Virus record (IMG/VR): IMGVR_UViG_3300021387_000661
Location: 160,001 to 224,000 of that record
Source of the DNA: a virus
Lineage: Duplodnaviria > Caudoviricetes
DNA length: 64,000 bases
Reading direction: 5' to 3' (one strand)
The notes below the pieces were generated by a model. It saw only the letters and a program-made list of their open reading frames with translations, was not told the origin of the DNA and did not search any database. Shown here one piece after another: positions 1 through 64,000 of this stretch (positions are counted from its first letter, which is position 1; every line of letters starts with the position of its first letter). Made by a program: the position numbers and the translations under genes.

Positions 1-1
1 T

Positions 2-343
2 ATAACAGGTCTTGATGATGACATTGAGGAATATGTGATTAAGAACATATTGAAATTATACAAACTGGAGAAAATAAGAGTGTTTGTCAGAAGAACCAAG
101 AAAGGTCAACATAACAACAGAATTACAAACAATTATGTCAAATATGTTGAATATGAAGACCCTGATGAAAATGACAGTAAAGAAGTCAGTGTTAAATTCT
201 TCAAAACTCATGGATTTGTGGAATGTAACAACATCACAATGTCCAAAGAAAACAGAGATGATTTTGACAGAAAGATAGTATATAACCTACGGACAGGAGT
301 CAAAGAAGATTTTGGATTTGGGTTTATATTGAAGAAGATATAA
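2..343 (+). CDS. hypothetical protein, 5'-truncated by window edge
   Basis: Frame is open from nt 2 (ITGLDDDIEEYVIKN...) to TAA at 343; followed by a bidirectional terminator. Confidence 0.6.
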   Translation: MTGLDDDIEEYVIKNILKLYKLEKIRVFVRRTKKGQHNNRITNNYVKYVEYEDPDENDSKEVSVKFFKTHGFVECNNITMSKENRDDFDRKIVYNLRTGVKEDFGFGFILKKI

Positions 344-376
344 AAAGAAAGGGAACTGAAAAAGTTCCCTTTCTTT
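344..376. terminator. bidirectional intrinsic terminator
   Basis: AAAGAAAGGGAACT / AGTTCCCTTTCTTT inverted repeat between convergent genes. Confidence 0.8.
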
Positions 377-379
377 ATA

Positions 380-3300
380 TTATTGATTAGAATCAAGATT
401 TTCATTACTAAAACCAGTTTTTGTTAAACCATAACCATCATAAAATGATATATTACCCCCAAAAGAAATTATATCTTCATCAACTAAAGATAAATCAGGT
501 TGATTATAATTATAAAAATTCATAGATTCAATAATATTTTTAACTTTAGTTTCTATATCTGATTGTAATTCACCAAAAGGTGAAAAATTATTTATACTTA
601 TAGATGGAATATAAATTTTAAATTCAATCCATAACATAATTGATTTAAGATATGGATTATTCTCATATGTTGCATGTCTTACGGTGATTTTATTATCATT
701 ATGTTCAATATAAGAACCATATAATTCATACCTACAATCGAGATATAATTTACTTATAGAATTGGAGACAGTTTTTCCTCCATTACTTATTTCAAATATT
801 GGATAATAATTAATATGTAATTTTTTATATGAATTCTCAATTTGTACACCACTTTCAAATGGAAGTTTATTTTCAAGGTTTGTACAAATATATGGATTTG
901 AACCATTTAACCAAATTTCATCATTTTTTGCAACAATTGCTTTAAATAAGTTATAAACATTGTTAACATTCCAATCATTATTAGAAGGATTTACATATTC
1001 TTTTTCATAAAATCTTCCACAAGTAAAGTTAGATTTAGGTAATGCATTAGAAAATCTGGTACATGATGCCTTGGTAATCACTGTTTGCTGACCAGCATTA
1101 TTACCTACATCACCAGAATTCACATCATCTTGTTGTGCAAAAGCACAAGTTGGATTAATATAAATTAAATCTGTATTATTACCTGTATAAGATATCAAGT
1201 TATGAGATTTTAATAACCCAAGATTTGTTGACTTTTCATCATCAGTTTCTCCAAGATTGAATACATTAATTCTATACAGATTTGTAAGTTCTGTGGTCAT
1301 AATTGATGGTTTATAGAAAATACGACAGCTATAATTATTACCTGATGCCCCCAATGTCTTAGTATAGACTTGATTATTTTGGCTTGAACCGTTATAAGTA
1401 TAAATTAATATTGGACATACAAATACCCATCTCATATTTGATGTAGATGCATTATTAATAATATCAGATCGTTTTATCCATGTTGCTGGATTTAATACAT
1501 ATGCTTCACCATTATACATCATAGTTAGAGTAGGAACATAAAACATCTTATTTGGAAATGCAGAATTGTAATCAGCAGAACCATTAAGATTTTCATATTC
1601 ATTAAGAATTTCAAAATATATTGCATTGTTAATTGTAATGTCTGGAGCAGCATCTCCAGATACTTCCTCTTCAGACGTTAATGTACCATTAACAGTAATT
1701 CCAAAGGAACTATTATTAATACTTGTTCTTTTGGTTATTGTTCCAGAATATTGGCTAAAACTTCCATTTGTAAAATCTGCTTCAACCATTGTAGATTCTG
1801 CTATAAGTTTATCTGTTGTAATTTCACCACTTATTACAGCACCAGATGCATATAATACACCATTTTCATCAAGTCTAGTCACACCATTCTTTGATCTTAA
1901 TGTAATATTACCTGTAAGTGAAAGTCCATTATTATCAAGATTAAAATAATCTGACTTTATTCCAATCTCATTTGCATTCATATAAATGGATGTACCACTT
2001 GATGTTGCCTGTTGGACAAATACAGCATGTTTATCCTCCACACTTGTAATAATAGATGTACAAGCAATACCATTACTTACACTCTGGGAAATGGATGACA
2101 TTTCTTTTGTGATAGGGATGAGGTAGTCCTTCTCTGAATCAAGCATCAATCCATAATCATCAGCGCCTAAATAATCTTTTAAAACAGATTTATTGCTTCC
2201 ATACCTTTCATTGATGGAGTGTGCTCTATATCTTATGGTTTCATTTGATTTAGATGTAGGTGTACCATTGCTGTAAGATACTTTAACTTTATCAATTATA
2301 TATGTTGAAGGAAAGTTTGCAGTACCAGTTGGATTATATCCTATCTGTCTTGTTATACCATCACTAAGTGTAGTAATATTAAGCTTATTAACATAATTAT
2401 CAGTACTACTTATCCCTATTTTATTAACTGTTGTAAATGAATATGAAGTATCTATAGATTCTATTGAATTAAAGTCAAATGTTATATAAAATTGGAAATA
2501 TAGATACTTTTCTGTGGTTATTTTATCTGATGAATCATTTATATCTTTTATTGTTATTAATCGTTCTTCATAACTTGATATAGATAATCTCTTCGTACCA
2601 GATTTATCAATCCAAGAATATAATTGATATGTTTTCCATTCACCATCTATATCTTGTTTATATCTGATATACATATTTACTTTTGAATTATCTGTGGAAA
2701 ATTCTATATCAGCAGAGTAGTTTATTTTAATTTCATCTTTTAATGAATTTACATACATACAATATACACTATCATATATTTCAGATGTATTTGGATAATC
2801 TTCTGTAAAATTACCACACTGAAATTCTCTATTAGTATTATCATTAGAATCTGTAAAATTAAATTTAGAAGTATCTTTATTTAATCTTACAAATTTATCT
2901 TTAAATAATACATCAGAATTACCAATAAAAGTATGAGTCCAATTTGTTGGAGAAGTACTATTATTACAATCTCTATTTAATTTATATGAGAATTTATATG
3001 TATTAGATACATATGGTCTACTATCAAAATGTGATAAAATATAATAATAATCACCTGAATTGTGTATATTCACAGATGTAGGTAATTTTGTTATATCTTT
3101 CTGTCCATTACAATATTTCATAATATCTTCTACAGATATACCATATTCAGGTATGATATATACAGGATAATTTGGATCTCCAGGGGTGACTGATAATGTT
3201 CCATAATTTGGTTCACTCTTTTCTATGAGAAGATATCCTTCTTCATCTCTTAAATTATTGACATTTGCAACAACCCTATCCATAGAGGCAAAATTATCCT

Positions 3301-6300
3301 TAACATCTGCCTTGAATGTGTCCATTGCTGTAGAAATACTACCTTCAAGGTCTGTTGATGTAACATAATTTGATAAACTTCCATTTATTGCATCTAAAGA
3401 GGTATTAACAGAATTAAATTTAGAAGTAGTTGTATTCATATAGTCAGAGAATGTATGAATTTTCCCATCACTACTAACACTAACACCAGCAATTACAGTT
3501 GTAATTGCATTTCCTAAATTATCTGTTTGAATATATCCACTTAATAAAGAAGATGCAATACCAGAACATTGCAGCACTCCATTGCCATCAAAATATCCAC
3601 TTAAAGTATTGAGTCTGTTAAAATCAGTACTCAAATAATTTTTTACATTCGTTGCAATAGTTGATGTCTGATTAGTTATTGCACTATTAACAGCAGTTGA
3701 CATATCAGATGTATCAAAATACCTTGCTATGGTAATAGGGTCAGACCAAGACCCCCAACTACCATTAGTATCAGTTGTCCTTTCAGATCTCCATTCATAT
3801 TGATATGTGGAATCTGCACCCCCAGCAATGGTTGAACCATATACATTTGAAGTAGTATCACCATATCTAACTGTAAATACAGGATTATCTGAATGTAAAT
3901 TGTCATCGGGAGTATTAGATATATAACAATATGTAGCACCTTCATATCTTATATACTTATACTCATATCCCTTACCAGCAGGACCTCTCTTACCATCTTG
4001 ACCCTCTCGGATAACATATATAGTTTCCCTGTCAACAACAGTTTCCTTACCATTCTCATCATTATTATCAGCATCTACAGCAACAGTAACAGTTAGCTTA
4101 TCACCAATACTGAGGTTTGATGTTGAATAACTGAAACTACCACTTGTATATGGAGTTGAAGATTCATCATTCTTTGCAACAGAAAGTACAAATGGATCTG
4201 TTGATGATGCTGTGGAATATTCTGTTGTCATTGAACCAGTTTTTTCAAGAACTGTGAAAGTCAAATTTGGTGGGACACATTGATTATTTTGATTAAAGAG
4301 AACAGCACTGACAGATGGAATAATGGAATAAACAGATGGAAGTGTTATACCCATAAGTTTATAAGATGCCATAGCTGTAATGTCATCATTATTCTTTGTT
4401 TTTTCTAATGCAGTAACCACAAATCTTAAGTTTATTGGTTCTGATGATAATGTTGTAGGTTCATTAGAATCTAATCCATAAAGATTTATTTCTATATGAA
4501 TACTATCAACACCATTTTCTAAATCTGAAAAATCATAGTTTCCAGTTTCATTTTCATCATAGGAACTGGCATTTGTTTCTTCATTATTTTGAGAATAATA
4601 TACAGTAATATTACCACTATATGAATCTTCACCACTAATTTCACATTTTTTAATTTTTATAGGTGCACCACCTTTATACAATTTGAGATTTATGTGAAGT
4701 GTTTGGTCAGATAATAATACACCTGCTTCATTAACTTGAACTGTATCCATTTCATTATCCAATTCAAGATAAACAGCATCTGCACCTAAATCATATACAC
4801 CAATAACAAGAGGTGTAGTCCAAGTGTCAAGATTGTTGTCTGCATATGTTTTATAACTTATATTCCAAAGATACTTATATTCTGGAGTTAATTTAGGTAC
4901 TTCTGTAAATTCATCTATCCAATAAGTTATACCGGCAATATCACCAGCACCTGGGTTTTCTTTTATTTCAGGAGTTCCATGACCACCTTCTCCATTCATA
5001 TGTGGTGCAACATCACCACTTGTATGAATAATATAATAATCCTTAACATCCTTAATACCTTTATCCCAAACAGCAAGATAATGAGGGTCAAGTATCTTTT
5101 TCTTACCAGTGGAATATGTTATTACTTCTCTATTAAAAAGATATGGATTATCTTTATCCCATTCATCTTTATCAGTTTTCCAATAATCATTCCATCCATT
5201 TGGTAGGTTATTCTCTAACTCATTATATGATGTGGTGAATAAAAGATCATCAGGACTTATAGATGTATCTACATGGAAGTATTCATCAACCTGTTCAATT
5301 GCATTTGCATATACCTGCCAAAGTCTGGCAACACCACAATTGTCTGAATCTGCATCATATGTCTTTTTATCAACACCCATAAACTTTGTCCAAGTTTGAT
5401 TGGACTTATTAAATTTTCTCCAACACATCCAGACATATTTCTTTTCTGGTGTTGGTTCAATAGGTTCATCACTCCATCCATATCTGACATTATTTTCATC
5501 CTCACTTGTTGGAATAGCATCATCTTTCCTGTCTTCTTCGACTGATGTATTAGGTACATATGGAGGTTGATTATCAGGAGTTGCTTTAAATATATATTCC
5601 AAACCATGCCCATCCTGACCTTTAAAGAGTGACCAAATCCAACCTTTTTCAGTTGTACTATCACCACTTGCTGTATAATTTGCATTATCTAAATTGGCAC
5701 TATGATCTGTACCATCATCAAGATACATGAATGTACCTATCCATTCTGCTGAAGGAATATCAATATCATCTTCAACAAACTCACGGGAACTTGGAGTACC
5801 ATTGGCATATTTTATTACAAGAATCCATCTGCTACCTTCTGGTCCCTGTAATTCACCGACATCCTGCCAAGAATCACCATCCCAAAGAATCAAGTGTTTG
5901 TTCTGAGAAGTGTAACAATCACCTTCTTCCTGTTTGTTGTCATATATAGTTTTATCTGTATTGTTGAAATCATGCCAAGCGCCATTCTCATCATATTTCC
6001 ACATATAAAGCTTACCATCTGGATTTTCACCCCAATAATCATTATATGTTTCTCTTAATGATTTAGGATATACAATTAAAAGTCCATTTTTAGATGGTAA
6101 TTCAGATGCAAATTTTTCTTCAATATATGTTTGCTTTGCATTTGAAGCAGTAGTATAATTATATACTGTCTCATCACTATCAAAATAAACTTCATATATG
6201 ATTTTACCCTTTACATTAATGGATGTTCCTGGGTCACCCTTTTCACCTTGTTCACCCTTTATCCTCTTTATTACCCAGTTAGACCATTCACCATTCTTTA

Positions 6301-9300
6301 ACTGACAGGTTGCCATCAATACTGCTTTACCAGTATCATCACCAAAGGAAAGGTTCTTTCTAATCAATTCACTACTTAATTTATCAATTCTGATTCTCCA
6401 TTCTCTTTCTGCTTCATCAACATTATAAAATACATCTTTTAATACTGTTCCAAAATTAAAGTAAGTAGATTCTCTGTTCTCTCCATCTATGAAAACATCA
6501 TCTGTATATTTGCCTGATAATACATCATTGATTTGTTCAATTTCAGAACGGGATAAGTCTGTAGAACTCCATTCCACATTAAATGTAGAACTATCCACCA
6601 TTCTTTGTGGTACAGACCAAGATGTAGATGGACCATTTGTTCCTTCATCAAATTGAGCAGAAGACATCCATACAACTTCTGTTTCATCAGGAACTTGTGG
6701 TGTATCTGTCCAACTAATTCCACTTTCATCTACAGCACAATTAATTATTCCTTCATTAGTGCGCTTTAAATCATTTGGTATTGGATTTAAATATGTACCA
6801 CCTTCAGGAGTCAAATTACTTATATCTTCATCTATATGAAGAGTTATGAATGCAAATGATGTGAATTTAGAAAGACTATATTTAGACCACAATTTAGGAT
6901 ATGAGAATGGTCCCCATACCCCGGCAGACATCTTTCTTATAGAGACATATTGATATCTCAATCCAGGACCAATTGAATTTGGATTGTCAGACCAGGCACC
7001 TAATTCTGTACGCCCTGATTCTATTGCTTTATTAAATGACCACTTGTTTTTTAATTCACCCCAAGCAGTATCAAATTCTTCATCAGTATTATAATTATAT
7101 TGATTTTTTTCAGTTAATATGTTTTTAACTTTAGTTTTATTATCATCACTAAACCAATTTTCATAAGGAACAAAGTCACCAATAGAATACATTGCCTTTT
7201 CAATGTTTGAACTAATTTGTGTAGCAGTTGTCCAAACACTTGAATCTGGTGTCCATTCTTCTGGTCTTACAGTGAAGATATATTCTATACCATCACCATC
7301 TGTTCCATCTTCTCCCCAATGTGCCCAAATGACTGGTTTTGGTGCAAATGTCCAATTGGTTGTAGATGCACCAGCAGCCTTGCTTCTTGACCATACCCAT
7401 TCCTTTCTTTTACCATCTTCATCTGCAATGGCCTGGGCATTATCATACCAAATTATTGATTCTTCAGTTTCATCTGATGGGTTAAGTTTATATTTATATT
7501 CATATCCATTTACTCCAGCAGACTCAATATTGTTAAAGAAACTGTTTACAGTTTCATAATCACTCAAATTATTATATTTAGGATATTTTGGTTCATCATC
7601 ACTCAATGCATATATGAAGTGAATAGTCTCTCCATCAGCACCAGGTTGTCCCTTGTAACCTGTAATCCTAAAAGGTTCTGACCAAGAAATACAATCACCA
7701 GTTTCACTGAATGTACCTGTACACATCCATGCAATTGTTCCATCCACATCTTCATTGGTATCTCCCCAATAACCTATATGATTTGTCCAATCATCTGTAT
7801 TTGAACTTGATTCTGATGTATTATTCTTTTTAGGTAATTGACCATCTGGTAATGCATTAGATTTAAATGGTTTACTAAAGTCTGAAGCATTTAATCCCAA
7901 TGTTGGTACACCAGTCACATTCCAAAATCCTTCATATCTACCATAACTTGAATAATTATTTGGTTTTACAGGAATGGCGGCTTCACCCTCCATATTACAA
8001 TAGACAATAAAATCTCTTGTTCTTATGTTGAACTTACCCCAGAGTTTAGGTTCACTGAATGGTTCCCAAACCCTCTTACCATTGTCACCTGGTTTACTTT
8101 TACGGATAGACACCCATTCAAATGGTCTATACTTATCAACACCTGATGGGTTGTCTGCCCATTTTTTATCTTCAAAAAAGTTTATAAACCTATTCCAAAG
8201 GTCATTCCAATCAGTATCACTAATGGTTTCTGATTGTGTAAATTTAGTATGAACTTCATCCTTTATAGTATCAGTAAACCAATCTTTATTAGGATAGAAA
8301 TCCTCAAATTGATATACAATTTGATATAGACTATTCAATTGAGTATCATCAAATGTGATATTTGGATTGTCACTATTTACAAGAGGATTATGAGATGTTG
8401 CAAAGAAAATATACTCGACACCATCACCATCTGTACCATCCTCACCCCAACGGGACCAGATAGAAGGATCGCCATATTCCCACTCATCTTCTTCACTTTT
8501 TCTATGCCTTGACCATATCCATTCTATTTTGTTTTCTTCACTGATACCCTGTGGGTTGTCATACCATGTTATTGAATAAGACTCATGCTTATAATGTCCT
8601 TCAGCATCTGCCTGATCAAATATATCTTTTCTGTCTTCTTTGGTAGTATCATCATCATTAACTATCCAAGGACAATCCTCATTATCTAAAACATATTTAT
8701 TAACCAATGCATAGATATATTGTGTGTGTTCACCATCTTCACCTGGTTTGCCCTGGTCACCTGTGATTCTCATAGGTTTTGACCAGGAGATGTTTGAACC
8801 AAAGTCATCACCATCTTCCTTAAATCTACCAGTTGATACCCATTTGATCATCATTTCAACACCATCTGGATAATCTGAAGGTTTTACATCATTGTTGTCA
8901 TCTTCCCACATACCAATATGCTTATCCAGATCACACCAATCAGAACTAGAAGCCCTATATGTAAATTCATTTGGATTATCTTTGTTGACAAGTTTATTAT
9001 TAATAATGCCCCACCTTCCTTCTCCATCCGGGATTCTGTCTGGTTCCACACCTTCTGGTAAGTTACAATAAACTGTAAATGTCATTGCTGTGACATTATA
9101 ACTTGCCCAGAGTTTTGGTTCACTGAATTCTCCCCATACTTTTTCTTTTGTTCCTTCAGGAGTTGATGATTTACGGATAGACACCCACTCAAATGGTTCT
9201 GATGCTTTTGTTCCCATTGGATTGTCTGTCCAACCTTTATCAAAACCAAATTTAGTCACCCATTTGGAATTAAATTCCTCTTCATTAAATGCTTCACCAA

Positions 9301-10981
9301 GTTTATCTTGAAGAATTTGTTTAACCCTCTCCCTTTGGCCTTCTTTGTTAAACCAACCCTCACCAGGATAAAAATCATCTATGTTATAATAAATAACTTT
9401 TTCAATAGAAGTAGGATTACTTATGCCTATTCGTGGATCGAGTGATTTCTGTCTTTCTTCATCATAAAAAGCAGCATTTATGTCTTTTGATTTTGATGTG
9501 TGGAATATATACTCTACACCATCACCATCTGTACCATCCTCACCCCAGCGGGCCCAGAGTGCAGGTTCTGAATATATCCAAGTTTCTGAATCTGATTTAA
9601 TTCTTGATGCAAAATATTCTTCTTTATTGGTTTCTGATATGGATTGTGCATTATCATGCCACACTGTTCCATTATAGGTATCTGATTTGTTTGTTTCAAC
9701 TGTATCAAATAACTTCTTTTTATCATTTATAGATTCCGGATATTTAGGGTCACTTGTTAATGCATAGATAAACTGTATCTTTGTACCATCTTCACCATTC
9801 CTACCATTTTCACCAGTGATCCTGACAGGGTCTGACCAAGATATATTCTTACCATCATATCCAAACACACCTGAACTCATCCAGGTGACTGTGCCATCTG
9901 TATCAATATTTGTATCAGACCATCCTGGAGTAAGTTCATAACCAGTGCGGTTGGTTATCAACTTATCTTCATCAACATTCCACCAACCCTTTTCTGGTTT
10001 TTGTGGTTTTGTTCCATCATTGTTATAATAAACAATAAATGTTCTGGTTGCATATCCATAACTACTCCAAAGGGAAGGTTTTGAATAAGGTCCCCAATTC
10101 TTTTTTCCACTTGTTTTGTCTATACTGGATTTACGGATGGATACATATTCATATTTGTATATTGGTGTTGTTCCCAATGGTTCATCCGTCCATTCATAAT
10201 TTAAAAATCCAAATTTGGTGTTCCATAAATTTGGAAAATTATTTACATTAAGTCCTGCAGATTGATATGCTTTAAGTGCAGATGATTCATTATCTTCATT
10301 AAACCAACCTTCACCAGGATAAAAATCATCTATGTTACATATTGCTTTTTGTGCTGTATTTAAATTTGTTGTTATACTTTTATGTAAATTATTAATTTCT
10401 GAATCTGTTAATTCAGCTTTTTTCCTGATGAATATATATTCCACGCCATTGCCATCCATACCAGTCTCTCCCCAATGCGCCCACAATACAGGATACTGTG
10501 CATAATACCAAGTTGTATCATCAGCACTCTTTTTATATCTTGCCAACACATATTCATTTTTATGAACCTGGTCTACACCCTGTGGAAAACTGTACCAATC
10601 AATATTGTTATTATATGAAGAATGACCAGCTTCACTTGAAATAACCTCATCAAATAATAATTCTTTATTAACATCATTGGTTGGATAATGATAATTTGGA
10701 TTCATTACATCAGCCCTGGCGTAAATATATTCACTATTTACACCATTTGTACCGTCTTTACCATTTTTTCCATCCAGACCAGAAGGACCACCACCATGCT
10801 TGGCAATATTTTCAAAATTGGAGTTGATGGTGTCTATCATTTCACCGACTGTACTATCTTCATTAATTCTAGTCAAATTAAGATTATCTTCAATCGATTC
10901 ATCATCAACAGGTTTACCATTCCAATCTATATCACCATTATATTCAAGTCTGACAACCTTGACGCGATTACTATCTGCCAT
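380..10981 (-). CDS. giant tail fibre / receptor-binding virion protein (3533 aa) with internal repeats
   Basis: Short collagen-like GxxGxDG tracts; four ~310-377-aa modules bounded by WGE[DT]GxDGxG[VI]EYIF; coiled-coil region and Asn-rich C-terminus; late-promoter motif upstream. Confidence 0.75.
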   Translation of the reverse strand: MADSNRVKVVRLEYNGDIDWNGKPVDDESIEDNLNLTRINEDSTVGEMIDTINSNFENIAKHGGGPSGLDGKNGKDGTNGVNSEYIYARADVMNPNYHYPTNDVNKELLFDEVISSEAGHSSYNNNIDWYSFPQGVDQVHKNEYVLARYKKSADDTTWYYAQYPVLWAHWGETGMDGNGVEYIFIRKKAELTDSEINNLHKSITTNLNTAQKAICNIDDFYPGEGWFNEDNESSALKAYQSAGLNVNNFPNLWNTKFGFLNYEWTDEPLGTTPIYKYEYVSIRKSSIDKTSGKKNWGPYSKPSLWSSYGYATRTFIVYYNNDGTKPQKPEKGWWNVDEDKLITNRTGYELTPGWSDTNIDTDGTVTWMSSGVFGYDGKNISWSDPVRITGENGRNGEDGTKIQFIYALTSDPKYPESINDKKKLFDTVETNKSDTYNGTVWHDNAQSISETNKEEYFASRIKSDSETWIYSEPALWARWGEDGTDGDGVEYIFHTSKSKDINAAFYDEERQKSLDPRIGISNPTSIEKVIYYNIDDFYPGEGWFNKEGQRERVKQILQDKLGEAFNEEEFNSKWVTKFGFDKGWTDNPMGTKASEPFEWVSIRKSSTPEGTKEKVWGEFSEPKLWASYNVTAMTFTVYCNLPEGVEPDRIPDGEGRWGIINNKLVNKDNPNEFTYRASSSDWCDLDKHIGMWEDDNNDVKPSDYPDGVEMMIKWVSTGRFKEDGDDFGSNISWSKPMRITGDQGKPGEDGEHTQYIYALVNKYVLDNEDCPWIVNDDDTTKEDRKDIFDQADAEGHYKHESYSITWYDNPQGISEENKIEWIWSRHRKSEEDEWEYGDPSIWSRWGEDGTDGDGVEYIFFATSHNPLVNSDNPNITFDDTQLNSLYQIVYQFEDFYPNKDWFTDTIKDEVHTKFTQSETISDTDWNDLWNRFINFFEDKKWADNPSGVDKYRPFEWVSIRKSKPGDNGKRVWEPFSEPKLWGKFNIRTRDFIVYCNMEGEAAIPVKPNNYSSYGRYEGFWNVTGVPTLGLNASDFSKPFKSNALPDGQLPKKNNTSESSSNTDDWTNHIGYWGDTNEDVDGTIAWMCTGTFSETGDCISWSEPFRITGYKGQPGADGETIHFIYALSDDEPKYPKYNNLSDYETVNSFFNNIESAGVNGYEYKYKLNPSDETEESIIWYDNAQAIADEDGKRKEWVWSRSKAAGASTTNWTFAPKPVIWAHWGEDGTDGDGIEYIFTVRPEEWTPDSSVWTTATQISSNIEKAMYSIGDFVPYENWFSDDNKTKVKNILTEKNQYNYNTDEEFDTAWGELKNKWSFNKAIESGRTELGAWSDNPNSIGPGLRYQYVSIRKMSAGVWGPFSYPKLWSKYSLSKFTSFAFITLHIDEDISNLTPEGGTYLNPIPNDLKRTNEGIINCAVDESGISWTDTPQVPDETEVVWMSSAQFDEGTNGPSTSWSVPQRMVDSSTFNVEWSSTDLSRSEIEQINDVLSGKYTDDVFIDGENRESTYFNFGTVLKDVFYNVDEAEREWRIRIDKLSSELIRKNLSFGDDTGKAVLMATCQLKNGEWSNWVIKRIKGEQGEKGDPGTSINVKGKIIYEVYFDSDETVYNYTTASNAKQTYIEEKFASELPSKNGLLIVYPKSLRETYNDYWGENPDGKLYMWKYDENGAWHDFNNTDKTIYDNKQEEGDCYTSQNKHLILWDGDSWQDVGELQGPEGSRWILVIKYANGTPSSREFVEDDIDIPSAEWIGTFMYLDDGTDHSANLDNANYTASGDSTTEKGWIWSLFKGQDGHGLEYIFKATPDNQPPYVPNTSVEEDRKDDAIPTSEDENNVRYGWSDEPIEPTPEKKYVWMCWRKFNKSNQTWTKFMGVDKKTYDADSDNCGVARLWQVYANAIEQVDEYFHVDTSISPDDLLFTTSYNELENNLPNGWNDYWKTDKDEWDKDNPYLFNREVITYSTGKKKILDPHYLAVWDKGIKDVKDYYIIHTSGDVAPHMNGEGGHGTPEIKENPGAGDIAGITYWIDEFTEVPKLTPEYKYLWNISYKTYADNNLDTWTTPLVIGVYDLGADAVYLELDNEMDTVQVNEAGVLLSDQTLHINLKLYKGGAPIKIKKCEISGEDSYSGNITVYYSQNNEETNASSYDENETGNYDFSDLENGVDSIHIEINLYGLDSNEPTTLSSEPINLRFVVTALEKTKNNDDITAMASYKLMGITLPSVYSIIPSVSAVLFNQNNQCVPPNLTFTVLEKTGSMTTEYSTASSTDPFVLSVAKNDESSTPYTSGSFSYSTSNLSIGDKLTVTVAVDADNNDENGKETVVDRETIYVIREGQDGKRGPAGKGYEYKYIRYEGATYCYISNTPDDNLHSDNPVFTVRYGDTTSNVYGSTIAGGADSTYQYEWRSERTTDTNGSWGSWSDPITIARYFDTSDMSTAVNSAITNQTSTIATNVKNYLSTDFNRLNTLSGYFDGNGVLQCSGIASSLLSGYIQTDNLGNAITTVIAGVSVSSDGKIHTFSDYMNTTTSKFNSVNTSLDAINGSLSNYVTSTDLEGSISTAMDTFKADVKDNFASMDRVVANVNNLRDEEGYLLIEKSEPNYGTLSVTPGDPNYPVYIIPEYGISVEDIMKYCNGQKDITKLPTSVNIHNSGDYYYILSHFDSRPYVSNTYKFSYKLNRDCNNSTSPTNWTHTFIGNSDVLFKDKFVRLNKDTSKFNFTDSNDNTNREFQCGNFTEDYPNTSEIYDSVYCMYVNSLKDEIKINYSADIEFSTDNSKVNMYIRYKQDIDGEWKTYQLYSWIDKSGTKRLSISSYEERLITIKDINDSSDKITTEKYLYFQFYITFDFNSIESIDTSYSFTTVNKIGISSTDNYVNKLNITTLSDGITRQIGYNPTGTANFPSTYIIDKVKVSYSNGTPTSKSNETIRYRAHSINERYGSNKSVLKDYLGADDYGLMLDSEKDYLIPITKEMSSISQSVSNGIACTSIITSVEDKHAVFVQQATSSGTSIYMNANEIGIKSDYFNLDNNGLSLTGNITLRSKNGVTRLDENGVLYASGAVISGEITTDKLIAESTMVEADFTNGSFSQYSGTITKRTSINNSSFGITVNGTLTSEEEVSGDAAPDITINNAIYFEILNEYENLNGSADYNSAFPNKMFYVPTLTMMYNGEAYVLNPATWIKRSDIINNASTSNMRWVFVCPILIYTYNGSSQNNQVYTKTLGASGNNYSCRIFYKPSIMTTELTNLYRINVFNLGETDDEKSTNLGLLKSHNLISYTGNNTDLIYINPTCAFAQQDDVNSGDVGNNAGQQTVITKASCTRFSNALPKSNFTCGRFYEKEYVNPSNNDWNVNNVYNLFKAIVAKNDEIWLNGSNPYICTNLENKLPFESGVQIENSYKKLHINYYPIFEISNGGKTVSNSISKLYLDCRYELYGSYIEHNDNKITVRHATYENNPYLKSIMLWIEFKIYIPSISINNFSPFGELQSDIETKVKNIIESMNFYNYNQPDLSLVDEDIISFGGNISFYDGYGLTKTGFSNENLDSNQ

Positions 10982-11008
10982 ACTGTTACTATTATTATTT
11001 TATTACAA

Positions 11009-11016
11009 TATTTATG
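11009..11016 (-). promoter_or_regulatory. T4-like late promoter CATAAATA (tail fibre)
   Basis: Motif recurs upstream of virion genes; resembles T4 gp55 consensus TATAAATA. Confidence 0.6.
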
Positions 11017-11035
11017 AACTTTCCATAAATAGATT

Positions 11036-11305
11036 ATGGAAAATGTGTTAAAACTCCCAGTTAATGAATACTGGTACAACTTGATTAAAAACGGTGAACT
11101 GACTCACGACTACCGTGAGATAAAACCATATTGGATAAAAAGATTGGAAGGTAAGACCTATGATGTGGTTGAATTTTATCACAGGTTCAAGAAGGAGATA
11201 CCTCCAATGAGGTTCAAATTTGAGTGGATAAAGAAAGGAAGATTGGTGAACTACAACATGGATGCATATATAATAAAGTTTGGAGAAAGAATAGATGAAG
11301 AATAA
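11036..11305 (+). CDS. ASCH/PUA-like domain protein
   Basis: LKLPVNEYWYNLIKNGELTHDYREIKPYWIKRL resembles the ASCH N-terminal motif. Confidence 0.6.
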   Translation: MENVLKLPVNEYWYNLIKNGELTHDYREIKPYWIKRLEGKTYDVVEFYHRFKKEIPPMRFKFEWIKKGRLVNYNMDAYIIKFGERIDEE

Positions 11306-11426
11306 AGATGAAAAAGATAAAGAACTATTGGATAAGTTGATGAAAGAATATGAACAGGAACAAATGAGACTTCATCCAGAGATATATGATACAACAGATG
11401 ATAAAGAGATTATCACGAACAGATAA
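11295..11426 (+). CDS. small hypothetical protein (43 aa)
   Basis: ORF MKNKDEKDKELLDKLMKEYEQ... read from sequence; overlaps the previous stop and ends at a terminator. Confidence 0.45.
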   Translation: MKNKDEKDKELLDKLMKEYEQEQMRLHPEIYDTTDDKEIITNR

Positions 11427-11434
11427 TCTCTTTT
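11403..11434 (+). terminator. intrinsic terminator
   Basis: AAAGAGATTATC / GATAATCTCTTT stem plus T tract. Confidence 0.7.
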
Positions 11435-11444
11435 GTTATATTTA
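11432..11444 (+). promoter_or_regulatory. candidate middle/phage-specific promoter TTTGTTATATTTA
   Basis: Same 13-mer at 12495, 18338, 37043, 42134, 45204, 50047, 51767, 61044; variant TTTGTTATCTTTA at 19363; always intergenic. Confidence 0.55.
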
Positions 11445-11464
11445 GTATAATAATAAAATATAAT

Positions 11465-12451
11465 ATGGTATCAGTAAATTTAGAATATAACCCAGATTTT
11501 TTAAATGAAGAAGAAAGATGTGAGTATATCATTTCCAAAACTATGAAAAAACTTTGGCTGATTCAATTGGATATGGTCAATAAATTCATACAAGTATGTG
11601 ATAAATATAATCTTAAATATTGGGCTGAAGGAGGAACACTTCTAGGTGCGGTAAGACATGGTGGTTATGTACCCTGGGATGATGATATTGATCTCCTTAT
11701 GATGAGGGAAGATTATATGAAATTTCTTTCAGTTGCGGATAAAGAATTTGATTATCCTTATTATATCAATACTGGATACACAACACCATCTGGTCTTTTC
11801 ACTAAAATAAGAAGGCTTGATACAATAAGATATAAATCAATAATGGGTGTCATTCCCACACCAGAGAAGAAGGTAGTGGTTATGTTTCCTCCAGGAATCT
11901 GCATAGATATATTCTGTGCGGATAATTGCCCGAACACACATAATGAAAGAGTAGAATTTCACAGTAAACTTGAATTATCATATAGTGCATATTCCAATGC
12001 AAAGAATGTGTATAAAAGTGAATACCACAATTCATACAGACCTGAACAGGAACTTTTGGAATTGAAAAACAGAATGATTGATAAGTTGAATTCATATAAT
12101 GAACTCTGTCAGTCATATAATGATAAAGATACAGATTATATATTCAACAATGCATTTCCTCACCGTAATATAGAATCTGGACATATGAGGTATAAGGAAG
12201 ATTATGAGGATTGTGTTTACCTTCCATTTGAGATGCTTACATTAAGATGCCCAAAGGGATATGAAAGAGTTCTTGATATGGCATATACTCAAAGAACCAA
12301 GATTCCTTGGCAAACATATGCAAAGAACTTGGCATATCATGATCAATCAGGAACTCCTTTTCTTGATTTTGATAATTCATTCACAAAATATACAATTCCA
12401 TTTTATGATAAACCAGAAGACCTGGAAAAAATCCCGGTCAAATGGATTTAA
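11465..12451 (+). CDS. licD: LicD-family nucleotidyl/phosphocholine transferase
   Basis: YWAEGGTLLGAVRHGGYVPWDDDIDL and CIDIF motifs, plus LPFEMLTLRCPKGYERVL. Confidence 0.85.
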   Translation: MVSVNLEYNPDFLNEEERCEYIISKTMKKLWLIQLDMVNKFIQVCDKYNLKYWAEGGTLLGAVRHGGYVPWDDDIDLLMMREDYMKFLSVADKEFDYPYYINTGYTTPSGLFTKIRRLDTIRYKSIMGVIPTPEKKVVVMFPPGICIDIFCADNCPNTHNERVEFHSKLELSYSAYSNAKNVYKSEYHNSYRPEQELLELKNRMIDKLNSYNELCQSYNDKDTDYIFNNAFPHRNIESGHMRYKEDYEDCVYLPFEMLTLRCPKGYERVLDMAYTQRTKIPWQTYAKNLAYHDQSGTPFLDFDNSFTKYTIPFYDKPEDLEKIPVKWI

Positions 12452-12526
12452 AAAGAGATTGTCGGAGATGACAATCTTTTTTTTTGTTGATGGTTTTGTT
12501 ATATTTACTATGTTAAATAGTGTGAT

Positions 12527-14371
12527 ATGGAGAAATATACAATAGAAAATCCCTTGAGAGTATTCACCACCTTTTCAGGATATGATTCACAGTGTCTTGC
12601 CTTGAAGAAAGCGGGTATTCCATTTGATTTGATAGGTTGGAGTGAGATTGAGAAGAGGGCGATAGAAGCTCACAATCTTATTTTCCCAGAATACAAAGAT
12701 AGGAATTATGGTGACATCTGTAAGATAGATTGGGAGAATGTACCTGATTTTGACTTCTTTACTTACAGCAGTCCTTGTTTTGTTGCAGGTACATTGATAC
12801 AGACAAAACAAGGTATTAAGAACATTGAAGATATTAAAGAAGGAGATGAAGTATTGACACATACAAATACTTATCATAAAGTTATTACACCCATGGATAA
12901 AGTATTTGCTGGTACATTATATCATATTAAATCTGCAAATGGTGAAGTAGTATGTACACCTGAACATCCATTTTATGTGAGAGAATTATCTTACAAATAT
13001 GTTGATAGAAAACATAATAAGGTAAGACAGTTTGGTAATCCTATGTGGAAACAGGCAAAGGATTTGTCTAAAAAGGATTATCTTGGAACACCTGTAAATC
13101 AGGAAGCAATAATTCCTGAATGGAATGGTGTTGAATTATATAACTGGGGACACAATAGAGTTAGTAATAAATTGTCAAGTCTTTTTACTAATAAAAGTTT
13201 CTGGTATCTTATGGGTAGATATGTTGGTGATGGATGGACAAATAAAACTATATACAAACCAACTGGAGAAATTAAATCAAGAGGTATAAAAATTTGTTGT
13301 AGTAAAAAGAAAGAAGAAGAAAAACTTTCTCTAATTAAAGCATTTGAAGATTGTGGTTTGAATTATTGTATAACCAATGAGAGAACTGTATATAAATTTC
13401 AAATTACATCTAAAGAAATCTGGGAATTTGTTCAAAGATATGGAAGTAAAGCAGATGGAAAATTTATTGATCAAAGTACAATAAATCTCCCCATTGAATA
13501 TCTTGAATCATTTATTAAGGGTTATCAAGACAGTGATGGATATTATCATAAGAAGAGTAATACATATGGTGTAACAACTGTAAGTAAGAAACTTGCATAT
13601 ACATTTGGGCAGTGTATAAATAAAGTTTATCATAGGGCAGTTAGAATTCAATATTGTAAATTACCTCCAACACATATTATTGAAGGTCGTACTGTTAATC
13701 AAAAGAGTTTTTATCAAGTTAGATATAAACTTGAAAACACAAAACAAGATCAATCATTTTATGAAGGTGGATATATTTGGGCACCAGTAAATACCCATAA
13801 AACAGGTATAACAACAGAACAAGTTGAGTCTTGTATTGTATATAATATGGAAGTTGATGAAGATAATTCATATGTTGCCAATAATTATATAGTACACAAT
13901 TGCCAATCATTCAGTCTGGCAGGAAAGATGCTTGGTGGTGAGGAAGGTTCTGGTACCAAGTCATCATTACTTTGGGAATGTAAGAAAGCAATTGATATCA
14001 AAAGACCCAAGTACTTGATGTTGGAGAATGTGAAGAATCTTGTATCAGAGAGGTTCATAGACACCTTCAACCTCTGGTTGAAATATCTTGAATCCAGGGG
14101 TTATACCAATTACTGGAAGGTGTTGAAAGGTTCTGATTTTGGTATTCCCCAGGACCGTGAAAGGGTGTTCTGTGTATCTATCTTGAACCCAGACGGTGAC
14201 TTTGTGTTCCCAAGGGGGTGGAAGTTGGATAAGAATACTCTTGACTTCATACAGACCAAGGAAGAGATTGGTCAGGAACTGTGGGACAAGTTGGTGGATC
14301 CTGATGAAAACATAGATATATATCTTGGAGACAATGAACAATTCAAAAAATTTGCAGGAGTACAGAAATGA
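12527..14371 (+). CDS. dcm: DNA (cytosine-5) methyltransferase, N-terminal subunit, intein-containing
   Basis: Motif I FSGYDS, motif IV SPC|Q (split by intein), motif VI ENVKNL, motif VIII PQDRERVF. Confidence 0.9.
   Translation: MEKYTIENPLRVFTTFSGYDSQCLALKKAGIPFDLIGWSEIEKRAIEAHNLIFPEYKDRNYGDICKIDWENVPDFDFFTYSSPCFVAGTLIQTKQGIKNIEDIKEGDEVLTHTNTYHKVITPMDKVFAGTLYHIKSANGEVVCTPEHPFYVRELSYKYVDRKHNKVRQFGNPMWKQAKDLSKKDYLGTPVNQEAIIPEWNGVELYNWGHNRVSNKLSSLFTNKSFWYLMGRYVGDGWTNKTIYKPTGEIKSRGIKICCSKKKEEEKLSLIKAFEDCGLNYCITNERTVYKFQITSKEIWEFVQRYGSKADGKFIDQSTINLPIEYLESFIKGYQDSDGYYHKKSNTYGVTTVSKKLAYTFGQCINKVYHRAVRIQYCKLPPTHIIEGRTVNQKSFYQVRYKLENTKQDQSFYEGGYIWAPVNTHKTGITTEQVESCIVYNMEVDEDNSYVANNYIVHNCQSFSLAGKMLGGEEGSGTKSSLLWECKKAIDIKRPKYLMLENVKNLVSERFIDTFNLWLKYLESRGYTNYWKVLKGSDFGIPQDRERVFCVSILNPDGDFVFPRGWKLDKNTLDFIQTKEEIGQELWDKLVDPDENIDIYLGDNEQFKKFAGVQK
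12776..13900 (+). mobile_element. intein with LAGLIDADG homing endonuclease (375 aa)
   Basis: Starts CFVAGT; block B TPEHPF; LAGLIDADG-like YLMGRYVGDG and FIKGYQDSDG; ends VYNMEVDEDNSYVANNYIVHN|C. Confidence 0.92.
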
Positions 14372-14835
14372 GTAAAATAAAAGATGAAAAAAAGGTAAAG
14401 GGTAAGCAGTCCAACTATGTCAATACCAATGTAAAGGAGTTTGACACAGATATGTGGGGAGAATACAATCTGTTTGGTGAGAGGATAGAGGACACAGTTC
14501 CTGAAAAGTTCCCTCATCTGGTACAGTTAGGAAATCTCCATATTGACAGGACTGGGTTCTATAATCCCCAGGATACTAGGGTGTATTCCCCTATGGGTAC
14601 TTGTCCTACACTCACATTGTCATTTAGTCCAAGGTTCTTGTTTATTGATGAAGGTAAATATAAAGTCAGGAGACTGTCTGGATTTGAGTCTATGAGGATG
14701 ATGGGTGTGGAAGATGAAGATATTCAGAAACTGGTTGATGGGGGACTCAGTAATAATCAATTGGCACAACTTGCCGGCAACAGTATTGTTGTGGATGTAA
14801 TGTCAGAATTTTTCAAGGAAATGATTAAACATTAA
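14368..14835 (+). CDS. DNA (cytosine-5) methyltransferase, C-terminal subunit (TRD + motifs IX/X)
   Basis: RRLSGFESMRMMG and QLAGNSIVVDVM; ATGA-coupled to the N-terminal subunit. Confidence 0.8.
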   Translation: MSKIKDEKKVKGKQSNYVNTNVKEFDTDMWGEYNLFGERIEDTVPEKFPHLVQLGNLHIDRTGFYNPQDTRVYSPMGTCPTLTLSFSPRFLFIDEGKYKVRRLSGFESMRMMGVEDEDIQKLVDGGLSNNQLAQLAGNSIVVDVMSEFFKEMIKH

Positions 14836-14839
14836 TATT

Positions 14840-15355
14840 ATGGATGTAGTTTATTTTTCAGTGAACAATTGGTTCAGTGGTGAGAATTATCCACCTACTG
14901 AAAACTTCAAGAAATGGTTGAGTGATGACTTCAACCAGAGTTTTAGGAATGATGAGTGGTGTAAGGAGAACAAACTGTGTGTTTATTATGGTTGTGTTGA
15001 TATGAGTACTAATTATACCATATCTGCTCCTAGGGAATGGGTTGAGAAGAACTGTCCTGAACTTCTGACAGATGATGAGTACACATACATCACACAACAA
15101 AGTAAATATAAAAAGAAGTTGTTTGGTGGGTATGAAACAATCTGGGTAGATGTAGAACACAAGAAGAAATACTCTGATTTTGTCTATTCCCAGGAAGATG
15201 TTGATGAAGGAGAATGTGACAGGGTTGGAGATATGCCTTTCAGAGAGTATTGTGAGGAGAATTTTGGGTCTAAATATTATGAGACTAACTGGTGGGGAGA
15301 TGATGATGAGGATGATGAGGACTCTGATGAAGATGATGAAGAAGTAGATGGATAA
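14840..15355 (+). CDS. hypothetical protein with acidic C-terminal tail
   Basis: Co-oriented ORF in operon; poly-D/E tail. Confidence 0.6.
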   Translation: MDVVYFSVNNWFSGENYPPTENFKKWLSDDFNQSFRNDEWCKENKLCVYYGCVDMSTNYTISAPREWVEKNCPELLTDDEYTYITQQSKYKKKLFGGYETIWVDVEHKKKYSDFVYSQEDVDEGECDRVGDMPFREYCEENFGSKYYETNWWGDDDEDDEDSDEDDEEVDG

Positions 15356-15836
15356 CAGGCAACAGAAGAATGAAGTTGTATCATCTGATGAATGGTACAC
15401 CCCACAATGGTTGATAGATACTCTTGGTCCATTTGACCTGGACCCCTGCTCTGCAATGAATCCACCTGTTCAAATTGCGCCAGAGACATATAACATTGAA
15501 CAGGATGGATTGTCAAAGGAATGGGATAAGAATAAGGTTGTCTGGTTGAATCCACCATACAGTAGTAAACTCATCAAGGCATTTGTTCAGAAACTGGCAG
15601 AACATAATAATGGGATTGCAATAGTTGTAAACAGAACTGATAATCTTTTATTCCAGGAGGTGATTTTTCCAAAGGCAAAATCAATGATTTTTATGAGAAG
15701 AAGGGTTAAGTTCATCAATCCTAATGGAGAGTCAAGGAGTCCAATGTTTGGATCCTGTCTGATTGCATTTGGTGATGAATGTGACAAGAGATTGAGAGAA
15801 AGCGGTATAGAAGGTAAATATATAAAATTGAATTAA
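15348..15836 (+). CDS. phage DNA N6-adenine methyltransferase (Dam-like)
   Basis: DEWYTP, FDLDPC and WLNPPYS motifs. Confidence 0.85.
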   Translation: MDNRQQKNEVVSSDEWYTPQWLIDTLGPFDLDPCSAMNPPVQIAPETYNIEQDGLSKEWDKNKVVWLNPPYSSKLIKAFVQKLAEHNNGIAIVVNRTDNLLFQEVIFPKAKSMIFMRRRVKFINPNGESRSPMFGSCLIAFGDECDKRLRESGIEGKYIKLN

Positions 15837-15838
15837 AC

Positions 15839-16456
15839 ATGAAAGTATTTTTAGGTGGGACTTGTGCAGAGTCCAAATGGAGGGAGAAACTGATTCCCCT
15901 TTTACAGTGTGATTATTTCAATCCAGTTGTAGAAGACTGGACTCCGGAATGCCAGGCAAATGAAGAAAGAGAGAAGTTGGTTTGTGACTATCATCTCTAT
16001 GTCATCACCCCAAAGATGCAGGGTGTGTATTCTATTGCAGAGGTTGTTAATGATTCTATAAAGTTGCAAAATAAATGTATTTTCTGTGTTACAAAAGAAG
16101 ATGATGACAGAGATTGGACAAAAGGTGAATTGAAGAGTCTCAATGCAACAGCAGAATTGATAAAGAACAATGGAGGAACTGTATTATCAGATTTGAATGA
16201 AGTTGCAGAATATTTGAATGCGGAATATGATAGGATATATTCTGGACCATCAATTGAACAGCAACTTGAATATTACAAGAAAAGATCTGAACATCTGACA
16301 AAACTCTGGAATAGACTCATAAAGGAAATCCTTCCTGATGGATGGTATTGTATGGCAAATGATACTTGGGATTGTGAAATAGAAGAATGTGATGAATGTA
16401 TTGGAAGATTACACAGACCATTTGTACAGAGATTGATAAAAAGAAAAAAGTTTTAG
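15839..16456 (+). CDS. nucleoside 2-deoxyribosyltransferase-like protein
   Basis: KVFLGGTC...WR...YFNPVVEDW...YSIAE pattern. Confidence 0.7.
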   Translation: MKVFLGGTCAESKWREKLIPLLQCDYFNPVVEDWTPECQANEEREKLVCDYHLYVITPKMQGVYSIAEVVNDSIKLQNKCIFCVTKEDDDRDWTKGELKSLNATAELIKNNGGTVLSDLNEVAEYLNAEYDRIYSGPSIEQQLEYYKKRSEHLTKLWNRLIKEILPDGWYCMANDTWDCEIEECDECIGRLHRPFVQRLIKRKKF

Positions 16457-16460
16457 GTAT

Positions 16461-17432
16461 ATGGATCTTGAAGAAATAAAAAGACTGTATAGGGAACATT
16501 TTCTTGAGATTGACAAGAAAGTTGAAGAGGAACATAATAAGTATAAGTATCCCGGTGATTCAAGTGAATCATTTGAGAGCTTTATGTATTTAAATAAAGT
16601 CAATGAAAATACCATCACAGAGGATATGATGGAATGGTATGCATATCATATCTGTGATAAGTCTGGATACTTTAATCCACACTCTGATTTTTGTTACTGT
16701 CCAAATATTAATAGTTATGTTAATGAGATGTTGAATAAAACATCTCTTGATTTGTTAGTGAGAGAACTTAATAAAAGTTTGGGTGCGGATAAAACACATT
16801 TTGTTATAAATGAGACAGATATTGATGATAAGGTGAATACTCTTTTAGTTATACCGGAATTATATGATGTAAAAAAAATATCAAAAACCTGTGATAAATT
16901 AATGTGGTCTTTTACATCTGTTGAAGTAGATGAACCTGGTAAGTTTATGAATCCATTCAATGTGGAAACACCATATCTGAATACAAATTATGGTTATCCT
17001 GTCATTAGAATTAAAGTTGAACCAATTAAAACCAAAAACATAACTGATTTTGTAAATAAAAATTGTAGAGGAAAAATCTATCATATTTGTACAAGGAAAA
17101 ATCTAAAATGGATTTTACAAAGTGGATTGAGAGTAAAGGGAGAAAAGAATGATTATAGATATATACAAAATAAAATCTATTTCTTCTGTGGTGAAAATAA
17201 AGATGATTTGTTCTATAATTTAAGACAAATTGCATTATCTAAAGAAATATTAAAAAATAACTGGATTGAAGATGAATATGCTCTCCTTGAGATAGATGTG
17301 AATGGTTATAACATTGATTTCTATATGGATGGTTATTATCTTGACCAAAAACCATATATAGGATACACATACAATTATTTCCCTCCAAGAAGAATAAGAG
17401 AAGTTGATAATGATGAATTAAACTGGATATAA
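16461..17432 (+). CDS. putative ADP-ribosyltransferase-fold protein (Tpt1/KptA-like C-terminal domain)
   Basis: YHICTRKNLKWILQSGL, IYFF, LLEIDV and FPPRRI resemble ART core strands. Confidence 0.5.
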   Translation: MDLEEIKRLYREHFLEIDKKVEEEHNKYKYPGDSSESFESFMYLNKVNENTITEDMMEWYAYHICDKSGYFNPHSDFCYCPNINSYVNEMLNKTSLDLLVRELNKSLGADKTHFVINETDIDDKVNTLLVIPELYDVKKISKTCDKLMWSFTSVEVDEPGKFMNPFNVETPYLNTNYGYPVIRIKVEPIKTKNITDFVNKNCRGKIYHICTRKNLKWILQSGLRVKGEKNDYRYIQNKIYFFCGENKDDLFYNLRQIALSKEILKNNWIEDEYALLEIDVNGYNIDFYMDGYYLDQKPYIGYTYNYFPPRRIREVDNDELNWI

Positions 17433-17433
17433 T

Positions 17434-17925
17434 ATGGAAAATGTAATAATTAAATTTAAAAAACTTGATGAAAATGCTGTCATACCATCCTATGCACATG
17501 ATGGTGATGTAGGCATGGATATGACTACCATAAGTGTTGAATATGTACCTGAAAAGGATATGTATATCTATCATACTGGTTTGGCATGTGAGTTGGAAAA
17601 AGGTTATGGTATGTTCCTCTTTCCAAGGAGTTCCAATTCAAAGACAGAGGCTTATTTGACTAATCATGTGGGTATTGTAGATCCTATTTATCGTGGAGAA
17701 ATACAGTTAAGATATAAGAACAGGGACAGGTATAGGAAATCCTTCTGGGAATTGCTCTCTGGGAAGATTGATATGGAAAGAGCATTGAGTAAAGCACCTT
17801 ATAAAGTTGGTGACAGGGTTGGACAAATGGTAGTCTTTCCTTATCCACAAGTACATGTACAGGTTGTTGATGAATTATCTGAAACAGAAAGAGGTACAGG
17901 TGGATTTGGATCAACTGGAAAATAA
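17434..17925 (+). CDS. dut: dUTPase (trimeric)
   Basis: GDVGMD, PRSS, VGIVDPIYRGEI, GDRVGQM and RGTGGFGSTG motifs. Confidence 0.95.
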   Translation: MENVIIKFKKLDENAVIPSYAHDGDVGMDMTTISVEYVPEKDMYIYHTGLACELEKGYGMFLFPRSSNSKTEAYLTNHVGIVDPIYRGEIQLRYKNRDRYRKSFWELLSGKIDMERALSKAPYKVGDRVGQMVVFPYPQVHVQVVDELSETERGTGGFGSTGK

Positions 17926-17953
17926 AAAAGAGTGAGTTAATCTCACTCTTTTT
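17925..17953. terminator. bidirectional intrinsic terminator
   Basis: AAAAAGAGTGAG / CTCACTCTTTTT between convergent genes. Confidence 0.8.
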
Positions 17954-17963
17954 GTTTATCTCA

Positions 17964-18314
17964 TTATCTGCATTTCAGGACTGCATCAAACAATTCCTTA
18001 CTGGTTTTGTATTCAACACCATCACACCAGTATATAACATTTCCTTCATCATCACCATAGACTCGTGCAATACATTCCTCTCTACCTCCAGCTGGAGCTA
18101 TACCAATATTTTTTGTTCCATCTTTGAAAATATTAATTTTATCAAACTTTAATCCATCACAAAAAGCACCTGCAGTTTGATATACTAAATTTTGTTCATC
18201 ACAAAAATCACGAACCTTCAACAAAGCAAAACGTAAATGCCTATTGAGATTATTATTTCCATATCGATTTCCAAATTTAGATTCATTAATGAATTCCTCA
18301 AATTTTTTAATCAT
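17964..18314 (-). CDS. putative internal head protein with capsid-targeting-like leader
   Basis: N-terminus MIKKFEEFINE|S resembles T4 CTS MKTYQEFIAE; late motif CATAAATA at 18352-18345. Confidence 0.55.
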   Translation of the reverse strand: MIKKFEEFINESKFGNRYGNNNLNRHLRFALLKVRDFCDEQNLVYQTAGAFCDGLKFDKINIFKDGTKNIGIAPAGGREECIARVYGDDEGNVIYWCDGVEYKTSKELFDAVLKCR

Positions 18315-18367
18315 AATATCATTAAATGGTTATTGTCTTTGTTATATTTATGTAAAAGAATTTTTAT

Positions 18368-19333
18368 ATGGGTGTAGATAATTTGAAAAACATCCTGTGG
18401 GAAGAGAAATACAGACCACAGAATTTGAAGGAGTTGATTGTTCCTCAAAGAATCAGAACAATTTTTGAAAAAGGTGTTGTACAGTCTATGTTGTTATATG
18501 GTACCGCTGGTATTGGTAAGACCAGTGCTGCAAAGGCGATTTGTAAACAGTTCCAGCACAACACACTGTATCTGAATATGTCAGAGACAACAGGTGTTGA
18601 TACCATCAGGGATACAATTATGGAGTTTGCTATGAATCAGTCTATTCTCCATTATGACAATCCTATCAAAGTTGTTATCCTAGATGAGATGGATGGTATG
18701 AGCCAGCAGGCATATGCAGCCCTCCGTGCCACTATGGAAAAGTGTTCTGTAAACACCAGATTCATAGGTACTTGTAATTATATTGAGAAGATTCCAGATC
18801 CCATTCAGTCCAGGTTTTTGATGATTGATTTCAATTTCTCTGCTGAAGAAATCAATGAGGTAAAGAAAGGACAGATTTTGAGAGTGATGGAGATTTGTAA
18901 GAAAGAAGGTCTCAATATTACCAGGGAAGCTGTAGTCAAACTTGTATTGACTTATTATCCTGATTTCAGGAGTATTGTCAAAAAACTCCATAGGTTTTCA
19001 TTGGAGAACAAGACATCTATTGATGTTACAGATATCAAAGATTCTACTAGTGAATATGCAGAACTATATGAGATGATCATCACCCAGGATAATCCTGTTG
19101 AGAATTATAAGTTTGTGATGAAGAACTATTCCAACTGTATTGATGAAACTATTGCAGCACTTGGGCACCCATTCATTGAGTATATTTTGAAGTCAAGACC
19201 AAACCTTATGGGTGCAATCCCTGTGATATCTGTACTCAATGCAAAGTATCAACAGAATTTGAAGAACTGTATTGATCCTGTGGTGGTTTTATTGGCAAAT
19301 ATCTTTGAATTACAAACAGAAATTCAGAAATAA
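18368..19333 (+). CDS. clamp loader ATPase subunit (T4 gp44 / RFC small-subunit-like)
   Basis: WEEKYRP, GTAGIGKT, VILDEMD, QSRF, PDFR motifs. Confidence 0.9.
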   Translation: MGVDNLKNILWEEKYRPQNLKELIVPQRIRTIFEKGVVQSMLLYGTAGIGKTSAAKAICKQFQHNTLYLNMSETTGVDTIRDTIMEFAMNQSILHYDNPIKVVILDEMDGMSQQAYAALRATMEKCSVNTRFIGTCNYIEKIPDPIQSRFLMIDFNFSAEEINEVKKGQILRVMEICKKEGLNITREAVVKLVLTYYPDFRSIVKKLHRFSLENKTSIDVTDIKDSTSEYAELYEMIITQDNPVENYKFVMKNYSNCIDETIAALGHPFIEYILKSRPNLMGAIPVISVLNAKYQQNLKNCIDPVVVLLANIFELQTEIQK

Positions 19334-19405
19334 TTCAAAAAAGGTGGTTATTTGACCACTTTTTTGTTATCTTTATAACAGATTTTTTTTAATAATATAT
19401 TATAT

Positions 19406-21370
19406 ATGGGTAAAATTTATGACCTTGAGCAAAAGGGTGAAGAGAATGTAAATAATAATATTGACAATCTTATATCAGTTGGTTCAATTGTTGAGGGTTG
19501 GAAAGGTATACGGTTTAGGAATAATGAAATAAACCGTATTTATAATATTATGGACAAATCAGAGTTTCGCTCTGTTTTGCTTGTTGGTGATTATGGTTCT
19601 GGTAAGAGGACAATTATTGAGGGGTATGCACAGAAACTTGTGGACAATGCCAGAGTTGATAAAGTCATAGAAATCAATTTCAATGATATTCTTCAAAAGG
19701 CAAGAAGTGGTGACTTTGGACAGATTATAGAAGATGTGTTCAATACTGCTTGTAATGATGATGAAATCCCCATTACGCTTGTATTACCTAATCTTGGACA
19801 TCTACTTAACCTGAATTGCTTTGGTAATGCTGGTTTTTCCTTTGTAAACAATCTCATAAAGGCAATTGAGGAAGATGATTTGAGGATTATTGGAACAGTG
19901 ACAACCGATGAGTATAAGGACATTGAGAATATGTTCAAGAAAATCTTGGACTATTTTACAGTTATCAAACTCACAGAACTCACCAAAGATGAAACAGCAC
20001 AGATTCTTGAAAATGAACTTGACTATTTTAGGGGTTGTTATGATATGACATTCCCAGAAAATGTATGTGAAATCATTTGCAATAATGCAGACAAGTATAT
20101 AAAGGATAAGGTGTTTCCTGGAAAGGCAGAGAATCTTTTTGATGAGATTTGTGCAAGTATTTCCAACAAGTACAGACCGGCTGATCAGAGACTTATTGAT
20201 TTAACAGAAGACACAAAGAAACTCAGAGAAGAACTCGCCAAGGCATTGGAGGCAAATGATTACAATAAGTGTGAGGAAATCAATAAGAAGCTGGGTGAGA
20301 ATTTTGAGAAGTACAAGCAGCTTGGTGAAGAGTATTTCCCCACCATTGATGTAACTGAAGAGGATTTACTGGAGGCACTTGGAAACATTCTGGATGTTCA
20401 GATGACCAAACTTGATGAGGATAAAACCAAATTCCTTAGAGAAATGCCTGATGAAATCAAGAAGTATGTCATTGGTCAGGATTCCGCTGTAGATACTATT
20501 GTGAAGAATATCCGTAGAAACCAGTTGGGATTGAGAAAGACCAGTCACTCTGCCGGCAACTTTATGTTCATAGGATCCACTGGTGTTGGTAAGACATATC
20601 TGGCAAAACAGTTGGCAAAGTATCTTTATGGAAGTGAAGATAATCTGTTGAGGTTGGATATGAGTGAATTCCAGGCAGAGATTGATGTATCCAAACTCCT
20701 TGGGTCTGCACCTGGTTATGTGGGATACAAGGAATCTGGATTACTTGTGAAGGGTCTGGCAAAGAATGGGGAGACTGTTGTACTTTTTGATGAGATTGAA
20801 AAGGCACATCCAAAGATTTATGATGTCCTTCTTCAACTCTTGGATGAGGGATTTGTGACGGGATCTGATGGTAAGAAGGTGGATGCAACCAAGGCTCTTA
20901 TCATTTTTACATCCAATATTGGAGTAAAGGAGGCACAGAGTATGTCATCTCCTCTTGGGTTCACTTCAAATGTAGATGAGAAGAAAAGTGCAAAGAAGGA
21001 AGAGATTATCAGGAAGGCTTTGAAGAAGAGATTTTCTCCTGAATTCCTCAACCGTCTTGACAATATCTGTTACTTTAACTCATTAAGTAAGGATACCCTT
21101 AAATCAATTCTCCAGAAAGAGTTGGATGAATCCAATGTTAATATCAAGGCTATTACAGGTAAGTCCATTGTACTATCTCCGGAGGTGGAAGATTGGATTT
21201 TGGATAAGGTTGAAAAGGAAGATAATGGTGCAAGACCTATTATCAGAATTATCCAGCAGTATATTGAAGAGGTTATTACAGATATGGTCATTGAAAGTAG
21301 TGAAGTCCTCAATTTAGAAGGAACTACCCTGACAGCATATCTTGAAGATGATAAAATAATTTTAAAATAA
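19406..21370 (+). CDS. clpC: ClpC-like AAA+ chaperone (degenerate first NBD, UVR motif, intact second NBD)
   Basis: GDYGSGKR, FPGKA, UVR-like ELAKALEANDY, GSTGVGKT, DMSEF, GSAPGYVGY, FDEIEKAHP, PLGF loop, GARP. Confidence 0.8.
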   Translation: MGKIYDLEQKGEENVNNNIDNLISVGSIVEGWKGIRFRNNEINRIYNIMDKSEFRSVLLVGDYGSGKRTIIEGYAQKLVDNARVDKVIEINFNDILQKARSGDFGQIIEDVFNTACNDDEIPITLVLPNLGHLLNLNCFGNAGFSFVNNLIKAIEEDDLRIIGTVTTDEYKDIENMFKKILDYFTVIKLTELTKDETAQILENELDYFRGCYDMTFPENVCEIICNNADKYIKDKVFPGKAENLFDEICASISNKYRPADQRLIDLTEDTKKLREELAKALEANDYNKCEEINKKLGENFEKYKQLGEEYFPTIDVTEEDLLEALGNILDVQMTKLDEDKTKFLREMPDEIKKYVIGQDSAVDTIVKNIRRNQLGLRKTSHSAGNFMFIGSTGVGKTYLAKQLAKYLYGSEDNLLRLDMSEFQAEIDVSKLLGSAPGYVGYKESGLLVKGLAKNGETVVLFDEIEKAHPKIYDVLLQLLDEGFVTGSDGKKVDATKALIIFTSNIGVKEAQSMSSPLGFTSNVDEKKSAKKEEIIRKALKKRFSPEFLNRLDNICYFNSLSKDTLKSILQKELDESNVNIKAITGKSIVLSPEVEDWILDKVEKEDNGARPIIRIIQQYIEEVITDMVIESSEVLNLEGTTLTAYLEDDKIILK

Positions 21371-21376
21371 AGTATT

Positions 21377-21754
21377 ATGAGAATTTCAATTTGTGGGCCA
21401 CTTGCAGAAAGTGCAATTGTAAAGGCTGAAGGTGCATTGGGAGTATCTGTAAAACTCCCTTGGCAGGAAAGTATTATTGATTATGCAGCAGAGACTTACA
21501 AGTATTTTAATGAACAAAATGTCATTTTTAAGGGATCTGCATTTGATTTTTTGACATCTGAACTTGAGGAAGGTTATGATGATGTATATGAGCAGATTGC
21601 ACTTGACACATTGAATAATGTGGATTATATTGCTGTAATCACTATGGATATGAACAAACAACTGTTGAAGGTATATAAAGAATACCAGGAATTGTATCCA
21701 GATAAGTTTCATATTTATTCATCACCAACAGAATTTGAAGTAACATTGAGATAA
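21377..21754 (+). CDS. hypothetical protein
   Basis: Tightly packed co-oriented ORF. Confidence 0.6.
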   Translation: MRISICGPLAESAIVKAEGALGVSVKLPWQESIIDYAAETYKYFNEQNVIFKGSAFDFLTSELEEGYDDVYEQIALDTLNNVDYIAVITMDMNKQLLKVYKEYQELYPDKFHIYSSPTEFEVTLR

Positions 21755-21755
21755 T

Positions 21756-23399
21756 ATGAAGTTGAAGAAAATGTCATTTAGGAATTTCAAGTCATATAGT
21801 AATGTGTTGACTGAAATTTCCTTTGGGGACAATTCTTCTCTCAATCTTATTGTTGGAGAGAATGGTACAGGTAAGACATCAATTGCTGAATGTGCCACAT
21901 ATCTCCTATATGGAAAGTTGGAAAACTTTACAGCATCTGACATTCCTAACAGAATCAATAAGGCATTCTATGGAAAAATAGAATTGGATTGTGATGGACA
22001 CCAGATTATTATAGAGAGGGGTCTTAATCCTGGTCTGTTCAAAGTTGAGATAGATGGCGAGGTCATTGACACTGCTGGTAAACTCAATGTTCAGACAATG
22101 CTTGAAGAGAATTACTATAAGATACCTTATTCTGTTTTTCATAACATCCTGGTTTTGGAGGTAGATGAGGTGAAATCACTTCTTTCTATGAGTGTTTCAG
22201 ACAAGAGGAACATCATAGATAAGATTTGTGGATTTACCATTTACAACAAATACAAGGAGTTTGCAAAGTCAGATATGAAGTCATTGGATGAAAAACTCAA
22301 TGCTAATTCTGCTTCCATCAGAACTATTAATGCCAACATTGTTCAATATGAAAGGCAGATAGAGGAGATAAAGGAGAATTCTGTCACCCAGGTAGAATTA
22401 GATGATCTTCTTCAGAAAGTAAATGAAATGAAGGAGAAGAAGGCAAAGAATGATGATATGTTGAGAAAGTTGAGGGCTGCTGGTGACCAACTCAAGAATG
22501 TAAACTATAAGAAAGCAAGTGATTATAACCTTTTAAAGAATAAGGTACAGGAGATTGAGAAGAAGATTGCATTTATTGATGTTGGAAAATGTCCAACCTG
22601 TGGTAGTTCACTTGAAACAGAAGATTTCCAGAAGTTAAGGGAAGATTTGGTGAAGCAGAAAGAAAGTTATCTCATCCAGATGGAGCAAATCAAGGAGATA
22701 ATTGGAAAGGCCAGACCAAAATTGATAGCCCTTGAAAAGAAGGAAAGAGAAATCAATGCAGATAATTATAAAATACCTCTGGCAGATGTCCAATCCGATT
22801 ATAAGTATAAAATGACCCTCAAGGACAGAGGTACATCAACTGTTGAATCATTGAAAGAAAAATTAATGAAAGACCTTGAGGTATTGAATGATGAAAAAGC
22901 AATATTGGAGAAGGAGAAGACCTTGATGGATTTCCTTACCCTTATGTTCAGTGATGGTGGTATCAAGAGATATATATCCAATAAGTATATACCTATCATT
23001 AACAATCTTATGTCAGATATGTTGACTTATATGGGTCTTGATTACACCATTACATTCAATGACAATTTTGATGCAGAGATTGTTCAAAATGGTATGAAGG
23101 TAAAGTATGCAACTTTGAGCAAGGGTCAGAAAGCCAGGGTTGATTTTGCAACCATAATTTCTTTTGTGAAATTTTTGAAATTACAGTTTGGTGAGTTGAA
23201 TCTTCTGTTCCTGGATGAACTTTTCTCACATGTGGACATCAATGGTATGAATGATATGATTGACATCCTCAAGAATTTGAGTGCTGATATGAAGTTGAAT
23301 ATATACCTCATACATCATGCAAAATTGGAGAACATTTTGTTTGACCAGGTTATGCAGACAAAGATGACAGATGGGTTCAGTAGAATTGAGTATCTATAA
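21756..23399 (+). CDS. recombination endonuclease ATPase subunit (T4 gp46 / SbcC / Rad50-like)
   Basis: FRNFKSY, GENGTGKT, coiled coil with CPTC zinc hook, LSKGQ signature, LFLDE, IHH. Confidence 0.9.
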   Translation: MKLKKMSFRNFKSYSNVLTEISFGDNSSLNLIVGENGTGKTSIAECATYLLYGKLENFTASDIPNRINKAFYGKIELDCDGHQIIIERGLNPGLFKVEIDGEVIDTAGKLNVQTMLEENYYKIPYSVFHNILVLEVDEVKSLLSMSVSDKRNIIDKICGFTIYNKYKEFAKSDMKSLDEKLNANSASIRTINANIVQYERQIEEIKENSVTQVELDDLLQKVNEMKEKKAKNDDMLRKLRAAGDQLKNVNYKKASDYNLLKNKVQEIEKKIAFIDVGKCPTCGSSLETEDFQKLREDLVKQKESYLIQMEQIKEIIGKARPKLIALEKKEREINADNYKIPLADVQSDYKYKMTLKDRGTSTVESLKEKLMKDLEVLNDEKAILEKEKTLMDFLTLMFSDGGIKRYISNKYIPIINNLMSDMLTYMGLDYTITFNDNFDAEIVQNGMKVKYATLSKGQKARVDFATIISFVKFLKLQFGELNLLFLDELFSHVDINGMNDMIDILKNLSADMKLNIYLIHHAKLENILFDQVMQTKMTDGFSRIEYL

Positions 23400-23428
23400 A
23401 AAAGAGTGAGATTGATTCTCACTCTTTT
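23399..23428. terminator. bidirectional intrinsic terminator
   Basis: AAAAGAGTGAGA / TCTCACTCTTTT. Confidence 0.8.
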
Positions 23429-23832
23429 TAGTTTGTAACTAAATATATATCACCATCATTACCTATTGAACCATCTGGTGTCGAACTACCAGAAATATAG
23501 ACATTTACAGATGGGATTGTAATGTTACTTGTCATCATTTTATTGGCACAAGATAATGTTTGTTCTGAAGTGGATAATGTAACAGATGTTATTGTACTGG
23601 TATCAACACTTATAGTTGCTGAATCTGCATAATATCCTTGTGATATAGTAACTGCTGTTGTGTCTGCTGTTAGTTTTGATGTACTGACATTTCTAGGTTC
23701 AATATTAGAAATAGCATTAGCACAATCATCAATCCTACCTGGTGAAGCAACAGTTATACCAAGTTCTGACAATTTGTTTTTTATACTTGAAGCAGCTGTT
23801 TGAATTCTTGATATTTCATTTATAATGGCCAT
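23428..23832 (-). CDS. putative small virion/tail-associated protein
   Basis: Ser/Thr-rich beta content; C-terminal PDGSIGNDGDIYL motif typical of fibre-associated proteins; in late transcript. Confidence 0.5.
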   Translation of the reverse strand: MAIINEISRIQTAASSIKNKLSELGITVASPGRIDDCANAISNIEPRNVSTSKLTADTTAVTISQGYYADSATISVDTSTITSVTLSTSEQTLSCANKMMTSNITIPSVNVYISGSSTPDGSIGNDGDIYLVTN

Positions 23833-23842
23833 AATCTATATA

Positions 23843-24445
23843 TTATTTTTTAATTATTTTTCCTTTAATATTTGAGTATTTTCTGTATTCAAAATCAGCA
23901 AATACTAAAAATGGTTTGTTTGTTAATTCCAAATCTCCTTCAATTTCTGGTGATATTCCAGATATATCCTTAATATGTCTACATCCAACTATACAATAAT
24001 TTCCTCCTACTTTTTGGGGGGATCCATCAAGAGACTCTAATAATAGATTGACATTAGCAGAAAAATTACCACCAACTATTTCCGGTCCACCAATAAAGTT
24101 TCTTATTTTGTTTTCATAAATTACAAAATCACCAGTTACCTCATTTGGTGAATTTTCAAGTGTATCAAGATTAAGGTCACTCAACCATATTGTTCCATCA
24201 ATCTTTCCAAACTTGAAAGGTAATTTTTTATCAACCAAATCAAATGGTTTTACCATAATATTTCTATGAATATCAAGAGAAAAATCTGAATTGATTGTAT
24301 ATTCACCTTCTTTTAAATTATGTCTTTCAATGAACTCTTTAATTGGTTCTAATTGCCAACTATCCTCATCTTTATATTCCTTACCATTACCCCTTCTTCT
24401 GATGTCACCCCAGACAGATTCAGATATTTCGCTTAATCTTTTCAT
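23843..24445 (-). CDS. leader-module protein with leucine-rich-repeat-like cargo
   Basis: MKRLSEISE|SVWGDIRRRGNGKEYKDED leader, then LxxLxxSPxxVxGxF repeats; late motif at 24468-24461. Confidence 0.7.
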   Translation of the reverse strand: MKRLSEISESVWGDIRRRGNGKEYKDEDSWQLEPIKEFIERHNLKEGEYTINSDFSLDIHRNIMVKPFDLVDKKLPFKFGKIDGTIWLSDLNLDTLENSPNEVTGDFVIYENKIRNFIGGPEIVGGNFSANVNLLLESLDGSPQKVGGNYCIVGCRHIKDISGISPEIEGDLELTNKPFLVFADFEYRKYSNIKGKIIKK

Positions 24446-24478
24446 ATACTCTTTACTATATATTTATGAGAATAAAAA

Positions 24479-24507
24479 ATGGATTTCACAGTAAATGTGA
24501 AATCCAT
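24479..24507 (-). terminator. intrinsic terminator
   Basis: 12-bp stem ATGGATTTCACA / TGTGAAATCCAT followed by a T run on the minus strand. Confidence 0.7.
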
Positions 24508-24528
24508 CGAAATATATAGATATGTGTA

Positions 24529-25428
24529 TTATGTTGTTAAAATGTACCAGGCACCAGACATATCTTTAAGTTCTTGGATTATGTTTTCTTTCTCTGTTGA
24601 ACCTTCATTGGCAATTGCCTCAACATTGACAGATATATTACCTGGCATCTGATATGAGAATGCACCAAGGATTCTACTCAACTGGACTTTACAGTCAGCA
24701 ATAACATATCTACGGAATAGGTCATCATTATACAAATCACAATCAGGAACTCTCACAAGTACATCAAGAATGACATCACTCTTTGGAAGTTCACCAAGGA
24801 ATCTCAAATTGTTTGTCAACCTGTTATATTTGAAGGAGATCATATTCTGGAAGATTTGTCTTGATATATCCAGGAATGCCTCTGTACAGATATAGTACAT
24901 GGTATTGTCAGCAGAGACTGCCATAGTCCTGTCATATACAGACTGATAGACCATCCTATGAAGACTTACATCACCGGAGTTCTTACCAAGGAGACCAGTG
25001 TTCCAACCACTTTCGCCGGACCACCCCCCCAGAGAATAAACACCAACTACAGAAATAACACCGTCTGGAAGAACATATGTCCCTCTTGTATGTCCAGTAT
25101 TGGGTTCTTTACCTTCTCCTTTCTTGAATTTTGCTGTTACCTTATTATCTCCTGGACCATCCATGGAATGAATACCCCTCTGGAATGAATGCTTTCTTAT
25201 TTCTGATTCAGGTATGGCTATAAACATTTCTTCAGACGCATCCTCATAACTTTTGTAGAACATTGTCTTGGCATTTTTAGTCAACTGGGCAATGGATTCA
25301 GCAGGGATGGTAAAGGGTATTGCACCATTCACAGACATTTCATTTTGAATACTCTCAACAAAGTCATTCAGGCACTCAACCTCATCTATATCAGAACAAT
25401 TAACTAATGTACTTACTTTTGATGCCAT
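24529..25428 (-). CDS. neck protein (T4 gp13-like)
   Basis: C-terminal YVIADCKVQLSRILGAFSYQMPGNISVN...EGSTEKENIIQEL resembles gp13; late motif at 25458-25451. Confidence 0.65.
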   Translation of the reverse strand: MASKVSTLVNCSDIDEVECLNDFVESIQNEMSVNGAIPFTIPAESIAQLTKNAKTMFYKSYEDASEEMFIAIPESEIRKHSFQRGIHSMDGPGDNKVTAKFKKGEGKEPNTGHTRGTYVLPDGVISVVGVYSLGGWSGESGWNTGLLGKNSGDVSLHRMVYQSVYDRTMAVSADNTMYYICTEAFLDISRQIFQNMISFKYNRLTNNLRFLGELPKSDVILDVLVRVPDCDLYNDDLFRRYVIADCKVQLSRILGAFSYQMPGNISVNVEAIANEGSTEKENIIQELKDMSGAWYILTT

Positions 25429-25430
25429 AG

Positions 25431-26396
25431 TTATAATTTACTTATATAAGTATTTATGATACTTTTACATTCATTAATGTCTGTTGTAAATACTTCCAAA
25501 TAATTTAATTTATTTTCTTTTGCAATAGTTCTTTTATTAACATCCCTGACTGTCCAATTATATATTGCTTCTGTGTAAAATTTTGTATTCTTATTTTCCC
25601 ACAGTTTAATTTTTTCTAAATCATCTGGATTGGATTTATTAAATGGATGCCTTCCATGTGTCCAGGATCCTTGTATTTCTATATATAATTTTAATTCTGG
25701 TATGTAAAAATCACAAGAAAATGGATATGAATTATCTTTATGTTGTCTTTCAACAGATGGGTATAATTCTTTCAACCAATTATAACAATCTGTTTCAATT
25801 TTTGATGTACCAAATGTATGATTTTTTCTTTTTGTTTCAAATTCATGTTGTTTCCTTTGTTCATTTATTTCAATAGAATATTCTTTCCACTTTTTTGTTT
25901 TTGCATAATTATTTACACCATATTTTTCTATACAAGTATCTGCTGCTTTATTTCTATTGTTATAATTTCCATTACCATATTTTAATTCTTTAGTTTGATA
26001 ACTATGTTCTTTATGTCTTTCAGATTGATTAACACATTTTGTACTACAATATTTTTTATATCCTTCCTTAAATGATTCCATAGTACATCTTTTCCCACAA
26101 ATTGGGCATATACCCAATCTTAATTCATAATCATTTTGAAGAAAATGCCATAATTTTTGACAAAATCTCCAAGTCTTTGATTCCTCTGGAAATGAAATAC
26201 CTTTATATTGTTGATATAATTCTGGAAAGAATTTCAAAAATCCACCATTTAGTTTGTTATTAGTATAAGATTCACAAACTAAATTACCACTTTTATCTTT
26301 ATTTAATTTAGTAAGAAAATAGAACACATCAGATTTATTTGTTCTATCAAAAGATTCAGGAAAACCATAGTCTTCCAAAGAATTAAACTTTTTCAT
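25431..26396 (-). CDS. free-standing homing endonuclease (zinc finger, EKYG repeats, PD-(D/E)XK/Vsr-like C-terminal domain)
   Basis: CPICG...YCSTKC, LKYG/EKYGVNN repeats, CDFYIPELKLYIEIQGSWTHG. Confidence 0.75.
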   Translation of the reverse strand: MKKFNSLEDYGFPESFDRTNKSDVFYFLTKLNKDKSGNLVCESYTNNKLNGGFLKFFPELYQQYKGISFPEESKTWRFCQKLWHFLQNDYELRLGICPICGKRCTMESFKEGYKKYCSTKCVNQSERHKEHSYQTKELKYGNGNYNNRNKAADTCIEKYGVNNYAKTKKWKEYSIEINEQRKQHEFETKRKNHTFGTSKIETDCYNWLKELYPSVERQHKDNSYPFSCDFYIPELKLYIEIQGSWTHGRHPFNKSNPDDLEKIKLWENKNTKFYTEAIYNWTVRDVNKRTIAKENKLNYLEVFTTDINECKSIINTYISKL

Positions 26397-26454
26397 AATT
26401 ATCGGTTAATTTTATATAGAAGGAGACTGCCAGATCTCCTATACTATATTTATG

Positions 26455-26553
26455 AAAAATGGGAAATGAAATCAATCATTTCCCAATAGAGTTTGACTTG
26501 AAACTGGCATTTACAAGTCATTGTGGAATAACCGATAAGACCACAGAACTCTT
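26455..26553 (-). ncRNA. candidate small RNA with three-way junction and two loops antisense to the endonuclease leader
   Basis: Late motif at 26565-26558; closing stem 26488-93/26547-52; hairpins 26494-520 and 26522-545; terminator hairpin 26460-485 plus U5. Confidence 0.55.
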
Positions 26554-26560
26554 AATATAT

Positions 26561-27514
26561 TTATGATACTTTTTCCAATATAGGATTATCAACAACAGCA
26601 AGGAATGTGTCTATCAAATCCACAACAGACTTATTGGTAGGTTTTTTCTTTGGTTTGAGATATATCCTGGATCTAAGTCTTGATGTAGTAAGTATATAAT
26701 TATTACTCAACATCCTTTCCAAATTCACATATTTATCAAAAAGAGTTGGTGATGTTGCCATTGAAACAACACTGTTATCTTTTTTAGATATTTCTATTAT
26801 CAATGTCTTTATCCTACCACCAATGGATTCAATTGGTATGAATATCTCAATGATATCACTATCCGTTATTGATAGTCTTCCACCAATTTTTTCATTGATT
26901 TTCTTGCTCTTTGGTTGATAGTGTTCTGAAAGATATACAAAGAATTCTTCATAACCAAAATGGTCAATGTCATCCTCTTTCTTGATGTCAGAACCATTAC
27001 CTCTTTTTCTAATGTCACCCCATACAGATTCATCTATATTCTTTATTAGTATTGGTTTTTCTGCATTTGTAGATATGGTATCTATCACATCAAGAAGCAG
27101 TTTATTTGAAATAGTATTATCTTTTGATTTGATGTAACTTAAACCACTTGGATCTCTATATATTTTAAAATTATCTGTTAATTCTTTATAGAAACCTACA
27201 CATTCTTTCTCATTGGCAAACAAAATGATTTTATTTATATCGCCATCTGTATAATATGCAACAAGTCTATGAACATTATATCTATACATAAACATTGGTA
27301 ATGAAAAATATAGATAATTATTTTCTGTACTACTTTTTAATGGTAATACATGTACATTTGGATCTTGATGATATATTGTATATATATAATCAAACATATC
27401 ATCTCTATCAAGATGTTCAATATCATCCTCTTTTTTGACATCAGTTCCATTACCTCTTTTCCTAATGTCATTCCATACTGATTCATCTATATATGTCTTA
27501 AAATCTGGTATCAT
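26561..27514 (-). CDS. leader-module polyprotein (2 units)
   Basis: MIPDFKTYIDE|SVWNDIRKRGNGTDVKKEDD; internal IDE|SVWGDIRKRGNGSDIKKEDD. Confidence 0.85.
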   Translation of the reverse strand: MIPDFKTYIDESVWNDIRKRGNGTDVKKEDDIEHLDRDDMFDYIYTIYHQDPNVHVLPLKSSTENNYLYFSLPMFMYRYNVHRLVAYYTDGDINKIILFANEKECVGFYKELTDNFKIYRDPSGLSYIKSKDNTISNKLLLDVIDTISTNAEKPILIKNIDESVWGDIRKRGNGSDIKKEDDIDHFGYEEFFVYLSEHYQPKSKKINEKIGGRLSITDSDIIEIFIPIESIGGRIKTLIIEISKKDNSVVSMATSPTLFDKYVNLERMLSNNYILTTSRLRSRIYLKPKKKPTNKSVVDLIDTFLAVVDNPILEKVS

Positions 27515-29057
27515 ATCTTCTCAATTAATTTACATATTCTGCTATCCTTCACCCTTTCCAAAAGGAAATCAATCAGACTGATAAAAAATGTATTTGTCAC
27601 TTCACTTCCATCCTTTGGTTTAATCTTAATGTAATGTGATGATATTATATTACCTTGTTTGTTTATAACATCTTCAAGGGTAAAATGATATTTCAAAAAA
27701 TTATATAAATCTGGTGCCCAGTCTTTCAGAGCAGGACTTATAGATATATATGTTTCAGTATTTAAATGTTTAATACTTAAATATAATGTTTGTGGATTAT
27801 CCTTACCAGAATAATCCATTAAAACAGGAACACTTAATGTCACATCATTTACCCTGACCTGTTTTCTTTCAAAAAAAGCATTACCCTTTGCTGATTGTTT
27901 ATAATGAGTGTCTATATAATCATATAAACCATCAATATCCAACAAATCAATGTCATCCTCTTTCTTGATCTCAGAACCATTACCCCTTCTTCTAATGTCA
28001 TTCCAGATAGATTCTTTGACTATCCTTTCAATTGCTTTTGATGGACCAATTTGAGCATTATCTAAAATGAAATTAATTACTTCAATGAAGAATGAATTTG
28101 TTATTTTACTTCCATCCTTTGGAGATACAATATAATATATATGGTTTCTTCCTTTATCAGATTTCAGTGTAAATTTATCTTCTAATTTGAGTAATAAACC
28201 TTTCTGAAAACTATAAGGTAAAGTATAATTTATACACACCATTTGACCAAGATTAGCATATTCCCAATCCTTACCTGTTAATTTTTTTAAAGTGTTACTA
28301 TATTTTTTGGTATCAAAATACATTGTACAGTTATTATTCCCAGCAATAGGGACAGTAATTCTTCCATATTCTGGTGAGTTTTTTATTTCATATACATTCC
28401 AAGGTGATGGTAAAACTTTATAATAATTAATCAGATAGTCATACATTTCATCTCTATCAAAAGAATCAATGTCATCCTCTTTCTTGATGTCAGAACCATT
28501 ACCCCTTCTTCTAATGTCATTCCATATTGATTCACCTATGTATGTCTTAAAATCTGGTATCATTTCTTTTCAAGTATTTTTAATATTTTGTTGTTATTAT
28601 CTGTGGTGTTGTTCAAGATGAAATCAATAAATGCTTCACAAAATTTAGAAGTTATTCTACCATCCTTTGGTTTTATTTCAAAATCAATCCAATGATCCAT
28701 TCCATCAAATGTGGATATCTCTGGTGAATAAGTATCTTTAATTTTATCAAACAGTTGATTGATATCATCTTTAATGTGTGTCACAAACTTTCTTAATGAT
28801 TGTGTTGTATATCTATCTGGATCAATTGAAGCAAAAGTTATTTTATTTTTATATATTTCTACTGATGAATATGAATTTAACCCGATAACCTTGTAAATTG
28901 GTATATGGATATAATCATTTTTGAACTCAATATCATCCATACCCACAAAACCAACAAAATAATGTACACTTATAAAATTATAGATATCATCAAGTATATC
29001 TTCATTCTTGACATCAGTACCATTGCCTCTTTTCCTGATGTCATTCCATATTGATTC
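26969..29057 (-). repeat. five in-frame ~63-bp copies of the leader module (29057-28995, 28533-28471, 28014-27952, 27484-27422, 27031-26969)
   Basis: Direct repeats of the GAATC..TGG..GACAT.AG.A..AG.GG.AATGG..CTGA..TCAA.AA.GA.GAT type, seen directly. Confidence 0.9.
27511..28563 (-). CDS. leader-module polyprotein (2 units)
   Basis: MIPDFKTYIGE|SIWNDIRRRGNGSDIKKEDD; internal VKE|SIWNDIRRRGNGSEIKKEDD; ATGA-coupled. Confidence 0.85.
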   Translation of the reverse strand: MIPDFKTYIGESIWNDIRRRGNGSDIKKEDDIDSFDRDEMYDYLINYYKVLPSPWNVYEIKNSPEYGRITVPIAGNNNCTMYFDTKKYSNTLKKLTGKDWEYANLGQMVCINYTLPYSFQKGLLLKLEDKFTLKSDKGRNHIYYIVSPKDGSKITNSFFIEVINFILDNAQIGPSKAIERIVKESIWNDIRRRGNGSEIKKEDDIDLLDIDGLYDYIDTHYKQSAKGNAFFERKQVRVNDVTLSVPVLMDYSGKDNPQTLYLSIKHLNTETYISISPALKDWAPDLYNFLKYHFTLEDVINKQGNIISSHYIKIKPKDGSEVTNTFFISLIDFLLERVKDSRICKLIEKI

Positions 29058-29087
29058 TCCTATATATGTCTTAAAATCTGGTATCAT
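28560..29087 (-). CDS. leader-module protein (1 unit)
   Basis: MIPDFKTYIGE|SIWNDIRKRGNGTDVKNED; TAATG-coupled to the spike gene. Confidence 0.85.
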   Translation of the reverse strand: MIPDFKTYIGESIWNDIRKRGNGTDVKNEDILDDIYNFISVHYFVGFVGMDDIEFKNDYIHIPIYKVIGLNSYSSVEIYKNKITFASIDPDRYTTQSLRKFVTHIKDDINQLFDKIKDTYSPEISTFDGMDHWIDFEIKPKDGRITSKFCEAFIDFILNNTTDNNNKILKILEKK

Positions 29088-29779
29088 TATCCTATCTTTA
29101 TTTTCTTTGAGAAATCATTTGGAGTAATTTGCTGAATTGGCTTCGATGACTGACCATCCGATGTGAAATGTGTATGTTCATTGAAAACCTTCATCAACTT
29201 ACTTCCCATAATGAGCTTTTCCTCTGCATCTGATGTTAATTTTATATTATCACAATCTATTTTAACAGCTGCATCAGTATGAATGGTTATATCATTTGTG
29301 GAAGTGTCTATTGAAAAACCGGCATTATTTTTTGTCTTGATTTCCAATAGATTGTATTTAGGCATTGATATAAGATTACCATTACACTCTATTGTAAGAC
29401 CCTTCTCTGGAAGATAATAAATCTTCATATAATCCTTTGAACCATCTTCATTATAATCTTCTGAAAATGCAACAATCTTCACTTTGTCACTGTCTTCTGC
29501 ATTATCATGAAGAAGGTCTTTCACATTCCCCCTTATTTCTACCGGACCATAATATGTGATGTTGTATGTGTCCTTTACATCAACATATACCCTGTCTCCA
29601 ACCTTGGGTACTGAATAACTACCAGATGTTGGATTCGGGCCAGGAAGTGCCCAAGGAAGATCATCGTCAAGTATAACATATTGGCCTCTGATTTTCTCTG
29701 TGTGTAATCCAAAAACCCTTATCTGACATCTATTTTTGAACTTTGGATCATAATTATTTACAACAATTCCTGTTTTCAT
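29087..29779 (-). CDS. baseplate central spike (T4 gp5 / gpV-like OB-fold, HxH tip)
   Basis: GIVVNNYDP..NRCQIRVFGLH, LPWA, VPKVGDRVYV; C-terminal FNEHTH metal-binding motif. Confidence 0.8.
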   Translation of the reverse strand: MKTGIVVNNYDPKFKNRCQIRVFGLHTEKIRGQYVILDDDLPWALPGPNPTSGSYSVPKVGDRVYVDVKDTYNITYYGPVEIRGNVKDLLHDNAEDSDKVKIVAFSEDYNEDGSKDYMKIYYLPEKGLTIECNGNLISMPKYNLLEIKTKNNAGFSIDTSTNDITIHTDAAVKIDCDNIKLTSDAEEKLIMGSKLMKVFNEHTHFTSDGQSSKPIQQITPNDFSKKIKIG

Positions 29780-29780
29780 A

Positions 29781-29823
29781 CATAAATATTTTGTAAAGTG
29801 TCACTAATACATAGATATTTATG
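29781..29823. promoter_or_regulatory. pair of late promoters serving divergent genes (CATAAATA + at 29781; - at 29823-29816)
   Basis: One motif per strand, serving terminase and the spike/leader-module operon. Confidence 0.6.
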
Positions 29824-29852
29824 GACATTTTTTATACAACTATATATTTTTT

Positions 29853-31739
29853 ATGGCTCAAGCACAAACACAACAGAATACTGTCAAGAAAAATATAATA
29901 TGGAGTACACAACTAGTGGACAACTGGATGTGTGATCATGCTGACGGTACATTCCATAAGGAAAATCCCTGGCTTGATGGACAAGTTGGAGTAAAGCGAG
30001 CAGGACTCTCATTTGAATATACACATGAAGAAATAGAAGAACTAACAAAATCTGCTAATGATGTGATTTATTTTGCCAATCATTATGGGTATTGTATGCA
30101 TGGTTCACAGGGTTATAAACCTATCACATTGAGGGATTATCAGGAAGAGATGTTACATAGTTATGCAGAAAATAGATTTACTTGTTGTATGTCATCAAGA
30201 CAAGTTGGTAAAACAGTTGTGGCTGCTCTTTTCCTTCTCCATGAAGCAATTTTCAATGTTGACAGAAACATAGGTATCGCTGCGAATAAACTCGCAACGG
30301 CAGTGGAAATTATGGATAAGATTAAAGAGATTATGGATTATCTTCCATTCTTTATGAAACCAGGAATCAAGGTCTTCAACCAGACTATGATAGTATTTGA
30401 GAATGGTTGTAGAATCATTGCCCAGGCAACTACGAAAAGGTCTTTCATTGGTTTTACTATCCATACTCTTTATTGTGATGAGTTTGCACATGTTGAACCA
30501 CACATCCTTGATGAGTTCTATGAAAACATCATGCCTACTGTTTCTTCAATGGATGACTCAAAAATTATCATCACTTCAACACCTAATGGATATAACAAGT
30601 TCTTTGACATCTACCAGGGTGGTGTTGATGGTACTAATTCATATCATTCATTGAGGGTCGATTGGTGGCAGGTACCTGGAAGAGATGATGAATGGAAAGA
30701 AAAAACCATTGCAGATTGTGGTGGAGAAGATGAGTTTATGAGACAGTTTGGTAATTCATTCCTCTCAACAGGTAACACACTGCTATCCCCAGACAGTTTG
30801 GCAAAACTTCAGAAAAACAGAATAAGGTTTATTAGAAAAGACATACCAGAAGTAGAAAGAAACTGGGAAGATGAGTTCAGAGGCCTTCTTTTCCATCCTG
30901 ATTTTGATGTGGATGAGTTCAGGAACAAAGACAAGAAATGGGTGTTGAGTATAGACCTGTCTGAAGGTGGTGGAGGAGACAATTCTATTCTTAATTTCTT
31001 CAATTTGAGGATGAAGAATAAAGAACTATTGAAGAAAGACCTCAATGATTCTGATAAGGAAATAAAGAAATCGGATTACTTCCAACTTGTACAGGTTGGT
31101 AGGTTTAAGAGTAATATCATATCTCTTGAGAAACTTGCAAAACTTACCTATATATTGGTAATGAATGTGATAGGTCCTGACAATATCAGACTTGTTGTAG
31201 AATACAATGCCTTTGGTAGTGAGTTTTTGAGACTTCTTCAGACTGTCTTTGGCGATAAGAATGACTTTGATCCATCTTGTGTATTGAAGTTCTACCATTC
31301 AAGTGATGCAAAAACCAGGAAGTATGGACTTAAGGTAAGACCTGATAATAAACCTATTATGTGTATTACCTTAAAGGGTATGATTGCAAATGACAATATC
31401 ATAGTCACTGATGATGACACTGTGGGTGAATTTGAAGTGTTCAGTAAGGTTGGTGGCACCTGGAAGGCAAGTAGAGACCATGATGACCTTGCAATGTCAA
31501 CTGTTGATGTGACTGCAATATTTGATCACCCATATTTTGATGTTATGATGGAAGAGATTATGTGTCTTGAAGAAAATTCTGAAATATACAAACTCTATGA
31601 ATCAAGTATGGATGAGAAGTTTGGTAATCTCTATGACAATTATCAAAACCTTAATCAAATACAAAGAGAGGATCCAGATTTCAGATATAGGGGTAATGAT
31701 TTTGGCGGTTACTTTGGAAATAAAGGAATATATCAATAA
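29853..31739 (+). CDS. terminase large subunit (T4 gp17-like)
   Basis: LRDYQ, Walker A SRQVGKT, Walker B LYCDEFAH, ITSTPNG, nuclease IDLSEG and HDDLAMS. Confidence 0.95.
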   Translation: MAQAQTQQNTVKKNIIWSTQLVDNWMCDHADGTFHKENPWLDGQVGVKRAGLSFEYTHEEIEELTKSANDVIYFANHYGYCMHGSQGYKPITLRDYQEEMLHSYAENRFTCCMSSRQVGKTVVAALFLLHEAIFNVDRNIGIAANKLATAVEIMDKIKEIMDYLPFFMKPGIKVFNQTMIVFENGCRIIAQATTKRSFIGFTIHTLYCDEFAHVEPHILDEFYENIMPTVSSMDDSKIIITSTPNGYNKFFDIYQGGVDGTNSYHSLRVDWWQVPGRDDEWKEKTIADCGGEDEFMRQFGNSFLSTGNTLLSPDSLAKLQKNRIRFIRKDIPEVERNWEDEFRGLLFHPDFDVDEFRNKDKKWVLSIDLSEGGGGDNSILNFFNLRMKNKELLKKDLNDSDKEIKKSDYFQLVQVGRFKSNIISLEKLAKLTYILVMNVIGPDNIRLVVEYNAFGSEFLRLLQTVFGDKNDFDPSCVLKFYHSSDAKTRKYGLKVRPDNKPIMCITLKGMIANDNIIVTDDDTVGEFEVFSKVGGTWKASRDHDDLAMSTVDVTAIFDHPYFDVMMEEIMCLEENSEIYKLYESSMDEKFGNLYDNYQNLNQIQREDPDFRYRGNDFGGYFGNKGIYQ

Positions 31740-31740
31740 T

Positions 31741-31905
31741 ATGTCAAGAGTTAAAGTAACAGAATATAAAGGTTTTTTAATTATATATGGTCCTTTATTT
31801 AAAAGAATTGAAACTATAGATGGACCATATAGTTTTCGTACAATAAAAGAAGCAAAGAAATATATAGATGAAAATTTATTGAATAATGAAAAAAAGGAGG
31901 ATTAA
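31741..31905 (+). CDS. small hypothetical protein (54 aa)
   Basis: ATG immediately after terminase stop; ends at terminator 31891-31916. Confidence 0.5.
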   Translation: MSRVKVTEYKGFLIIYGPLFKRIETIDGPYSFRTIKEAKKYIDENLLNNEKKED

Positions 31906-31914
31906 TCCTCCTTT

Positions 31915-32322
31915 TTATTTTATTCCCAATCCTTTCTTTGCCATATATGCAACCATTTCAGCATATGACATTGTCTTTTCTCCATGTATATTATTCGAGT
32001 GCTTGGTCCCATCAGGAAGTGATTGTTCATCTATTGGTTTATAAAAATTATCATTGTCTGCCGGGATATTGAGGACATCCCCATCTTTTATTGAAAATGG
32101 ATTGAAGATATGATTTGCATACATAACCAAATCTATCATATCAAGATTTTGGGAGGTATTTCTCCAGACAAAATTATCTAACCTACCCTGTTCATCGCTG
32201 TTGACACGTTCTACAAAATTACCATACATTCTACTAACATCAACAACAGGAATACACATATTTTTATATTCCTCACCATCAAATCCTATATATGTGTTCT
32301 TTATATCAAAAATTTTTTCCAT
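31915..32322 (-). CDS. baseplate wedge protein (gp53 / LysM-tailX-like)
   Basis: RLD...LVMYANHIFNPFSIKDGDVLNIP pattern. Confidence 0.6.
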   Translation of the reverse strand: MEKIFDIKNTYIGFDGEEYKNMCIPVVDVSRMYGNFVERVNSDEQGRLDNFVWRNTSQNLDMIDLVMYANHIFNPFSIKDGDVLNIPADNDNFYKPIDEQSLPDGTKHSNNIHGEKTMSYAEMVAYMAKKGLGIK

Positions 32323-32334
32323 TTTAACTTATTT

Positions 32335-34125
32335 TTATTTTAAGATTCCTCCCATTGTCCTTACCACAAGATTATTAACTGATGATCTTTTGTGTATGGA
32401 TGGTGTGGTGGAATATTTACCATCTATTTCATATGTTTTATTTGCTTCCTGATTTTCCATATTCTTGTCTGGCTGGAAATTCTGCATGGAATCAATGGAT
32501 CTATATGCATTCAATATATCACCATTTGTAAATGAATAAAATCTACCTTTTGAACCATTGAACATATTTTCAATCATTGAGTTGTCTCTTGGCATACAGT
32601 GCTCCATTTCAACAATGAATTTTATTTCAGTAGGAAAATCATCATATCCCAAAGCATCACCAAACTGTACTGTGGTTTTTGTCACGGCCATATTTCCCAT
32701 CATAGCAATGGGATCAAGTGGATTTCCAATGGTCACATGCCAGAAACCAGATGGATTTCCAGAAAGAAGTGCAGGAACAGCCACACCTTCACCAGCTACA
32801 CCAATATTACCACCAAGAAGATTACCAACAAGACCCTGAATAAATCCAGATCCTATTGTCTTCAATCCATTTACAAGTTTACCCATAAAAGTATCAGGTG
32901 TAGAACCGTCACTTGACAGGGATATCTTTCTAAATCCTTCCCTGACATCTCCGGCAAGACTCCTTAAATATGCACCATATTTACCCTGTCTTAATAAATC
33001 CGGATCACCATATTGAGGTGCAATGTTTCTGTTACCATAGAATATTGTCTCACCACCCCAGAATGAACCATAATTACCTGTAAGAATTAAGAAATTTGAC
33101 AAGATGTCCATCATAGCAATCCTTGGATTCACACATTTCAATGATTTCAATGAATATTCAAATGTTAGTGAGAAACTATTTGAGAATGTAAGACCTCTAC
33201 TTCTCAATTTTACTTTATTTACAACATTAATGTCACCATAAAGTTCTTCACCATATCTAGCATTAAAAGTATTGCCCTCATACCTATGTTGAGCAGCCAT
33301 TGCCTCTGCCATATTTTTCCCCTTTCCTGCCACCATAGCAGACATAATCCACAAACTTTTTGACTGTGCAGTTAAACTGTTACTACCACCCACCTGGGCT
33401 TCACCAGTTAATAGGTTTGTAGAGTCTCTTCTTCTCATCTGTGCTGCAAGACCACCATCCGGGTTTTGTAAGGATTCTGTTTTTCCTTCCCTTTCCTCCC
33501 AGTTTGCACCATAATCAAACTTGAGAATATCTGAAAGTTTATTACCTGTCTGTTCTCCCATATATGTAACCGCTGTTGCAAGGGCAAAATATTCATCTGG
33601 ATAATCATTCATCCTGTTTACCATTTCAGCAGGCATATCCAATCCAAACATATGATCAGAACAAGGTCGCGTATACCTTCTTAATGTAATCATATAGTTG
33701 TTTGGAATTTGATTGTAATATTTCAGATAGATAAAATCCTGCATTTTGTACCTTGCAAGACCATGCGGATCAAAATCATCAGAACTATAATAAGATATGA
33801 TATTTTTATATGTGGGATTTTTCTTATCTCTTAAATATGCTTTAAGATATTCATCCTTCATAATACATCTTTCATAGTCACTATATTCTGTGAAATTTAT
33901 ATCCTGTGAGAACATAGGATATCCATTATATATAGTTCTGTAGTTAATTGCCACATTGTCATTCATAATGGAATGAGGGAGGGCAATTACACCATTTGAT
34001 TCATCTGAAGCAACAAAGAAATCCAACCCATCATCCTTATCTGCACTTACATTTTTAACCTCGACAGGAAATGGGGTCATTCTTGCATCTACATTACAAG
34101 CATCAAAATAAAAAGTATTTGGCAT
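32335..34125 (-). CDS. putative baseplate/tail structural protein
   Basis: Late motif at 34154-34147; co-transcribed with the gp53-like gene; no specific family recognised. Confidence 0.5.
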   Translation of the reverse strand: MPNTFYFDACNVDARMTPFPVEVKNVSADKDDGLDFFVASDESNGVIALPHSIMNDNVAINYRTIYNGYPMFSQDINFTEYSDYERCIMKDEYLKAYLRDKKNPTYKNIISYYSSDDFDPHGLARYKMQDFIYLKYYNQIPNNYMITLRRYTRPCSDHMFGLDMPAEMVNRMNDYPDEYFALATAVTYMGEQTGNKLSDILKFDYGANWEEREGKTESLQNPDGGLAAQMRRRDSTNLLTGEAQVGGSNSLTAQSKSLWIMSAMVAGKGKNMAEAMAAQHRYEGNTFNARYGEELYGDINVVNKVKLRSRGLTFSNSFSLTFEYSLKSLKCVNPRIAMMDILSNFLILTGNYGSFWGGETIFYGNRNIAPQYGDPDLLRQGKYGAYLRSLAGDVREGFRKISLSSDGSTPDTFMGKLVNGLKTIGSGFIQGLVGNLLGGNIGVAGEGVAVPALLSGNPSGFWHVTIGNPLDPIAMMGNMAVTKTTVQFGDALGYDDFPTEIKFIVEMEHCMPRDNSMIENMFNGSKGRFYSFTNGDILNAYRSIDSMQNFQPDKNMENQEANKTYEIDGKYSTTPSIHKRSSVNNLVVRTMGGILK

Positions 34126-34201
34126 ATATACATATATGATATATGATATTTATGAATATCCATAAATATTCTATATAAGGTTGTTAAGATATTTTTTACT
34201 T

Positions 34202-35551
34202 ATGTCAAATTCAACAAGATATTTTCAATTGACTCCAGATATACTTGTGGAGTATAATTATAGTAGTTTAAATACAGGAACAATTAGTATTGGACATGAT
34301 AAAGGTAAGATTATTGCAAGAACACTGACTTGGGATGATTCTGGTTTTGTTTTACCTGTGAATAAATCCGAATCAAAATTTATTGCTGCTGGATTCCCCA
34401 TCAGTAAATCTGGATTCACTCCAGAATCTATAAGTGAAGGTATATGTAATGTATTCGCTGATACATTTAAACTTCAATTTACAAGTAGAAATTATTTTGG
34501 AAATAATGGTTATGATGGGTTTATAATTACTGTAAATATATATGACAAAATAAAAAATAAAATTTGTTTGTTTTCTCATTATGTAAGAAAAACAGATGAT
34601 ATCAGTATTAATGAAAATCCTCTACTCATCAACCAAAAGTTATATACTGCAAATTTAAGTTTCAAGATTCCTAATGTATATGCAATATTATATCCGGAAA
34701 AGGTTGTAAATTCTAATGATGAAAATCTATTAAGGTCTAAATTGTTTCCTACATATGGTATATTGGATAACACACCTATAATTATGAGTATATATGGTGT
34801 AAAATCCACTGTGGTTGAGCATACACATGAATATTATACTGTAGAAAAAATTAATTCCATTTATATCCCTGTTGAAGATCATACAAAAAAATTGAACTTC
34901 ACCATTTATGAAGATAAAAAATATGACTACTTTGTAATTAAAACTGATAAAGATAGTGGATCTTTATCTTCTTATTTGAATACTATATCAGATGGTCATC
35001 CTGAATTGTATATTGTATTCCATGAATTAACTGTTACAGAAAACGTTGTGGATAGTAATAATGATCCCCATAGTGAAATCACACACCATGAACAGTTTCT
35101 CATAAATGGTGGAAAACAAACTGAAGATGGAATTATTGTAAATGGCAGTGAACTGGATAAAGAAATATATTTCAGACCTGTTATACGGTATGCAGACAAG
35201 GATGTATCTGTTAATATTGATGTAAAAACTTATATTATCAACACTCTTGACAATACAACAATAGTAAAACATATATCCCTTGATAGTAGAGATCCAGAAA
35301 GTAGATTCGACCCTAACAAATATGGTAAAAAAATAAATCAAATTGTACTTGATGGTTCTGAAAACAATAAAAAATTGACACAGGTGAAAGTATATAACAA
35401 GAGACCAGACATTGATCTTGATGGTGTTAAGATTACCAATGCCAGTTCTAATGTCAAGATTGAAAACCACCAGCATTCAGTTATTGGGTTTATTGAATGT
35501 GCAAATGTGGGGGTTTCAATAGAACAAATACCAACAGAGTTGTTACAGTAA
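34202..35551 (+). CDS. putative virion structural protein
   Basis: Late motif at 34161-34168; beta-rich; ATG start preferred over upstream TTG. Confidence 0.5.
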   Translation: MSNSTRYFQLTPDILVEYNYSSLNTGTISIGHDKGKIIARTLTWDDSGFVLPVNKSESKFIAAGFPISKSGFTPESISEGICNVFADTFKLQFTSRNYFGNNGYDGFIITVNIYDKIKNKICLFSHYVRKTDDISINENPLLINQKLYTANLSFKIPNVYAILYPEKVVNSNDENLLRSKLFPTYGILDNTPIIMSIYGVKSTVVEHTHEYYTVEKINSIYIPVEDHTKKLNFTIYEDKKYDYFVIKTDKDSGSLSSYLNTISDGHPELYIVFHELTVTENVVDSNNDPHSEITHHEQFLINGGKQTEDGIIVNGSELDKEIYFRPVIRYADKDVSVNIDVKTYIINTLDNTTIVKHISLDSRDPESRFDPNKYGKKINQIVLDGSENNKKLTQVKVYNKRPDIDLDGVKITNASSNVKIENHQHSVIGFIECANVGVSIEQIPTELLQ

Positions 35552-35578
35552 AAGAGAACTAAAAAGTTCTCTTTTTTT

Positions 35579-35610
35579 TTTGGAATTGTCAGAAATTATT
35601 ATTATCTTTG
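35579..35610 (+). promoter_or_regulatory. Bacteroidota sigmaA-type (early) promoter TTTG-N20-TATCTTTG
   Basis: Matches the -33 TTTG / -7 TAnnTTTG consensus. Confidence 0.75.
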
Positions 35611-35630
35611 TGGTGAAAACAAGATGATAT

Positions 35631-35831
35631 ATGAAAAAGATTAAATTCAACTTTCAGGGAAAACAAAGAGTTCACACTTTTTTCTTTGGGATTAAACCTG
35701 GTGTTAATGGATTTAGTATCCGTGATGACAGGGGTATTCTTCATGACTGTTTACTTACAAATAATGTAGTGAATATCTATGGACTGGATTCAGATGTGTT
35801 GGAAGAAAAGAGTAATGTTGAAATACTTTGA
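35631..35831 (+). CDS. hypothetical protein
   Basis: First ORF after early promoter. Confidence 0.55.
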   Translation: MKKIKFNFQGKQRVHTFFFGIKPGVNGFSIRDDRGILHDCLLTNNVVNIYGLDSDVLEEKSNVEIL

Positions 35832-36448
35832 ACAATATGCTTACAATAAAAGAAATTAAGGATTCTGGTGGTCTTTATACCATTCCTTCTTATGTACATT
35901 TCAACAAGGATATTTGTTTTGACTTTCGCTTGTTTGATGCACTTGTCAACCCAAATTCTGATGGGTGTGCAGACTATAAATATGACTTTAATGTCTATCT
36001 GCCAAAATATGGTGTATATCTTCAGAGACCTTATGTTTGGGAGCATTGTCAGCAGCAGGAGTTTATTCTATCTATACTCCAGGAGAAACCTATTGATTCC
36101 ATCATCCTGGTTCAGCATGATAATGACACAAACAGGATGAATAGGACAAACATAGTAAATTATGTCATTGATGGTAAACAGAGGTTGATGACCATCCAGA
36201 AGTTTGCCAATAATGAGTTCCCTATATATATCAATGGGAAGGAGTACTATTTCAGGGATTTTGATAAAGACCTTCAGAGGTTCTTCAAATCCAGGGTCAA
36301 CTATTTCATTGGTACTGTGTATTACTCTTACCCTGATGCACCGGTGACTGAAGATATGCTCATCACCCTCTTCAATTTCTACAACTTTGCCGGGACACCA
36401 CAGACAGAGGAACATAAAAATAAACTTCAAAGTTTGTTGGAAAAATAA
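35828..36448 (+). CDS. stand-alone DUF262 (GmrSD N-terminal / ParB-like) domain protein
   Basis: LQRPYVW...FILSIL..KPIDSIIL and VIDGKQRLMTI motifs. Confidence 0.75.
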   Translation: MNNMLTIKEIKDSGGLYTIPSYVHFNKDICFDFRLFDALVNPNSDGCADYKYDFNVYLPKYGVYLQRPYVWEHCQQQEFILSILQEKPIDSIILVQHDNDTNRMNRTNIVNYVIDGKQRLMTIQKFANNEFPIYINGKEYYFRDFDKDLQRFFKSRVNYFIGTVYYSYPDAPVTEDMLITLFNFYNFAGTPQTEEHKNKLQSLLEK

Positions 36449-36537
36449 GTCTTATTTCCATTATTACAAAAAAATCGCCCTCATTTGAGTGCGATTTTTT
36501 CTTATTTCTGCACTAAACTTGGTGCGATTATTAAAAT

Positions 36538-37002
36538 TTAGTCTTTATCTTCTTTTTTCTTCTTTTTCTTATCGTCATCGTCATCATCTTTCTCCTCTTT
36601 CTTCTCGTCCTTTTCTTTTACCTCTTCCTCTTCTTCGTGCTTCTCCTCTTTTTTCTCTTTCTTTTCACCATCTTTCTTTTCTCCCTTATCACCTTCTTCT
36701 TTTTCAGATGGTTTTGCATCAGTATTTTCTGTTGGTTTTTCATCAACATCCTTACCACTGACAACATCCTTGGCAATGACAGTTTCATCTTTTTCTACAG
36801 GAACAATAACATATGATTTATTAAGTTCATCATTATGTTTCTTCAAATTCTTTGTTTCTGGACATTCTTCTTTCTCACCTTCTGCTGTTTTTTTATTCCA
36901 GTAGGTTTCATAATCATCAATTGTACCTTGATAATAACGGATTTTTTTCAAAATGAAATCTTCTTGACCTTCTACAGGTATTTTTTTATCTTCTTTACTC
37001 AT
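36538..37002 (-). CDS. highly charged low-complexity (E/K/D) protein
   Basis: C-terminal half almost entirely E/K/D; late motif at 37032-37025. Confidence 0.6.
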   Translation of the reverse strand: MSKEDKKIPVEGQEDFILKKIRYYQGTIDDYETYWNKKTAEGEKEECPETKNLKKHNDELNKSYVIVPVEKDETVIAKDVVSGKDVDEKPTENTDAKPSEKEEGDKGEKKDGEKKEKKEEKHEEEEEVKEKDEKKEEKDDDDDDKKKKKKEDKD

Positions 37003-37077
37003 AATATAAATATCTATTATAAGTTATTTATGATAGTTTATTTTTGTTATATTTATTAACAGGTAAATAAGTATTTT

Positions 37078-37878
37078 ATGAGTAAGAATTATTATGATGT
37101 TCTGGGAATAAAAAAGACAGCAACCCAGGATGAAATAAAGAAAGCATATAGGGAGTTATGTAAAAAATACCATCCTGACAAGAATGGTGGTGATGATACA
37201 AAATTCAAAGAAATTAATGAGGCATATGAAACCCTTGGAGATGAAACAAAGAGAAAGCAATATGACTCACCTGGTGGATTTGGTGAATTTGGTGGATTTA
37301 ATGGGTTTAGTGGATTCAATGGGTTTAATGGATTTCATGGATTCAGACAAATGGCATCTGATATACAAATGAAGATAACTATATCCATTGAAGATGCATA
37401 TTATGGTTGTAAATATCCTGTTAATGTAAATGGAAAACTCTATTCAATAGATATACCAAAAGGCATTACAAATGGAAAGGTATTGAAAATATCAGGACTT
37501 GGTACAAAGGGGTATAATATATATGGTGAACAAACCACTGGAGATTTAATTGTACATATTTCTGTACAAAATACAGATAAGATGTATTTAACAAGTATGG
37601 TTAATGGTACAACTGTTCTTGAAGTTCTCCAGGCGGTAGACTGGATAGATGCAATACTTGGTGCAGAGATTACTGTGAAGGTGTTTGACAGGGATGTGAA
37701 GGTAAGAGTTCCTAAATTCACACAGAATGGTGGATATACTATGGTTGGTGGTCAGGGTTTCCACAAGTATAATTCAGATGAACTGGGGAGTTTGAGAGTT
37801 AACTTTATTATTAAAATGCCAAAAAATCTCACAGACAGTCAACTTGAACAACTTAAAAAAATAAAAGAGAGCATGTAA
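37078..37878 (+). CDS. dnaJ: DnaJ/CbpA-type co-chaperone
   Basis: J domain with HPD, G/F-rich repeats, C-terminal domain without zinc finger. Confidence 0.9.
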
Positions 37879-37915
37879 GCTCTCTTTTGTTGTTATGTGC
37901 TATGTATGTGTTATA

Positions 37916-38470
37916 TCAGAAAACAAAATCAATTATGTTTCCTGCAACACTATTATCACAAAGGAAATCAATGTTAACTTTTGCTACATCTTTGTTTCCA
38001 GAAATCTCTCTTCCAGAAAGTCCTCTTTCCTTATAATAACTCTTGAATGCTTTTACAACAACTGTGATTGTATCAAGGTCTGTTGCTTTTGTAAGGTTTG
38101 AATAATTGGTGCGACCAATGTAAAGTTTACCAGGTTTTTCAACAATGATATTAGGAAGAACCTTCTCAACAAGGAATGTCTTCAATGTTTCTGGATCAAC
38201 ATCCTTATCACCCTCAAGGATATAACCACCAAATGATTGACCATTTATAGAAGGGTTCATAAGATATCCAAGTTTGGTTATACCTTTTACATCACTATCA
38301 ATTACACCCTGGCAATCAAACCAGAATGGTATTCTTTCTTCAATAAGTTTGCAGAGAATTACTTCAAAGGTATTTTTGAAATCATTATATGTGAGTTTCC
38401 TACCTTCTCTCTCATCTCTATACTTTGATAAAATTCCTTCATTAAGGAACTGTTTCCAAGATGGCATCAT
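37916..38470 (-). CDS. putative internal head protein with capsid-targeting-like leader
   Basis: MMPSWKQFLNE|G; late motif at 38508-38501. Confidence 0.5.
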   Translation of the reverse strand: MMPSWKQFLNEGILSKYRDEREGRKLTYNDFKNTFEVILCKLIEERIPFWFDCQGVIDSDVKGITKLGYLMNPSINGQSFGGYILEGDKDVDPETLKTFLVEKVLPNIIVEKPGKLYIGRTNYSNLTKATDLDTITVVVKAFKSYYKERGLSGREISGNKDVAKVNIDFLCDNSVAGNIIDFVF

Positions 38471-38500
38471 AATTTTTTACTATTAAAATTTACTATATTA

Positions 38501-38522
38501 TATTTATGAAACAACATAAATA
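38501..38522. promoter_or_regulatory. back-to-back late promoters (CATAAATA - at 38508-38501; + at 38515-38522)
   Basis: One motif per strand between divergent leader-bearing genes. Confidence 0.6.
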
Positions 38523-38526
38523 ACTT

Positions 38527-39855
38527 ATGAGAAAATTGAGTAATATAACTGAATCGGTCTGGAATGACATCAGGAAAAGAGGAAATGGAACTGAAGTAAG
38601 GAAGGAAGATGAAAGGCATAAGATTTTAGAAAGACTTCTTGCAACATATATAAAGTTGTTTGCAGAGAGTTGTTACTATCATGATGAATATACATCAGGT
38701 AGTTATCCAGATTTTAGGGCATATATAAAAGACTTCAGGGATAATCCAAGAATTGAAGAAGTGTGTCCTGATGATTCATATTTTGATGACTTACTTAATT
38801 ATGTTAATAAGGAAACCTGGAATGATCAGATTATTGATACTGTAATGGAAATGACAAACAGACTTGATAAAGGTGAACATCTGATAACTGATGATGTCAT
38901 TGAAGAATTGAAGAAACATAATATAACTGAATCAGTCTGGAATGACATCAGGAAAAGAGGAAATGGTACTGAAGTGAAGAAAGAGGATCATATAGATCTT
39001 CTTGATCCTGATGATTTTGTTTCCTATATAAGAAAAAACTACAGGATTGATAATACACCATATGATATTGAAAACCATATGAATTCTTCTAATATTTTCA
39101 TACCTATCTGTACCTGTGGTGTAAAAATGATAAAATTGATGGCAATATATTTTGAGTATGATGAAGGTGTGGTATATACACACAATTCAATCAAAAAATA
39201 TATACCTAAATTATGGACAAAGTTAGACCAGGAATTTGACTTATGGGATAATGATCCTGATTATCAAGACTATACAATTATAAATCCAAAGGACACAAGT
39301 AAAAAAATAACCAATTCATTTGTACTTGAAGTTTTGAATTTCATCATAGATAACATAGATGATGTAGATAATGATACTATTAAATCTTGCATTTCCAGAA
39401 AAATAAATGAATCAGTCTGGAATGACATCAGGAAAAGAGGAAATGGTACTGATGTCAAGAAAGAGGATGATGTTGACCTTATGGATGCTGATGCATTTCT
39501 TCAGTATTTGAAAGACCATTATGATTCTACTAACATTGAATTTAGAGAGGATATGGGACAATATTATCATTGCTTTTTAATTAATATATTGAAATTGTTC
39601 TCAAATGTAAGTTATTTTCTTTCTTATGACTTTAAAAAGAAGAATATTTCATTTAATCTTGATTTGAAAAACCATTATCCAGATTTATTTATAAAGATGA
39701 ATGATGCTTTCCGCATTATGGGTATAAACAGGACAACTTGTTATATATATGACAAAGATAGTTTAGATGTAACAAATTCATTATATATTAAGGTGTTGAA
39801 TTTTATCATTGATAATGTTGAAAATAAAGAAGATTTACTAATAAATAGAAAATGA
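38527..39855 (+). CDS. leader-module polyprotein (3 units)
   Basis: ITE|SVWNDIRKRGNGTEVRKEDE, ITE|SVWNDIRKRGNGTEVKKEDH, INE|SVWNDIRKRGNGTDVKKEDD. Confidence 0.85.
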   Translation: MRKLSNITESVWNDIRKRGNGTEVRKEDERHKILERLLATYIKLFAESCYYHDEYTSGSYPDFRAYIKDFRDNPRIEEVCPDDSYFDDLLNYVNKETWNDQIIDTVMEMTNRLDKGEHLITDDVIEELKKHNITESVWNDIRKRGNGTEVKKEDHIDLLDPDDFVSYIRKNYRIDNTPYDIENHMNSSNIFIPICTCGVKMIKLMAIYFEYDEGVVYTHNSIKKYIPKLWTKLDQEFDLWDNDPDYQDYTIINPKDTSKKITNSFVLEVLNFIIDNIDDVDNDTIKSCISRKINESVWNDIRKRGNGTDVKKEDDVDLMDADAFLQYLKDHYDSTNIEFREDMGQYYHCFLINILKLFSNVSYFLSYDFKKKNISFNLDLKNHYPDLFIKMNDAFRIMGINRTTCYIYDKDSLDVTNSLYIKVLNFIIDNVENKEDLLINRK

Positions 39856-40817
39856 TACCAGATTTTAAGACATACATTAAAGAATCCATCTGGGGTGACA
39901 TCAGGAAAAGAGGAAATGGTACTGATGTCAAGAAAGAAGATGATGTTAATCATATGAATTTTGATACATTTGCTGATTACATTAAAGATAACTATTCAGA
40001 AAAAGGAGATTGGTTTTCTATTGGTGAAAGTTCAGATGAAAAATCAAGACATATAGAAATAGATATTATCTCTGGAATCGATTTAAGTTTTAATGTAGTT
40101 AATGGAAAGATATATAATATATTAATACAAAATAATGCCAACAAATATATAGATGTACCTGGACTTAAAAAGATATTTAATGTAAATATACTCGGTAGTG
40201 GTACATTTGGTGTTGTTGAAAAGGATTGGACAAGATCAAATAATACATTTGTAAAATTGATTGAATTTTTCCTGGAGAAAAAGACAAATGAATCTATCTG
40301 GAATGACATCAGAAGGCGAGGTAATGGAACTGATGTCAAGAAAGAGGATGATGTTGACTTACTTGAACCGCAAGCATTTGTTGAATATCTCAGGGAGACA
40401 TATAAAAATGTGAATACTGACTTCCATATTTTTAAGGATTTGAATGATAAAATAACTGTTCCTATCTTTGAAACAGATTTAGGTACAAAAGTAACCTGGT
40501 TCTTGGAGTATGATTGTGATAAAAATGAAGTATTTGTCTGGAAACAATTTTTAATTAAAGATGATGAACTTTTTAATAAACTCAAAAATAATTATAAAAC
40601 GGAGATTATAAAAAAAGATTTTACAGAATATGTTTTAATAGAACCAAAAATAGGTAAGTCATCAAACAAGTTCTTTATAGAAATCATTGATTATATTCTT
40701 GAAAATGCATATATCTTCTTCAAAAGAATACTTGTTAAGAATAATAAATTATCTGAATCTATATGGAATGACATACGTAGAAGAGGTAATGGTACTGATG
40801 TTAAAGAAGAGGATAAT
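38551..40817 (+). repeat. six in-frame ~63-bp copies of the leader module (starts 38551, 38929, 39409, 39882, 40290, 40755)
   Basis: For example GAATCAGTCTGGAATGACATCAGGAAAAGAGGAAATGGTACTGA is identical at 38929 and 39409. Confidence 0.9.
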
Positions 40818-41225
40818 ATAAACAATCTTGATTGTGAAGGATTGACAGATTATTTAAAAAAACATTATAAACCATTAAATGCATATGCTGTTATAACTTC
40901 TGTTGCAGATATAATAAGTGTACCAATAATAAGAAATCATACAAACAGTTCTATAATGTTTGCATGTAAAACAAATAAGGTTAAAATGACAAATGATATA
41001 GTGGATCGGGTACATGGTTTATTAAGAGTAATGGAAAATAACTTTTCAATAGAAACATTTGAAGGTGAAGATGGAAATGGAGAATATAAAGTTTATACAA
41101 TTTTACCAAAAGATGGAAGTGAAGTGACAAACAAGTTTTTTATTGAAGTGATTGATTTCCTTTTATATCATATACCTGGTGATTTGTATAATAAATCTAT
41201 TGTAAAAATTGATGATAAATCATAA
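39852..41225 (+). CDS. leader-module polyprotein (3 units)
   Basis: MIPDFKTYIKE|SIWGDIRKRGNG, TNE|SIWNDIRRRGNG, LSE|SIWNDIRRRGNG; ATGA-coupled. Confidence 0.85.
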   Translation: MIPDFKTYIKESIWGDIRKRGNGTDVKKEDDVNHMNFDTFADYIKDNYSEKGDWFSIGESSDEKSRHIEIDIISGIDLSFNVVNGKIYNILIQNNANKYIDVPGLKKIFNVNILGSGTFGVVEKDWTRSNNTFVKLIEFFLEKKTNESIWNDIRRRGNGTDVKKEDDVDLLEPQAFVEYLRETYKNVNTDFHIFKDLNDKITVPIFETDLGTKVTWFLEYDCDKNEVFVWKQFLIKDDELFNKLKNNYKTEIIKKDFTEYVLIEPKIGKSSNKFFIEIIDYILENAYIFFKRILVKNNKLSESIWNDIRRRGNGTDVKEEDNINNLDCEGLTDYLKKHYKPLNAYAVITSVADIISVPIIRNHTNSSIMFACKTNKVKMTNDIVDRVHGLLRVMENNFSIETFEGEDGNGEYKVYTILPKDGSEVTNKFFIEVIDFLLYHIPGDLYNKSIVKIDDKS

Positions 41226-41250
41226 ATAACTATATAAAAGTTTTTGTAAT

Positions 41251-41562
41251 ATGGAGAATATTAAGAAAGTTTTGTCTGAAATTATTGAACAGGCAGGATA
41301 TGATACAAAAAAATGTCAATATTGTAAATCATATAAGAATGGTGGGTGTACATTTGGTTGTGTTAATGAAAGATTGAGAATCACATCACCTAATTATTCT
41401 TGTGATAATTTTGATGCAAACTATTCACTTAATGAAAAGACTCTTGACAATTTAAGAGACCTTTTGAAAGCAGTTGAAAGAGTTGATGAGGGTATAAAGA
41501 ACCTTACACTACTTCTTGATGGAAAGATTACTGAAGATGAATTTAATGATTTGATTGGTTAA
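41251..41562 (+). CDS. hypothetical Cys-motif protein
   Basis: CQYC...C...C..F; late motif at 41221-41228. Confidence 0.6.
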   Translation: MENIKKVLSEIIEQAGYDTKKCQYCKSYKNGGCTFGCVNERLRITSPNYSCDNFDANYSLNEKTLDNLRDLLKAVERVDEGIKNLTLLLDGKITEDEFNDLIG

Positions 41563-41564
41563 TT

Positions 41565-42026
41565 ATGAATGAAGTTTTGAAATTTGATGATTTTCTCAAT
41601 GAAGAACTCAACATCACCAGATATGACAATGGCGTGTGCAGGTTGAGTGAGAGATGGTTCTATTATAATCTTGATGATGACATTATATATGGTTCAAATG
41701 AGAAACCAGTTTTGGATGACAATATTCTTTTTGCATTCAACCCAGTTTCTTGTACAATCTTATTGGATGGTAAAGAACAGCAATATGATGTTAATAATCC
41801 TATTTGTCTCATTCAATATATTATGGAAGATGGGAAGGTTACTGTTTATACTGATGATGTATTGGAATTTCTTAAAGGTCTTGGTTTCACAGGAACTGAA
41901 ATCACTTCACAAACATCAAGATTTAAGTTACAAGATATTTTTGAAAGTGATGATGATTACAGATATATACTTGTTTATGGAGACCAGATGATTGCATCTA
42001 CATTTGATGTCATTGAAGAAAACTAA
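41565..42026 (+). CDS. putative internal head protein with capsid-targeting-like leader
   Basis: MNEVLKFDDFLNE|E; downstream of the polyprotein cluster. Confidence 0.5.
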   Translation: MNEVLKFDDFLNEELNITRYDNGVCRLSERWFYYNLDDDIIYGSNEKPVLDDNILFAFNPVSCTILLDGKEQQYDVNNPICLIQYIMEDGKVTVYTDDVLEFLKGLGFTGTEITSQTSRFKLQDIFESDDDYRYILVYGDQMIASTFDVIEEN

Positions 42027-42043
42027 CACATACACATAAAAGA

Positions 42044-42074
42044 AAAAAGGACTGGAACAAACCAGTCCTTTTTT
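42044..42074. terminator. bidirectional intrinsic terminator
   Basis: AAAAAGGACTGG / CCAGTCCTTTTT. Confidence 0.8.
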
Positions 42075-42158
42075 GTTACCTGGGTGTCGATAAATTGGTG
42101 ACCACCTACTATGGTAACATATATTGTATGTGTTTTGTTATATTTATGTTAAGAAATT

Positions 42159-42190
42159 TTTGTAATTTTTAGATATTTTCATTATATTTG
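42159..42190 (+). promoter_or_regulatory. Bacteroidota sigmaA-type promoter TTTG-N20-TATATTTG
   Basis: Consensus match upstream of the 42214 operon. Confidence 0.7.
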
Positions 42191-42213
42191 TAATAGAGAA
42201 ATAATATATAATT

Positions 42214-42624
42214 ATGAGTAAATCAAAAAGACCACAATTCTTTGCTATGTACAAGGATTTCAATGATGGTAAGATAAAACCATATGATGTCCTTGGGGTT
42301 ATTTTTAATAATATCCTTACATCAAAGGGAGGAATCAAAAAAGATTTCCACACATATGATAAAAATTGGAACAGAATTCCAGTAAGAACAAAGGAACATC
42401 TTCAAAAGTTTATTGAAGATACTTTCAGATATTGTTATTGGGGCAAGTGTGAGTGGGAATTCATTACCATTGACTGGCCATACAGAGATACCATCAATGA
42501 GTCAAGACCTGTGAAAATAGATGTATTTGACCAGCTTGAACCAAACATCCCTGTCATCACTGACCTGGTGTGGAACTATATTGAACCTAAAATCATTAAA
42601 CTCATCAAGAAAGAGAATGAATAA
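42214..42624 (+). CDS. hypothetical phage protein
   Basis: First ORF after promoter; YWGKCEWE motif. Confidence 0.65.
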   Translation: MSKSKRPQFFAMYKDFNDGKIKPYDVLGVIFNNILTSKGGIKKDFHTYDKNWNRIPVRTKEHLQKFIEDTFRYCYWGKCEWEFITIDWPYRDTINESRPVKIDVFDQLEPNIPVITDLVWNYIEPKIIKLIKKENE

Positions 42625-43105
42625 ACTTTTCATTGATGACCTTGTAGAGAGGCTTGAACTTGAGTTGGATACTGTGACTGTCAATACACAGGATGAAGTG
42701 AGAAAGGCACTTGTTGAGACAAAGGAATGTGACAGGTTTCCAATGATTTCTTATGAACATACAGGAGATTCCATTTTTGAGGTGGAAATTTCTGAAAGTA
42801 AATTCTTGAATGATCTCTCCCATAATGGTACCTGGATTATGGGTACAAATGAAGATGAACTTATCTTTATACTTAATCTGAAAAGTAAAGGAAGTGCACT
42901 TGAGATTGATGCTTTTGAAATCCGGGATGAGTTGAGAGGACAAGGGTTGGGAACTAACATTGTATCTCTGATTGAATTTGTTGTAGAACAATATTATAAT
43001 TCCATTATTGTCAGTCCATTTGATACGGATGCAATGAACTTCTGGGAGCATATGGGATATGTTGAAGATATGAGTGGAAATTGGATAAAATCATTATTAG
43101 ATTAA
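42617..43105 (+). CDS. GNAT-family acetyltransferase
   Basis: EIRDELRGQGLGT (motif A) and AMNFWEHMGY; start reassigned to ATG at 42617. Confidence 0.75.
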   Translation: MNKLFIDDLVERLELELDTVTVNTQDEVRKALVETKECDRFPMISYEHTGDSIFEVEISESKFLNDLSHNGTWIMGTNEDELIFILNLKSKGSALEIDAFEIRDELRGQGLGTNIVSLIEFVVEQYYNSIIVSPFDTDAMNFWEHMGYVEDMSGNWIKSLLD

Positions 43106-43106
43106 T

Positions 43107-43325
43107 ATGTACATTTTAGTAAATAGATACAAAATGATTCTTGGTCTTTTTACAGATAAGGATTGGTTAAACAAAGCAATTGAGACTGTCCGGAAAAATG
43201 AACCAGAATGTATCCTTTATTATAAAGAAGTTGAGGTTAACTCATTCAATACAGTCTTGCCAAACTTCTGGACAATACATCCTGAAAGATTAATTCAAAT
43301 TGATAGAAAAAAAGATTATGTGTGA
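43107..43325 (+). CDS. hypothetical protein
   Basis: Packed co-oriented ORF. Confidence 0.55.
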   Translation: MYILVNRYKMILGLFTDKDWLNKAIETVRKNEPECILYYKEVEVNSFNTVLPNFWTIHPERLIQIDRKKDYV

Positions 43326-43693
43326 TGATTTACACGGGTTATTATTCAAAGATAAAGGAGTATACTAATGCAGGACTGAAACTCTTGAGTATATCCAGGA
43401 CCAAACCTGGATTTGTCAAGAACTGTATTGATGTACCTCCTTTGTTTCCTGATGAAAAAATTCTTTGGGGTTACAAGAAGGGAGACATTGATGAGATGGA
43501 ATATACCAGTAAATATCTTGAACAACTTGAGAATATTGGTATCGACAAGATATTGAAGACCATAGAAATATTTGGTGATGATGTGGTTCTACTATGCTGG
43601 GAATCACCTGAAAAGTTTTGTCATAGACATATATTGGCAGATTATATTAATAAACATAGTAAATTAAAAATAAAAGAATATGACAAATTTTGA
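43322..43693 (+). CDS. DUF488-like protein
   Basis: IYTGYY..SISR, VVLLCWE..EKFCHRHILA. Confidence 0.7.
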   Translation: MMIYTGYYSKIKEYTNAGLKLLSISRTKPGFVKNCIDVPPLFPDEKILWGYKKGDIDEMEYTSKYLEQLENIGIDKILKTIEIFGDDVVLLCWESPEKFCHRHILADYINKHSKLKIKEYDKF

Positions 43694-43925
43694 AGTTGAT
43701 TTTAACTTTTTCAAACTTGGATTTTGGTCAACAGTTATACTTGGTATCGCGCAACTTGCCGGGTGGATTAATATCAGTGTGTGGTTGATATTTTTACCTT
43801 TGATAGTCACTGTTGGTTGGTATTTTATCATTATCTTCCTCATTGGACTTATAACTCTTTATTTTGTTGATAAAGAACTGAATAAGAATGATAAAGACAG
43901 TGAAAAAGAAGAAACTATTGAATAG
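43680..43925 (+). CDS. small membrane protein
   Basis: Two hydrophobic segments; GWINISVWLIFLPL. Confidence 0.6.
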   Translation: MTNFEVDFNFFKLGFWSTVILGIAQLAGWINISVWLIFLPLIVTVGWYFIIIFLIGLITLYFVDKELNKNDKDSEKEETIE

Positions 43926-43963
43926 TACCCATAAATATCTTTATACAATTAAATATAATTGAT

Positions 43964-44293
43964 ATGATTATTCGTGAATTGATAAATAAATTAGAATCTG
44001 AGAAAAATCAACTTCTTGCAGAAAACAAAGTTTTGAAGGAAGAGAATGCTGAATTGAAAAGAATCAACAAGAAACTTGTTGATGATCTAAATTCTCACAT
44101 AAAAGCAGATTCTGGCATAGTTGAAGATAAACCAAATATTGATGGTGTATTGTCAAACATAGTTGCTTCTGCAATTGAACCCGATGATGTACAGAAAAGA
44201 GGTATTCCTGTTGATGATGAGACTGAAGAACCAAAACCAAAAAAGAGCAGAAGGAAGAAGACTGATGTTGATGAAGTTATTAATTTAATATAA
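43964..44293 (+). CDS. coiled-coil hypothetical protein
   Basis: Heptad-rich N-terminus; late motif at 43930-43937. Confidence 0.6.
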   Translation: MIIRELINKLESEKNQLLAENKVLKEENAELKRINKKLVDDLNSHIKADSGIVEDKPNIDGVLSNIVASAIEPDDVQKRGIPVDDETEEPKPKKSRRKKTDVDEVINLI

Positions 44294-44299
44294 TAATAT

Positions 44300-45178
44300 A
44301 TGGGAAATATTTTAAATCTTGCTCTCAAAAAGGAAGTGTTTGAGAGCTTACAGAATGGAAGAACCAATGAAATCATCATAGATGGTAGCAGATGGTGGAA
44401 AAAAAGACTGATGGATCTTGACACTGGAAAGTTCAAGGATTTTTCAATTGCTTGTGTATCAAGTGGTAGTTCTGATAAAGTAGAATATGAAATTGAGAAT
44501 ATTGAGCAACGGGGAAGAGATTTTGTGGTTACAGTAAATGTAAAGCATGATGAAGATGAACAACCTTGTATTGACAATGATGATTCTGATTATGATGGTT
44601 CAGAGTTGGAAATTACTTATCAAGAGGATACTGTTCCCCCAGTTGATAATGATCAGCAATTAGAACCAGTTAATGTAAATCCTGTTACAATTGAGACTGG
44701 TGAAGATGGGGAGGTTATAGTTAAACAGACTTATGTAAAACCTATGACTTCTGTTACACAGAGTGTCGAGACACTTCCAGATCAACCTGAAGATAATTCT
44801 TCAGATGATATTAAAAGTATCAAGGATACTATCAGGAATCTTATTGATGGGTTCTGTGAGTTGAAGGATGTGTATGTGGTGAATATGGATAGTGTCACAA
44901 TCAGGAACAATGGTCAGGTCTTTGGTTGTAAAAAGAGACTCATCGCAGATCGTGATTCTGATGTGAAGTTTAATTTTGTCAAAAAAGAGTTTATCAAATA
45001 TCCTAATACTCTTAATTCCGCCTTTACTTTACAAGTATTGTATTATTTGAATAATATGTTGAAAAACAACTATGTGTTTATCAATAAAAATGCCTGTAAA
45101 TTCAGGGAAGAAGATTCTGGAAACATTATTTTGACAATAGTTGCAGTTGGAAAACGAAAATATTTCTTTGCAAAGTAA
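44300..45178 (+). CDS. ASCH-like N-terminal domain protein with acidic linker
   Basis: LNLALKKEVFESLQNG....WWKKRL parallels the 11036 ASCH protein. Confidence 0.55.
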   Translation: MGNILNLALKKEVFESLQNGRTNEIIIDGSRWWKKRLMDLDTGKFKDFSIACVSSGSSDKVEYEIENIEQRGRDFVVTVNVKHDEDEQPCIDNDDSDYDGSELEITYQEDTVPPVDNDQQLEPVNVNPVTIETGEDGEVIVKQTYVKPMTSVTQSVETLPDQPEDNSSDDIKSIKDTIRNLIDGFCELKDVYVVNMDSVTIRNNGQVFGCKKRLIADRDSDVKFNFVKKEFIKYPNTLNSAFTLQVLYYLNNMLKNNYVFINKNACKFREEDSGNIILTIVAVGKRKYFFAK

Positions 45179-45206
45179 AGAGAGTGATTAAGTCACTCTC
45201 TTTTTT
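45178..45206 (+). terminator. intrinsic terminator
   Basis: AAGAGAGTGA / TCACTCTCTT plus T tract. Confidence 0.75.
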
Positions 45207-45243
45207 GTTATATTTAGTATGGTAAATTCTTAAAATTAGATAT

Positions 45244-45903
45244 ATGACAGATTTTGAAAAATTCGCAAGAGAAAAGAAAGTGTCTTCTATGACACTTGGA
45301 GGTTACACATCAAAGTTCAATGCCGGATATATCAATCCGACTATTCTTGAAGAAAGAAAAATGAATGTTACACAAATGGATGTGTTTTCAAGATTGATGC
45401 AGGATAGGATTATCTTCCTTGGTACAGAGATTGATTCAGATGTGGCAAATATCATCAATGCACAGCTTCTTTGGTTGAACAGTATGGGTGATGAGGAAAT
45501 CACTATGATGATTAACTCTCCAGGTGGTGTATGTTATGATGGTCTTGCTATTGTAGATACTATGAACTATCTTTCTTCACCTGTCACCACCCAATGTGTT
45601 GGTATGGCTGCATCTATGGGTGCAGTCATCCTCTCTGCCGGTGAGAAAGGACACCGTTTTGCACTCCCACATTCAAGGGTTATGATTCATCAACCACTTG
45701 GAGGTGCAAGAGGTCAGGCTACAGATATCCTCATTGAAGCAGAACAGATTAAAATTTTGAAGGATGAACTGTGTGGTATTATTGCAGTTAATTCAGGTCA
45801 ACCTCTTGAGAAGGTTCTTGAGGACTGTGAGAGGGATCACTGGATGATTGCCCAGGAAGCAAAGGAGTATGGTATTATTGATGATATAATTACAAAGAAG
45901 TAG
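45244..45903 (+). CDS. clpP: ATP-dependent Clp protease proteolytic subunit
   Basis: DVFSRLMQDRIIFLG, INSPGG, catalytic AASMG / MIHQP / ERD, YGIID. Confidence 0.95.
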   Translation: MTDFEKFAREKKVSSMTLGGYTSKFNAGYINPTILEERKMNVTQMDVFSRLMQDRIIFLGTEIDSDVANIINAQLLWLNSMGDEEITMMINSPGGVCYDGLAIVDTMNYLSSPVTTQCVGMAASMGAVILSAGEKGHRFALPHSRVMIHQPLGGARGQATDILIEAEQIKILKDELCGIIAVNSGQPLEKVLEDCERDHWMIAQEAKEYGIIDDIITKK

Positions 45904-45906
45904 AAT

Positions 45907-46188
45907 ATGAAACAAGTTTACAAAAAGAAACCAGAATATCTGGATGTTGTTTTTGTTGCAGATGACACACAGAGTATAAAGGATGTGTTTGAAGTTGCTG
46001 GTGTAACGTCTGCACCTGTTACATTTGATGAAAATGGTGAGAGGATTATAACTCTTGATGGTGATCAGAAAGTAGCAATTAACAATGTCATTTTTAAGGA
46101 TAAAAAGAGTGGTAAACTTGTGGTTATGCCACAAGAAAAACTTTTACAATTCTATGATTTATATGATGATGAAAAAATGGAGGAATAA
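45907..46188 (+). CDS. hypothetical protein
   Basis: Packed co-oriented ORF. Confidence 0.6.
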   Translation: MKQVYKKKPEYLDVVFVADDTQSIKDVFEVAGVTSAPVTFDENGERIITLDGDQKVAINNVIFKDKKSGKLVVMPQEKLLQFYDLYDDEKMEE

Positions 46189-46190
46189 TT

Positions 46191-46448
46191 ATGGGAAAGA
46201 ATGATTATAAAGTAAATAGAGATCAGTATACTGTATCAACCACACAAGATACCATTGAAGAAAAGAAGTGGTCTGTTGAAGATATATATTCATCAGAGTT
46301 CACTGTTGATTCTCTTGTCAAGACTCTTGAGGTGATAGATATATTCAAGAGAAAGTATCCTAATGATGAAACCATTCAGGATTTTGAAGAGATTGTCAGG
46401 GATGAGATTTGCCAGTTGTTTGGTGGAACTGTATTAGATGCTAGTTAA
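46191..46448 (+). CDS. hypothetical protein
   Basis: Packed co-oriented ORF. Confidence 0.6.
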   Translation: MGKNDYKVNRDQYTVSTTQDTIEEKKWSVEDIYSSEFTVDSLVKTLEVIDIFKRKYPNDETIQDFEEIVRDEICQLFGGTVLDAS

Positions 46449-47004
46449 TATGAAAGTGAATGTGGTCACTGCACCTGAACACAGGTATTTCCCAAGGAAT
46501 TCATTGAAGGTCTTCCTTGCTGGTGGTATATGTAAGTGCATTCAATGGCAGAAAATGGTCATTGATGAGTTTACAAAAGATGATAATGAAATCAGTATTG
46601 ATAATTCCACATATGATGGACTTTATCTTCTCAATCCCAGAAGAACTGACTGGATTGAAGAACCTGGTGCTGCTGAAAGACAGATTGAGTGGGAGTTTGA
46701 TATGATTGAAAGGTGTGACGTATTCACAATGTATTTTGCTGGAGGTGAGTCTGATCAGCCAATCTGTATGTATGAATTGGGTAGGAATCTCTTGAGGATG
46801 CAGTATGAATATCCTACAACTTGGAAAGAAAGAATTGTCATTACTTGTGATAATAGTTATAAGAGGTTAAATGATGTACTTGTACAGACCAGACTTGCAA
46901 CAGATGGTCAGATAAAAGTTAATGTTGTAGAGGGTGCTGAACAATCAGTACAGGTACATGCAGAAGAAATTAAAAAATCATTAAGGTATATTTATAATGA
47001 GTAA
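46438..47004 (+). CDS. nucleoside 2-deoxyribosyltransferase-like protein
   Basis: KVFLAGGI..WQ, LLNPRR, QIEWEF, PICMYELG (start may be 46450). Confidence 0.75.
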   Translation: MLVNMKVNVVTAPEHRYFPRNSLKVFLAGGICKCIQWQKMVIDEFTKDDNEISIDNSTYDGLYLLNPRRTDWIEEPGAAERQIEWEFDMIERCDVFTMYFAGGESDQPICMYELGRNLLRMQYEYPTTWKERIVITCDNSYKRLNDVLVQTRLATDGQIKVNVVEGAEQSVQVHAEEIKKSLRYIYNE

Positions 47005-48124
47005 AGGAGTTATTTCAAGGGGTATATCTGCCCCAATGATCAAAGAAGGTGATGATTTGGTGAATATTGTTGTCAAGTCTGTCATTGATGAGGTGAAAGA
47101 TGTGAAGAGCATCAATGTTCCTTATTACATTGATGGAGTAAGGACATATAAGACTTTAGAAAATGTAACTTATGATATCAATAACAAAGATATCATTGGT
47201 ATCACAGAATCTGTCATTGCAAGGTCAATGGGACAGTATATCTCTGTTGATGATATTGCAGAATGGGTTATTAAGAAGTTTGGTCCTGCTGCTGAACTCA
47301 TTGTTGATTCTCCTATTTATTCCAGGAATAGGTTTTCAATGATTCTTAAGGGTATTGCCAGGGCGGCAAAAAAGATTTATTTCATTATGCCGCCATTTGA
47401 TGAGGTTGGTAATCCTTCTGGTGTAAATCCATTCACAGGTGTTGATATACAGAAATATTATGCAGAGATTTGTGCAGGTGAAAAATGTGAGTCTGAATTT
47501 GGTGAATCATTATATGATGTAACAAAGGACATCAGTGATTATGACATTGATAATTATGGTTGGATTTATTGTGGTCTCCATGATTACAATGAATGGAAGG
47601 AAAAACATAGAGGTAAAATTGCAACCCTTGCAGATGTATGTAAAGAATTCAGTCCAGACTGGGGAGTTCTTGGTACCAATAAATCTACAGAAGAGAGATT
47701 GAAACTCTTCCCTTCAAAGATTGTTGCACAGAAGGTATGTGATGAGGTGAAAGCACAAATTAAGAAGATTACAGGAAAGGATGTGATTGTATGTACATAT
47801 GGTGATGGTTGTTTCAAAGACCCTGTTGGTGGTATTTGGGAATTTGCAGATCCTGTTTCTATGCCGGCATATACAGACAAGGAACTCATAGAATCTACAC
47901 CAAATGAAATTAAACTTAAGGCATTTATTGATGGTGGTATGAGTGAAGAAAGTATTCAAAAACTTATTGACCAAAAAAATAAAGACCTTGTTGGTTCTAT
48001 GTCTTCTCAGGGTACAACTCCAAGATTATATAGAGATTTACTTGCTTCTTTGATGGACTTGACCTCTGGATCTGGTGACAGGGCAACACCTATTGTATTG
48101 ATACAGAATTATTTTAGAAATTAA
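46997..48124 (+). CDS. F420-0:gamma-glutamyl ligase (CofE)-family protein
   Basis: APMIKEGDDL, GITESVIAR, GDGCFKDPVGGIWEFADP, GTTPR..DLLASLMDLTSGSGD..TPIVLIQNYF. Confidence 0.75.
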   Translation: MSKGVISRGISAPMIKEGDDLVNIVVKSVIDEVKDVKSINVPYYIDGVRTYKTLENVTYDINNKDIIGITESVIARSMGQYISVDDIAEWVIKKFGPAAELIVDSPIYSRNRFSMILKGIARAAKKIYFIMPPFDEVGNPSGVNPFTGVDIQKYYAEICAGEKCESEFGESLYDVTKDISDYDIDNYGWIYCGLHDYNEWKEKHRGKIATLADVCKEFSPDWGVLGTNKSTEERLKLFPSKIVAQKVCDEVKAQIKKITGKDVIVCTYGDGCFKDPVGGIWEFADPVSMPAYTDKELIESTPNEIKLKAFIDGGMSEESIQKLIDQKNKDLVGSMSSQGTTPRLYRDLLASLMDLTSGSGDRATPIVLIQNYFRN

Positions 48125-48125
48125 T

Positions 48126-48536
48126 ATGGAAGACAAACTCAATTTGAAAGAAGGTGGAATCTGGATTATGGATTCTATCGAGAATGACCTGAAAAGGATT
48201 TATGACCATTACAGGGCAGTGGTCAATGAGAATGAGTATCTCAGGAAAGAGAATGAGAGACTCAAGTCTGAAACATACAAGGATGAAGAACTCTCCAATA
48301 TGAAGGAGAAGTATGATCAGATGAGTAAGGATTATTATAGAGGATTTCCTATATCTGAAAAAGAAAACAAAAAAATCAATGAGTGGATTGAAAAACAGAT
48401 GAAGAAAGTTCCAGGTATTGGTGGCACATCTGGTGGAAGATTTACATATCAGTTCACACCTACTGGGTTGGGTACAGCAGGAATAATCATAGATGGATTT
48501 ACAGGTGATAAATTCACATTTCAAGAACTTGGATAA
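48126..48536 (+). CDS. hypothetical phage protein (coiled coil + GG.FTY.F.PTG.G motif)
   Basis: Packed ORF. Confidence 0.6.
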   Translation: MEDKLNLKEGGIWIMDSIENDLKRIYDHYRAVVNENEYLRKENERLKSETYKDEELSNMKEKYDQMSKDYYRGFPISEKENKKINEWIEKQMKKVPGIGGTSGGRFTYQFTPTGLGTAGIIIDGFTGDKFTFQELG

Positions 48537-48538
48537 TT

Positions 48539-49249
48539 ATGAAAAAGAAATCAACAGAAAGAGAACACTGTTCATTGTTTGAAGAGATGTTGATGTGGAC
48601 TTCCTATAGGTATTGTATAGGAAGACACACCTATGTTACTTCATTGGCGGGTGAGATTGCACAGCATTATTACAACAGATTGTCTGATGAAAGGATGGAA
48701 TTTACGGCGGCAGATATTCGCAGGGAGATTATGGACAAACTACAATTGCTTCCATTTGAGTTCAGGATTCAGAGATGGTATGAAGTAGATGCATATAATC
48801 CAATTGATGTACTAATGTCCTTCCTTGAAAAGTATGACATCAATACATATGATGAGTTCATCAAAATTAACAAGTTGGAATATGATGTAAACCATGATGT
48901 TTTCACCTTTGAGAAGAAAGAACCAACTTTCAAATCTTATTTTAATTCATCAGACATTGATGATCTCATTCCTTGGGAAACACTTGCTGCTTGTTTTGAC
49001 AAGAAGAACCATAAAATTATCACCACTGAATATGATGGAAAGATTAATACTTATGAATGTTTCAAGACCTGGGTGAGAAAATCTGTTCCTTGTGAAGACA
49101 AACCTGGTTATTATAGACAGGCAGAGTTTGGGTGGGAGCCAAGATGGATTGTTGTTGATGAGTACCTAAAAACAGGAAATATCTATAAAACCCTCAATGA
49201 AAAATTTATAACAAAAATTGAAGATATAAAAGAAAAAGAGGAGATTTAA
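48539..49249 (+). CDS. hypothetical protein
   Basis: Packed ORF ending at terminator 49233-49262. Confidence 0.6.
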   Translation: MKKKSTEREHCSLFEEMLMWTSYRYCIGRHTYVTSLAGEIAQHYYNRLSDERMEFTAADIRREIMDKLQLLPFEFRIQRWYEVDAYNPIDVLMSFLEKYDINTYDEFIKINKLEYDVNHDVFTFEKKEPTFKSYFNSSDIDDLIPWETLAACFDKKNHKIITTEYDGKINTYECFKTWVRKSVPCEDKPGYYRQAEFGWEPRWIVVDEYLKTGNIYKTLNEKFITKIEDIKEKEEI

Positions 49250-49263
49250 TCTCCTCTTTTTTG

Positions 49264-50043
49264 TTACCACTGGAATAACTTTGGTGTATATGTATAACCA
49301 ATTGTTATACCCACTCCAACTGTAGGTACAAACTTCCGGTTGATAAAGTCATAACTGAAACTGAAATTAGGTCCGACTGCAATACCAATACCATTACTCT
49401 TCCTCATATCCCTTTCATATTTCTTACTTGGTTCTGCAACTATACCAAGACCTGAATTGAATGTGAGTCCGGGATAATCAGATCTTAAACGGATATATGT
49501 CTCACTTGTTTTTGTATTTCTTTCCAACCATCCCTCAACAAAGATATTTTGATTAAGTGCAAAGGTTGCATCACCTGTGAATAATTTATTTTCGTTCACA
49601 TTATATGGGATGTTCACAGAAAATGAACGGCTTGAACGTCCAAACAAATCATTTCTTTCAAATCTAATTGAACCACCTTCTACCTGTGCATCAACTTCTT
49701 TCACAATAATGGTTTCAACTGTTACTGTGTCTTTTATGTTAAGATGTGTATTGATATAAGAAACATATTCACTGTTCTTTTTCTTAAGAAGACCAATACT
49801 GTCTCTCAATTCTTGTTGTGTGAGTTGATATGCATGTTTTTCTGCATTTACCCTTCCAAGTTCATCCTTATAATTTGTAATTTGTTCTGTGAGTGCAATT
49901 CTGTTATTCTCCTGCCTACTGATTTCATCATTCCTTTTACTGATTGTAGTATGTTGTGCAGATATAATGATACCCATAATAACAATAACACCTATAAGCA
50001 GCCAAGTCTTATACTTTTTCAAAAACTCTAAAACCTTCTTCAT
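49264..50043 (-). CDS. membrane-anchored coiled-coil protein, spanin-like
   Basis: N-terminal TM helix, coiled coil, C-terminal amphipathic beta-hairpin ending in W; late motif at 50079-50072. Confidence 0.45.
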   Translation of the reverse strand: MKKVLEFLKKYKTWLLIGVIVIMGIIISAQHTTISKRNDEISRQENNRIALTEQITNYKDELGRVNAEKHAYQLTQQELRDSIGLLKKKNSEYVSYINTHLNIKDTVTVETIIVKEVDAQVEGGSIRFERNDLFGRSSRSFSVNIPYNVNENKLFTGDATFALNQNIFVEGWLERNTKTSETYIRLRSDYPGLTFNSGLGIVAEPSKKYERDMRKSNGIGIAVGPNFSFSYDFINRKFVPTVGVGITIGYTYTPKLFQW

Positions 50044-50085
50044 TAGTTTGTTATATTTAAGATGTATAAAATATTTATGATAAAA

Positions 50086-50117
50086 TTTGGATTTGTCATA
50101 AAAATGTATTATATTTG
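50086..50117 (+). promoter_or_regulatory. Bacteroidota sigmaA-type promoter TTTG-N20-TATATTTG
   Basis: Consensus match. Confidence 0.7.
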
Positions 50118-50140
50118 TGACAGAAATAAAAGATAAAAGT

Positions 50141-50623
50141 ATGGAGATAATTGTACCAATTGGAATTTCAGGGTCTGGAAAGAGCAGACTTTATAATATG
50201 AGATACAGTGACCTTACACTTGTATCCCCTGACCTTATCCGCAAGGAACTCACTGGAAATATAAGTGACCAGAAGAAAAACAAAGAAGTATTTGAAGAGG
50301 TGGACAGAAGGGTGGCAAATCTGGTAAAGAAGGGTGAGTCATTCTTCTATGATGCAACCAATGTCAATCCTGAATTCAGGAAGAAGTTTGTTGAGCAGTT
50401 CAGAGGAACAGATGTGAAAGTCATCTATGTTGTCCTGCCAGCAGATATGCAAGTATCTTATATGAGAATCAAGCAGGATTTGAAAAACAAGGTTGACAGA
50501 AGTAAAGTACCTTTTGAAGTTCTTATCAGGCAGAAGGGATTCTACAACAAATCTCTCGAATCAAACTTTGAAGGAGAGAATGTACAGGAAATCATTTACA
50601 TTAAAGAAGGAGAATTGGATTAG
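50141..50623 (+). CDS. P-loop polynucleotide kinase-like protein (AAA_33)
   Basis: GISGSGKS, SPDLIRKEL, YDATN..R, R..VP..V..R motifs. Confidence 0.8.
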   Translation: MEIIVPIGISGSGKSRLYNMRYSDLTLVSPDLIRKELTGNISDQKKNKEVFEEVDRRVANLVKKGESFFYDATNVNPEFRKKFVEQFRGTDVKVIYVVLPADMQVSYMRIKQDLKNKVDRSKVPFEVLIRQKGFYNKSLESNFEGENVQEIIYIKEGELD

Positions 50624-50624
50624 T

Positions 50625-50885
50625 ATGAAAAAGATTTTGATATTTATTATTGGACTTATTCTTTTCTGTTCTTGTGATCAAAAGACACCACAACAGAAAG
50701 AAAGGGCAAGGTATGAATATATAAGTAGAGATTGTCAAGGCAGTGCTGAATTATTTGAATTGACATTTCCCAATGAATATGGTGAAAAAAGAACACATCA
50801 GTTTATTATAGTACATTTTTCAGACAATATGAATGGTATTGCTCACTGGCCTGACTGCAAGTATTGTAAAGAAAGAGGATTGTAA
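50625..50885 (+). CDS. putative lipoprotein
   Basis: MKKILIFIIGLILFCSC lipobox-like signal. Confidence 0.6.
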   Translation: MKKILIFIIGLILFCSCDQKTPQQKERARYEYISRDCQGSAELFELTFPNEYGEKRTHQFIIVHFSDNMNGIAHWPDCKYCKERGL

Positions 50886-50887
50886 TT

Positions 50888-51475
50888 ATGTACACATTAC
50901 AAATAGAAGATCCAGATAAGTTGTTTATGACCTCAGACAGTCACTTCAATCATTTCAACATCTGCAAATACTGTCACCGTCCATTCACATCAAGAAGTGA
51001 GATGGATCAGACACTCATCAAGAACTGGAATGAGGTTGTTCCTGAAGATGGTATTGTTGTCCACTGTGGAGACTTTATGCTTCCACATAATATGGGTACA
51101 AAAGAATATGAGAAATTCTGGAAAAAACTCAACTTCAAAACTCTATTACATTTGAGAGGAAACCATGACAGAATAGAATGTGGAGATTATGAATTTGAAG
51201 GTAAGACTATTATTGTAAGAGATGTTGCAATGATAGTTGTTGATGGTGTAAAGATTTATGCCCAACATTATCCTTGTGCAGCCTTCAATGGAGACTATCA
51301 TATATATGGTCATGTACATACCCTTTCTGATGGAATCTGTTATGGTATTGATGGTGATGTGAAGAAGGTTATGAAGAGAACCACTTATGATGTTGGTGTT
51401 GACCAGAACAATTATACACCTGTCTCATATTGGCAACTCTGTGACATTATCAGGAAGCAATTGAGTGAAAAATAA
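50888..51475 (+). CDS. calcineurin-like metallophosphoesterase
   Basis: SDSHFNH, CGDF, RGNHD, HYP, GHVH, DVGVD. Confidence 0.9.
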   Translation: MYTLQIEDPDKLFMTSDSHFNHFNICKYCHRPFTSRSEMDQTLIKNWNEVVPEDGIVVHCGDFMLPHNMGTKEYEKFWKKLNFKTLLHLRGNHDRIECGDYEFEGKTIIVRDVAMIVVDGVKIYAQHYPCAAFNGDYHIYGHVHTLSDGICYGIDGDVKKVMKRTTYDVGVDQNNYTPVSYWQLCDIIRKQLSEK

Positions 51476-51476
51476 T

Positions 51477-51656
51477 ATGGTAATTAAGTTTGAAGACATA
51501 ACTGATCAACAGTGTGCAGACATCATTGCTCATTTTGTTAAGAGGAAAAATGCAAATGAGATAATCATCCATACAAAGACAGAGGATATTGTGATAAAAA
51601 AGCAACCAAGGGTTGATGATTATTTTGATGTTATGCCTCCTATTGTTATAATATAG
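51477..51656 (+). CDS. small hypothetical protein
   Basis: Packed ORF (ATG at 51477). Confidence 0.5.
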   Translation: MVIKFEDITDQQCADIIAHFVKRKNANEIIIHTKTEDIVIKKQPRVDDYFDVMPPIVII

Positions 51657-51766
51657 TGTACCAATGAAAAAGGGTTAGTAGTAGTGTCCTGAAGTCAGTA
51701 ACCCTGAGATAATATCAAAATCAACGGTAAGACGTAGATGAGCTGTAGTCAGGACTTTGGTACACT
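51655..51766. ncRNA. candidate pseudoknotted structured RNA
   Basis: 10-bp closing stem 51655-64/51757-66; crossing 7-bp helices 51671-77/51699-705 and 51686-92/51749-55. Confidence 0.5.
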
Positions 51767-51866
51767 TTTGTTATATTTAATATAAGTTTGTCCATTCTTT
51801 CAAAATGGACTGGTGTGGGAAAGATTTGAACTCGAAAAATTATTAACAATCAAATCCCTAAAAATT

Positions 51867-53249
51867 ATGTTTATTTCAAAAAACAAAGCATTCCGTGAGG
51901 AATATTGTGCATCCGTAGTAAGGATTGGTGAAACCTTTCCTATTGAAGGTAAGGACAGGATCGTAAAGACCATTGTCAATGGATTGTCAATTGTCATTGG
52001 AAAGGATGAATTCAAGACTGGTGACATTGCTGTCTATTGTTCAATTGAGACCTGTCTGCATGAACTGTTCCTCCACCTCAACTCAATGTATGAGGACAAG
52101 GAACTCAATGCGGACCAGGAAAAAAAGGGTTATATCAACAAGCATGGTCGCATCCGTGTCATCAGACTTGGTGGTGTTCCTTCCTATGGTCTTCTCATCC
52201 ATCCTTCATCTATTGCAACCTTCATCAATGAACCTGTTGAAGATGTTGTTAAGTTCCTTGAAGCACACATTGGTGAGGACTTTGATGAGATCAATGGTGA
52301 GAGGTTCTGCCAGGTCTTTGTACCTCCAGTAAAGTGTTCCAACCAGCCTGGTTCAAAGGCTGAAAGACTCAAGAAGAAACTTGACAGGTTCAAGATGCTT
52401 ATTGAGGGTTCATTCAGACTTCATTATGATACCAGCCCTCTTGCAAAGAATATGAGGGACATTAATCCTGATGATGAAGTGTACATCTCTGTGAAGGTGC
52501 ATGGTACGTCTGCGATTTTCGCAAACATTCTGACCAATGTTCCTACCAACTGGTTCAAGAGAATGTGGAGGAAGTATGTAAGGCATACTAATGAGTATGA
52601 CCAGAAGTACAACCTTGTCTATTCTTCAAGGACTGTCATCAAGAATGAGTATATCAACAAGAAGCAGAAGCCTGGTGGATACTATTCTGATGATGTGTGG
52701 GGATACTGGGGAAAGAAGTTGGATGGACTTATTCCACAGGACTACTGCATCTATTGTGAAATCGTTGGTTTTACACCAAATGGTTCTCCTATCCAGAAGG
52801 GTTATGACTATGGTTGTACCCATGTGGCAGAAGAGAAGTCCAAGTTGATGGTTTACCGTGCCACCAAGGCGGGTAAGGAACTTGAAATCTCTGAAGTCAT
52901 TAAGATTGGTGAAATGCTCAAGGAGAAGTTGGGTGACATCATTATGCCTTTCCCTCTTCTTTATTATGGAACACTGCATGACCTTTATCCTGATGTAGAT
53001 GTCCAGAACCACTGGCATGAGAATGTCCTTGAACTCTTGAAGACTGAAAAGAAATTCAAGATGGAAGAAATGGAACCTCTTTGTAGGACTAAAGTTCCAA
53101 GAGAGGGATTTGTTCTCCGTAAGGGTAATGACCCTGTATCAGAAGCCTGGAAGTTAAAGTGCTTCAAGTTCCTTGAAAAGGAAAGGGCTCTGATGGATGC
53201 CGGTGAGGTGGATATGGAAATGGAAGCAGGATACACAGAAGGTGCTTAA
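51867..53249 (+). CDS. RNA ligase (Rnl2 / DRB0094-like) with N-terminal OB domain
   Basis: Motif I KVHGTS, motif III CEIVG, motif IV REGFVLR, motif V WKLK..FL; N-terminal PIEGKDRI...GDIAVY. Confidence 0.8.
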   Translation: MFISKNKAFREEYCASVVRIGETFPIEGKDRIVKTIVNGLSIVIGKDEFKTGDIAVYCSIETCLHELFLHLNSMYEDKELNADQEKKGYINKHGRIRVIRLGGVPSYGLLIHPSSIATFINEPVEDVVKFLEAHIGEDFDEINGERFCQVFVPPVKCSNQPGSKAERLKKKLDRFKMLIEGSFRLHYDTSPLAKNMRDINPDDEVYISVKVHGTSAIFANILTNVPTNWFKRMWRKYVRHTNEYDQKYNLVYSSRTVIKNEYINKKQKPGGYYSDDVWGYWGKKLDGLIPQDYCIYCEIVGFTPNGSPIQKGYDYGCTHVAEEKSKLMVYRATKAGKELEISEVIKIGEMLKEKLGDIIMPFPLLYYGTLHDLYPDVDVQNHWHENVLELLKTEKKFKMEEMEPLCRTKVPREGFVLRKGNDPVSEAWKLKCFKFLEKERALMDAGEVDMEMEAGYTEGA

Positions 53250-53291
53250 TTAAATTGGGAGATGAAAAATCTCCCAATTTTTTCACTTTTA

Positions 53292-53323
53292 TTTGGAAAT
53301 GTCAAAAATTTGTTGTATCTTTG
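53292..53323 (+). promoter_or_regulatory. Bacteroidota sigmaA-type promoter TTTG-N20-TATCTTTG
   Basis: Consensus match just after terminator 53252-53283. Confidence 0.75.
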
Positions 53324-53348
53324 TAGTACAAAACAAATAGATAAAGAT

Positions 53349-53609
53349 ATGGAAATTTTTAGAGCAAATTTTGACAAGTGGGTTTGGGATGATGCATATG
53401 GTAGTTGTCATGTTGAACATATAGAAATTGGTTACTATTCATCAAGAGATTTGGCGGAAAAGGAACTATATCTTTATATTTCACAGAGAATCAAAGATAT
53501 TGATAAGGAAAAAATCAAAAAGTATATATCACAGTCAAGTAAGAGTAACAAGATTATCATTAATAAGGATAACTATTATTGGATTGAATCCATAGATGTA
53601 AAAGAATAA
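53349..53609 (+). CDS. hypothetical early protein
   Basis: ATG at 53349, downstream of promoter. Confidence 0.6.
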   Translation: MEIFRANFDKWVWDDAYGSCHVEHIEIGYYSSRDLAEKELYLYISQRIKDIDKEKIKKYISQSSKSNKIIINKDNYYWIESIDVKE

Positions 53610-53615
53610 AAGAAT

Positions 53616-54161
53616 ATGGAAGAAAAGAAATTCAATATCGGTGATAAGGTTATCTGTATCAACAAACAGTATTATGGTAATAGCTTCCATAATGGTTTGA
53701 GTAACAAAATAGATAATCATTTCATAAAAAGTTCAATTGTAAGTGATGTATATGAATATACTTATGGTTGGAAAGGTAAAGTGTTTTATATAAACAATTA
53801 CCATCACCAAGTTGATTCCATTGGAGATTCTTGTACTTATCAATATGGTGAGGTTTGTGAGAAAGATGGTATGCGTACATCTGATCCCAGGGATACTGAT
53901 AATATCTGGTATCATACTGAAAAAGATGTTGATGAAATTAAAAGAGTCATCAATGAATGTAAAGAAGATTTTCATAAGAAGTGTGAAGAATCAAGACAGG
54001 AGGAGATCAGCAAACTTGAAGCTGAAATCAGGTCTACTCAACACCGCATAGATGAATTGAAGAAAGGTGATAAGTTTATGTATTGTGGGTTGATGAGATC
54101 TGAAAAGGAATGGAATGATAGGATGGATGAAATCATCAATGATGCCATTGGTAAAAAATAA
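53616..54161 (+). CDS. hypothetical protein
   Basis: KFNIGDKV SH3-like start; coiled-coil end. Confidence 0.6.
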   Translation: MEEKKFNIGDKVICINKQYYGNSFHNGLSNKIDNHFIKSSIVSDVYEYTYGWKGKVFYINNYHHQVDSIGDSCTYQYGEVCEKDGMRTSDPRDTDNIWYHTEKDVDEIKRVINECKEDFHKKCEESRQEEISKLEAEIRSTQHRIDELKKGDKFMYCGLMRSEKEWNDRMDEIINDAIGKK

Positions 54162-54166
54162 AGAAT

Positions 54167-54640
54167 ATGTTACAGAAAGAGAATAAGATTGAACTGAAAG
54201 TTGGAGATGTTATCCGTTTCAATAGGGCAAGGAAACATCATAAAATTGTGAATATGTTTGAATATGAAGGTAAGACATATTTCACATATACACCAATTGG
54301 AGATTATCCTTCATTCCACACCACTTCAAAAGATGCTCTTTGTGGTGTTTACACCTTTTATGGAAATGTCTATGATGGTGTTGTTGAGGTGAATGGTTAT
54401 CAGGTTCGAGGTACTGGAGGTAAAATCCTTTCAACGCCTAAACCTGTACAGGAGAAAATCAAGAAAGACACCACAAAGAAAGAACTGACTGATTTTCAGA
54501 AGTTCTTCAATGTGCAGTGCAGTGGTAGAATCAATATGACAGATATTGTCACTGGTTCAAGACTTGTTGGGATTTCTGAACAGAAATATGAGGATATCCT
54601 TTTCCACTATGATGAATACAAATCTGGTAAAAGACAATAA
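54167..54640 (+). CDS. hypothetical protein
   Basis: Packed ORF. Confidence 0.6.
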   Translation: MLQKENKIELKVGDVIRFNRARKHHKIVNMFEYEGKTYFTYTPIGDYPSFHTTSKDALCGVYTFYGNVYDGVVEVNGYQVRGTGGKILSTPKPVQEKIKKDTTKKELTDFQKFFNVQCSGRINMTDIVTGSRLVGISEQKYEDILFHYDEYKSGKRQ

Positions 54641-54641
54641 T

Positions 54642-54962
54642 ATGAAAGAGATTCATTTTTACACCAACCTCACCAATGAGGAACAGACATCTGAATGGGA
54701 TCTTGACACTATGTGTGTGGATTATTTCACATCCAATGAAGCAATTGAGAACCCAGATGAGAAGATGGTGAAGACAACCCAGCTCTGTCTGTTGAGGAAT
54801 GCCTGGGATTACATTGACCGGGGTGACAGGGTGTTCATTCACAATGGTGATAAAGTGTTTGAAGTCCTTGAGGGGAAGTATGAGAACACTGGCAAGGAAA
54901 TCAGAAGAGGTATGGACATCTCCAAACTTCTTATAGGTGGTACATTTGGTAAAATCTATTGA
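54642..54962 (+). CDS. hypothetical protein
   Basis: Packed ORF (ATG at 54642). Confidence 0.55.
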   Translation: MKEIHFYTNLTNEEQTSEWDLDTMCVDYFTSNEAIENPDEKMVKTTQLCLLRNAWDYIDRGDRVFIHNGDKVFEVLEGKYENTGKEIRRGMDISKLLIGGTFGKIY

Positions 54963-54963
54963 A

Positions 54964-55272
54964 ATGACAGAACGGGAACTTCAATGTTTTGATGGTATTG
55001 GAAGGGGTCGCTGGGGTGAAGAGCACTCAAAGGTTCTTGCCTGGGCTGATTCACATCCAACCTGGAAAGTTGCAGCAGATGAACTTCCAGTTGAAGATGG
55101 AGAATATCTGATTGTTATTGAAAGCTTAAATAAACTAATCAGATATGTTGAAATCTGCAACTATGACAAAAAACATAAATCATTCACTTGTTGGGATTAT
55201 CACAATGATACAATCTGTACATACAAGAAGAAAGATGTGAAATATTGGATGAAAATTCCAGATTATAAGTAA
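54964..55272 (+). CDS. DUF551-like phage protein
   Basis: W....DELPVEDGEYLIV ... VKYWMKIP. Confidence 0.6.
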   Translation: MTERELQCFDGIGRGRWGEEHSKVLAWADSHPTWKVAADELPVEDGEYLIVIESLNKLIRYVEICNYDKKHKSFTCWDYHNDTICTYKKKDVKYWMKIPDYK

Positions 55273-55277
55273 AAAAA

Positions 55278-55309
55278 TTTGGAATTTTCATTTTTTTGTT
55301 GTATCTTTG
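55278..55309 (+). promoter_or_regulatory. Bacteroidota sigmaA-type promoter TTTG-N20-TATCTTTG
   Basis: Consensus match. Confidence 0.75.
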
Positions 55310-55333
55310 TAGTAGAAATTAAAACAAAGTATT

Positions 55334-55888
55334 ATGAATAACAAAACACGTTTTCGCATTCTCAACAAGACTCGTGAGACTGTAACCCTCAAACTTCAGG
55401 ATAAACCTATGACCTTCTCTTGGGAGGAGTTCAACAAGAAACTTGTTGTAGTGGACAAGGTGTGGGCTGTCCTTAATGAGACAGAACAGAAAAAGCAGAA
55501 TGAAGCAGAAGAACTCATCAGTGATACTGTTGTCTCTGTAATGATCCAGAATGGAAATAGTGATGCCAGGACTAAATTGGCACATATGATGATGATCGGT
55601 AAGAATGTTGAAAGGATTACCGAACTCCTGGAATGTACCAGACTGGAAGCAATGCAGCTTATTCGTAAGAGACTGATGATGCTGAATCCATTTATGGTCA
55701 ATCCTATGTTCAGTGAAGAAGATATGAACAGGAATGGTATCCATCACAAGAAACAGCGTGGTGGTAACCCCAACAGGGATAAGGATGGTAACCGTGAAGT
55801 TGCATCCACTGTCGAGAACAAACCTACCCTTGGTGATGCCTTTGCTTGTCTGGGTGAGTTGAAAGAGAAATTGGACAAAGAGGATTAA
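55334..55888 (+). CDS. hypothetical protein (C-terminal TLGD...L.ELKEKL motif)
   Basis: First ORF after promoter. Confidence 0.65.
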   Translation: MNNKTRFRILNKTRETVTLKLQDKPMTFSWEEFNKKLVVVDKVWAVLNETEQKKQNEAEELISDTVVSVMIQNGNSDARTKLAHMMMIGKNVERITELLECTRLEAMQLIRKRLMMLNPFMVNPMFSEEDMNRNGIHHKKQRGGNPNRDKDGNREVASTVENKPTLGDAFACLGELKEKLDKED

Positions 55889-55890
55889 TT

Positions 55891-56226
55891 ATGAAGAAGA
55901 TTATATTTATACTTATTTCACTTTTATGTCTGTGCTCTTGTACTCATAACTATAAATGTGTTGTGAAATATGAGATATCTTATCCAGATACATCCTGGGT
56001 AAATGTTTATGAATTTGATGGTGTTAAGGAGGCATTTGCAAAGGTGTATACAGCATCAATATATAAAACCTTATTTGTGTATCCGAATGGACATACAAAT
56101 ATAGGAAGATATGAAATTGCAACTACCCCAGAAGGTAACTCAAAAATAACCATACTTGATTATAAGATGTATAAGTATGGTATAGATATTCCAAAAAAGA
56201 AAAGTAATGAAGAGAGAAGATTTTAA
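55891..56226 (+). CDS. putative lipoprotein
   Basis: MKKIIFILISLLCLCSC lipobox-like signal. Confidence 0.6.
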   Translation: MKKIIFILISLLCLCSCTHNYKCVVKYEISYPDTSWVNVYEFDGVKEAFAKVYTASIYKTLFVYPNGHTNIGRYEIATTPEGNSKITILDYKMYKYGIDIPKKKSNEERRF

Positions 56227-57625
56227 GGAGATAACAAAATACATTGGAAGTATCATTAAGGGTACTTCCTTTGATGGTCATGTCTATACTGTAGGCGGAT
56301 CAGTTCGTGATTTTTATATGGGTAATGACATCAAGGACATTGACCTGGTTATTGACTTTCCTCACGGTGGTGTGGATTTTGCCAATTGGTGTAAGGAACA
56401 GGGATACACCAAAACTGTGGTCATATATGAAACATATGGTACTGCAATGTTCAAGTTCAAGCAGTATCCTGATGAGGAAATTGAATGTGTGATGACAAGG
56501 GGTGAGAAGTATCTTGATAAGGATTCAAGAAACCCTGTGACTGCATTTGCAGATATCAATGAAGATACAATCAGAAGAGACCTCACCATCAATGCCCTTT
56601 ATTATAACTGTTCTACTGGAGAGATTCTTGATTTAGTGGGTGGTCAGGAAGACATAAAGAATCACATCATCAGAACTACCAATACTGACCCTGATGTGGT
56701 GTTTGATGATGATCCGCTGCGAATCCTTCGTATCGTAAGATTTGCTACAAGATATGGATGGGAGATTGAGAAAAAGACATACAAGTCTATGAAGAAGTAT
56801 GTCAAGAGACTCAGGATCATCACCAAGGAAAGAATCCAGGCGGAGTTCAACAAGATTCTGATGTCTGAAAATGCAGTAATGGGTATCAATATGCTCCATG
56901 ATATTGGTGCAATGACATTTATTGTTCCTGAATTTGAGAAGTGTTATGGCCTCAAGCAGAATGCTTATCATTTTGGTGATGTTGCTGAACACACCCTTGC
57001 TGTCCTTGACTATCACTGTAAACATTTTGATGCAGATTTGACTGAAAGACTTGCTTGTTTCCTTCATGATATTGGAAAGACTGCAACCAGGACTGTAAAG
57101 GATGGAAAGGTTCATTTCTATGATCATGAGTATGTGGGTGCAGTAATGATTGATGACATTCTCAGGGCACTGAAGTATGACAATAACACTATCAAGGAAG
57201 TTCAGTTTCTCATCAGAAACCATATGAGGACTAAGCAGACTGGTGATGGTGCAAAGTATATCAAGGATAAGACTCTCAACAAACTCCTTTATGAGTGCGA
57301 GACTTTTGAGAGGTTCAAGTCTCTTATGAGAATTATAGAGTGTGACAATGAGGCACATGCAAAGGATTGCTGCATTCACAACCAGTATGAAGGACTGGTC
57401 AAGAGAGTGGAGTCTGATGAGAACCATATGAAGATGTTTAGTTACAAACTCCCTATCACTGGTGAGGACATTATGGAAGTCCTTGACATCAAACCAGGAC
57501 CGATCATTGCTGAAATCAACAAAAGACTTCTCAACCAGGCATTTATGGATCCTGGAATCACAAGGGGAAGATGTATCCAACTTCTTCCAGGTATCAAGAA
57601 ACAAGCAGAACAAGTTGTAAAATAG
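56207..57625 (+). CDS. cca: tRNA nucleotidyltransferase (CCA-adding enzyme) with HD domain
   Basis: VGGSVRD, DIDL, RRDLTINA, DDPLRILR, ERIQAEF, H...LHDIGK. Confidence 0.9.
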   Translation: MKREDFKEITKYIGSIIKGTSFDGHVYTVGGSVRDFYMGNDIKDIDLVIDFPHGGVDFANWCKEQGYTKTVVIYETYGTAMFKFKQYPDEEIECVMTRGEKYLDKDSRNPVTAFADINEDTIRRDLTINALYYNCSTGEILDLVGGQEDIKNHIIRTTNTDPDVVFDDDPLRILRIVRFATRYGWEIEKKTYKSMKKYVKRLRIITKERIQAEFNKILMSENAVMGINMLHDIGAMTFIVPEFEKCYGLKQNAYHFGDVAEHTLAVLDYHCKHFDADLTERLACFLHDIGKTATRTVKDGKVHFYDHEYVGAVMIDDILRALKYDNNTIKEVQFLIRNHMRTKQTGDGAKYIKDKTLNKLLYECETFERFKSLMRIIECDNEAHAKDCCIHNQYEGLVKRVESDENHMKMFSYKLPITGEDIMEVLDIKPGPIIAEINKRLLNQAFMDPGITRGRCIQLLPGIKKQAEQVVK

Positions 57626-57628
57626 ATT

Positions 57629-57886
57629 ATGAAATATAGAGACTTAATCAAGTTACTTGAACCTATTGCTGATGAAGAAATTAATATGACCTGTTCTTCT
57701 GAACAGGAATATCAAAGTCTTTATGATGATGATTCAGAACTTGGTGACAGGAAGAAGACAATTGATACAGTAAGGTTTTATCATTCACTTGATGATAATA
57801 ATGATTTTGTTGTTGGTGTGAAACAGGTCTATGATTCTGAATCATTTGATAACATTGGTGAAACAAAAGTTATAACAGAACTATAA
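57629..57886 (+). CDS. hypothetical protein
   Basis: Packed ORF. Confidence 0.55.
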   Translation: MKYRDLIKLLEPIADEEINMTCSSEQEYQSLYDDDSELGDRKKTIDTVRFYHSLDDNNDFVVGVKQVYDSESFDNIGETKVITEL

Positions 57887-57898
57887 TATATTAAGAAT

Positions 57899-58699
57899 AT
57901 GGAATTACTTTTACATTGGATGCGCAAGCAGGAGATTGATGACAAAATGATTTATAAGGAAGCTGCCATCAAACAGGAGTGCTTTATCAGAGACCAGATT
58001 TGTATGAATCTCCTCCGCACACATGCATTTGTAGTATCTACTCACAGGTCAAAATCTATTATTCTTCCTGTGTATGCATTCACTATGGAGAATGGTATCA
58101 AGGTGATTTGCAGGGAGAATTTCTATGGGTGGAAACTGTCTGTTGTACTTCCTAAATACAGACCTTGTGAAAACATCATTCCTGAAGACTTGATTGAAGG
58201 TGGATACAATGGAAACACATCCAAGTGTTATTTTGAGGGGTTCAAGGATGAATGGGTCTTTGAAGGATACAAACCTGATGATAAATATCAGATGCATTTT
58301 TCCTTTGGTATTTACAGTGATTATGATTTCTACACTGTAATGTATATGCTCAAGCATCTCTATGGGAAAGAAGATTTTTCAGAAGATGCAAAGGAGCTGA
58401 CAAAGGAATATGTAGTCAGTACCATCAACAGGATTTATGATGAGTTTGGTTACAATGAAATGGAGATGACCAATGACTGGGGAGAACCTACTGAAAGGAG
58501 AGTGATGTCTGGATGGGAGATTTTCTGGAAGACTCATAACTATCTTGGTGATTATGATTTCAGGAAAGACAAAGGTCTTGATTATATTAGTATTGGTATT
58601 GTTGACAGACCAGAAGAGTTTGCAGATTATATCCTCAAATATCCTGAAATTGCACAGACTTTTGTGTCAGAAGTAAAATCATATAACTTTGAATTTTAA
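57899..58699 (+). CDS. hypothetical protein
   Basis: Packed ORF; STHRSKSIILPVY motif. Confidence 0.65.
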   Translation: MELLLHWMRKQEIDDKMIYKEAAIKQECFIRDQICMNLLRTHAFVVSTHRSKSIILPVYAFTMENGIKVICRENFYGWKLSVVLPKYRPCENIIPEDLIEGGYNGNTSKCYFEGFKDEWVFEGYKPDDKYQMHFSFGIYSDYDFYTVMYMLKHLYGKEDFSEDAKELTKEYVVSTINRIYDEFGYNEMEMTNDWGEPTERRVMSGWEIFWKTHNYLGDYDFRKDKGLDYISIGIVDRPEEFADYILKYPEIAQTFVSEVKSYNFEF

Positions 58700-59034
58700 T
58701 GATGAAAAAAGTATCTGAAAAGTGGTTTAAAGACCATAATTGGAAGAAGTTTGTTGATAATCATATTGATGAAGATGGAATTGAAAGAAGACATCTCATA
58801 TATGAACTCAAACCAGATGGTTCCAAACTACATGCAAGGTATGACAGGATTATATATGTAGAAAATGGTAAGACTGTTAGTAGGTTTTATATGTTCTTTG
58901 CAAAGGGATGTACTGGGTTTGAGGTTCTGAATAGGGTTTCAAACAATAATTTCAGAGTGAACACAATCATCTCTGCATTGAATGTTGTAGGTTATGATGA
59001 GTTTGGTGATTGGATTGATGAAGACGTATTATGA
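58699..59034 (+). CDS. hypothetical protein
   Basis: TAATG-coupled ORF. Confidence 0.6.
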   Translation: MMKKVSEKWFKDHNWKKFVDNHIDEDGIERRHLIYELKPDGSKLHARYDRIIYVENGKTVSRFYMFFAKGCTGFEVLNRVSNNNFRVNTIISALNVVGYDEFGDWIDEDVL

Positions 59035-59330
59035 ATAAGAAGTTAAAAAACAAGGTATTTGACATCTTTTACAATAAGTATAAGATGCTTGAAAAATTCA
59101 ATTACATCAAAAAGGTAATGTCCTCCTGTACAACTCCCCAACAACTTGATGTTGCACACAAATGGGGGACATCAACATTATGGAATTGGTTTGATGTTAT
59201 GAATAATGATAATGATTTTGACCTATTTGGAACTTGGAGTTTCTGTTATAGTAGAACTCGTGATTTGTCAGATGATCTTAAGAAAACATATAAAGAGTTA
59301 TATGACAAATTGACAAAAGTTGTAGTTTAA
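59031..59330 (+). CDS. hypothetical protein
   Basis: ATGA-coupled ORF ending at terminator 59332-59367. Confidence 0.6.
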   Translation: MNKKLKNKVFDIFYNKYKMLEKFNYIKKVMSSCTTPQQLDVAHKWGTSTLWNWFDVMNNDNDFDLFGTWSFCYSRTRDLSDDLKKTYKELYDKLTKVVV

Positions 59331-59364
59331 TAAAAATGAGGGAAATAATTTCTCTCATTTTTTT

Positions 59365-59395
59365 TTTGTTTTTTCAATTTTTTTTATTATCTTTG
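59365..59395 (+). promoter_or_regulatory. Bacteroidota sigmaA-type promoter TTTG-N19-TATCTTTG
   Basis: Consensus match. Confidence 0.65.
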
Positions 59396-59421
59396 TATCA
59401 GAAAACAAACACAAAGAGATT

Positions 59422-60039
59422 ATGAATGTTTTAGACCTTATCAAGAAAGACCTTCAGAATAAGAAGGATATGTTTGGACGCCCTATGATTGACACCATTG
59501 TTGTTCTCAAGAAGGATGACAAGGGTTACTACATTGAGTATGCTTTCAAGGAAGGTGCTCCCCATGACAACCGCTGCCTGTCCTGGTATGATTCCTATCA
59601 GCCAGAAGCATACCGCAAGAATGGGTGGTTCAAGACTAATGATGGTGTTGACCTTCCTGAAGATGAGACCAAGAAGAGACTGGATATAATCCGTGAGGAG
59701 CGGGAGAAGAAGATTGGAAAGGTGTTCCGTCTTTCTTCCTTTACCTGTGGTTATGAAGAGGCAGAAAAGAGTTGTCTTGAAGAATCAGAGAAGTCCTGGA
59801 ATGAATTTCATAAGGATGAGAATGGTAATCCTTTACCTTTCATCCCAGAAGACCACATCTGTAAGGTTGGTTGTCCTGCCAAGTGTTGTGAGTGGGTTAG
59901 AAACCGTGTATTTCCCTGGGCATATGAGAATCCTGTAAAGTGTGCCTGTTGGTTTCTCAGGGATGGGAAGACTATGGAAGATTATATCAAGGATTATAAA
60001 ATCCCTATATCTGTCACTAAACTTGCTGAACTATTATGA
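59422..60039 (+). CDS. hypothetical Cys-rich protein
   Basis: First ORF after promoter. Confidence 0.65.
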   Translation: MNVLDLIKKDLQNKKDMFGRPMIDTIVVLKKDDKGYYIEYAFKEGAPHDNRCLSWYDSYQPEAYRKNGWFKTNDGVDLPEDETKKRLDIIREEREKKIGKVFRLSSFTCGYEEAEKSCLEESEKSWNEFHKDENGNPLPFIPEDHICKVGCPAKCCEWVRNRVFPWAYENPVKCACWFLRDGKTMEDYIKDYKIPISVTKLAELL

Positions 60040-60305
60040 AAGACAATCCCTGTATAAGGTTCTCTCACATTGGTACAGATGGTCAACCTGTATATAAACC
60101 TAAAAAGGTATTTGATACAGACAAGGAAGCAATAGCTTATGTCAAAGAGGTCAATATAATTAATGCCTCTCATATGATTCATAAACAGGTTGCATACAAA
60201 TGTCCAAAGTGTGGTAAATGGCATATAGGTAGAAGCACCACAATATTGAGTGAAAAGAACAGAGAAAAGTTGATTAATAATGGACAAACTCATCAACTAT
60301 ATTGA
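60036..60305 (+). CDS. zinc-ribbon protein
   Basis: YKCPKCGKWHIG. Confidence 0.6.
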   Translation: MKDNPCIRFSHIGTDGQPVYKPKKVFDTDKEAIAYVKEVNIINASHMIHKQVAYKCPKCGKWHIGRSTTILSEKNREKLINNGQTHQLY

Positions 60306-60852
60306 ATTCCGGTCCAAGAAGTATGGTGTGATTAAAGGAATTGCATCTGTCAATTCTATGTACTATCAGATTGGAATGTATACTGTAAGGGTATCAGACC
60401 ATATGAAGTACAATGAATCAGCAGTAAAAGAAAGTGATTACTTTTTCATCATCCAACCAAATGACACATATATCTTCATTACTAATCCAAAGTATAATAA
60501 GGATGGTAAATTATATATGAAGATTGTGACTTATGAGGAAGCAAAAGAGTTTATCAGGACATATGATGAACAGACTGCAATATTTCTCAAGATGACAGAC
60601 TGGTATATTCCTGAAAACTGGAATAGGAAAATCAATGACAAAGATAAACTCTCCTGGGATGAATTCAACAAGACATATATGAAGAATATGTCAAATGACC
60701 AGAAGATGGGTGTTGTGAACAGGATTGAATCTCTTGTCTTTGGTAACCCCAAGAAAGGAGATTTGAATACCAAACTTCCTGGTGCAATTGAAGCATATAA
60801 CAATATGACATCTGCCCAGTATAATGCTCTTATTAAAAAAATGGAGGGTTAA
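60280..60852 (+). CDS. hypothetical protein
   Basis: SMYY...VRVSDH motif; packed ORF. Confidence 0.6.
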   Translation: MDKLINYIEFRSKKYGVIKGIASVNSMYYQIGMYTVRVSDHMKYNESAVKESDYFFIIQPNDTYIFITNPKYNKDGKLYMKIVTYEEAKEFIRTYDEQTAIFLKMTDWYIPENWNRKINDKDKLSWDEFNKTYMKNMSNDQKMGVVNRIESLVFGNPKKGDLNTKLPGAIEAYNNMTSAQYNALIKKMEG

Positions 60853-60856
60853 TAAT

Positions 60857-61030
60857 ATGTGTATTTGTGATAAACTACGATCTGGTGAAGTAAAAAGAAT
60901 TGAACTTGACTATGACAATTATACTTCCCTTTTGATGGATTATGGACAAATCTGGGCAAATGGTGAGGGTGAAGCATATGTTGATATAACATATTGCCCT
61001 TTCTGTGGAAAGAAATTTGAGAAAAAATAA
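60857..61030 (+). CDS. small zinc-binding protein
   Basis: MCIC ... YCPFCGKK. Confidence 0.6.
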   Translation: MCICDKLRSGEVKRIELDYDNYTSLLMDYGQIWANGEGEAYVDITYCPFCGKKFEKK

Positions 61031-61187
61031 TTTTCAGATTTTTTTTGTTATATTTAGTTTGTGTAAGATATACACATAAATATAATGTAAGCTGGAAATA
61101 AAAATCCACAGGATACTATTTGGATTCATCAATGTGAGATAATAAAGACAGTTTACACAAAGTAATACAAATTTAACTTATATAGTT

Positions 61188-61733
61188 ATGAACAAAATTC
61201 TTGTTGTCGTCGACATGCAGAACGACTTTCTGACTGGCTCTCTCGCCAATGAATCTGCTGTAAATGTTATCCCTAATATCAAGAGGGAAATTGAAAGTGG
61301 TAAGTACAACCACATTATCTTCACAAGAGACACACACACTGAAAGGTATTTGGAAACCCAGGAAGGTAAACGTCTTCCTGTGACTCACTGTATTGCAGGG
61401 TCAAAGGGTTGGAATGTGTGTGATGAACTCCTCAATTCCAATTTTGGTATCATCGAACCTATGTACCTTAACAAACCTACATTTGGTTACAATGACTGGT
61501 ATGACTTTGTTACCCATAACCTTGTGGCAGATGGTGATGAATCTGAATTCACCTTCACAGGTACCTGCACTGACATCTGTGTTGTAAGTAATGCCCTTGC
61601 TGTCAAGGCTACATTCCCTGAAGCACAGGTAAGGTGTATTGCTGACTGCTGTGCTCCACTCTTTGGAGACCCTAAACGACAGGAGTCTGCACTTACTGTT
61701 ATGGAGTCTTGCCAGGTTGATGTGATCAGATAA
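61188..61733 (+). CDS. pncA: nicotinamidase / isochorismatase-family cysteine hydrolase
   Basis: VVDMQNDF, TRDTH, HC...G, NKPTF, GTCTDICV, DCC. Confidence 0.8.
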   Translation: MNKILVVVDMQNDFLTGSLANESAVNVIPNIKREIESGKYNHIIFTRDTHTERYLETQEGKRLPVTHCIAGSKGWNVCDELLNSNFGIIEPMYLNKPTFGYNDWYDFVTHNLVADGDESEFTFTGTCTDICVVSNALAVKATFPEAQVRCIADCCAPLFGDPKRQESALTVMESCQVDVIR

Positions 61734-61735
61734 TT

Positions 61736-62002
61736 ATGATTCTCCTTTATATCATCATTTCATTTACCAATGTGGTACTCCATATTTTTCGGAGTATCCT
61801 GGTGATTAAATCCAGTAAGTTATCCGCTTCTTTCTGGAACTGTATCTGCTATACTTTTAGTGCAGTAGTTGTAAAGTTCATTGCAGAAGTTGACCTTTGG
61901 ATTGCAATCACTGTACAGGCTGCCACCAACTTTATTGGTTGTTATGTCGGTATGTTGGTTTATGAGTGGTGGGAGAAATATACAAAGAAATCCCAAAATT
62001 GA
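61736..62002 (+). CDS. small membrane protein
   Basis: Three hydrophobic segments. Confidence 0.6.
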   Translation: MILLYIIISFTNVVLHIFRSILVIKSSKLSASFWNCICYTFSAVVVKFIAEVDLWIAITVQAATNFIGCYVGMLVYEWWEKYTKKSQN

Positions 62003-62003
62003 T

Positions 62004-62927
62004 ATGAGAACAATTCAAAAAAATTCATTAGAAATCTTCAAAACAAATATCTATATACCAACAGACATTGGTCTGGTGTCTAATAATGCCTATCTGTCTG
62101 TGGTAGCAACTAATAAGTGTAACAGGAACTGTCCATACTGTATCAATGGTGACACTGACCATACCCTGTCCATTCCTGTCAGGAAAATGACAAAGAATGT
62201 AAGTGAACTGGTTGACAGGTATGGTGTCAAAGAAGCAATCATTCTTGGTGGTGAACCAACCTTACATCCTGATATTTGTAATATCATTCATGGTTTGAAG
62301 TATGCAGGTATTCAGATTGTAAGACTTACCACCAATGGTATTGCCCTTACTGACCAACTCTTGAAAGATATGGTAAATTATGGATTGTATGGTCTGAACC
62401 TGTCCTTTCATAATGAAGACTTCATCTCCTATGAGAGACTTTCTCAGATTTATATGCTTTGCAAAGAACTGGGAATCAAACTCAGAATCAACACCAACAT
62501 CTGGAGAGGAAACCATGACTCCCTTGATTCTTTCCTGAATTTTTATGGGACTATTGTTGACAAGTGTGATGAAGTCCGTGTATCTAATATCATTCCAAAG
62601 GATACTTTTTCTGTTAATCCAAAGAATGATGAAAAGGCTGCACAAATGATTCTTCCAGATGAAGAATATCATAAGTTCTTCCAGGATCTGTGTGACTATT
62701 ACAGTAAGGATATGACATTAATTGAGAACAAGGATACCCTTGGATTTGTCAGGTATATTCTGATTCCTACCAAATGTCCAATCATTGTGAACTGGAACAT
62801 TGGATCCAAAGTTGCTGAACAGGTCTGCGAAAATGATATTGCAAACAGGAAAATCAACACCTTCAAGTGTTTGGTCTCTGGAAATATCAGTCTTTCCTGG
62901 AATGAAGGTAACACTTTTATCAAATAA
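62004..62927 (+). CDS. radical SAM enzyme
   Basis: CNRNCPYC, GGEPTLH, TTNG, LNLS motifs. Confidence 0.9.
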   Translation: MRTIQKNSLEIFKTNIYIPTDIGLVSNNAYLSVVATNKCNRNCPYCINGDTDHTLSIPVRKMTKNVSELVDRYGVKEAIILGGEPTLHPDICNIIHGLKYAGIQIVRLTTNGIALTDQLLKDMVNYGLYGLNLSFHNEDFISYERLSQIYMLCKELGIKLRINTNIWRGNHDSLDSFLNFYGTIVDKCDEVRVSNIIPKDTFSVNPKNDEKAAQMILPDEEYHKFFQDLCDYYSKDMTLIENKDTLGFVRYILIPTKCPIIVNWNIGSKVAEQVCENDIANRKINTFKCLVSGNISLSWNEGNTFIK

Positions 62928-62928
62928 A

Positions 62929-62960
62929 TTTGGTATTCTTTTGAAAAAACATTATATTTG
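62929..62960 (+). promoter_or_regulatory. Bacteroidota sigmaA-type promoter TTTG-N20-TATATTTG
   Basis: Consensus match upstream of the PRPP-synthetase-like gene. Confidence 0.7.
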
Positions 62961-62968
62961 TAACAGAT

Positions 62969-63796
62969 ATGATAAAGATTAATGATATTGAAGTGAATGT
63001 TGGACACTTCCCTGATGGGACACAGTGTATCAAGTTTCCCGTAGACGCATTATGGTCAGGACTTAATGATATGCCTATTCAGATTTCTTGGTATTATGAC
63101 TCTGATGAAGAACTCTTTACTCTTGCCTGTGTGATGGACTGGGTTCATCGCAGGCGTGGTTCAAAGAGAATCATCAAACTGAATATGCCTTATGTTCCAA
63201 ATGCCAGGATGGATCGCATTAAGAATGTTAATGAAAACTTCTCTCTTAAGGTTTTTGCCAACTTTATCAACTCACTTGGGTTTGATACTGTCAAGGTCTA
63301 TAATGTTCACTCCAATGTAAGTGAGGCACTCATCAACAATGTCTACAATGAAATGCCCAACAGAGATGTGAATTACTGTATTCTTAATTATAACCCTGAT
63401 GTTATTTTCTTCCCTGATGAGGGTGCTTGTAAGAGATATGCAGACCTTGATTCAGTAAAAGAATCTGGTCTCCCTGTTACCTTTGGTATCAAGAAACGGG
63501 AATGGAATACAGGAAAGATTCTTGGTCTTGATGTTGTATCTGACACAGACCTTACAGGAAAGAAGGTTCTTATTGTTGATGACATCTGTTCTGCCGGCGG
63601 GACATTTAAGTTCTCTGCAATGAAACTCAAGGAACTTGGTGCATCTGATGTTGCTCTCTATGTCTCCCATTGTGAAGACAATATCCAGAATGGTGACCTC
63701 CTGAAGACTGACCTTGTGTCAAAGATTTACACCACTAACAGTATTCTTCACATTCATCATCCAAAAATTGAAATTATTTCTTATTTCAGAAACTAA
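62969..63796 (+). CDS. ribose-phosphate pyrophosphokinase-like protein (candidate ADPR-PP synthase, Adps)
   Basis: FPDGT, MPYVPNARMDR, NVHS, PDEGACKRY, LIVDDICSAGGTF, LYVSH. Confidence 0.8.
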   Translation: MIKINDIEVNVGHFPDGTQCIKFPVDALWSGLNDMPIQISWYYDSDEELFTLACVMDWVHRRRGSKRIIKLNMPYVPNARMDRIKNVNENFSLKVFANFINSLGFDTVKVYNVHSNVSEALINNVYNEMPNRDVNYCILNYNPDVIFFPDEGACKRYADLDSVKESGLPVTFGIKKREWNTGKILGLDVVSDTDLTGKKVLIVDDICSAGGTFKFSAMKLKELGASDVALYVSHCEDNIQNGDLLKTDLVSKIYTTNSILHIHHPKIEIISYFRN

Positions 63797-63829
63797 TCAT
63801 TTTATACAATTAAAAATCTTATATAGGTT

Positions 63830-64000
63830 ATGATTAATACATTAGCAATTCTTTTATGTGACACTTATAAGACTTGTCACAATCGTATGTACCCTAAAAA
63901 CCTCAAGAAACTTACTTCTTATTGGGTACCTCGTAAGTCAATGTTCGAGAAACCTGAAAACCAGAAGATGGTCTGGTTTGGTATGCAGGCATTCATCCAG
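63830..64000 (+). CDS. nicotinamide phosphoribosyltransferase-like protein (candidate Namat), 3'-truncated
   Basis: Read from sequence: MINTLAILLCDTYKTCHNRMYP...SYWVPRKS...VWFGMQAFIQ matches the NAMPT N-terminal DxYKxxH..YP / FFGLQ pattern. Confidence 0.75.
   Translation, partial: MINTLAILLCDTYKTCHNRMYPKNLKKLTSYWVPRKSMFEKPENQKMVWFGMQAFIQ

Follow-up and report, generated by a model that had tools for sequence, protein, structure and literature searches.

On balance, and with some reservation, we favour the interpretation that the tag-bearing proteins described here are late-expressed head cargo of the phage, each protein a string of one to three units (up to seven in relatives). A 9–13-residue N-terminal leader, analogous to the capsid-targeting sequence (CTS) of T4, would take the precursor into the prohead scaffold core, and a protease of the S77 (gp21) type would cut after the glutamate at every [I/L/V/M]-x-E/S junction (the slash marks the junction), so removing the leader and separating the units. 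Each released protein of ~130–190 amino acids would begin S-[IV]-W-x-D-I-R-x-R-G-x-G...K-K-E-D. This flexible, conserved stretch of 22 residues at the new N-terminus would act as a tag that binds a shared partner, with the downstream domain diversifying quickly through cassette exchange at the tags. We infer targeting, cleavage and head retention from features of the sequence; ejection into the host and a role in anti-defence or host takeover are speculative. If correct, the interpretation suggests an undescribed means of packing a phage head with a varied set of small proteins.

Tag-bearing genes of the window

The window is the whole 64-kb stretch of DNA that was analysed, part of the 344,746-bp genome of a T4-like phage from a metagenome. 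A six-frame regular-expression scan of it gave exactly 12 copies of the 22-residue tag, ES[IV]W[NG]DIR[KR]RGNG..K.ED, all inside six open reading frames whose coordinates and strands agree with those of the sequence-only reading. Every one of these copies is real, but together they are a subset: genome-wide there are 26, spread over 15 genes. The wider search for the module that the same reading had proposed also matched 810 protein clusters in public metagenomes by tag profile, with up to seven tags per protein. Its junction tripeptides (ISE, IDE, IDE, IGE, VKE, IGE, ITE, ITE, INE, IKE, TNE and LSE) were all found as listed, and the translations confirm its leaders, MIPDFKTYIxE (class A) in four genes and M[KR][KR]LS[NE]IxE (class B) in two.

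Three class-A genes on the minus strand form an operon headed by a gp5-like baseplate hub N-terminal domain gene (29087–29779, minus strand; PHROG 430 and 37871), and this order of hub and tag genes is the same in a related phage. The gene at 28560–29087, which begins within the stop codon region of the hub gene so that the two overlap, encodes one unit (tag copy 6, 28992–29057, junction IGE/S). That at 27511–28563 encodes two tag plus α+β units (copy 4, 28468–28533, IGE/S; internal copy 5, 27949–28014, VKE/S), and the cargo of its first unit is a recently exchanged cassette. The gene at 26561–27514, with the leader MIPDFKTYIDE, likewise encodes two such units (copy 2, 27419–27484, IDE/S; internal copy 3, 26966–27031, IDE/S). 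Also on the minus strand, gene 23843–24445 has the class-B leader MKRLSEISE, a single tag (copy 1, ESVWGDIRRRGNGKEYKDED, 24356–24421, ISE/S) and a 170-residue cargo unrelated to the α+β family; its homologue in a related phage (locus L009) is 54% identical. The remaining two genes are on the plus strand. Gene 38527–39855, with the class-B leader MRKLSNITE, encodes three units (copy 7, 38551–38616, ITE/S; internal copies 8, 38929–38994, ITE/S, and 9, 39409–39474, INE/S), of which the first carries a short helical domain and the second and third α+β cargos. It overlaps (ATGA) the class-A gene 39852–41225, which encodes three α+β units (copy 10, 39882–39947, IKE/S; internal copies 11, 40290–40355, TNE/S, and 12, 40755–40820, LSE/S).

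The late-promoter-like motif CATAAATA is located 12–44 nt 5' of gene 38527–39855 (38515–38522, plus strand), of gene 23843–24445, which has its own copy (24461–24468, minus strand), and of the hub gene that heads the operon (29816–29823, minus strand). With gene 39852–41225 overlapping its neighbour, the tag genes do lie downstream of a late motif, as had been proposed. Across the genome, 62 of the 85 copies of CATAAATA are found 8–80 nt before a start on the same strand, compared with 14 of 51 for TATAAATA, and CATAAATA is a genuine upstream signal. The genes for the portal, protease, hub and terminase have it upstream as well.

Judged by sequence, the tag repeats are a homologous repeated module, and chance is excluded. 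The serine of the tag is encoded by five different codons across the copies and synonymous codon usage differs from copy to copy, which shows selection at the level of the peptide. Mean column identity is 58% for the tag, compared with 15% when tag and cargo are taken together as whole units. None of the six window proteins matched a PHROG or Pfam family at the thresholds used, the tag is absent from all cultured phages of the phage collection, and we found no paper that quotes the tag peptide and no source that names the proteins bearing it.

N-terminal leaders

All six genes of the window, and ~220 of the 249 family members, encode leaders of 9–13 residues ending in [ILVM]-x-E. Both leader classes are conserved across phages (class A in 80 proteins, class B in 114). 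In T4, the internal proteins carry a ten-residue N-terminal CTS, MKTYQEFIAE (PMC9026906; PMC8442874), and propeptides of 10–19 residues end in L/I-x-E (PMC9026906). The rarer leader variants M..KSFKEFIGE and MSKFYEHITE resemble this sequence, which has less in common with the main classes, MIPDFKTYIxE and MKKLSxIxE.

Three late proteins of this genome have T4-CTS-like leaders without a tag. One (17964–18314, minus strand) begins MIKKFEEFINE/S, close to MKTYQEFIAE/A of T4; a second, encoded beside the tag genes (37916–38470, minus strand), begins MMPSWKQFLNE/G and had no match in Pfam and PHROG searches; the third begins MKKLSSIFE/A. The pattern K-x-[FY]-x-E-F-I-x-E is common to T4, the two rarer variants and MIKKFEEFINE, in leaders that are too short for statistics.

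Three proteins of this genome begin M-S-[IV]-W and have no CTS-like leader. The initiator methionine is removed when serine follows, so the mature N-terminus of these proteins would equal that of a cleaved unit, a point in favour of head cargo. Targeting of these proteins would, however, fall to the tag itself, unless they stay outside the head; like the mostly acidic character of the units (pI ~5), these leaderless proteins count against head cargo.

Junctions and the prohead protease

The genome encodes a gp21-like protease. A Peptidase_S77 match (PF03420, 37.3 bits, over the cut-off; genome 112331–112672) forms the N-terminus of a 653-residue open reading frame adjoining the portal and gp23-like capsid protein genes. 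The C-terminal region of this frame (scaffold) has eight repeats of 14 residues, each with [LV]-A-E, and the capsid protein has a predicted maturation site at residue 52 (..SLNE/SALGY..), which we take to be comparable in position to the cleavage site of T4 gp23. Among 600 junctions from ~600 tags in 249 proteins of many phages, residue −1 is glutamate in 597 and residue −3 is Ile, Val, Leu or Met in 535, with residue −2 variable. The T4 enzyme cleaves after L/I-x-E (PMC9026906; PMC8442874), and the prohead protease works inside proheads (PMC9026906).

The hydrophobic residue at −3 and the glutamate at −1 could be a mere part of a conserved linear motif, which counts against head cargo. To our knowledge T4 gp21 requires no conserved residues downstream of the cut, and therefore cleavage alone leaves the 22 conserved residues of the tag unexplained. 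The proteins might instead be uncleaved multi-domain proteins in which the tag and the upstream [ILVM]-x-E together form a short linear docking motif before each domain, the common partner being either a surface of the virion, with adhesin-like domains decorating capsid, tail or fibre, or some factor of the host or the phage. The conservation of the tag, which goes far beyond the need of a protease site, favours such a motif. Against it, in 21 long family members [ILM]-x-E also stands before a second, unrelated module, C[DE]GVPGG..VGGMG.AYFPGPNGEPGSGD, so that the junction is independent of the tag and behaves as an element of its own. This second module resembles residues 65–95 of the phage's own capsid protein, in its N-terminal arm (pairwise BLASTP E = 6e-6), and this ties the family to the head. 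Furthermore, the initiator methionine takes the place of Glu −1 in the three M-S-[IV]-W proteins, in keeping with a requirement that the N-terminus be free, and an external decoration protein would need no short conserved leader resembling the T4 CTS. We regard the docking motif as unlikely, though worth serious consideration.

Cargo domains and predicted structure

The 12 units of the window are 126–192 residues long, tag included. Ten of the 12 cargos align over their full length as a single family, DDIDLLD..F.DY...HY ... PKDG..VTN.FFIEVIDFILDN, and a single BLAST cluster takes in 553 of the 608 cargos of the wider set. About ten of the 12 variable domains are thus, on their alignment, one divergent α+β domain family. 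The sequence-only reading had described polyproteins loaded into the head and cut into diversified effectors. The S77 protease, the [ILVM]-x-E junctions and the CTS-like leader variants lend the head-cargo part partial support, from sequence and prediction, but the effectors are mostly one paralogous α+β family in the window as in the wider set.

Some cargos are lectin-like (Lcl_C) or BspA-LRR-like. A protein encoded outside the window (genome 63650–64687) matches Lcl_C (PF07603; 37.4 bits, cut-off 34.9) in two stretches, each behind a tag. Such cargos, typical of surface adhesins, would be just as fitting for proteins that act externally or in adhesion; they count against head cargo and favour a docking motif.

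The protein of gene 27511–28563 was modelled with AlphaFold2 in two runs, using alignments of 62 and 149 sequences. The junction and tag have pLDDT values of 43–59 (below 50 for the junction residues of copy 5) and the domain behind them has values of 80–96. Every structural match to the model begins after the tag. Whether the tag is detachable or integral to the downstream fold had been raised as a decisive point, and the model places junction and tag as a flexible segment outside the confident domain. Low pLDDT is also commonly seen for peptides whose folding depends on binding to a partner, as that of a docking motif would.

The cargo model has a general α-β-α arrangement, which it has in common with YbjN and type III secretion chaperone-like folds, but the matches are weak (YbjN: Foldseek E ~0.1, probability 0.80, TM 0.43; Spa15: VIA Z 4.6, r.m.s.d. 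4.5, 100 aligned residues). The top structural match is Atg10 (Z 6.0, r.m.s.d. 3.9, 114 aligned residues) and many unrelated folds reach Z 4–5; given matches of this kind, the cargo is assignable to no fold family.

Genomic neighbourhood

Two tag loci adjoin baseplate-hub and tail-fibre-like genes, not head genes. This counts against head cargo and would suit the docking motif. It also raises the question of tail or baseplate cargo, loaded on or in the spike-tube complex and delivered at contraction, with the tag as a loading signal. In contractile injection systems effectors are encoded beside VgrG/PAAR; here translational coupling ties three tag genes to the gp5-like hub gene ahead of them, in an order kept in the related phage, and the locus at 72–79 kb of the genome is followed by fibre-like genes. 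The remaining tag loci, however, do not adjoin hub genes, and gene neighbourhood in T4-like genomes says little about where in the virion a protein is found. Moreover, leaders and junctions alike suggest the head protease, active inside proheads, and the second module is similar to the capsid protein and not to a tail protein. We consider tail cargo improbable.

More improbable still are late cytoplasmic proteins that never enter the virion, with the tag as a recognition signal for the chaperones and proteases that the phage itself encodes, in timed unfolding or turnover: the window encodes ClpP (45244–45903), a two-ring Clp-type AAA+ protein (19406–21370) and DnaJ (37078–37878), but nothing ties the tag to Clp recognition, and the tandem units, [ILVM]-x-E junctions, CTS-like leaders and capsid-like module are left unexplained.

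Comparison with known phage proteins

Under the head-cargo interpretation the closest counterparts are IPI, IPII, IPIII and Alt of T4. The two groups are alike in a short N-terminal leader ending in [IL]-x-E, which in several cases resembles MKTYQEFIAE, in a gp21-family (S77) protease encoded in the same genome, in late expression and in hypervariable loci. In contrast to the T4 proteins, the tag proteins are tandem strings of one to seven units with internal junctions, and a conserved 22-residue tag, which would be retained, follows every junction. IPII and IPIII are basic, whereas the tag units are mostly acidic. In sequence the cargo is not similar to the T4 proteins and, as the six proteins match no PHROG or Pfam family at the thresholds used, we do not class them as homologues.

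Inner-body or ejection proteins of the phiKZ type are found in giant phages, and paralogous families are among them. In phiKZ, 201phi2-1 and SPN3US a gp21-like protease cuts many head proteins after glutamate in a three-residue motif, with several sites in propeptide regions (PMC9026906). The motif there is S/A-x-E, in place of [ILVM]-x-E. These proteins have neither a repeated tag nor beads-on-a-string units, and the head module of the present phage is of the T4 type. This assignment was rejected, since Ala or Ser occupies position −3 in only five of the 600 junctions.

Polyvalent proteins of phages and conjugative elements have several domains and are predicted to enter the particle, perhaps undergo peptidase processing, and be delivered with the DNA (PMC5512222). 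They combine different enzymatic or anti-defence domains, often with their own zincin-like peptidase (Iyer et al., 2017), whereas in the tag proteins a single family of small, non-enzymatic domains recurs behind a repeated tag, and the prohead protease, encoded separately, is the peptidase proposed. With no such Pfam domains found and one family accounting for most cargos, this assignment was also rejected.

Exchange of units between related phages

In two related phages the tag arrays comprise five and seven units, between flanking genes that are 75–90% identical at the protein level. One cargo has 92–98% DNA identity between the two, compared with 65–77% for the tags on either side and ~60% for the rest. 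The comparison shows units behaving as evolutionary cassettes, with one cargo exchanged and the breakpoints at the tags.

Tag-bearing genes and their genomic context

The six genes picked out by the sequence-only reading (23843–24445, 26561–27514, 27511–28563 and 28560–29087 on the minus strand; 38527–39855 and 39852–41225 on the plus strand) were recovered by ORF listing and translation with the strands that it had assigned. A six-frame scan of the window returned 12 copies of ES[IV]W[NG]DIR[KR]RGNG..K.ED, all of which lie within these genes as claimed, and the junction tripeptides and leaders agreed with its list. The source is a single virus contig of 344,746 bp, in which the window occupies bases 160001–224000, with a GC content of 34.7% and an estimated completeness of 94%. 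When the module was sought across the whole genome, as that reading had proposed, 26 copies were found in 15 genes; the loci beyond the window lie at genome 10 kb, 63–67 kb, 72–75 kb, 275 kb, 296 kb and 302 kb.

The phage has a T4-type core. Of this, the large terminase, a gp5-like hub N-terminal domain, a gp13-like neck protein and a gp46/SbcC-like protein are encoded near the tag genes. The head module, which is located elsewhere in the genome, includes the portal, a 653-aa ORF that opens with a Peptidase_S77 domain and a gp23-like capsid protein. The sequence CATAAATA behaves as a late-promoter-like signal: 62 of its 85 genomic copies are found 8–80 nt upstream of a same-strand start, and it precedes the portal, protease, hub and terminase, the tag-gene operons and a 3533-aa ORF (window 380–10981, minus strand) which gave no match in Pfam.

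The window also encodes, on the plus strand, a ClpP of the phage's own (45244–45903), a two-ring ClpA/B-like AAA+ protein (19406–21370), a DnaJ-type chaperone (37078–37878) and a C5 cytosine DNA methyltransferase (12527–14371) split by an intein that carries a LAGLIDADG domain. A phage-encoded relative of a type IV restriction enzyme's N-terminal domain is represented by a 206-aa ORF with a TTG start (35828–36448, plus strand), which matches GmrSD_N (PF03235, 51.6 bits).

The tag family and its cargo domains

The regions following each tag had been described as variable domains. As a description of unrelated domains this does not stand, since ten of the 12 units align along their full length as one domain, and the window cargos are better read from this alignment as one fast-diverging paralogous α+β family. 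The two cargos that fall outside the common domain are those of gene 23843–24445 and of the first unit of gene 38527–39855. A search with the two-unit protein gave 130 relatives. Their contigs, the longest of 401 kb, all belong to metagenome assemblies, and no relative has a Pfam domain or a name. The proposed profile search in other phages was run with a 32-residue tag profile against 1.84 billion representative proteins (E ≤ 0.001); it yielded 810 clusters at 50% identity, with up to seven tags per protein. The wider consensus of the tag is ES[IVL]W.D[IM]..R..G...[RK]KEDD. Among 608 cargos, 553 fall in a single cluster and 27 are lectin-like, with the remainder in small groups. One protein of this genome has two Lcl_C domains with a tag ahead of each, and a BspA-type LRR cargo was found in relatives. 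As these cargos also stand behind tags, the tag is portable, yet it is attached mostly to one domain family.

Searches of the six proteins against Pfam and PHROG gave nothing above threshold, and the locus found no match among 50,697 phage records by megablast or tblastn; a longer family member matched phage records only through its BspA-type LRR cargo. The tag family is unnamed in any source, and its peptide is quoted in no paper found by literature search.

Structure prediction of the cargo, which had also been suggested, gave a confident α+β domain (AlphaFold2) but no clear structural relative. The best match, Atg10 (Z 6.0, rmsd 3.9, 114 aligned residues), is at background level for the method, as are the scores for YbjN (Foldseek probability 0.80, TM 0.43) and for the type III secretion chaperones, the MotA C-terminal domain and frataxin (each with Z of about 4.5), and for this reason no function can be read from the structure matches. 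Across Foldseek (PDB and BFVD), the VIA wide search and the Atlas, all matches were weak, generic α+β ones from which no fold was assigned, and an ESM Atlas feature search gave no usable match.

Head protease, scaffold and leaders

[quoted passage not shown] The S77 protease of the present phage shares one ORF with a scaffold-like tail of about 400 residues (genome 112238–114199, plus strand; 2239–4200 of L008, another stretch of the same genome). This tail contains eight 14-residue repeats, HQDY[LV]AE.MN.MI, each of which includes [LV]-A-E; this is the pattern expected if the scaffold is broken down into small peptides. The capsid protein reads ..EKQSLNE/SALGY.. at residue 52 (here and below the slash marks the junction), a predicted maturation site comparable in position to the propeptide site of T4 gp23. 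A complex prediction for the protease-scaffold ORF with leader plus tag gave no verdict (score 0.00) and was weighed neither way.

The leaders of the tag proteins belong to two types that are conserved across phages, class A (MIPDFKT[YF][IL]xE, in 80 proteins) and class B (M[KR]KLSx[IL]xE, in 114), and rarer leaders such as M..KSFKEFIGE and MSKFYEHITE resemble the T4 CTS, although their length is insufficient for statistical testing. Three small, untagged late proteins with CTS-like leaders are further candidates for head cargo: MIKKFEEFINE/S (window 17964–18314, minus strand), MMPSWKQFLNE/G (window 37916–38470, minus strand) and MKKLSSIFE/A (genome 256389–256793, plus strand). They matched no known family and received no head-protein annotation in a PHROG scan. 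An N-terminal [ILVM]xE[SAG] is present in nine of 57 untagged late-promoter genes and in 26 of 394 other genes (Fisher p = 0.029), an excess that gives modest support to a link with the head protease.

The junction

The residue before the serine is glutamate in 597 of about 600 tags, with Ile, Val, Leu or Met at position −3 in 535 and Thr in 46, whereas position −2 is variable. There are four arguments for regarding [ILVM]-x-E as an independent element that goes beyond the first turn of the tag. First, the arrangement recurs ahead of a different stretch: 21 long family members, including a 918-aa protein of this genome, end in a second conserved module, C[DE]GVPGG.TP..VGGMG.AYFPGPNGEPGSGDLP, which is preceded by glutamate in 20 of the 21 and has Ile, Leu or Met at −3 in 19. 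The 918-aa protein lies outside the window (genome 72013–74769, plus strand; 9014–11770 of L005, also from this genome), carries five tags and has the C-terminal sequence ..LNE/CDGVPGGLTPADVGGMGSAYFPGPNGEPGSGDLP... The second argument is that, by pairwise BLASTP (E = 6e-6), this module resembles residues 65–95 of the major capsid protein of the same phage, and GGMG.AYFPG occurs at only two sites in the genome, in this module and in the capsid protein. The capsid-like module may anchor the 918-aa protein to capsid or scaffold.

Third, AlphaFold2 puts the junction in a stretch of low confidence. With an alignment of 62 two-unit proteins, residues 1–30 and 181–205 have pLDDT values of 43–56, compared with 80–96 for the domains; with an alignment of 149 single units the values are 54–59 for linker and tag, below 50 for the V-K-E junction and above 90 for the domain. 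A short helix is predicted from the tryptophan onward, after the junction. Finally, three proteins of the genome start M-S-[IV]-W, such that the initiator methionine replaces the glutamate. Since the initiator methionine is normally removed before serine, the mature form of these proteins would begin S-[IV]-W, just as a unit released by cleavage after glutamate would.

Proposed role and alternatives

On balance we lean towards the view, drawn from these sequence features, that the tag proteins are head cargo precursors. The CTS-like leader would import them into the prohead, the S77 protease would cut every [ILVM]-x-E/S junction and each unit would keep the tag at its new N-terminus. The T4 CTS and internal-protein system is the nearest in its working, but the tag proteins and the internal proteins of T4 are not homologues; phiKZ-type inner-body proteins differ in their cleavage motif, and polyvalent proteins differ in composition.

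Some observations count against head cargo. The units are acidic, and the 22 conserved residues that follow the cut exceed the needs of a protease site. For the lectin-like and LRR cargos a place outside the head would be fitting, and hub and fibre-like genes adjoin two tag loci. In the main rival reading the proteins would stay uncleaved, with the tag as a docking peptide; we consider this possible but doubtful, the long conserved stretch being set against a junction that behaves as an element of its own. Tail-borne cargo seems unlikely to us. That the tag serves the phage's own Clp system is more improbable still.

A wider reading of the head-cargo proposal, which we put forward only tentatively, is that of a cassette system belonging to a widespread clade of huge phages, in which prohead import and protease cutting of strings of small, fast-exchanged domains would leave on each piece the conserved 22-residue tag. 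The tag would have to be exposed at a free Ser N-terminus and would act as a shared signal for retention, ejection or target docking, and a single particle would deliver a diversified protein repertoire to the host. Roles in ejection and anti-defence are speculation. Tandem units with a retained post-junction tag and cassette exchange at tags are undescribed in the searchable literature. If the proposal is true, it extends the T4 'CTS + gp21' principle to a polyprotein format, and huge phages could pack and rapidly reshuffle dozens of small proteins. Head cargo of uncultured huge phages could also be predicted by a sequence rule, the order of leader, [ILVM]-x-E/S and tag, and the system would be a candidate natural route by which to put foreign proteins into large capsids.

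Exchange of cargo cassettes

Codons vary freely among the tag copies (five serine codons, both glutamate codons and three isoleucine codons), which indicates that conservation of the tag acts on the peptide. This synonymous variation rules out the tag solely as a DNA-level repeat, whether a recombination signal or an RNA element; recombination breakpoints nonetheless fall at tags. Among thousands of metagenome homologues, which lie on 360–412-kb contigs, the protease ORF keeps 84–88% identity; tag proteins are typically 30–40% identical. At L009, the syntenic locus on a 325-kb scaffold from a related phage, the flanking genes share 75–90% protein identity with those described here (terminase 86%, gp13 90%, hub 75%), and there are seven units in four genes, compared with five units in three genes in the present phage.

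Comparison of gene 27511–28563 (minus strand) with its counterpart at L009:10001–11575 shows 70–77% DNA identity over the leader and first tag, 92–98% over the first cargo (residues 41–180) and about 60% from the second tag onward. Given the higher identity of the cargo than of its flanks, this looks like a recent lateral exchange in which the single cargo cassette of unit 1 was swapped between phages with breakpoints at the tags, and it would make a clear case of domain-level mosaicism. An HNH/homing-endonuclease-like gene (window 25431–26396, minus strand), flanked by the tag-gene operon on one side and the gp13-like gene on the other, is missing from L009 and is therefore probably a mobile insertion.

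Follow-up and report, generated by a model that had tools for sequence, protein, structure and literature searches.

The window, the whole 64,000-nucleotide stretch analysed here, is part of the genome of a 345-kb gut phage. On its minus strand lies a resident gene for a T4 gp13-like neck/adaptor protein (24529-25428; phrog_211 at 1e-12), and upstream of it a homing endonuclease gene of 321 amino acids (25431-26396, minus strand), identified by its relatives, its conserved residues and a match to phrog_3339 ('homing endonuclease', 6.8e-8). The predicted protein is composed of an N-terminal domain, a Zn-ribbon and a C-terminal PD-(D/E)XK-like core. Its similarity to Pfam DUF7487 (20.5 bits) is under the gathering cut-off of 27, and many of its 236 relatives have precomputed PF24308 matches. 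Residues C97, C100, C117, D229, E240 and H247 are invariant and intact in the window protein. Relatives with 61-83% identity directly precede a gp13-like gene in other phages, where the neighbouring genes match PF26809 (Phage_T4_gp13), and the same phage encodes four paralogous endonuclease genes (six matches).

The endonuclease gene belongs to an inserted cassette (25459-26557, minus strand) that comprises an RNA unit, a terminator, a promoter (P2), a leader and the gene itself, and that is recognised from an empty site in the relative L010. In L010, whose gp13-like gene is 90% identical, the end of the upstream gene (window 26638-26558) is joined directly to window position 25459 onwards via a single TCATAAATA. 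The similarity in L009 likewise starts at the promoter core, one copy of which is found at each side of the cassette, and a contig of run X17 matches 25459-26553 exactly before passing into unlike sequence. On sequence grounds, these comparisons show the segment from about 26557 to 25459 to be a mobile insertion, a free-standing homing-endonuclease cassette, and it sits within the promoter region of the gp13-like gene. The empty site, the paralogues and the phrog_3339 match bear out the homing-endonuclease identity proposed in an earlier note on this DNA. A target-site duplication was considered and rejected: the 16-nt repeat AAAAGUAUCAUAAAUA is present at both borders in the window, and elsewhere it is kept only as the 9-nt promoter core.

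Genome-wide, the motif ATAAATA occurs at 71 sites, which precede the ATG of ORFs with at least 80 amino acids by a median of 24 nt; the preceding position is C in 69%, and T-rich positions come before that. In the window, the promoter motif is found almost exclusively on the gene strand (21 matches versus 8.5 expected). At this locus the core CATAAATA appears on the minus strand as P1 (26558-26565), which overlaps the upstream gene's stop codon, as P2 (26447-26454), directly 3' of the terminator U-run, and as P3 (25451-25458), the putative core for the gp13-like gene. P3 is placed within the last codons of the endonuclease gene, in those for the conserved C-terminus I-I-N-T/N-Y-I. Because P1 and P2 share one identical core motif, there is no obvious temporal logic between them. 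P2 carries the consensus downstream TATA and fits the consensus better than P1, in which the downstream element is TAAG in place of the weakly conserved TATA; given this missing TATA, P1 may be the weaker of the two.

The predicted RNA is ~97 nt long (26455-26552, minus strand; delimited by its fold and a covariance model, with putative ends) and consists, in order, of a closing stem, hairpin A, hairpin B, a terminator hairpin and a U-run. The closing stem (AGAGUU/AACUCU; 26552-47 with 26493-88, minus strand) starts 5 nt 3' of P1 and encloses both hairpins. Hairpin A (26522-26545, minus strand) has a UGUGG/CCACA stem and the 14-nt loop UCUUAUCGGUUAUU (26540-26527), in which the pairing bases are UUAUCGGUUA (26538-26529). 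Hairpin B (26494-26520, minus strand) has the 13-nt loop UAAAUGCCAGUUU (26513-26501) with pairing bases UGCCAG (26509-26504). An intrinsic terminator follows (26455-26485, minus strand), with a 10-bp stem, a 6-nt loop and U5; the terminator scan, which gave 2 sites versus 0.5 expected, reports 10 pairs at 26485-26460. Beyond P2 lies a leader hairpin, AGGAGA-UCUGGCAG-UCUCCU (26421-26440, minus strand), with which the endonuclease mRNA is predicted to begin.

Two stretches of this leader are complementary to the loops. The loop A bases UUAUCGGUUA form a perfect 10-nt complement of UAACCGAUAA (26399-26408, minus strand; -12.3 kcal/mol), which ends 2 nt 5' of the AUG at 26396, and loop B (UGCCAG) is complementary to CUGGCA in the loop of the leader hairpin (26433-26428, minus strand). 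The contacts are nested in the order A...B...B'...A'. No SD precedes the endonuclease AUG. The earlier note had described this minus-strand layout and both complements, and its coordinates and sequences agree with ours base for base, including the exact loop A match at 26408-26399. The 191-nt region folds at -50.2 kcal/mol, compared with -30.5 +/- 3.9 for shuffled sequences (z = -5.1; equalled by 0 of 200 shuffles). None of 2000 shuffles of loop A had a 10-nt complement in the 31 nt that end with the AUG. A search of all 345 kb of the genome for loop A complements of at least 9 nt gave the leader site alone, besides the loop's own opposite strand.

To these observations we could add a comparison of ten loci, the window locus and nine metagenome loci with the same anatomy, all matched by the covariance model R1. 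Across these loci, which are related and six of which have a nearly identical scaffold, 95.9% of the cells in the RNA pairs are paired and 14 of 28 pairs have changed on both sides (matched by 0 of 500 shuffles). Hairpin A has the stem GUGAGG/CCUCAU in L019 and AUGUG/CACAU in L045, and the leader hairpin the stems AGACAA/UUGUCU and AAGGU/ACCUU, respectively. The terminator stem has four different sequences, and U5-6 follows every one of them; 7 of its 10 pairs have changed on both sides and 100% of the cells are paired. Since MAFFT misregisters the variable loops against their targets, alignment-based pair counts were set aside for the long-range contacts, and these were assessed alignment-free.

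Loop A and its target are present in eight distinct versions in the ten loci and are complementary in every one, which is the covariation between loop and target that the earlier note had named as a check. The duplexes comprise 9-13 Watson-Crick pairs (in L016, 10 pairs, one of them G·U; in L019, a 13-bp match, or 17 bp counting G·U), with energies of -10 to -16 kcal/mol. Ranked by complementarity length, counting G·U in L016, the best match of each loop A is its own target or the target of a locus with the same loop, and no other of 40,320 permutations equals the cognate assignment. In all ten loci the target ends 2-7 nt before the AUG. In L021 and L162, where the AUG lies 4 codons upstream of that in the window, the target is shifted along with it; thus, the target tracks the start codon in use. 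The second contact has changed on both sides once, from UGCCAG/CUGGCA to UGUCAGA/UCUGACA in L019. With 6-7 bp and a single compensatory event, the case for loop B is thin. Moreover, two of the paralogous endonuclease genes have a CUGGUA leader loop without an upstream RNA unit, so the leader-loop motif could have a role that is independent of loop B. As far as sequence comparison can tell, these changes show that both pairings and the terminator are under selection.

The same complementary segments could be read as DNA: an inverted repeat with arms of 10-13 bp, ~120 bp apart around P2, that serves as protein half-sites or as an invertible promoter switch. Invertible switches, frequent in Bacteroidota, are characterised by inverted repeats on both sides of a promoter, arms read by one protein would also covary, and CTGGCA/TGCCAG is one duplex motif in opposite orientations. 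However, G·U pairs are found on the gene strand only (L016, L019, L046 and L162) and would be mismatches as DNA, which favours pairing as RNA. The left arm is always in the loop of a hairpin with a covarying stem; the end of the right arm is always 2-7 nt 5' of the AUG that is used. All ten assembled loci have the same orientation, no adjacent recombinase gene is present, and no strand-changing joint was found within 26399-26540 (one low-depth 'goes back' joint lies at 27451-27485). We therefore regard an inverted repeat acting as DNA as very unlikely. Comparison by eye of the L010 homing site with the loop A and target sequences, which bears on the idea of an autorepression operator, revealed no resemblance.

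Our preferred reading, to which we assign a probability of about 0.6, is that the cassette carries an antisense RNA that blocks translation initiation of its nuclease. The first ~100 nt of the cassette would be a complete transcription unit built from signals that the phage itself uses, with a promoter core, a folded RNA and a terminator, and the RNA would display two single-stranded loops on a compact stem junction. Loop B (UGCCAG) would make a kissing contact with the hairpin loop at the 5' end of the P2-initiated endonuclease mRNA, and loop A would pair over 10 bp (9-13 bp in relatives) with an unstructured, A/U-rich segment whose end is 2-7 nt from the AUG. Because this segment lies within the ribosome landing zone, the duplex would block initiation. 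Transcripts from P2 would be regulated in trans, and those that read through the terminator in cis. Nuclease output would be low and would drop further with rising genome copy number. Promoter activity at P1, an RNA end at the terminator, action in trans and a repressive effect are all inferred. Given the matched mutations in loop and target, the RNA most likely keeps nuclease production low.

The known T4 arrangement suggests a different use of the same pairing. In I-TevI, I-TevII, I-TevIII, segB and Aeh1 mobE, an inhibitory RNA structure contains a promoter (PMC2988022), and the earlier note's precedent, T4 homing endonucleases silenced by RNA structure that occludes the RBS, is as stated there. 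By this logic the cassette would hold a long-range silencer that acts in cis only: the pairing would matter only when transcription from P1 or the upstream late operon reads through the terminator, loop A would then sequester the initiation region, P2 transcripts without the loops would be translated freely, and the terminated short RNA would be an inert by-product. Besides the match to T4 logic, with an inhibitory structure and an internal promoter (PMC2988022), it is consistent with the P2 core, which lies between loop A and target in 10 of 10 loci, with the nested order of the contacts, which a cis fold requires, and with the whole-region minimum-energy fold of L021, in which the loop A segment pairs with the target. 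Against it, P1 and P2 have the same core, so the temporal switch of the T4 design is absent. A strong covarying terminator separates the partners, so most loop-bearing RNA should stop before the target, and the contacts are displayed in the loops of stable hairpins, which is typical of trans-acting antisense RNAs and superfluous for a hairpin in cis. All ten loci have the P1 core. In L019 the upstream gene is divergent, so the RNA cannot come from a co-directional operon, yet P1 and the loop A match are kept. Since P2 lies between the loops and the target, its transcripts would be controllable only in trans. The earlier note had proposed either a separately transcribed antisense RNA or a cis switch; its pairings stand, both contacts are under selection, and of its two options we favour the antisense RNA and consider action in cis only to be possible but rather unlikely.

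In RNA-seq run X19, two short assembled contigs cover 26297-26455 and 26328-26516; both cross P2 and one also crosses the terminator, which read-through RNA and DNA fit equally. The RNA-library data, X19 and three doubtful 'RNA' runs, are assembled contigs of depth 2-7 that may contain DNA and carry no end, strand or level information. The one contig that spans both terminator and P2 is a weak hint of the read-through on which a cis-only silencer would depend. Rumen or gut is the habitat named for runs X1-X16, and DNA runs contain 54-74% of the words sampled.

The more speculative suggestion of the earlier note, a nuclease-bound RNA that uses two loops for targeting, like a guide or bridge RNA, found no support. 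It could be prompted by an RNA encoded 5' of a mobile nuclease gene and by two loops with locus-specific sequences. But the mRNA leader of the cassette itself contains both complements, on one strand, and neither is found at the element ends or the empty homing site. The enzyme, with its Zn-ribbon and PD-(D/E)XK-type core, is without similarity to RNA-guided families, and paralogous genes in this genome and related genes in metagenomes occur without such an RNA. We consider this reading to be highly improbable.

With model R1, no further copy turned up in the phage, nor any copy in four related phage records, and Rfam gave no match at the gathering score in the 64-kb window (the best at a lax threshold had 21.9 bits versus a cut-off of 49 bits). 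A tRNA/tmRNA search found none. IMG/VR scans with hairpin B, the leader hairpin, and P2 plus a TCTGRCA loop yielded chance matches only, and IMG/VR locus searches seeded with the endonuclease or the upstream protein found nothing. In a JGI metagenome scan, two of five matches were true loci. A small peptide was rejected as a product of the unit: in the window, a 23-codon ORF crosses hairpin B and the terminator, and it is not conserved, its start being CUG in L027 and its length 3 codons in L046. We found no paper describing an antisense RNA of this endonuclease cassette.

Like the T-even leaders, the cassette covers the initiation region of a homing endonuclease by RNA pairing and has a putative T4-late-like promoter between the pairing halves, so that its transcripts would omit the 5' half; the embedding of a resident downstream gene's promoter in the endonuclease coding region also resembles segG/gene 32 (PMC2988022). 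Unlike the T-even leaders, which are local contiguous hairpins that include the SD, the cassette has partners ~120 nt apart and no SD. These partners are displayed in hairpin loops, make two contacts rather than one, and are separated by a full terminator and a promoter of the same class, with the CATAAATA core shared by P1 and P2, whereas T-even leaders use different temporal promoter classes.

RNA-OUT of IS10 is antisense to RNA-IN and is responsible for multicopy inhibition of the transposase. In IS10, as proposed for the cassette, the loop of a small stem-loop RNA from a mobile element pairs with the 5' end and initiation region of the mRNA for the element's own enzyme and so limits expression. 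RNA-OUT differs in being transcribed from the strand opposite its target region, which makes it complementary automatically, whereas the cassette RNA is in tandem on the same strand and its complementarity is, as observed, kept by compensatory mutation. As in tisB/IstR-1, shoB/OhsC and zor/orz, a small RNA gene lies beside the gene that it would control, and the cassette shares with these type I toxin-antitoxin pairs a short, imperfect-length complementarity to a 5' leader and a potentially harmful protein; their small RNAs differ in being divergently transcribed chromosomal genes. Two separate short contacts through hairpin loops, one of them on the ribosome binding region, are also seen in OxyS-fhlA, CopA/CopT and RNAI/RNAII, with a loop-loop kiss as the likely first step. 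In contrast to these, only the B contact of the cassette is loop-loop, and loop A meets an unstructured stretch. Furthermore, OxyS is a global regulator, whereas for the cassette RNA the genome contains one complement only.

In cyanophage S-PM2, too, a small RNA is in physical linkage with a homing-endonuclease gene: CfrI is antisense to the psbA/F-CphI region (Millard et al. 2010, cited in PMC12197685). CfrI is a true antisense transcript, without a loop-to-leader design or demonstrated translation control. Bridge RNAs of the IS110 type have loops that match target DNA and element ends, while the cassette loops match the element's own mRNA leader.

Among the selfish genes of large phages, homing endonucleases are, to our knowledge, the most frequent. 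The known brakes on them are local RBS hairpins, autorepression and weak terminators. New for homing endonucleases would be a cassette that carries its own RNA unit from promoter to terminator, in which compensatory evolution preserves the match of two loops to the nuclease mRNA; the unit and the matched loops are both portable with the element. The near-constant scaffold and the eight loop A versions raise the speculative and rather doubtful idea that loop A and its target are a private, diversifying 'address', by which each of the rival cassettes in competition for one homing site upstream of gp13 would obey its own RNA only. If true, a cassette could silence a rival with the same address in mixed infections, in parallel to the incompatibility groups of plasmids with antisense RNAs, and this would be the first described RNA-based specificity or immunity system for homing endonucleases. 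The eight natural matched loop/target pairs are a ready orthogonality set for reporter assays and could serve as compact programmable translational repressors. From the matrices of complementarity and duplex energy, L025, L027 and L046, and on energy also L021, are predicted to cross-react, L019 and L045 to do so in part, and the others to be orthogonal. More broadly, the locus suggests that regulatory RNAs of uncultivated gut jumbo phages can be discovered from DNA alone.

On the minus strand, the layout opens with a promoter core, CATAAATA (P1; 26565-26558), followed by a predicted RNA unit in which a closing stem (AGAGUU/AACUCU) surrounds hairpin A (loop UCUUAUCGGUUAUU) and hairpin B (loop UAAAUGCCAGUUU). 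Next come a 10-bp terminator hairpin (26485-26460; read from the sequence and found by a terminator pattern scan) with U5 after it, a second CATAAATA core (P2; 26454-26447), a leader hairpin with loop UCUGGCAG (26440-26421), and the loop A target UAACCGAUAA (26408-26399), whose end is 2 nt from the endonuclease AUG at 26396. Our rereading of the sequence agrees exactly with the layout in the earlier note. The 191-nt region folds at -50.2 kcal/mol (shuffled sequences, -30.5 +/- 3.9; z = -5.1), and searches of the window returned no match to a tRNA, tmRNA or Rfam family. The ORF that follows (26396-25431; 321 aa) matches phrog_3339 'homing endonuclease'; its DUF7487 match is under the cut-off. 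Three Zn-ribbon cysteines, D229, E240 and H247 are invariant in its relatives, 236 of which were found in metagenomes, and the phage carries four paralogous endonuclease genes elsewhere (six matches).

The phage record (IMG/VR; 344,746 bp, 35% G+C, standard genetic code) is an estimated ~94% complete, and the runs that contain the window stretch are gut metagenomes of animals, namely goat, bovine, pig and sheep. Genome-wide, CATAAATA behaves as a promoter signal. ATAAATA occurs at 71 sites upstream of a long-ORF ATG, at a median distance of 24 nt, with C before the motif in 69% and a T-rich run preceding; a hairpin and T-run often directly precede CATAAATA, and TATA downstream is weakly conserved. 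The motif resembles the T4 late promoter TATAAATA, and if T4 spacing applies, the RNAs from P1 and P2 would each begin at the base of the first stem. The usual gene boundary in this phage runs from hairpin to T-run to CATAAATA to an ATG 20-30 nt on (in the window, minus strand, at 24468, 25458, 29823, 34154 and 38508). The endonuclease genes are exceptional, having leaders of 45-110 nt.

Nine further metagenome loci (L016, L017 (= L018), L019, L021, L025, L027, L045, L046 and L162) have P1, hairpins A and B, terminator, P2, leader hairpin, target and AUG; the 5' end is missing from locus L020. The scaffold is near-identical in six loci, while loop A varies in concert with the bases preceding the AUG. 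Covariation of loop and target, suggested as a check in the earlier note, is borne out. Loop A and target are UUAUCGGUUA and UAACCGAUAA in the window, UUAUCGGUUA and UAACCGGUAA in L016 (one G·U), UUCGGUUGU and ACAACCGAA in L017, AAAUGGUUAUUUU and AAAAUAACCAUUU in L019, AACUGUUAUU and AAUAACAGUU in L021, UCAAACUAUUAUU and AAUAAUAGUUUGA in L025 and L027, GGUUAUUUUA and UAAAAUAACC in L045, UAAACUAUUAUU and AAUAAUAGUUUA in L046, and CUACUAUUUGU and ACAAAUAGUAG in L162. Each loop A finds its longest match in its own target or in the target of a same-loop locus (L016 counting the G·U). Shuffled loops equal the observed match length in 0-21 of 2000 trials, except for L016 without the G·U, and among eight non-redundant versions the cognate assignment is the sole best of 40,320 permutations. 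Cognate duplexes reach -10 to -16 kcal/mol and non-cognate ones are mostly weaker; by energy, L021, L025, L027 and L046 cross-react, and for the L021 loop the L025/L027 target even outscores the cognate one. The target-to-AUG gap is 2-7 nt, and in L021 and L162, where the AUG lies 4 codons upstream of the start codon used in the window, the targets shift along with it.

Loop B and the leader loop read UGCCAG/CUGGCA in all nine loci other than L019, which has UGUCAGA/UCUGACA; this makes a single compensatory event. In an alignment fitted to the model, and so biased towards structure, 95.9% of local stem cells are paired and 14 of 28 pairs vary on both sides, 7 of these in the terminator; none of 500 shuffles equals the stem pairing result, and slid controls fall to 37-53% paired. 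The G·U pairs are seen only with the gene strand read as RNA. The loop-target pairing is RNA-level and selected, and a repeat maintained at the DNA level is very improbable.

The position of the pairing predicts a block of translation initiation. We favour, at a probability of roughly 60%, an antisense RNA acting in trans as well as in cis, which would cover the endonuclease initiation region. The covering of this region in homing-endonuclease mRNAs is established in T-even phages (PMC2988022), a precedent for a silencer acting in cis only, with which the nested order of the contacts also agrees. Such a silencer is the less likely reading here: a covarying terminator stands between loops and target, hairpin loops present both contact sequences, and P1 is retained in L019 despite a divergent upstream gene, all as for a discrete trans-acting RNA. 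Moreover, mRNAs from the consensus P2 would lack the loops and therefore be controllable only in trans. An RNA bound by the nuclease is the least probable of the named readings, and the remaining probability goes to other, unspecified explanations. Unlike the T-even hairpins, the antisense arrangement has a tandem promoter-to-terminator RNA unit and two long-range loop contacts, with pairing maintained by compensatory mutation. Its logic is nearer to IS10 RNA-OUT, type I antitoxin RNAs and two-site kissing regulators; literature searches returned nothing beyond the T4 hairpins, autorepression by I-TevI and the antisense RNA CfrI.

Across the 345-kb genome, loop A has a single complement of at least 9 nt, in the endonuclease leader. 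A search with the covariance model gave one copy in this phage, and four related phage records yielded none. Where endonuclease lineages occupy other insertion sites, adjoining an IMPDH-like gene (L022, L043) or after a gp23-like gene (L044), no such RNA is present. Leader hairpins in L022 (1420-1500; AGGAGAUG/CAUCUCCU) and L043 (1130-1205; AGGGGAUG/CAUCCCCU) are longer and 5'; their 16-17-nt loops bear no relation to those of the window, and an upstream RNA unit is absent. Outside the window, on the minus strand of the phage's own genome, two paralogous endonuclease genes (ATGs at 84958 and 69520; promoters at 85038 and 69597) have a CATAAATA core and, after it, a leader hairpin at the 5' terminus whose stem covaries (AGAGGA/UCCUCU and AGAGCAG/CUGCUCU); UCUGGUAAA occurs in the loop of each, and neither gene has an RNA unit upstream. 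TCTG[GA][CT]A follows the promoter in only three genes of the genome, these two and the window's endonuclease. Since CUGGUA could pair with loop B through one G·U, loop B might reach the paralogues in trans. In L046 (1201-2185) the endonuclease is broken into two ORFs (203 and 142 aa), so it is probably decaying; the leader hairpin is weakened, and the loop A/target match still spans 12-13 bp.

The whole block is absent from related loci L009 and L010, whose gp13-like gene has 90% protein identity, and in L010 the upstream gene end (~ window 26638-26558) joins via a single TCATAAATA to the gp13-like leader (window 25459 onward). On this comparison ~26557-25459 is an insertion that brings the endonuclease gene together with its leader, P2, the terminator and the RNA unit. 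In other phages, relatives of the endonuclease (61-83% identity) occupy the same spot before a gp13-like gene. A 1321-nt contig of sequencing run X17 matches window 25459-26553 border to border with 13 differences; because it continues past the P1 side for ~226 nt unlike the window, in another sample the gene upstream of the cassette may be a divergent version or a different gene. In L017 (2498-4064) and L045 (2403-2674) the region just downstream of the gp13-like gene encodes another DUF7487 protein, longer than the first at ~640 aa (weak Mom match in L017); the gp13-like gene therefore has endonuclease genes at both sides. L019, a 338-kb relative, has a TnpB/IS605 OrfB-type gene (304-1503) ~1 kb upstream of the cassette and a different gene order upstream of gp13, where an NT5C-like gene runs divergently with a TTTGTTATATTTA-type promoter on the opposite strand.

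Within the final endonuclease codons the gp13 promoter is re-created (P3; 25458-25451, minus), and its core is coded by the C-terminal I-I-N-T/N-Y-I codons (window 25451-25470, minus), which are conserved in an alignment of endonuclease relatives (A4). The same embedded-promoter arrangement occurs in T4 segG and gene 32 (PMC2988022). Because the core lies in these conserved codons, imprecise loss of the cassette would leave an essential structural gene without its promoter, and the arrangement would thus act, as in segG/gene 32, as a retention device.
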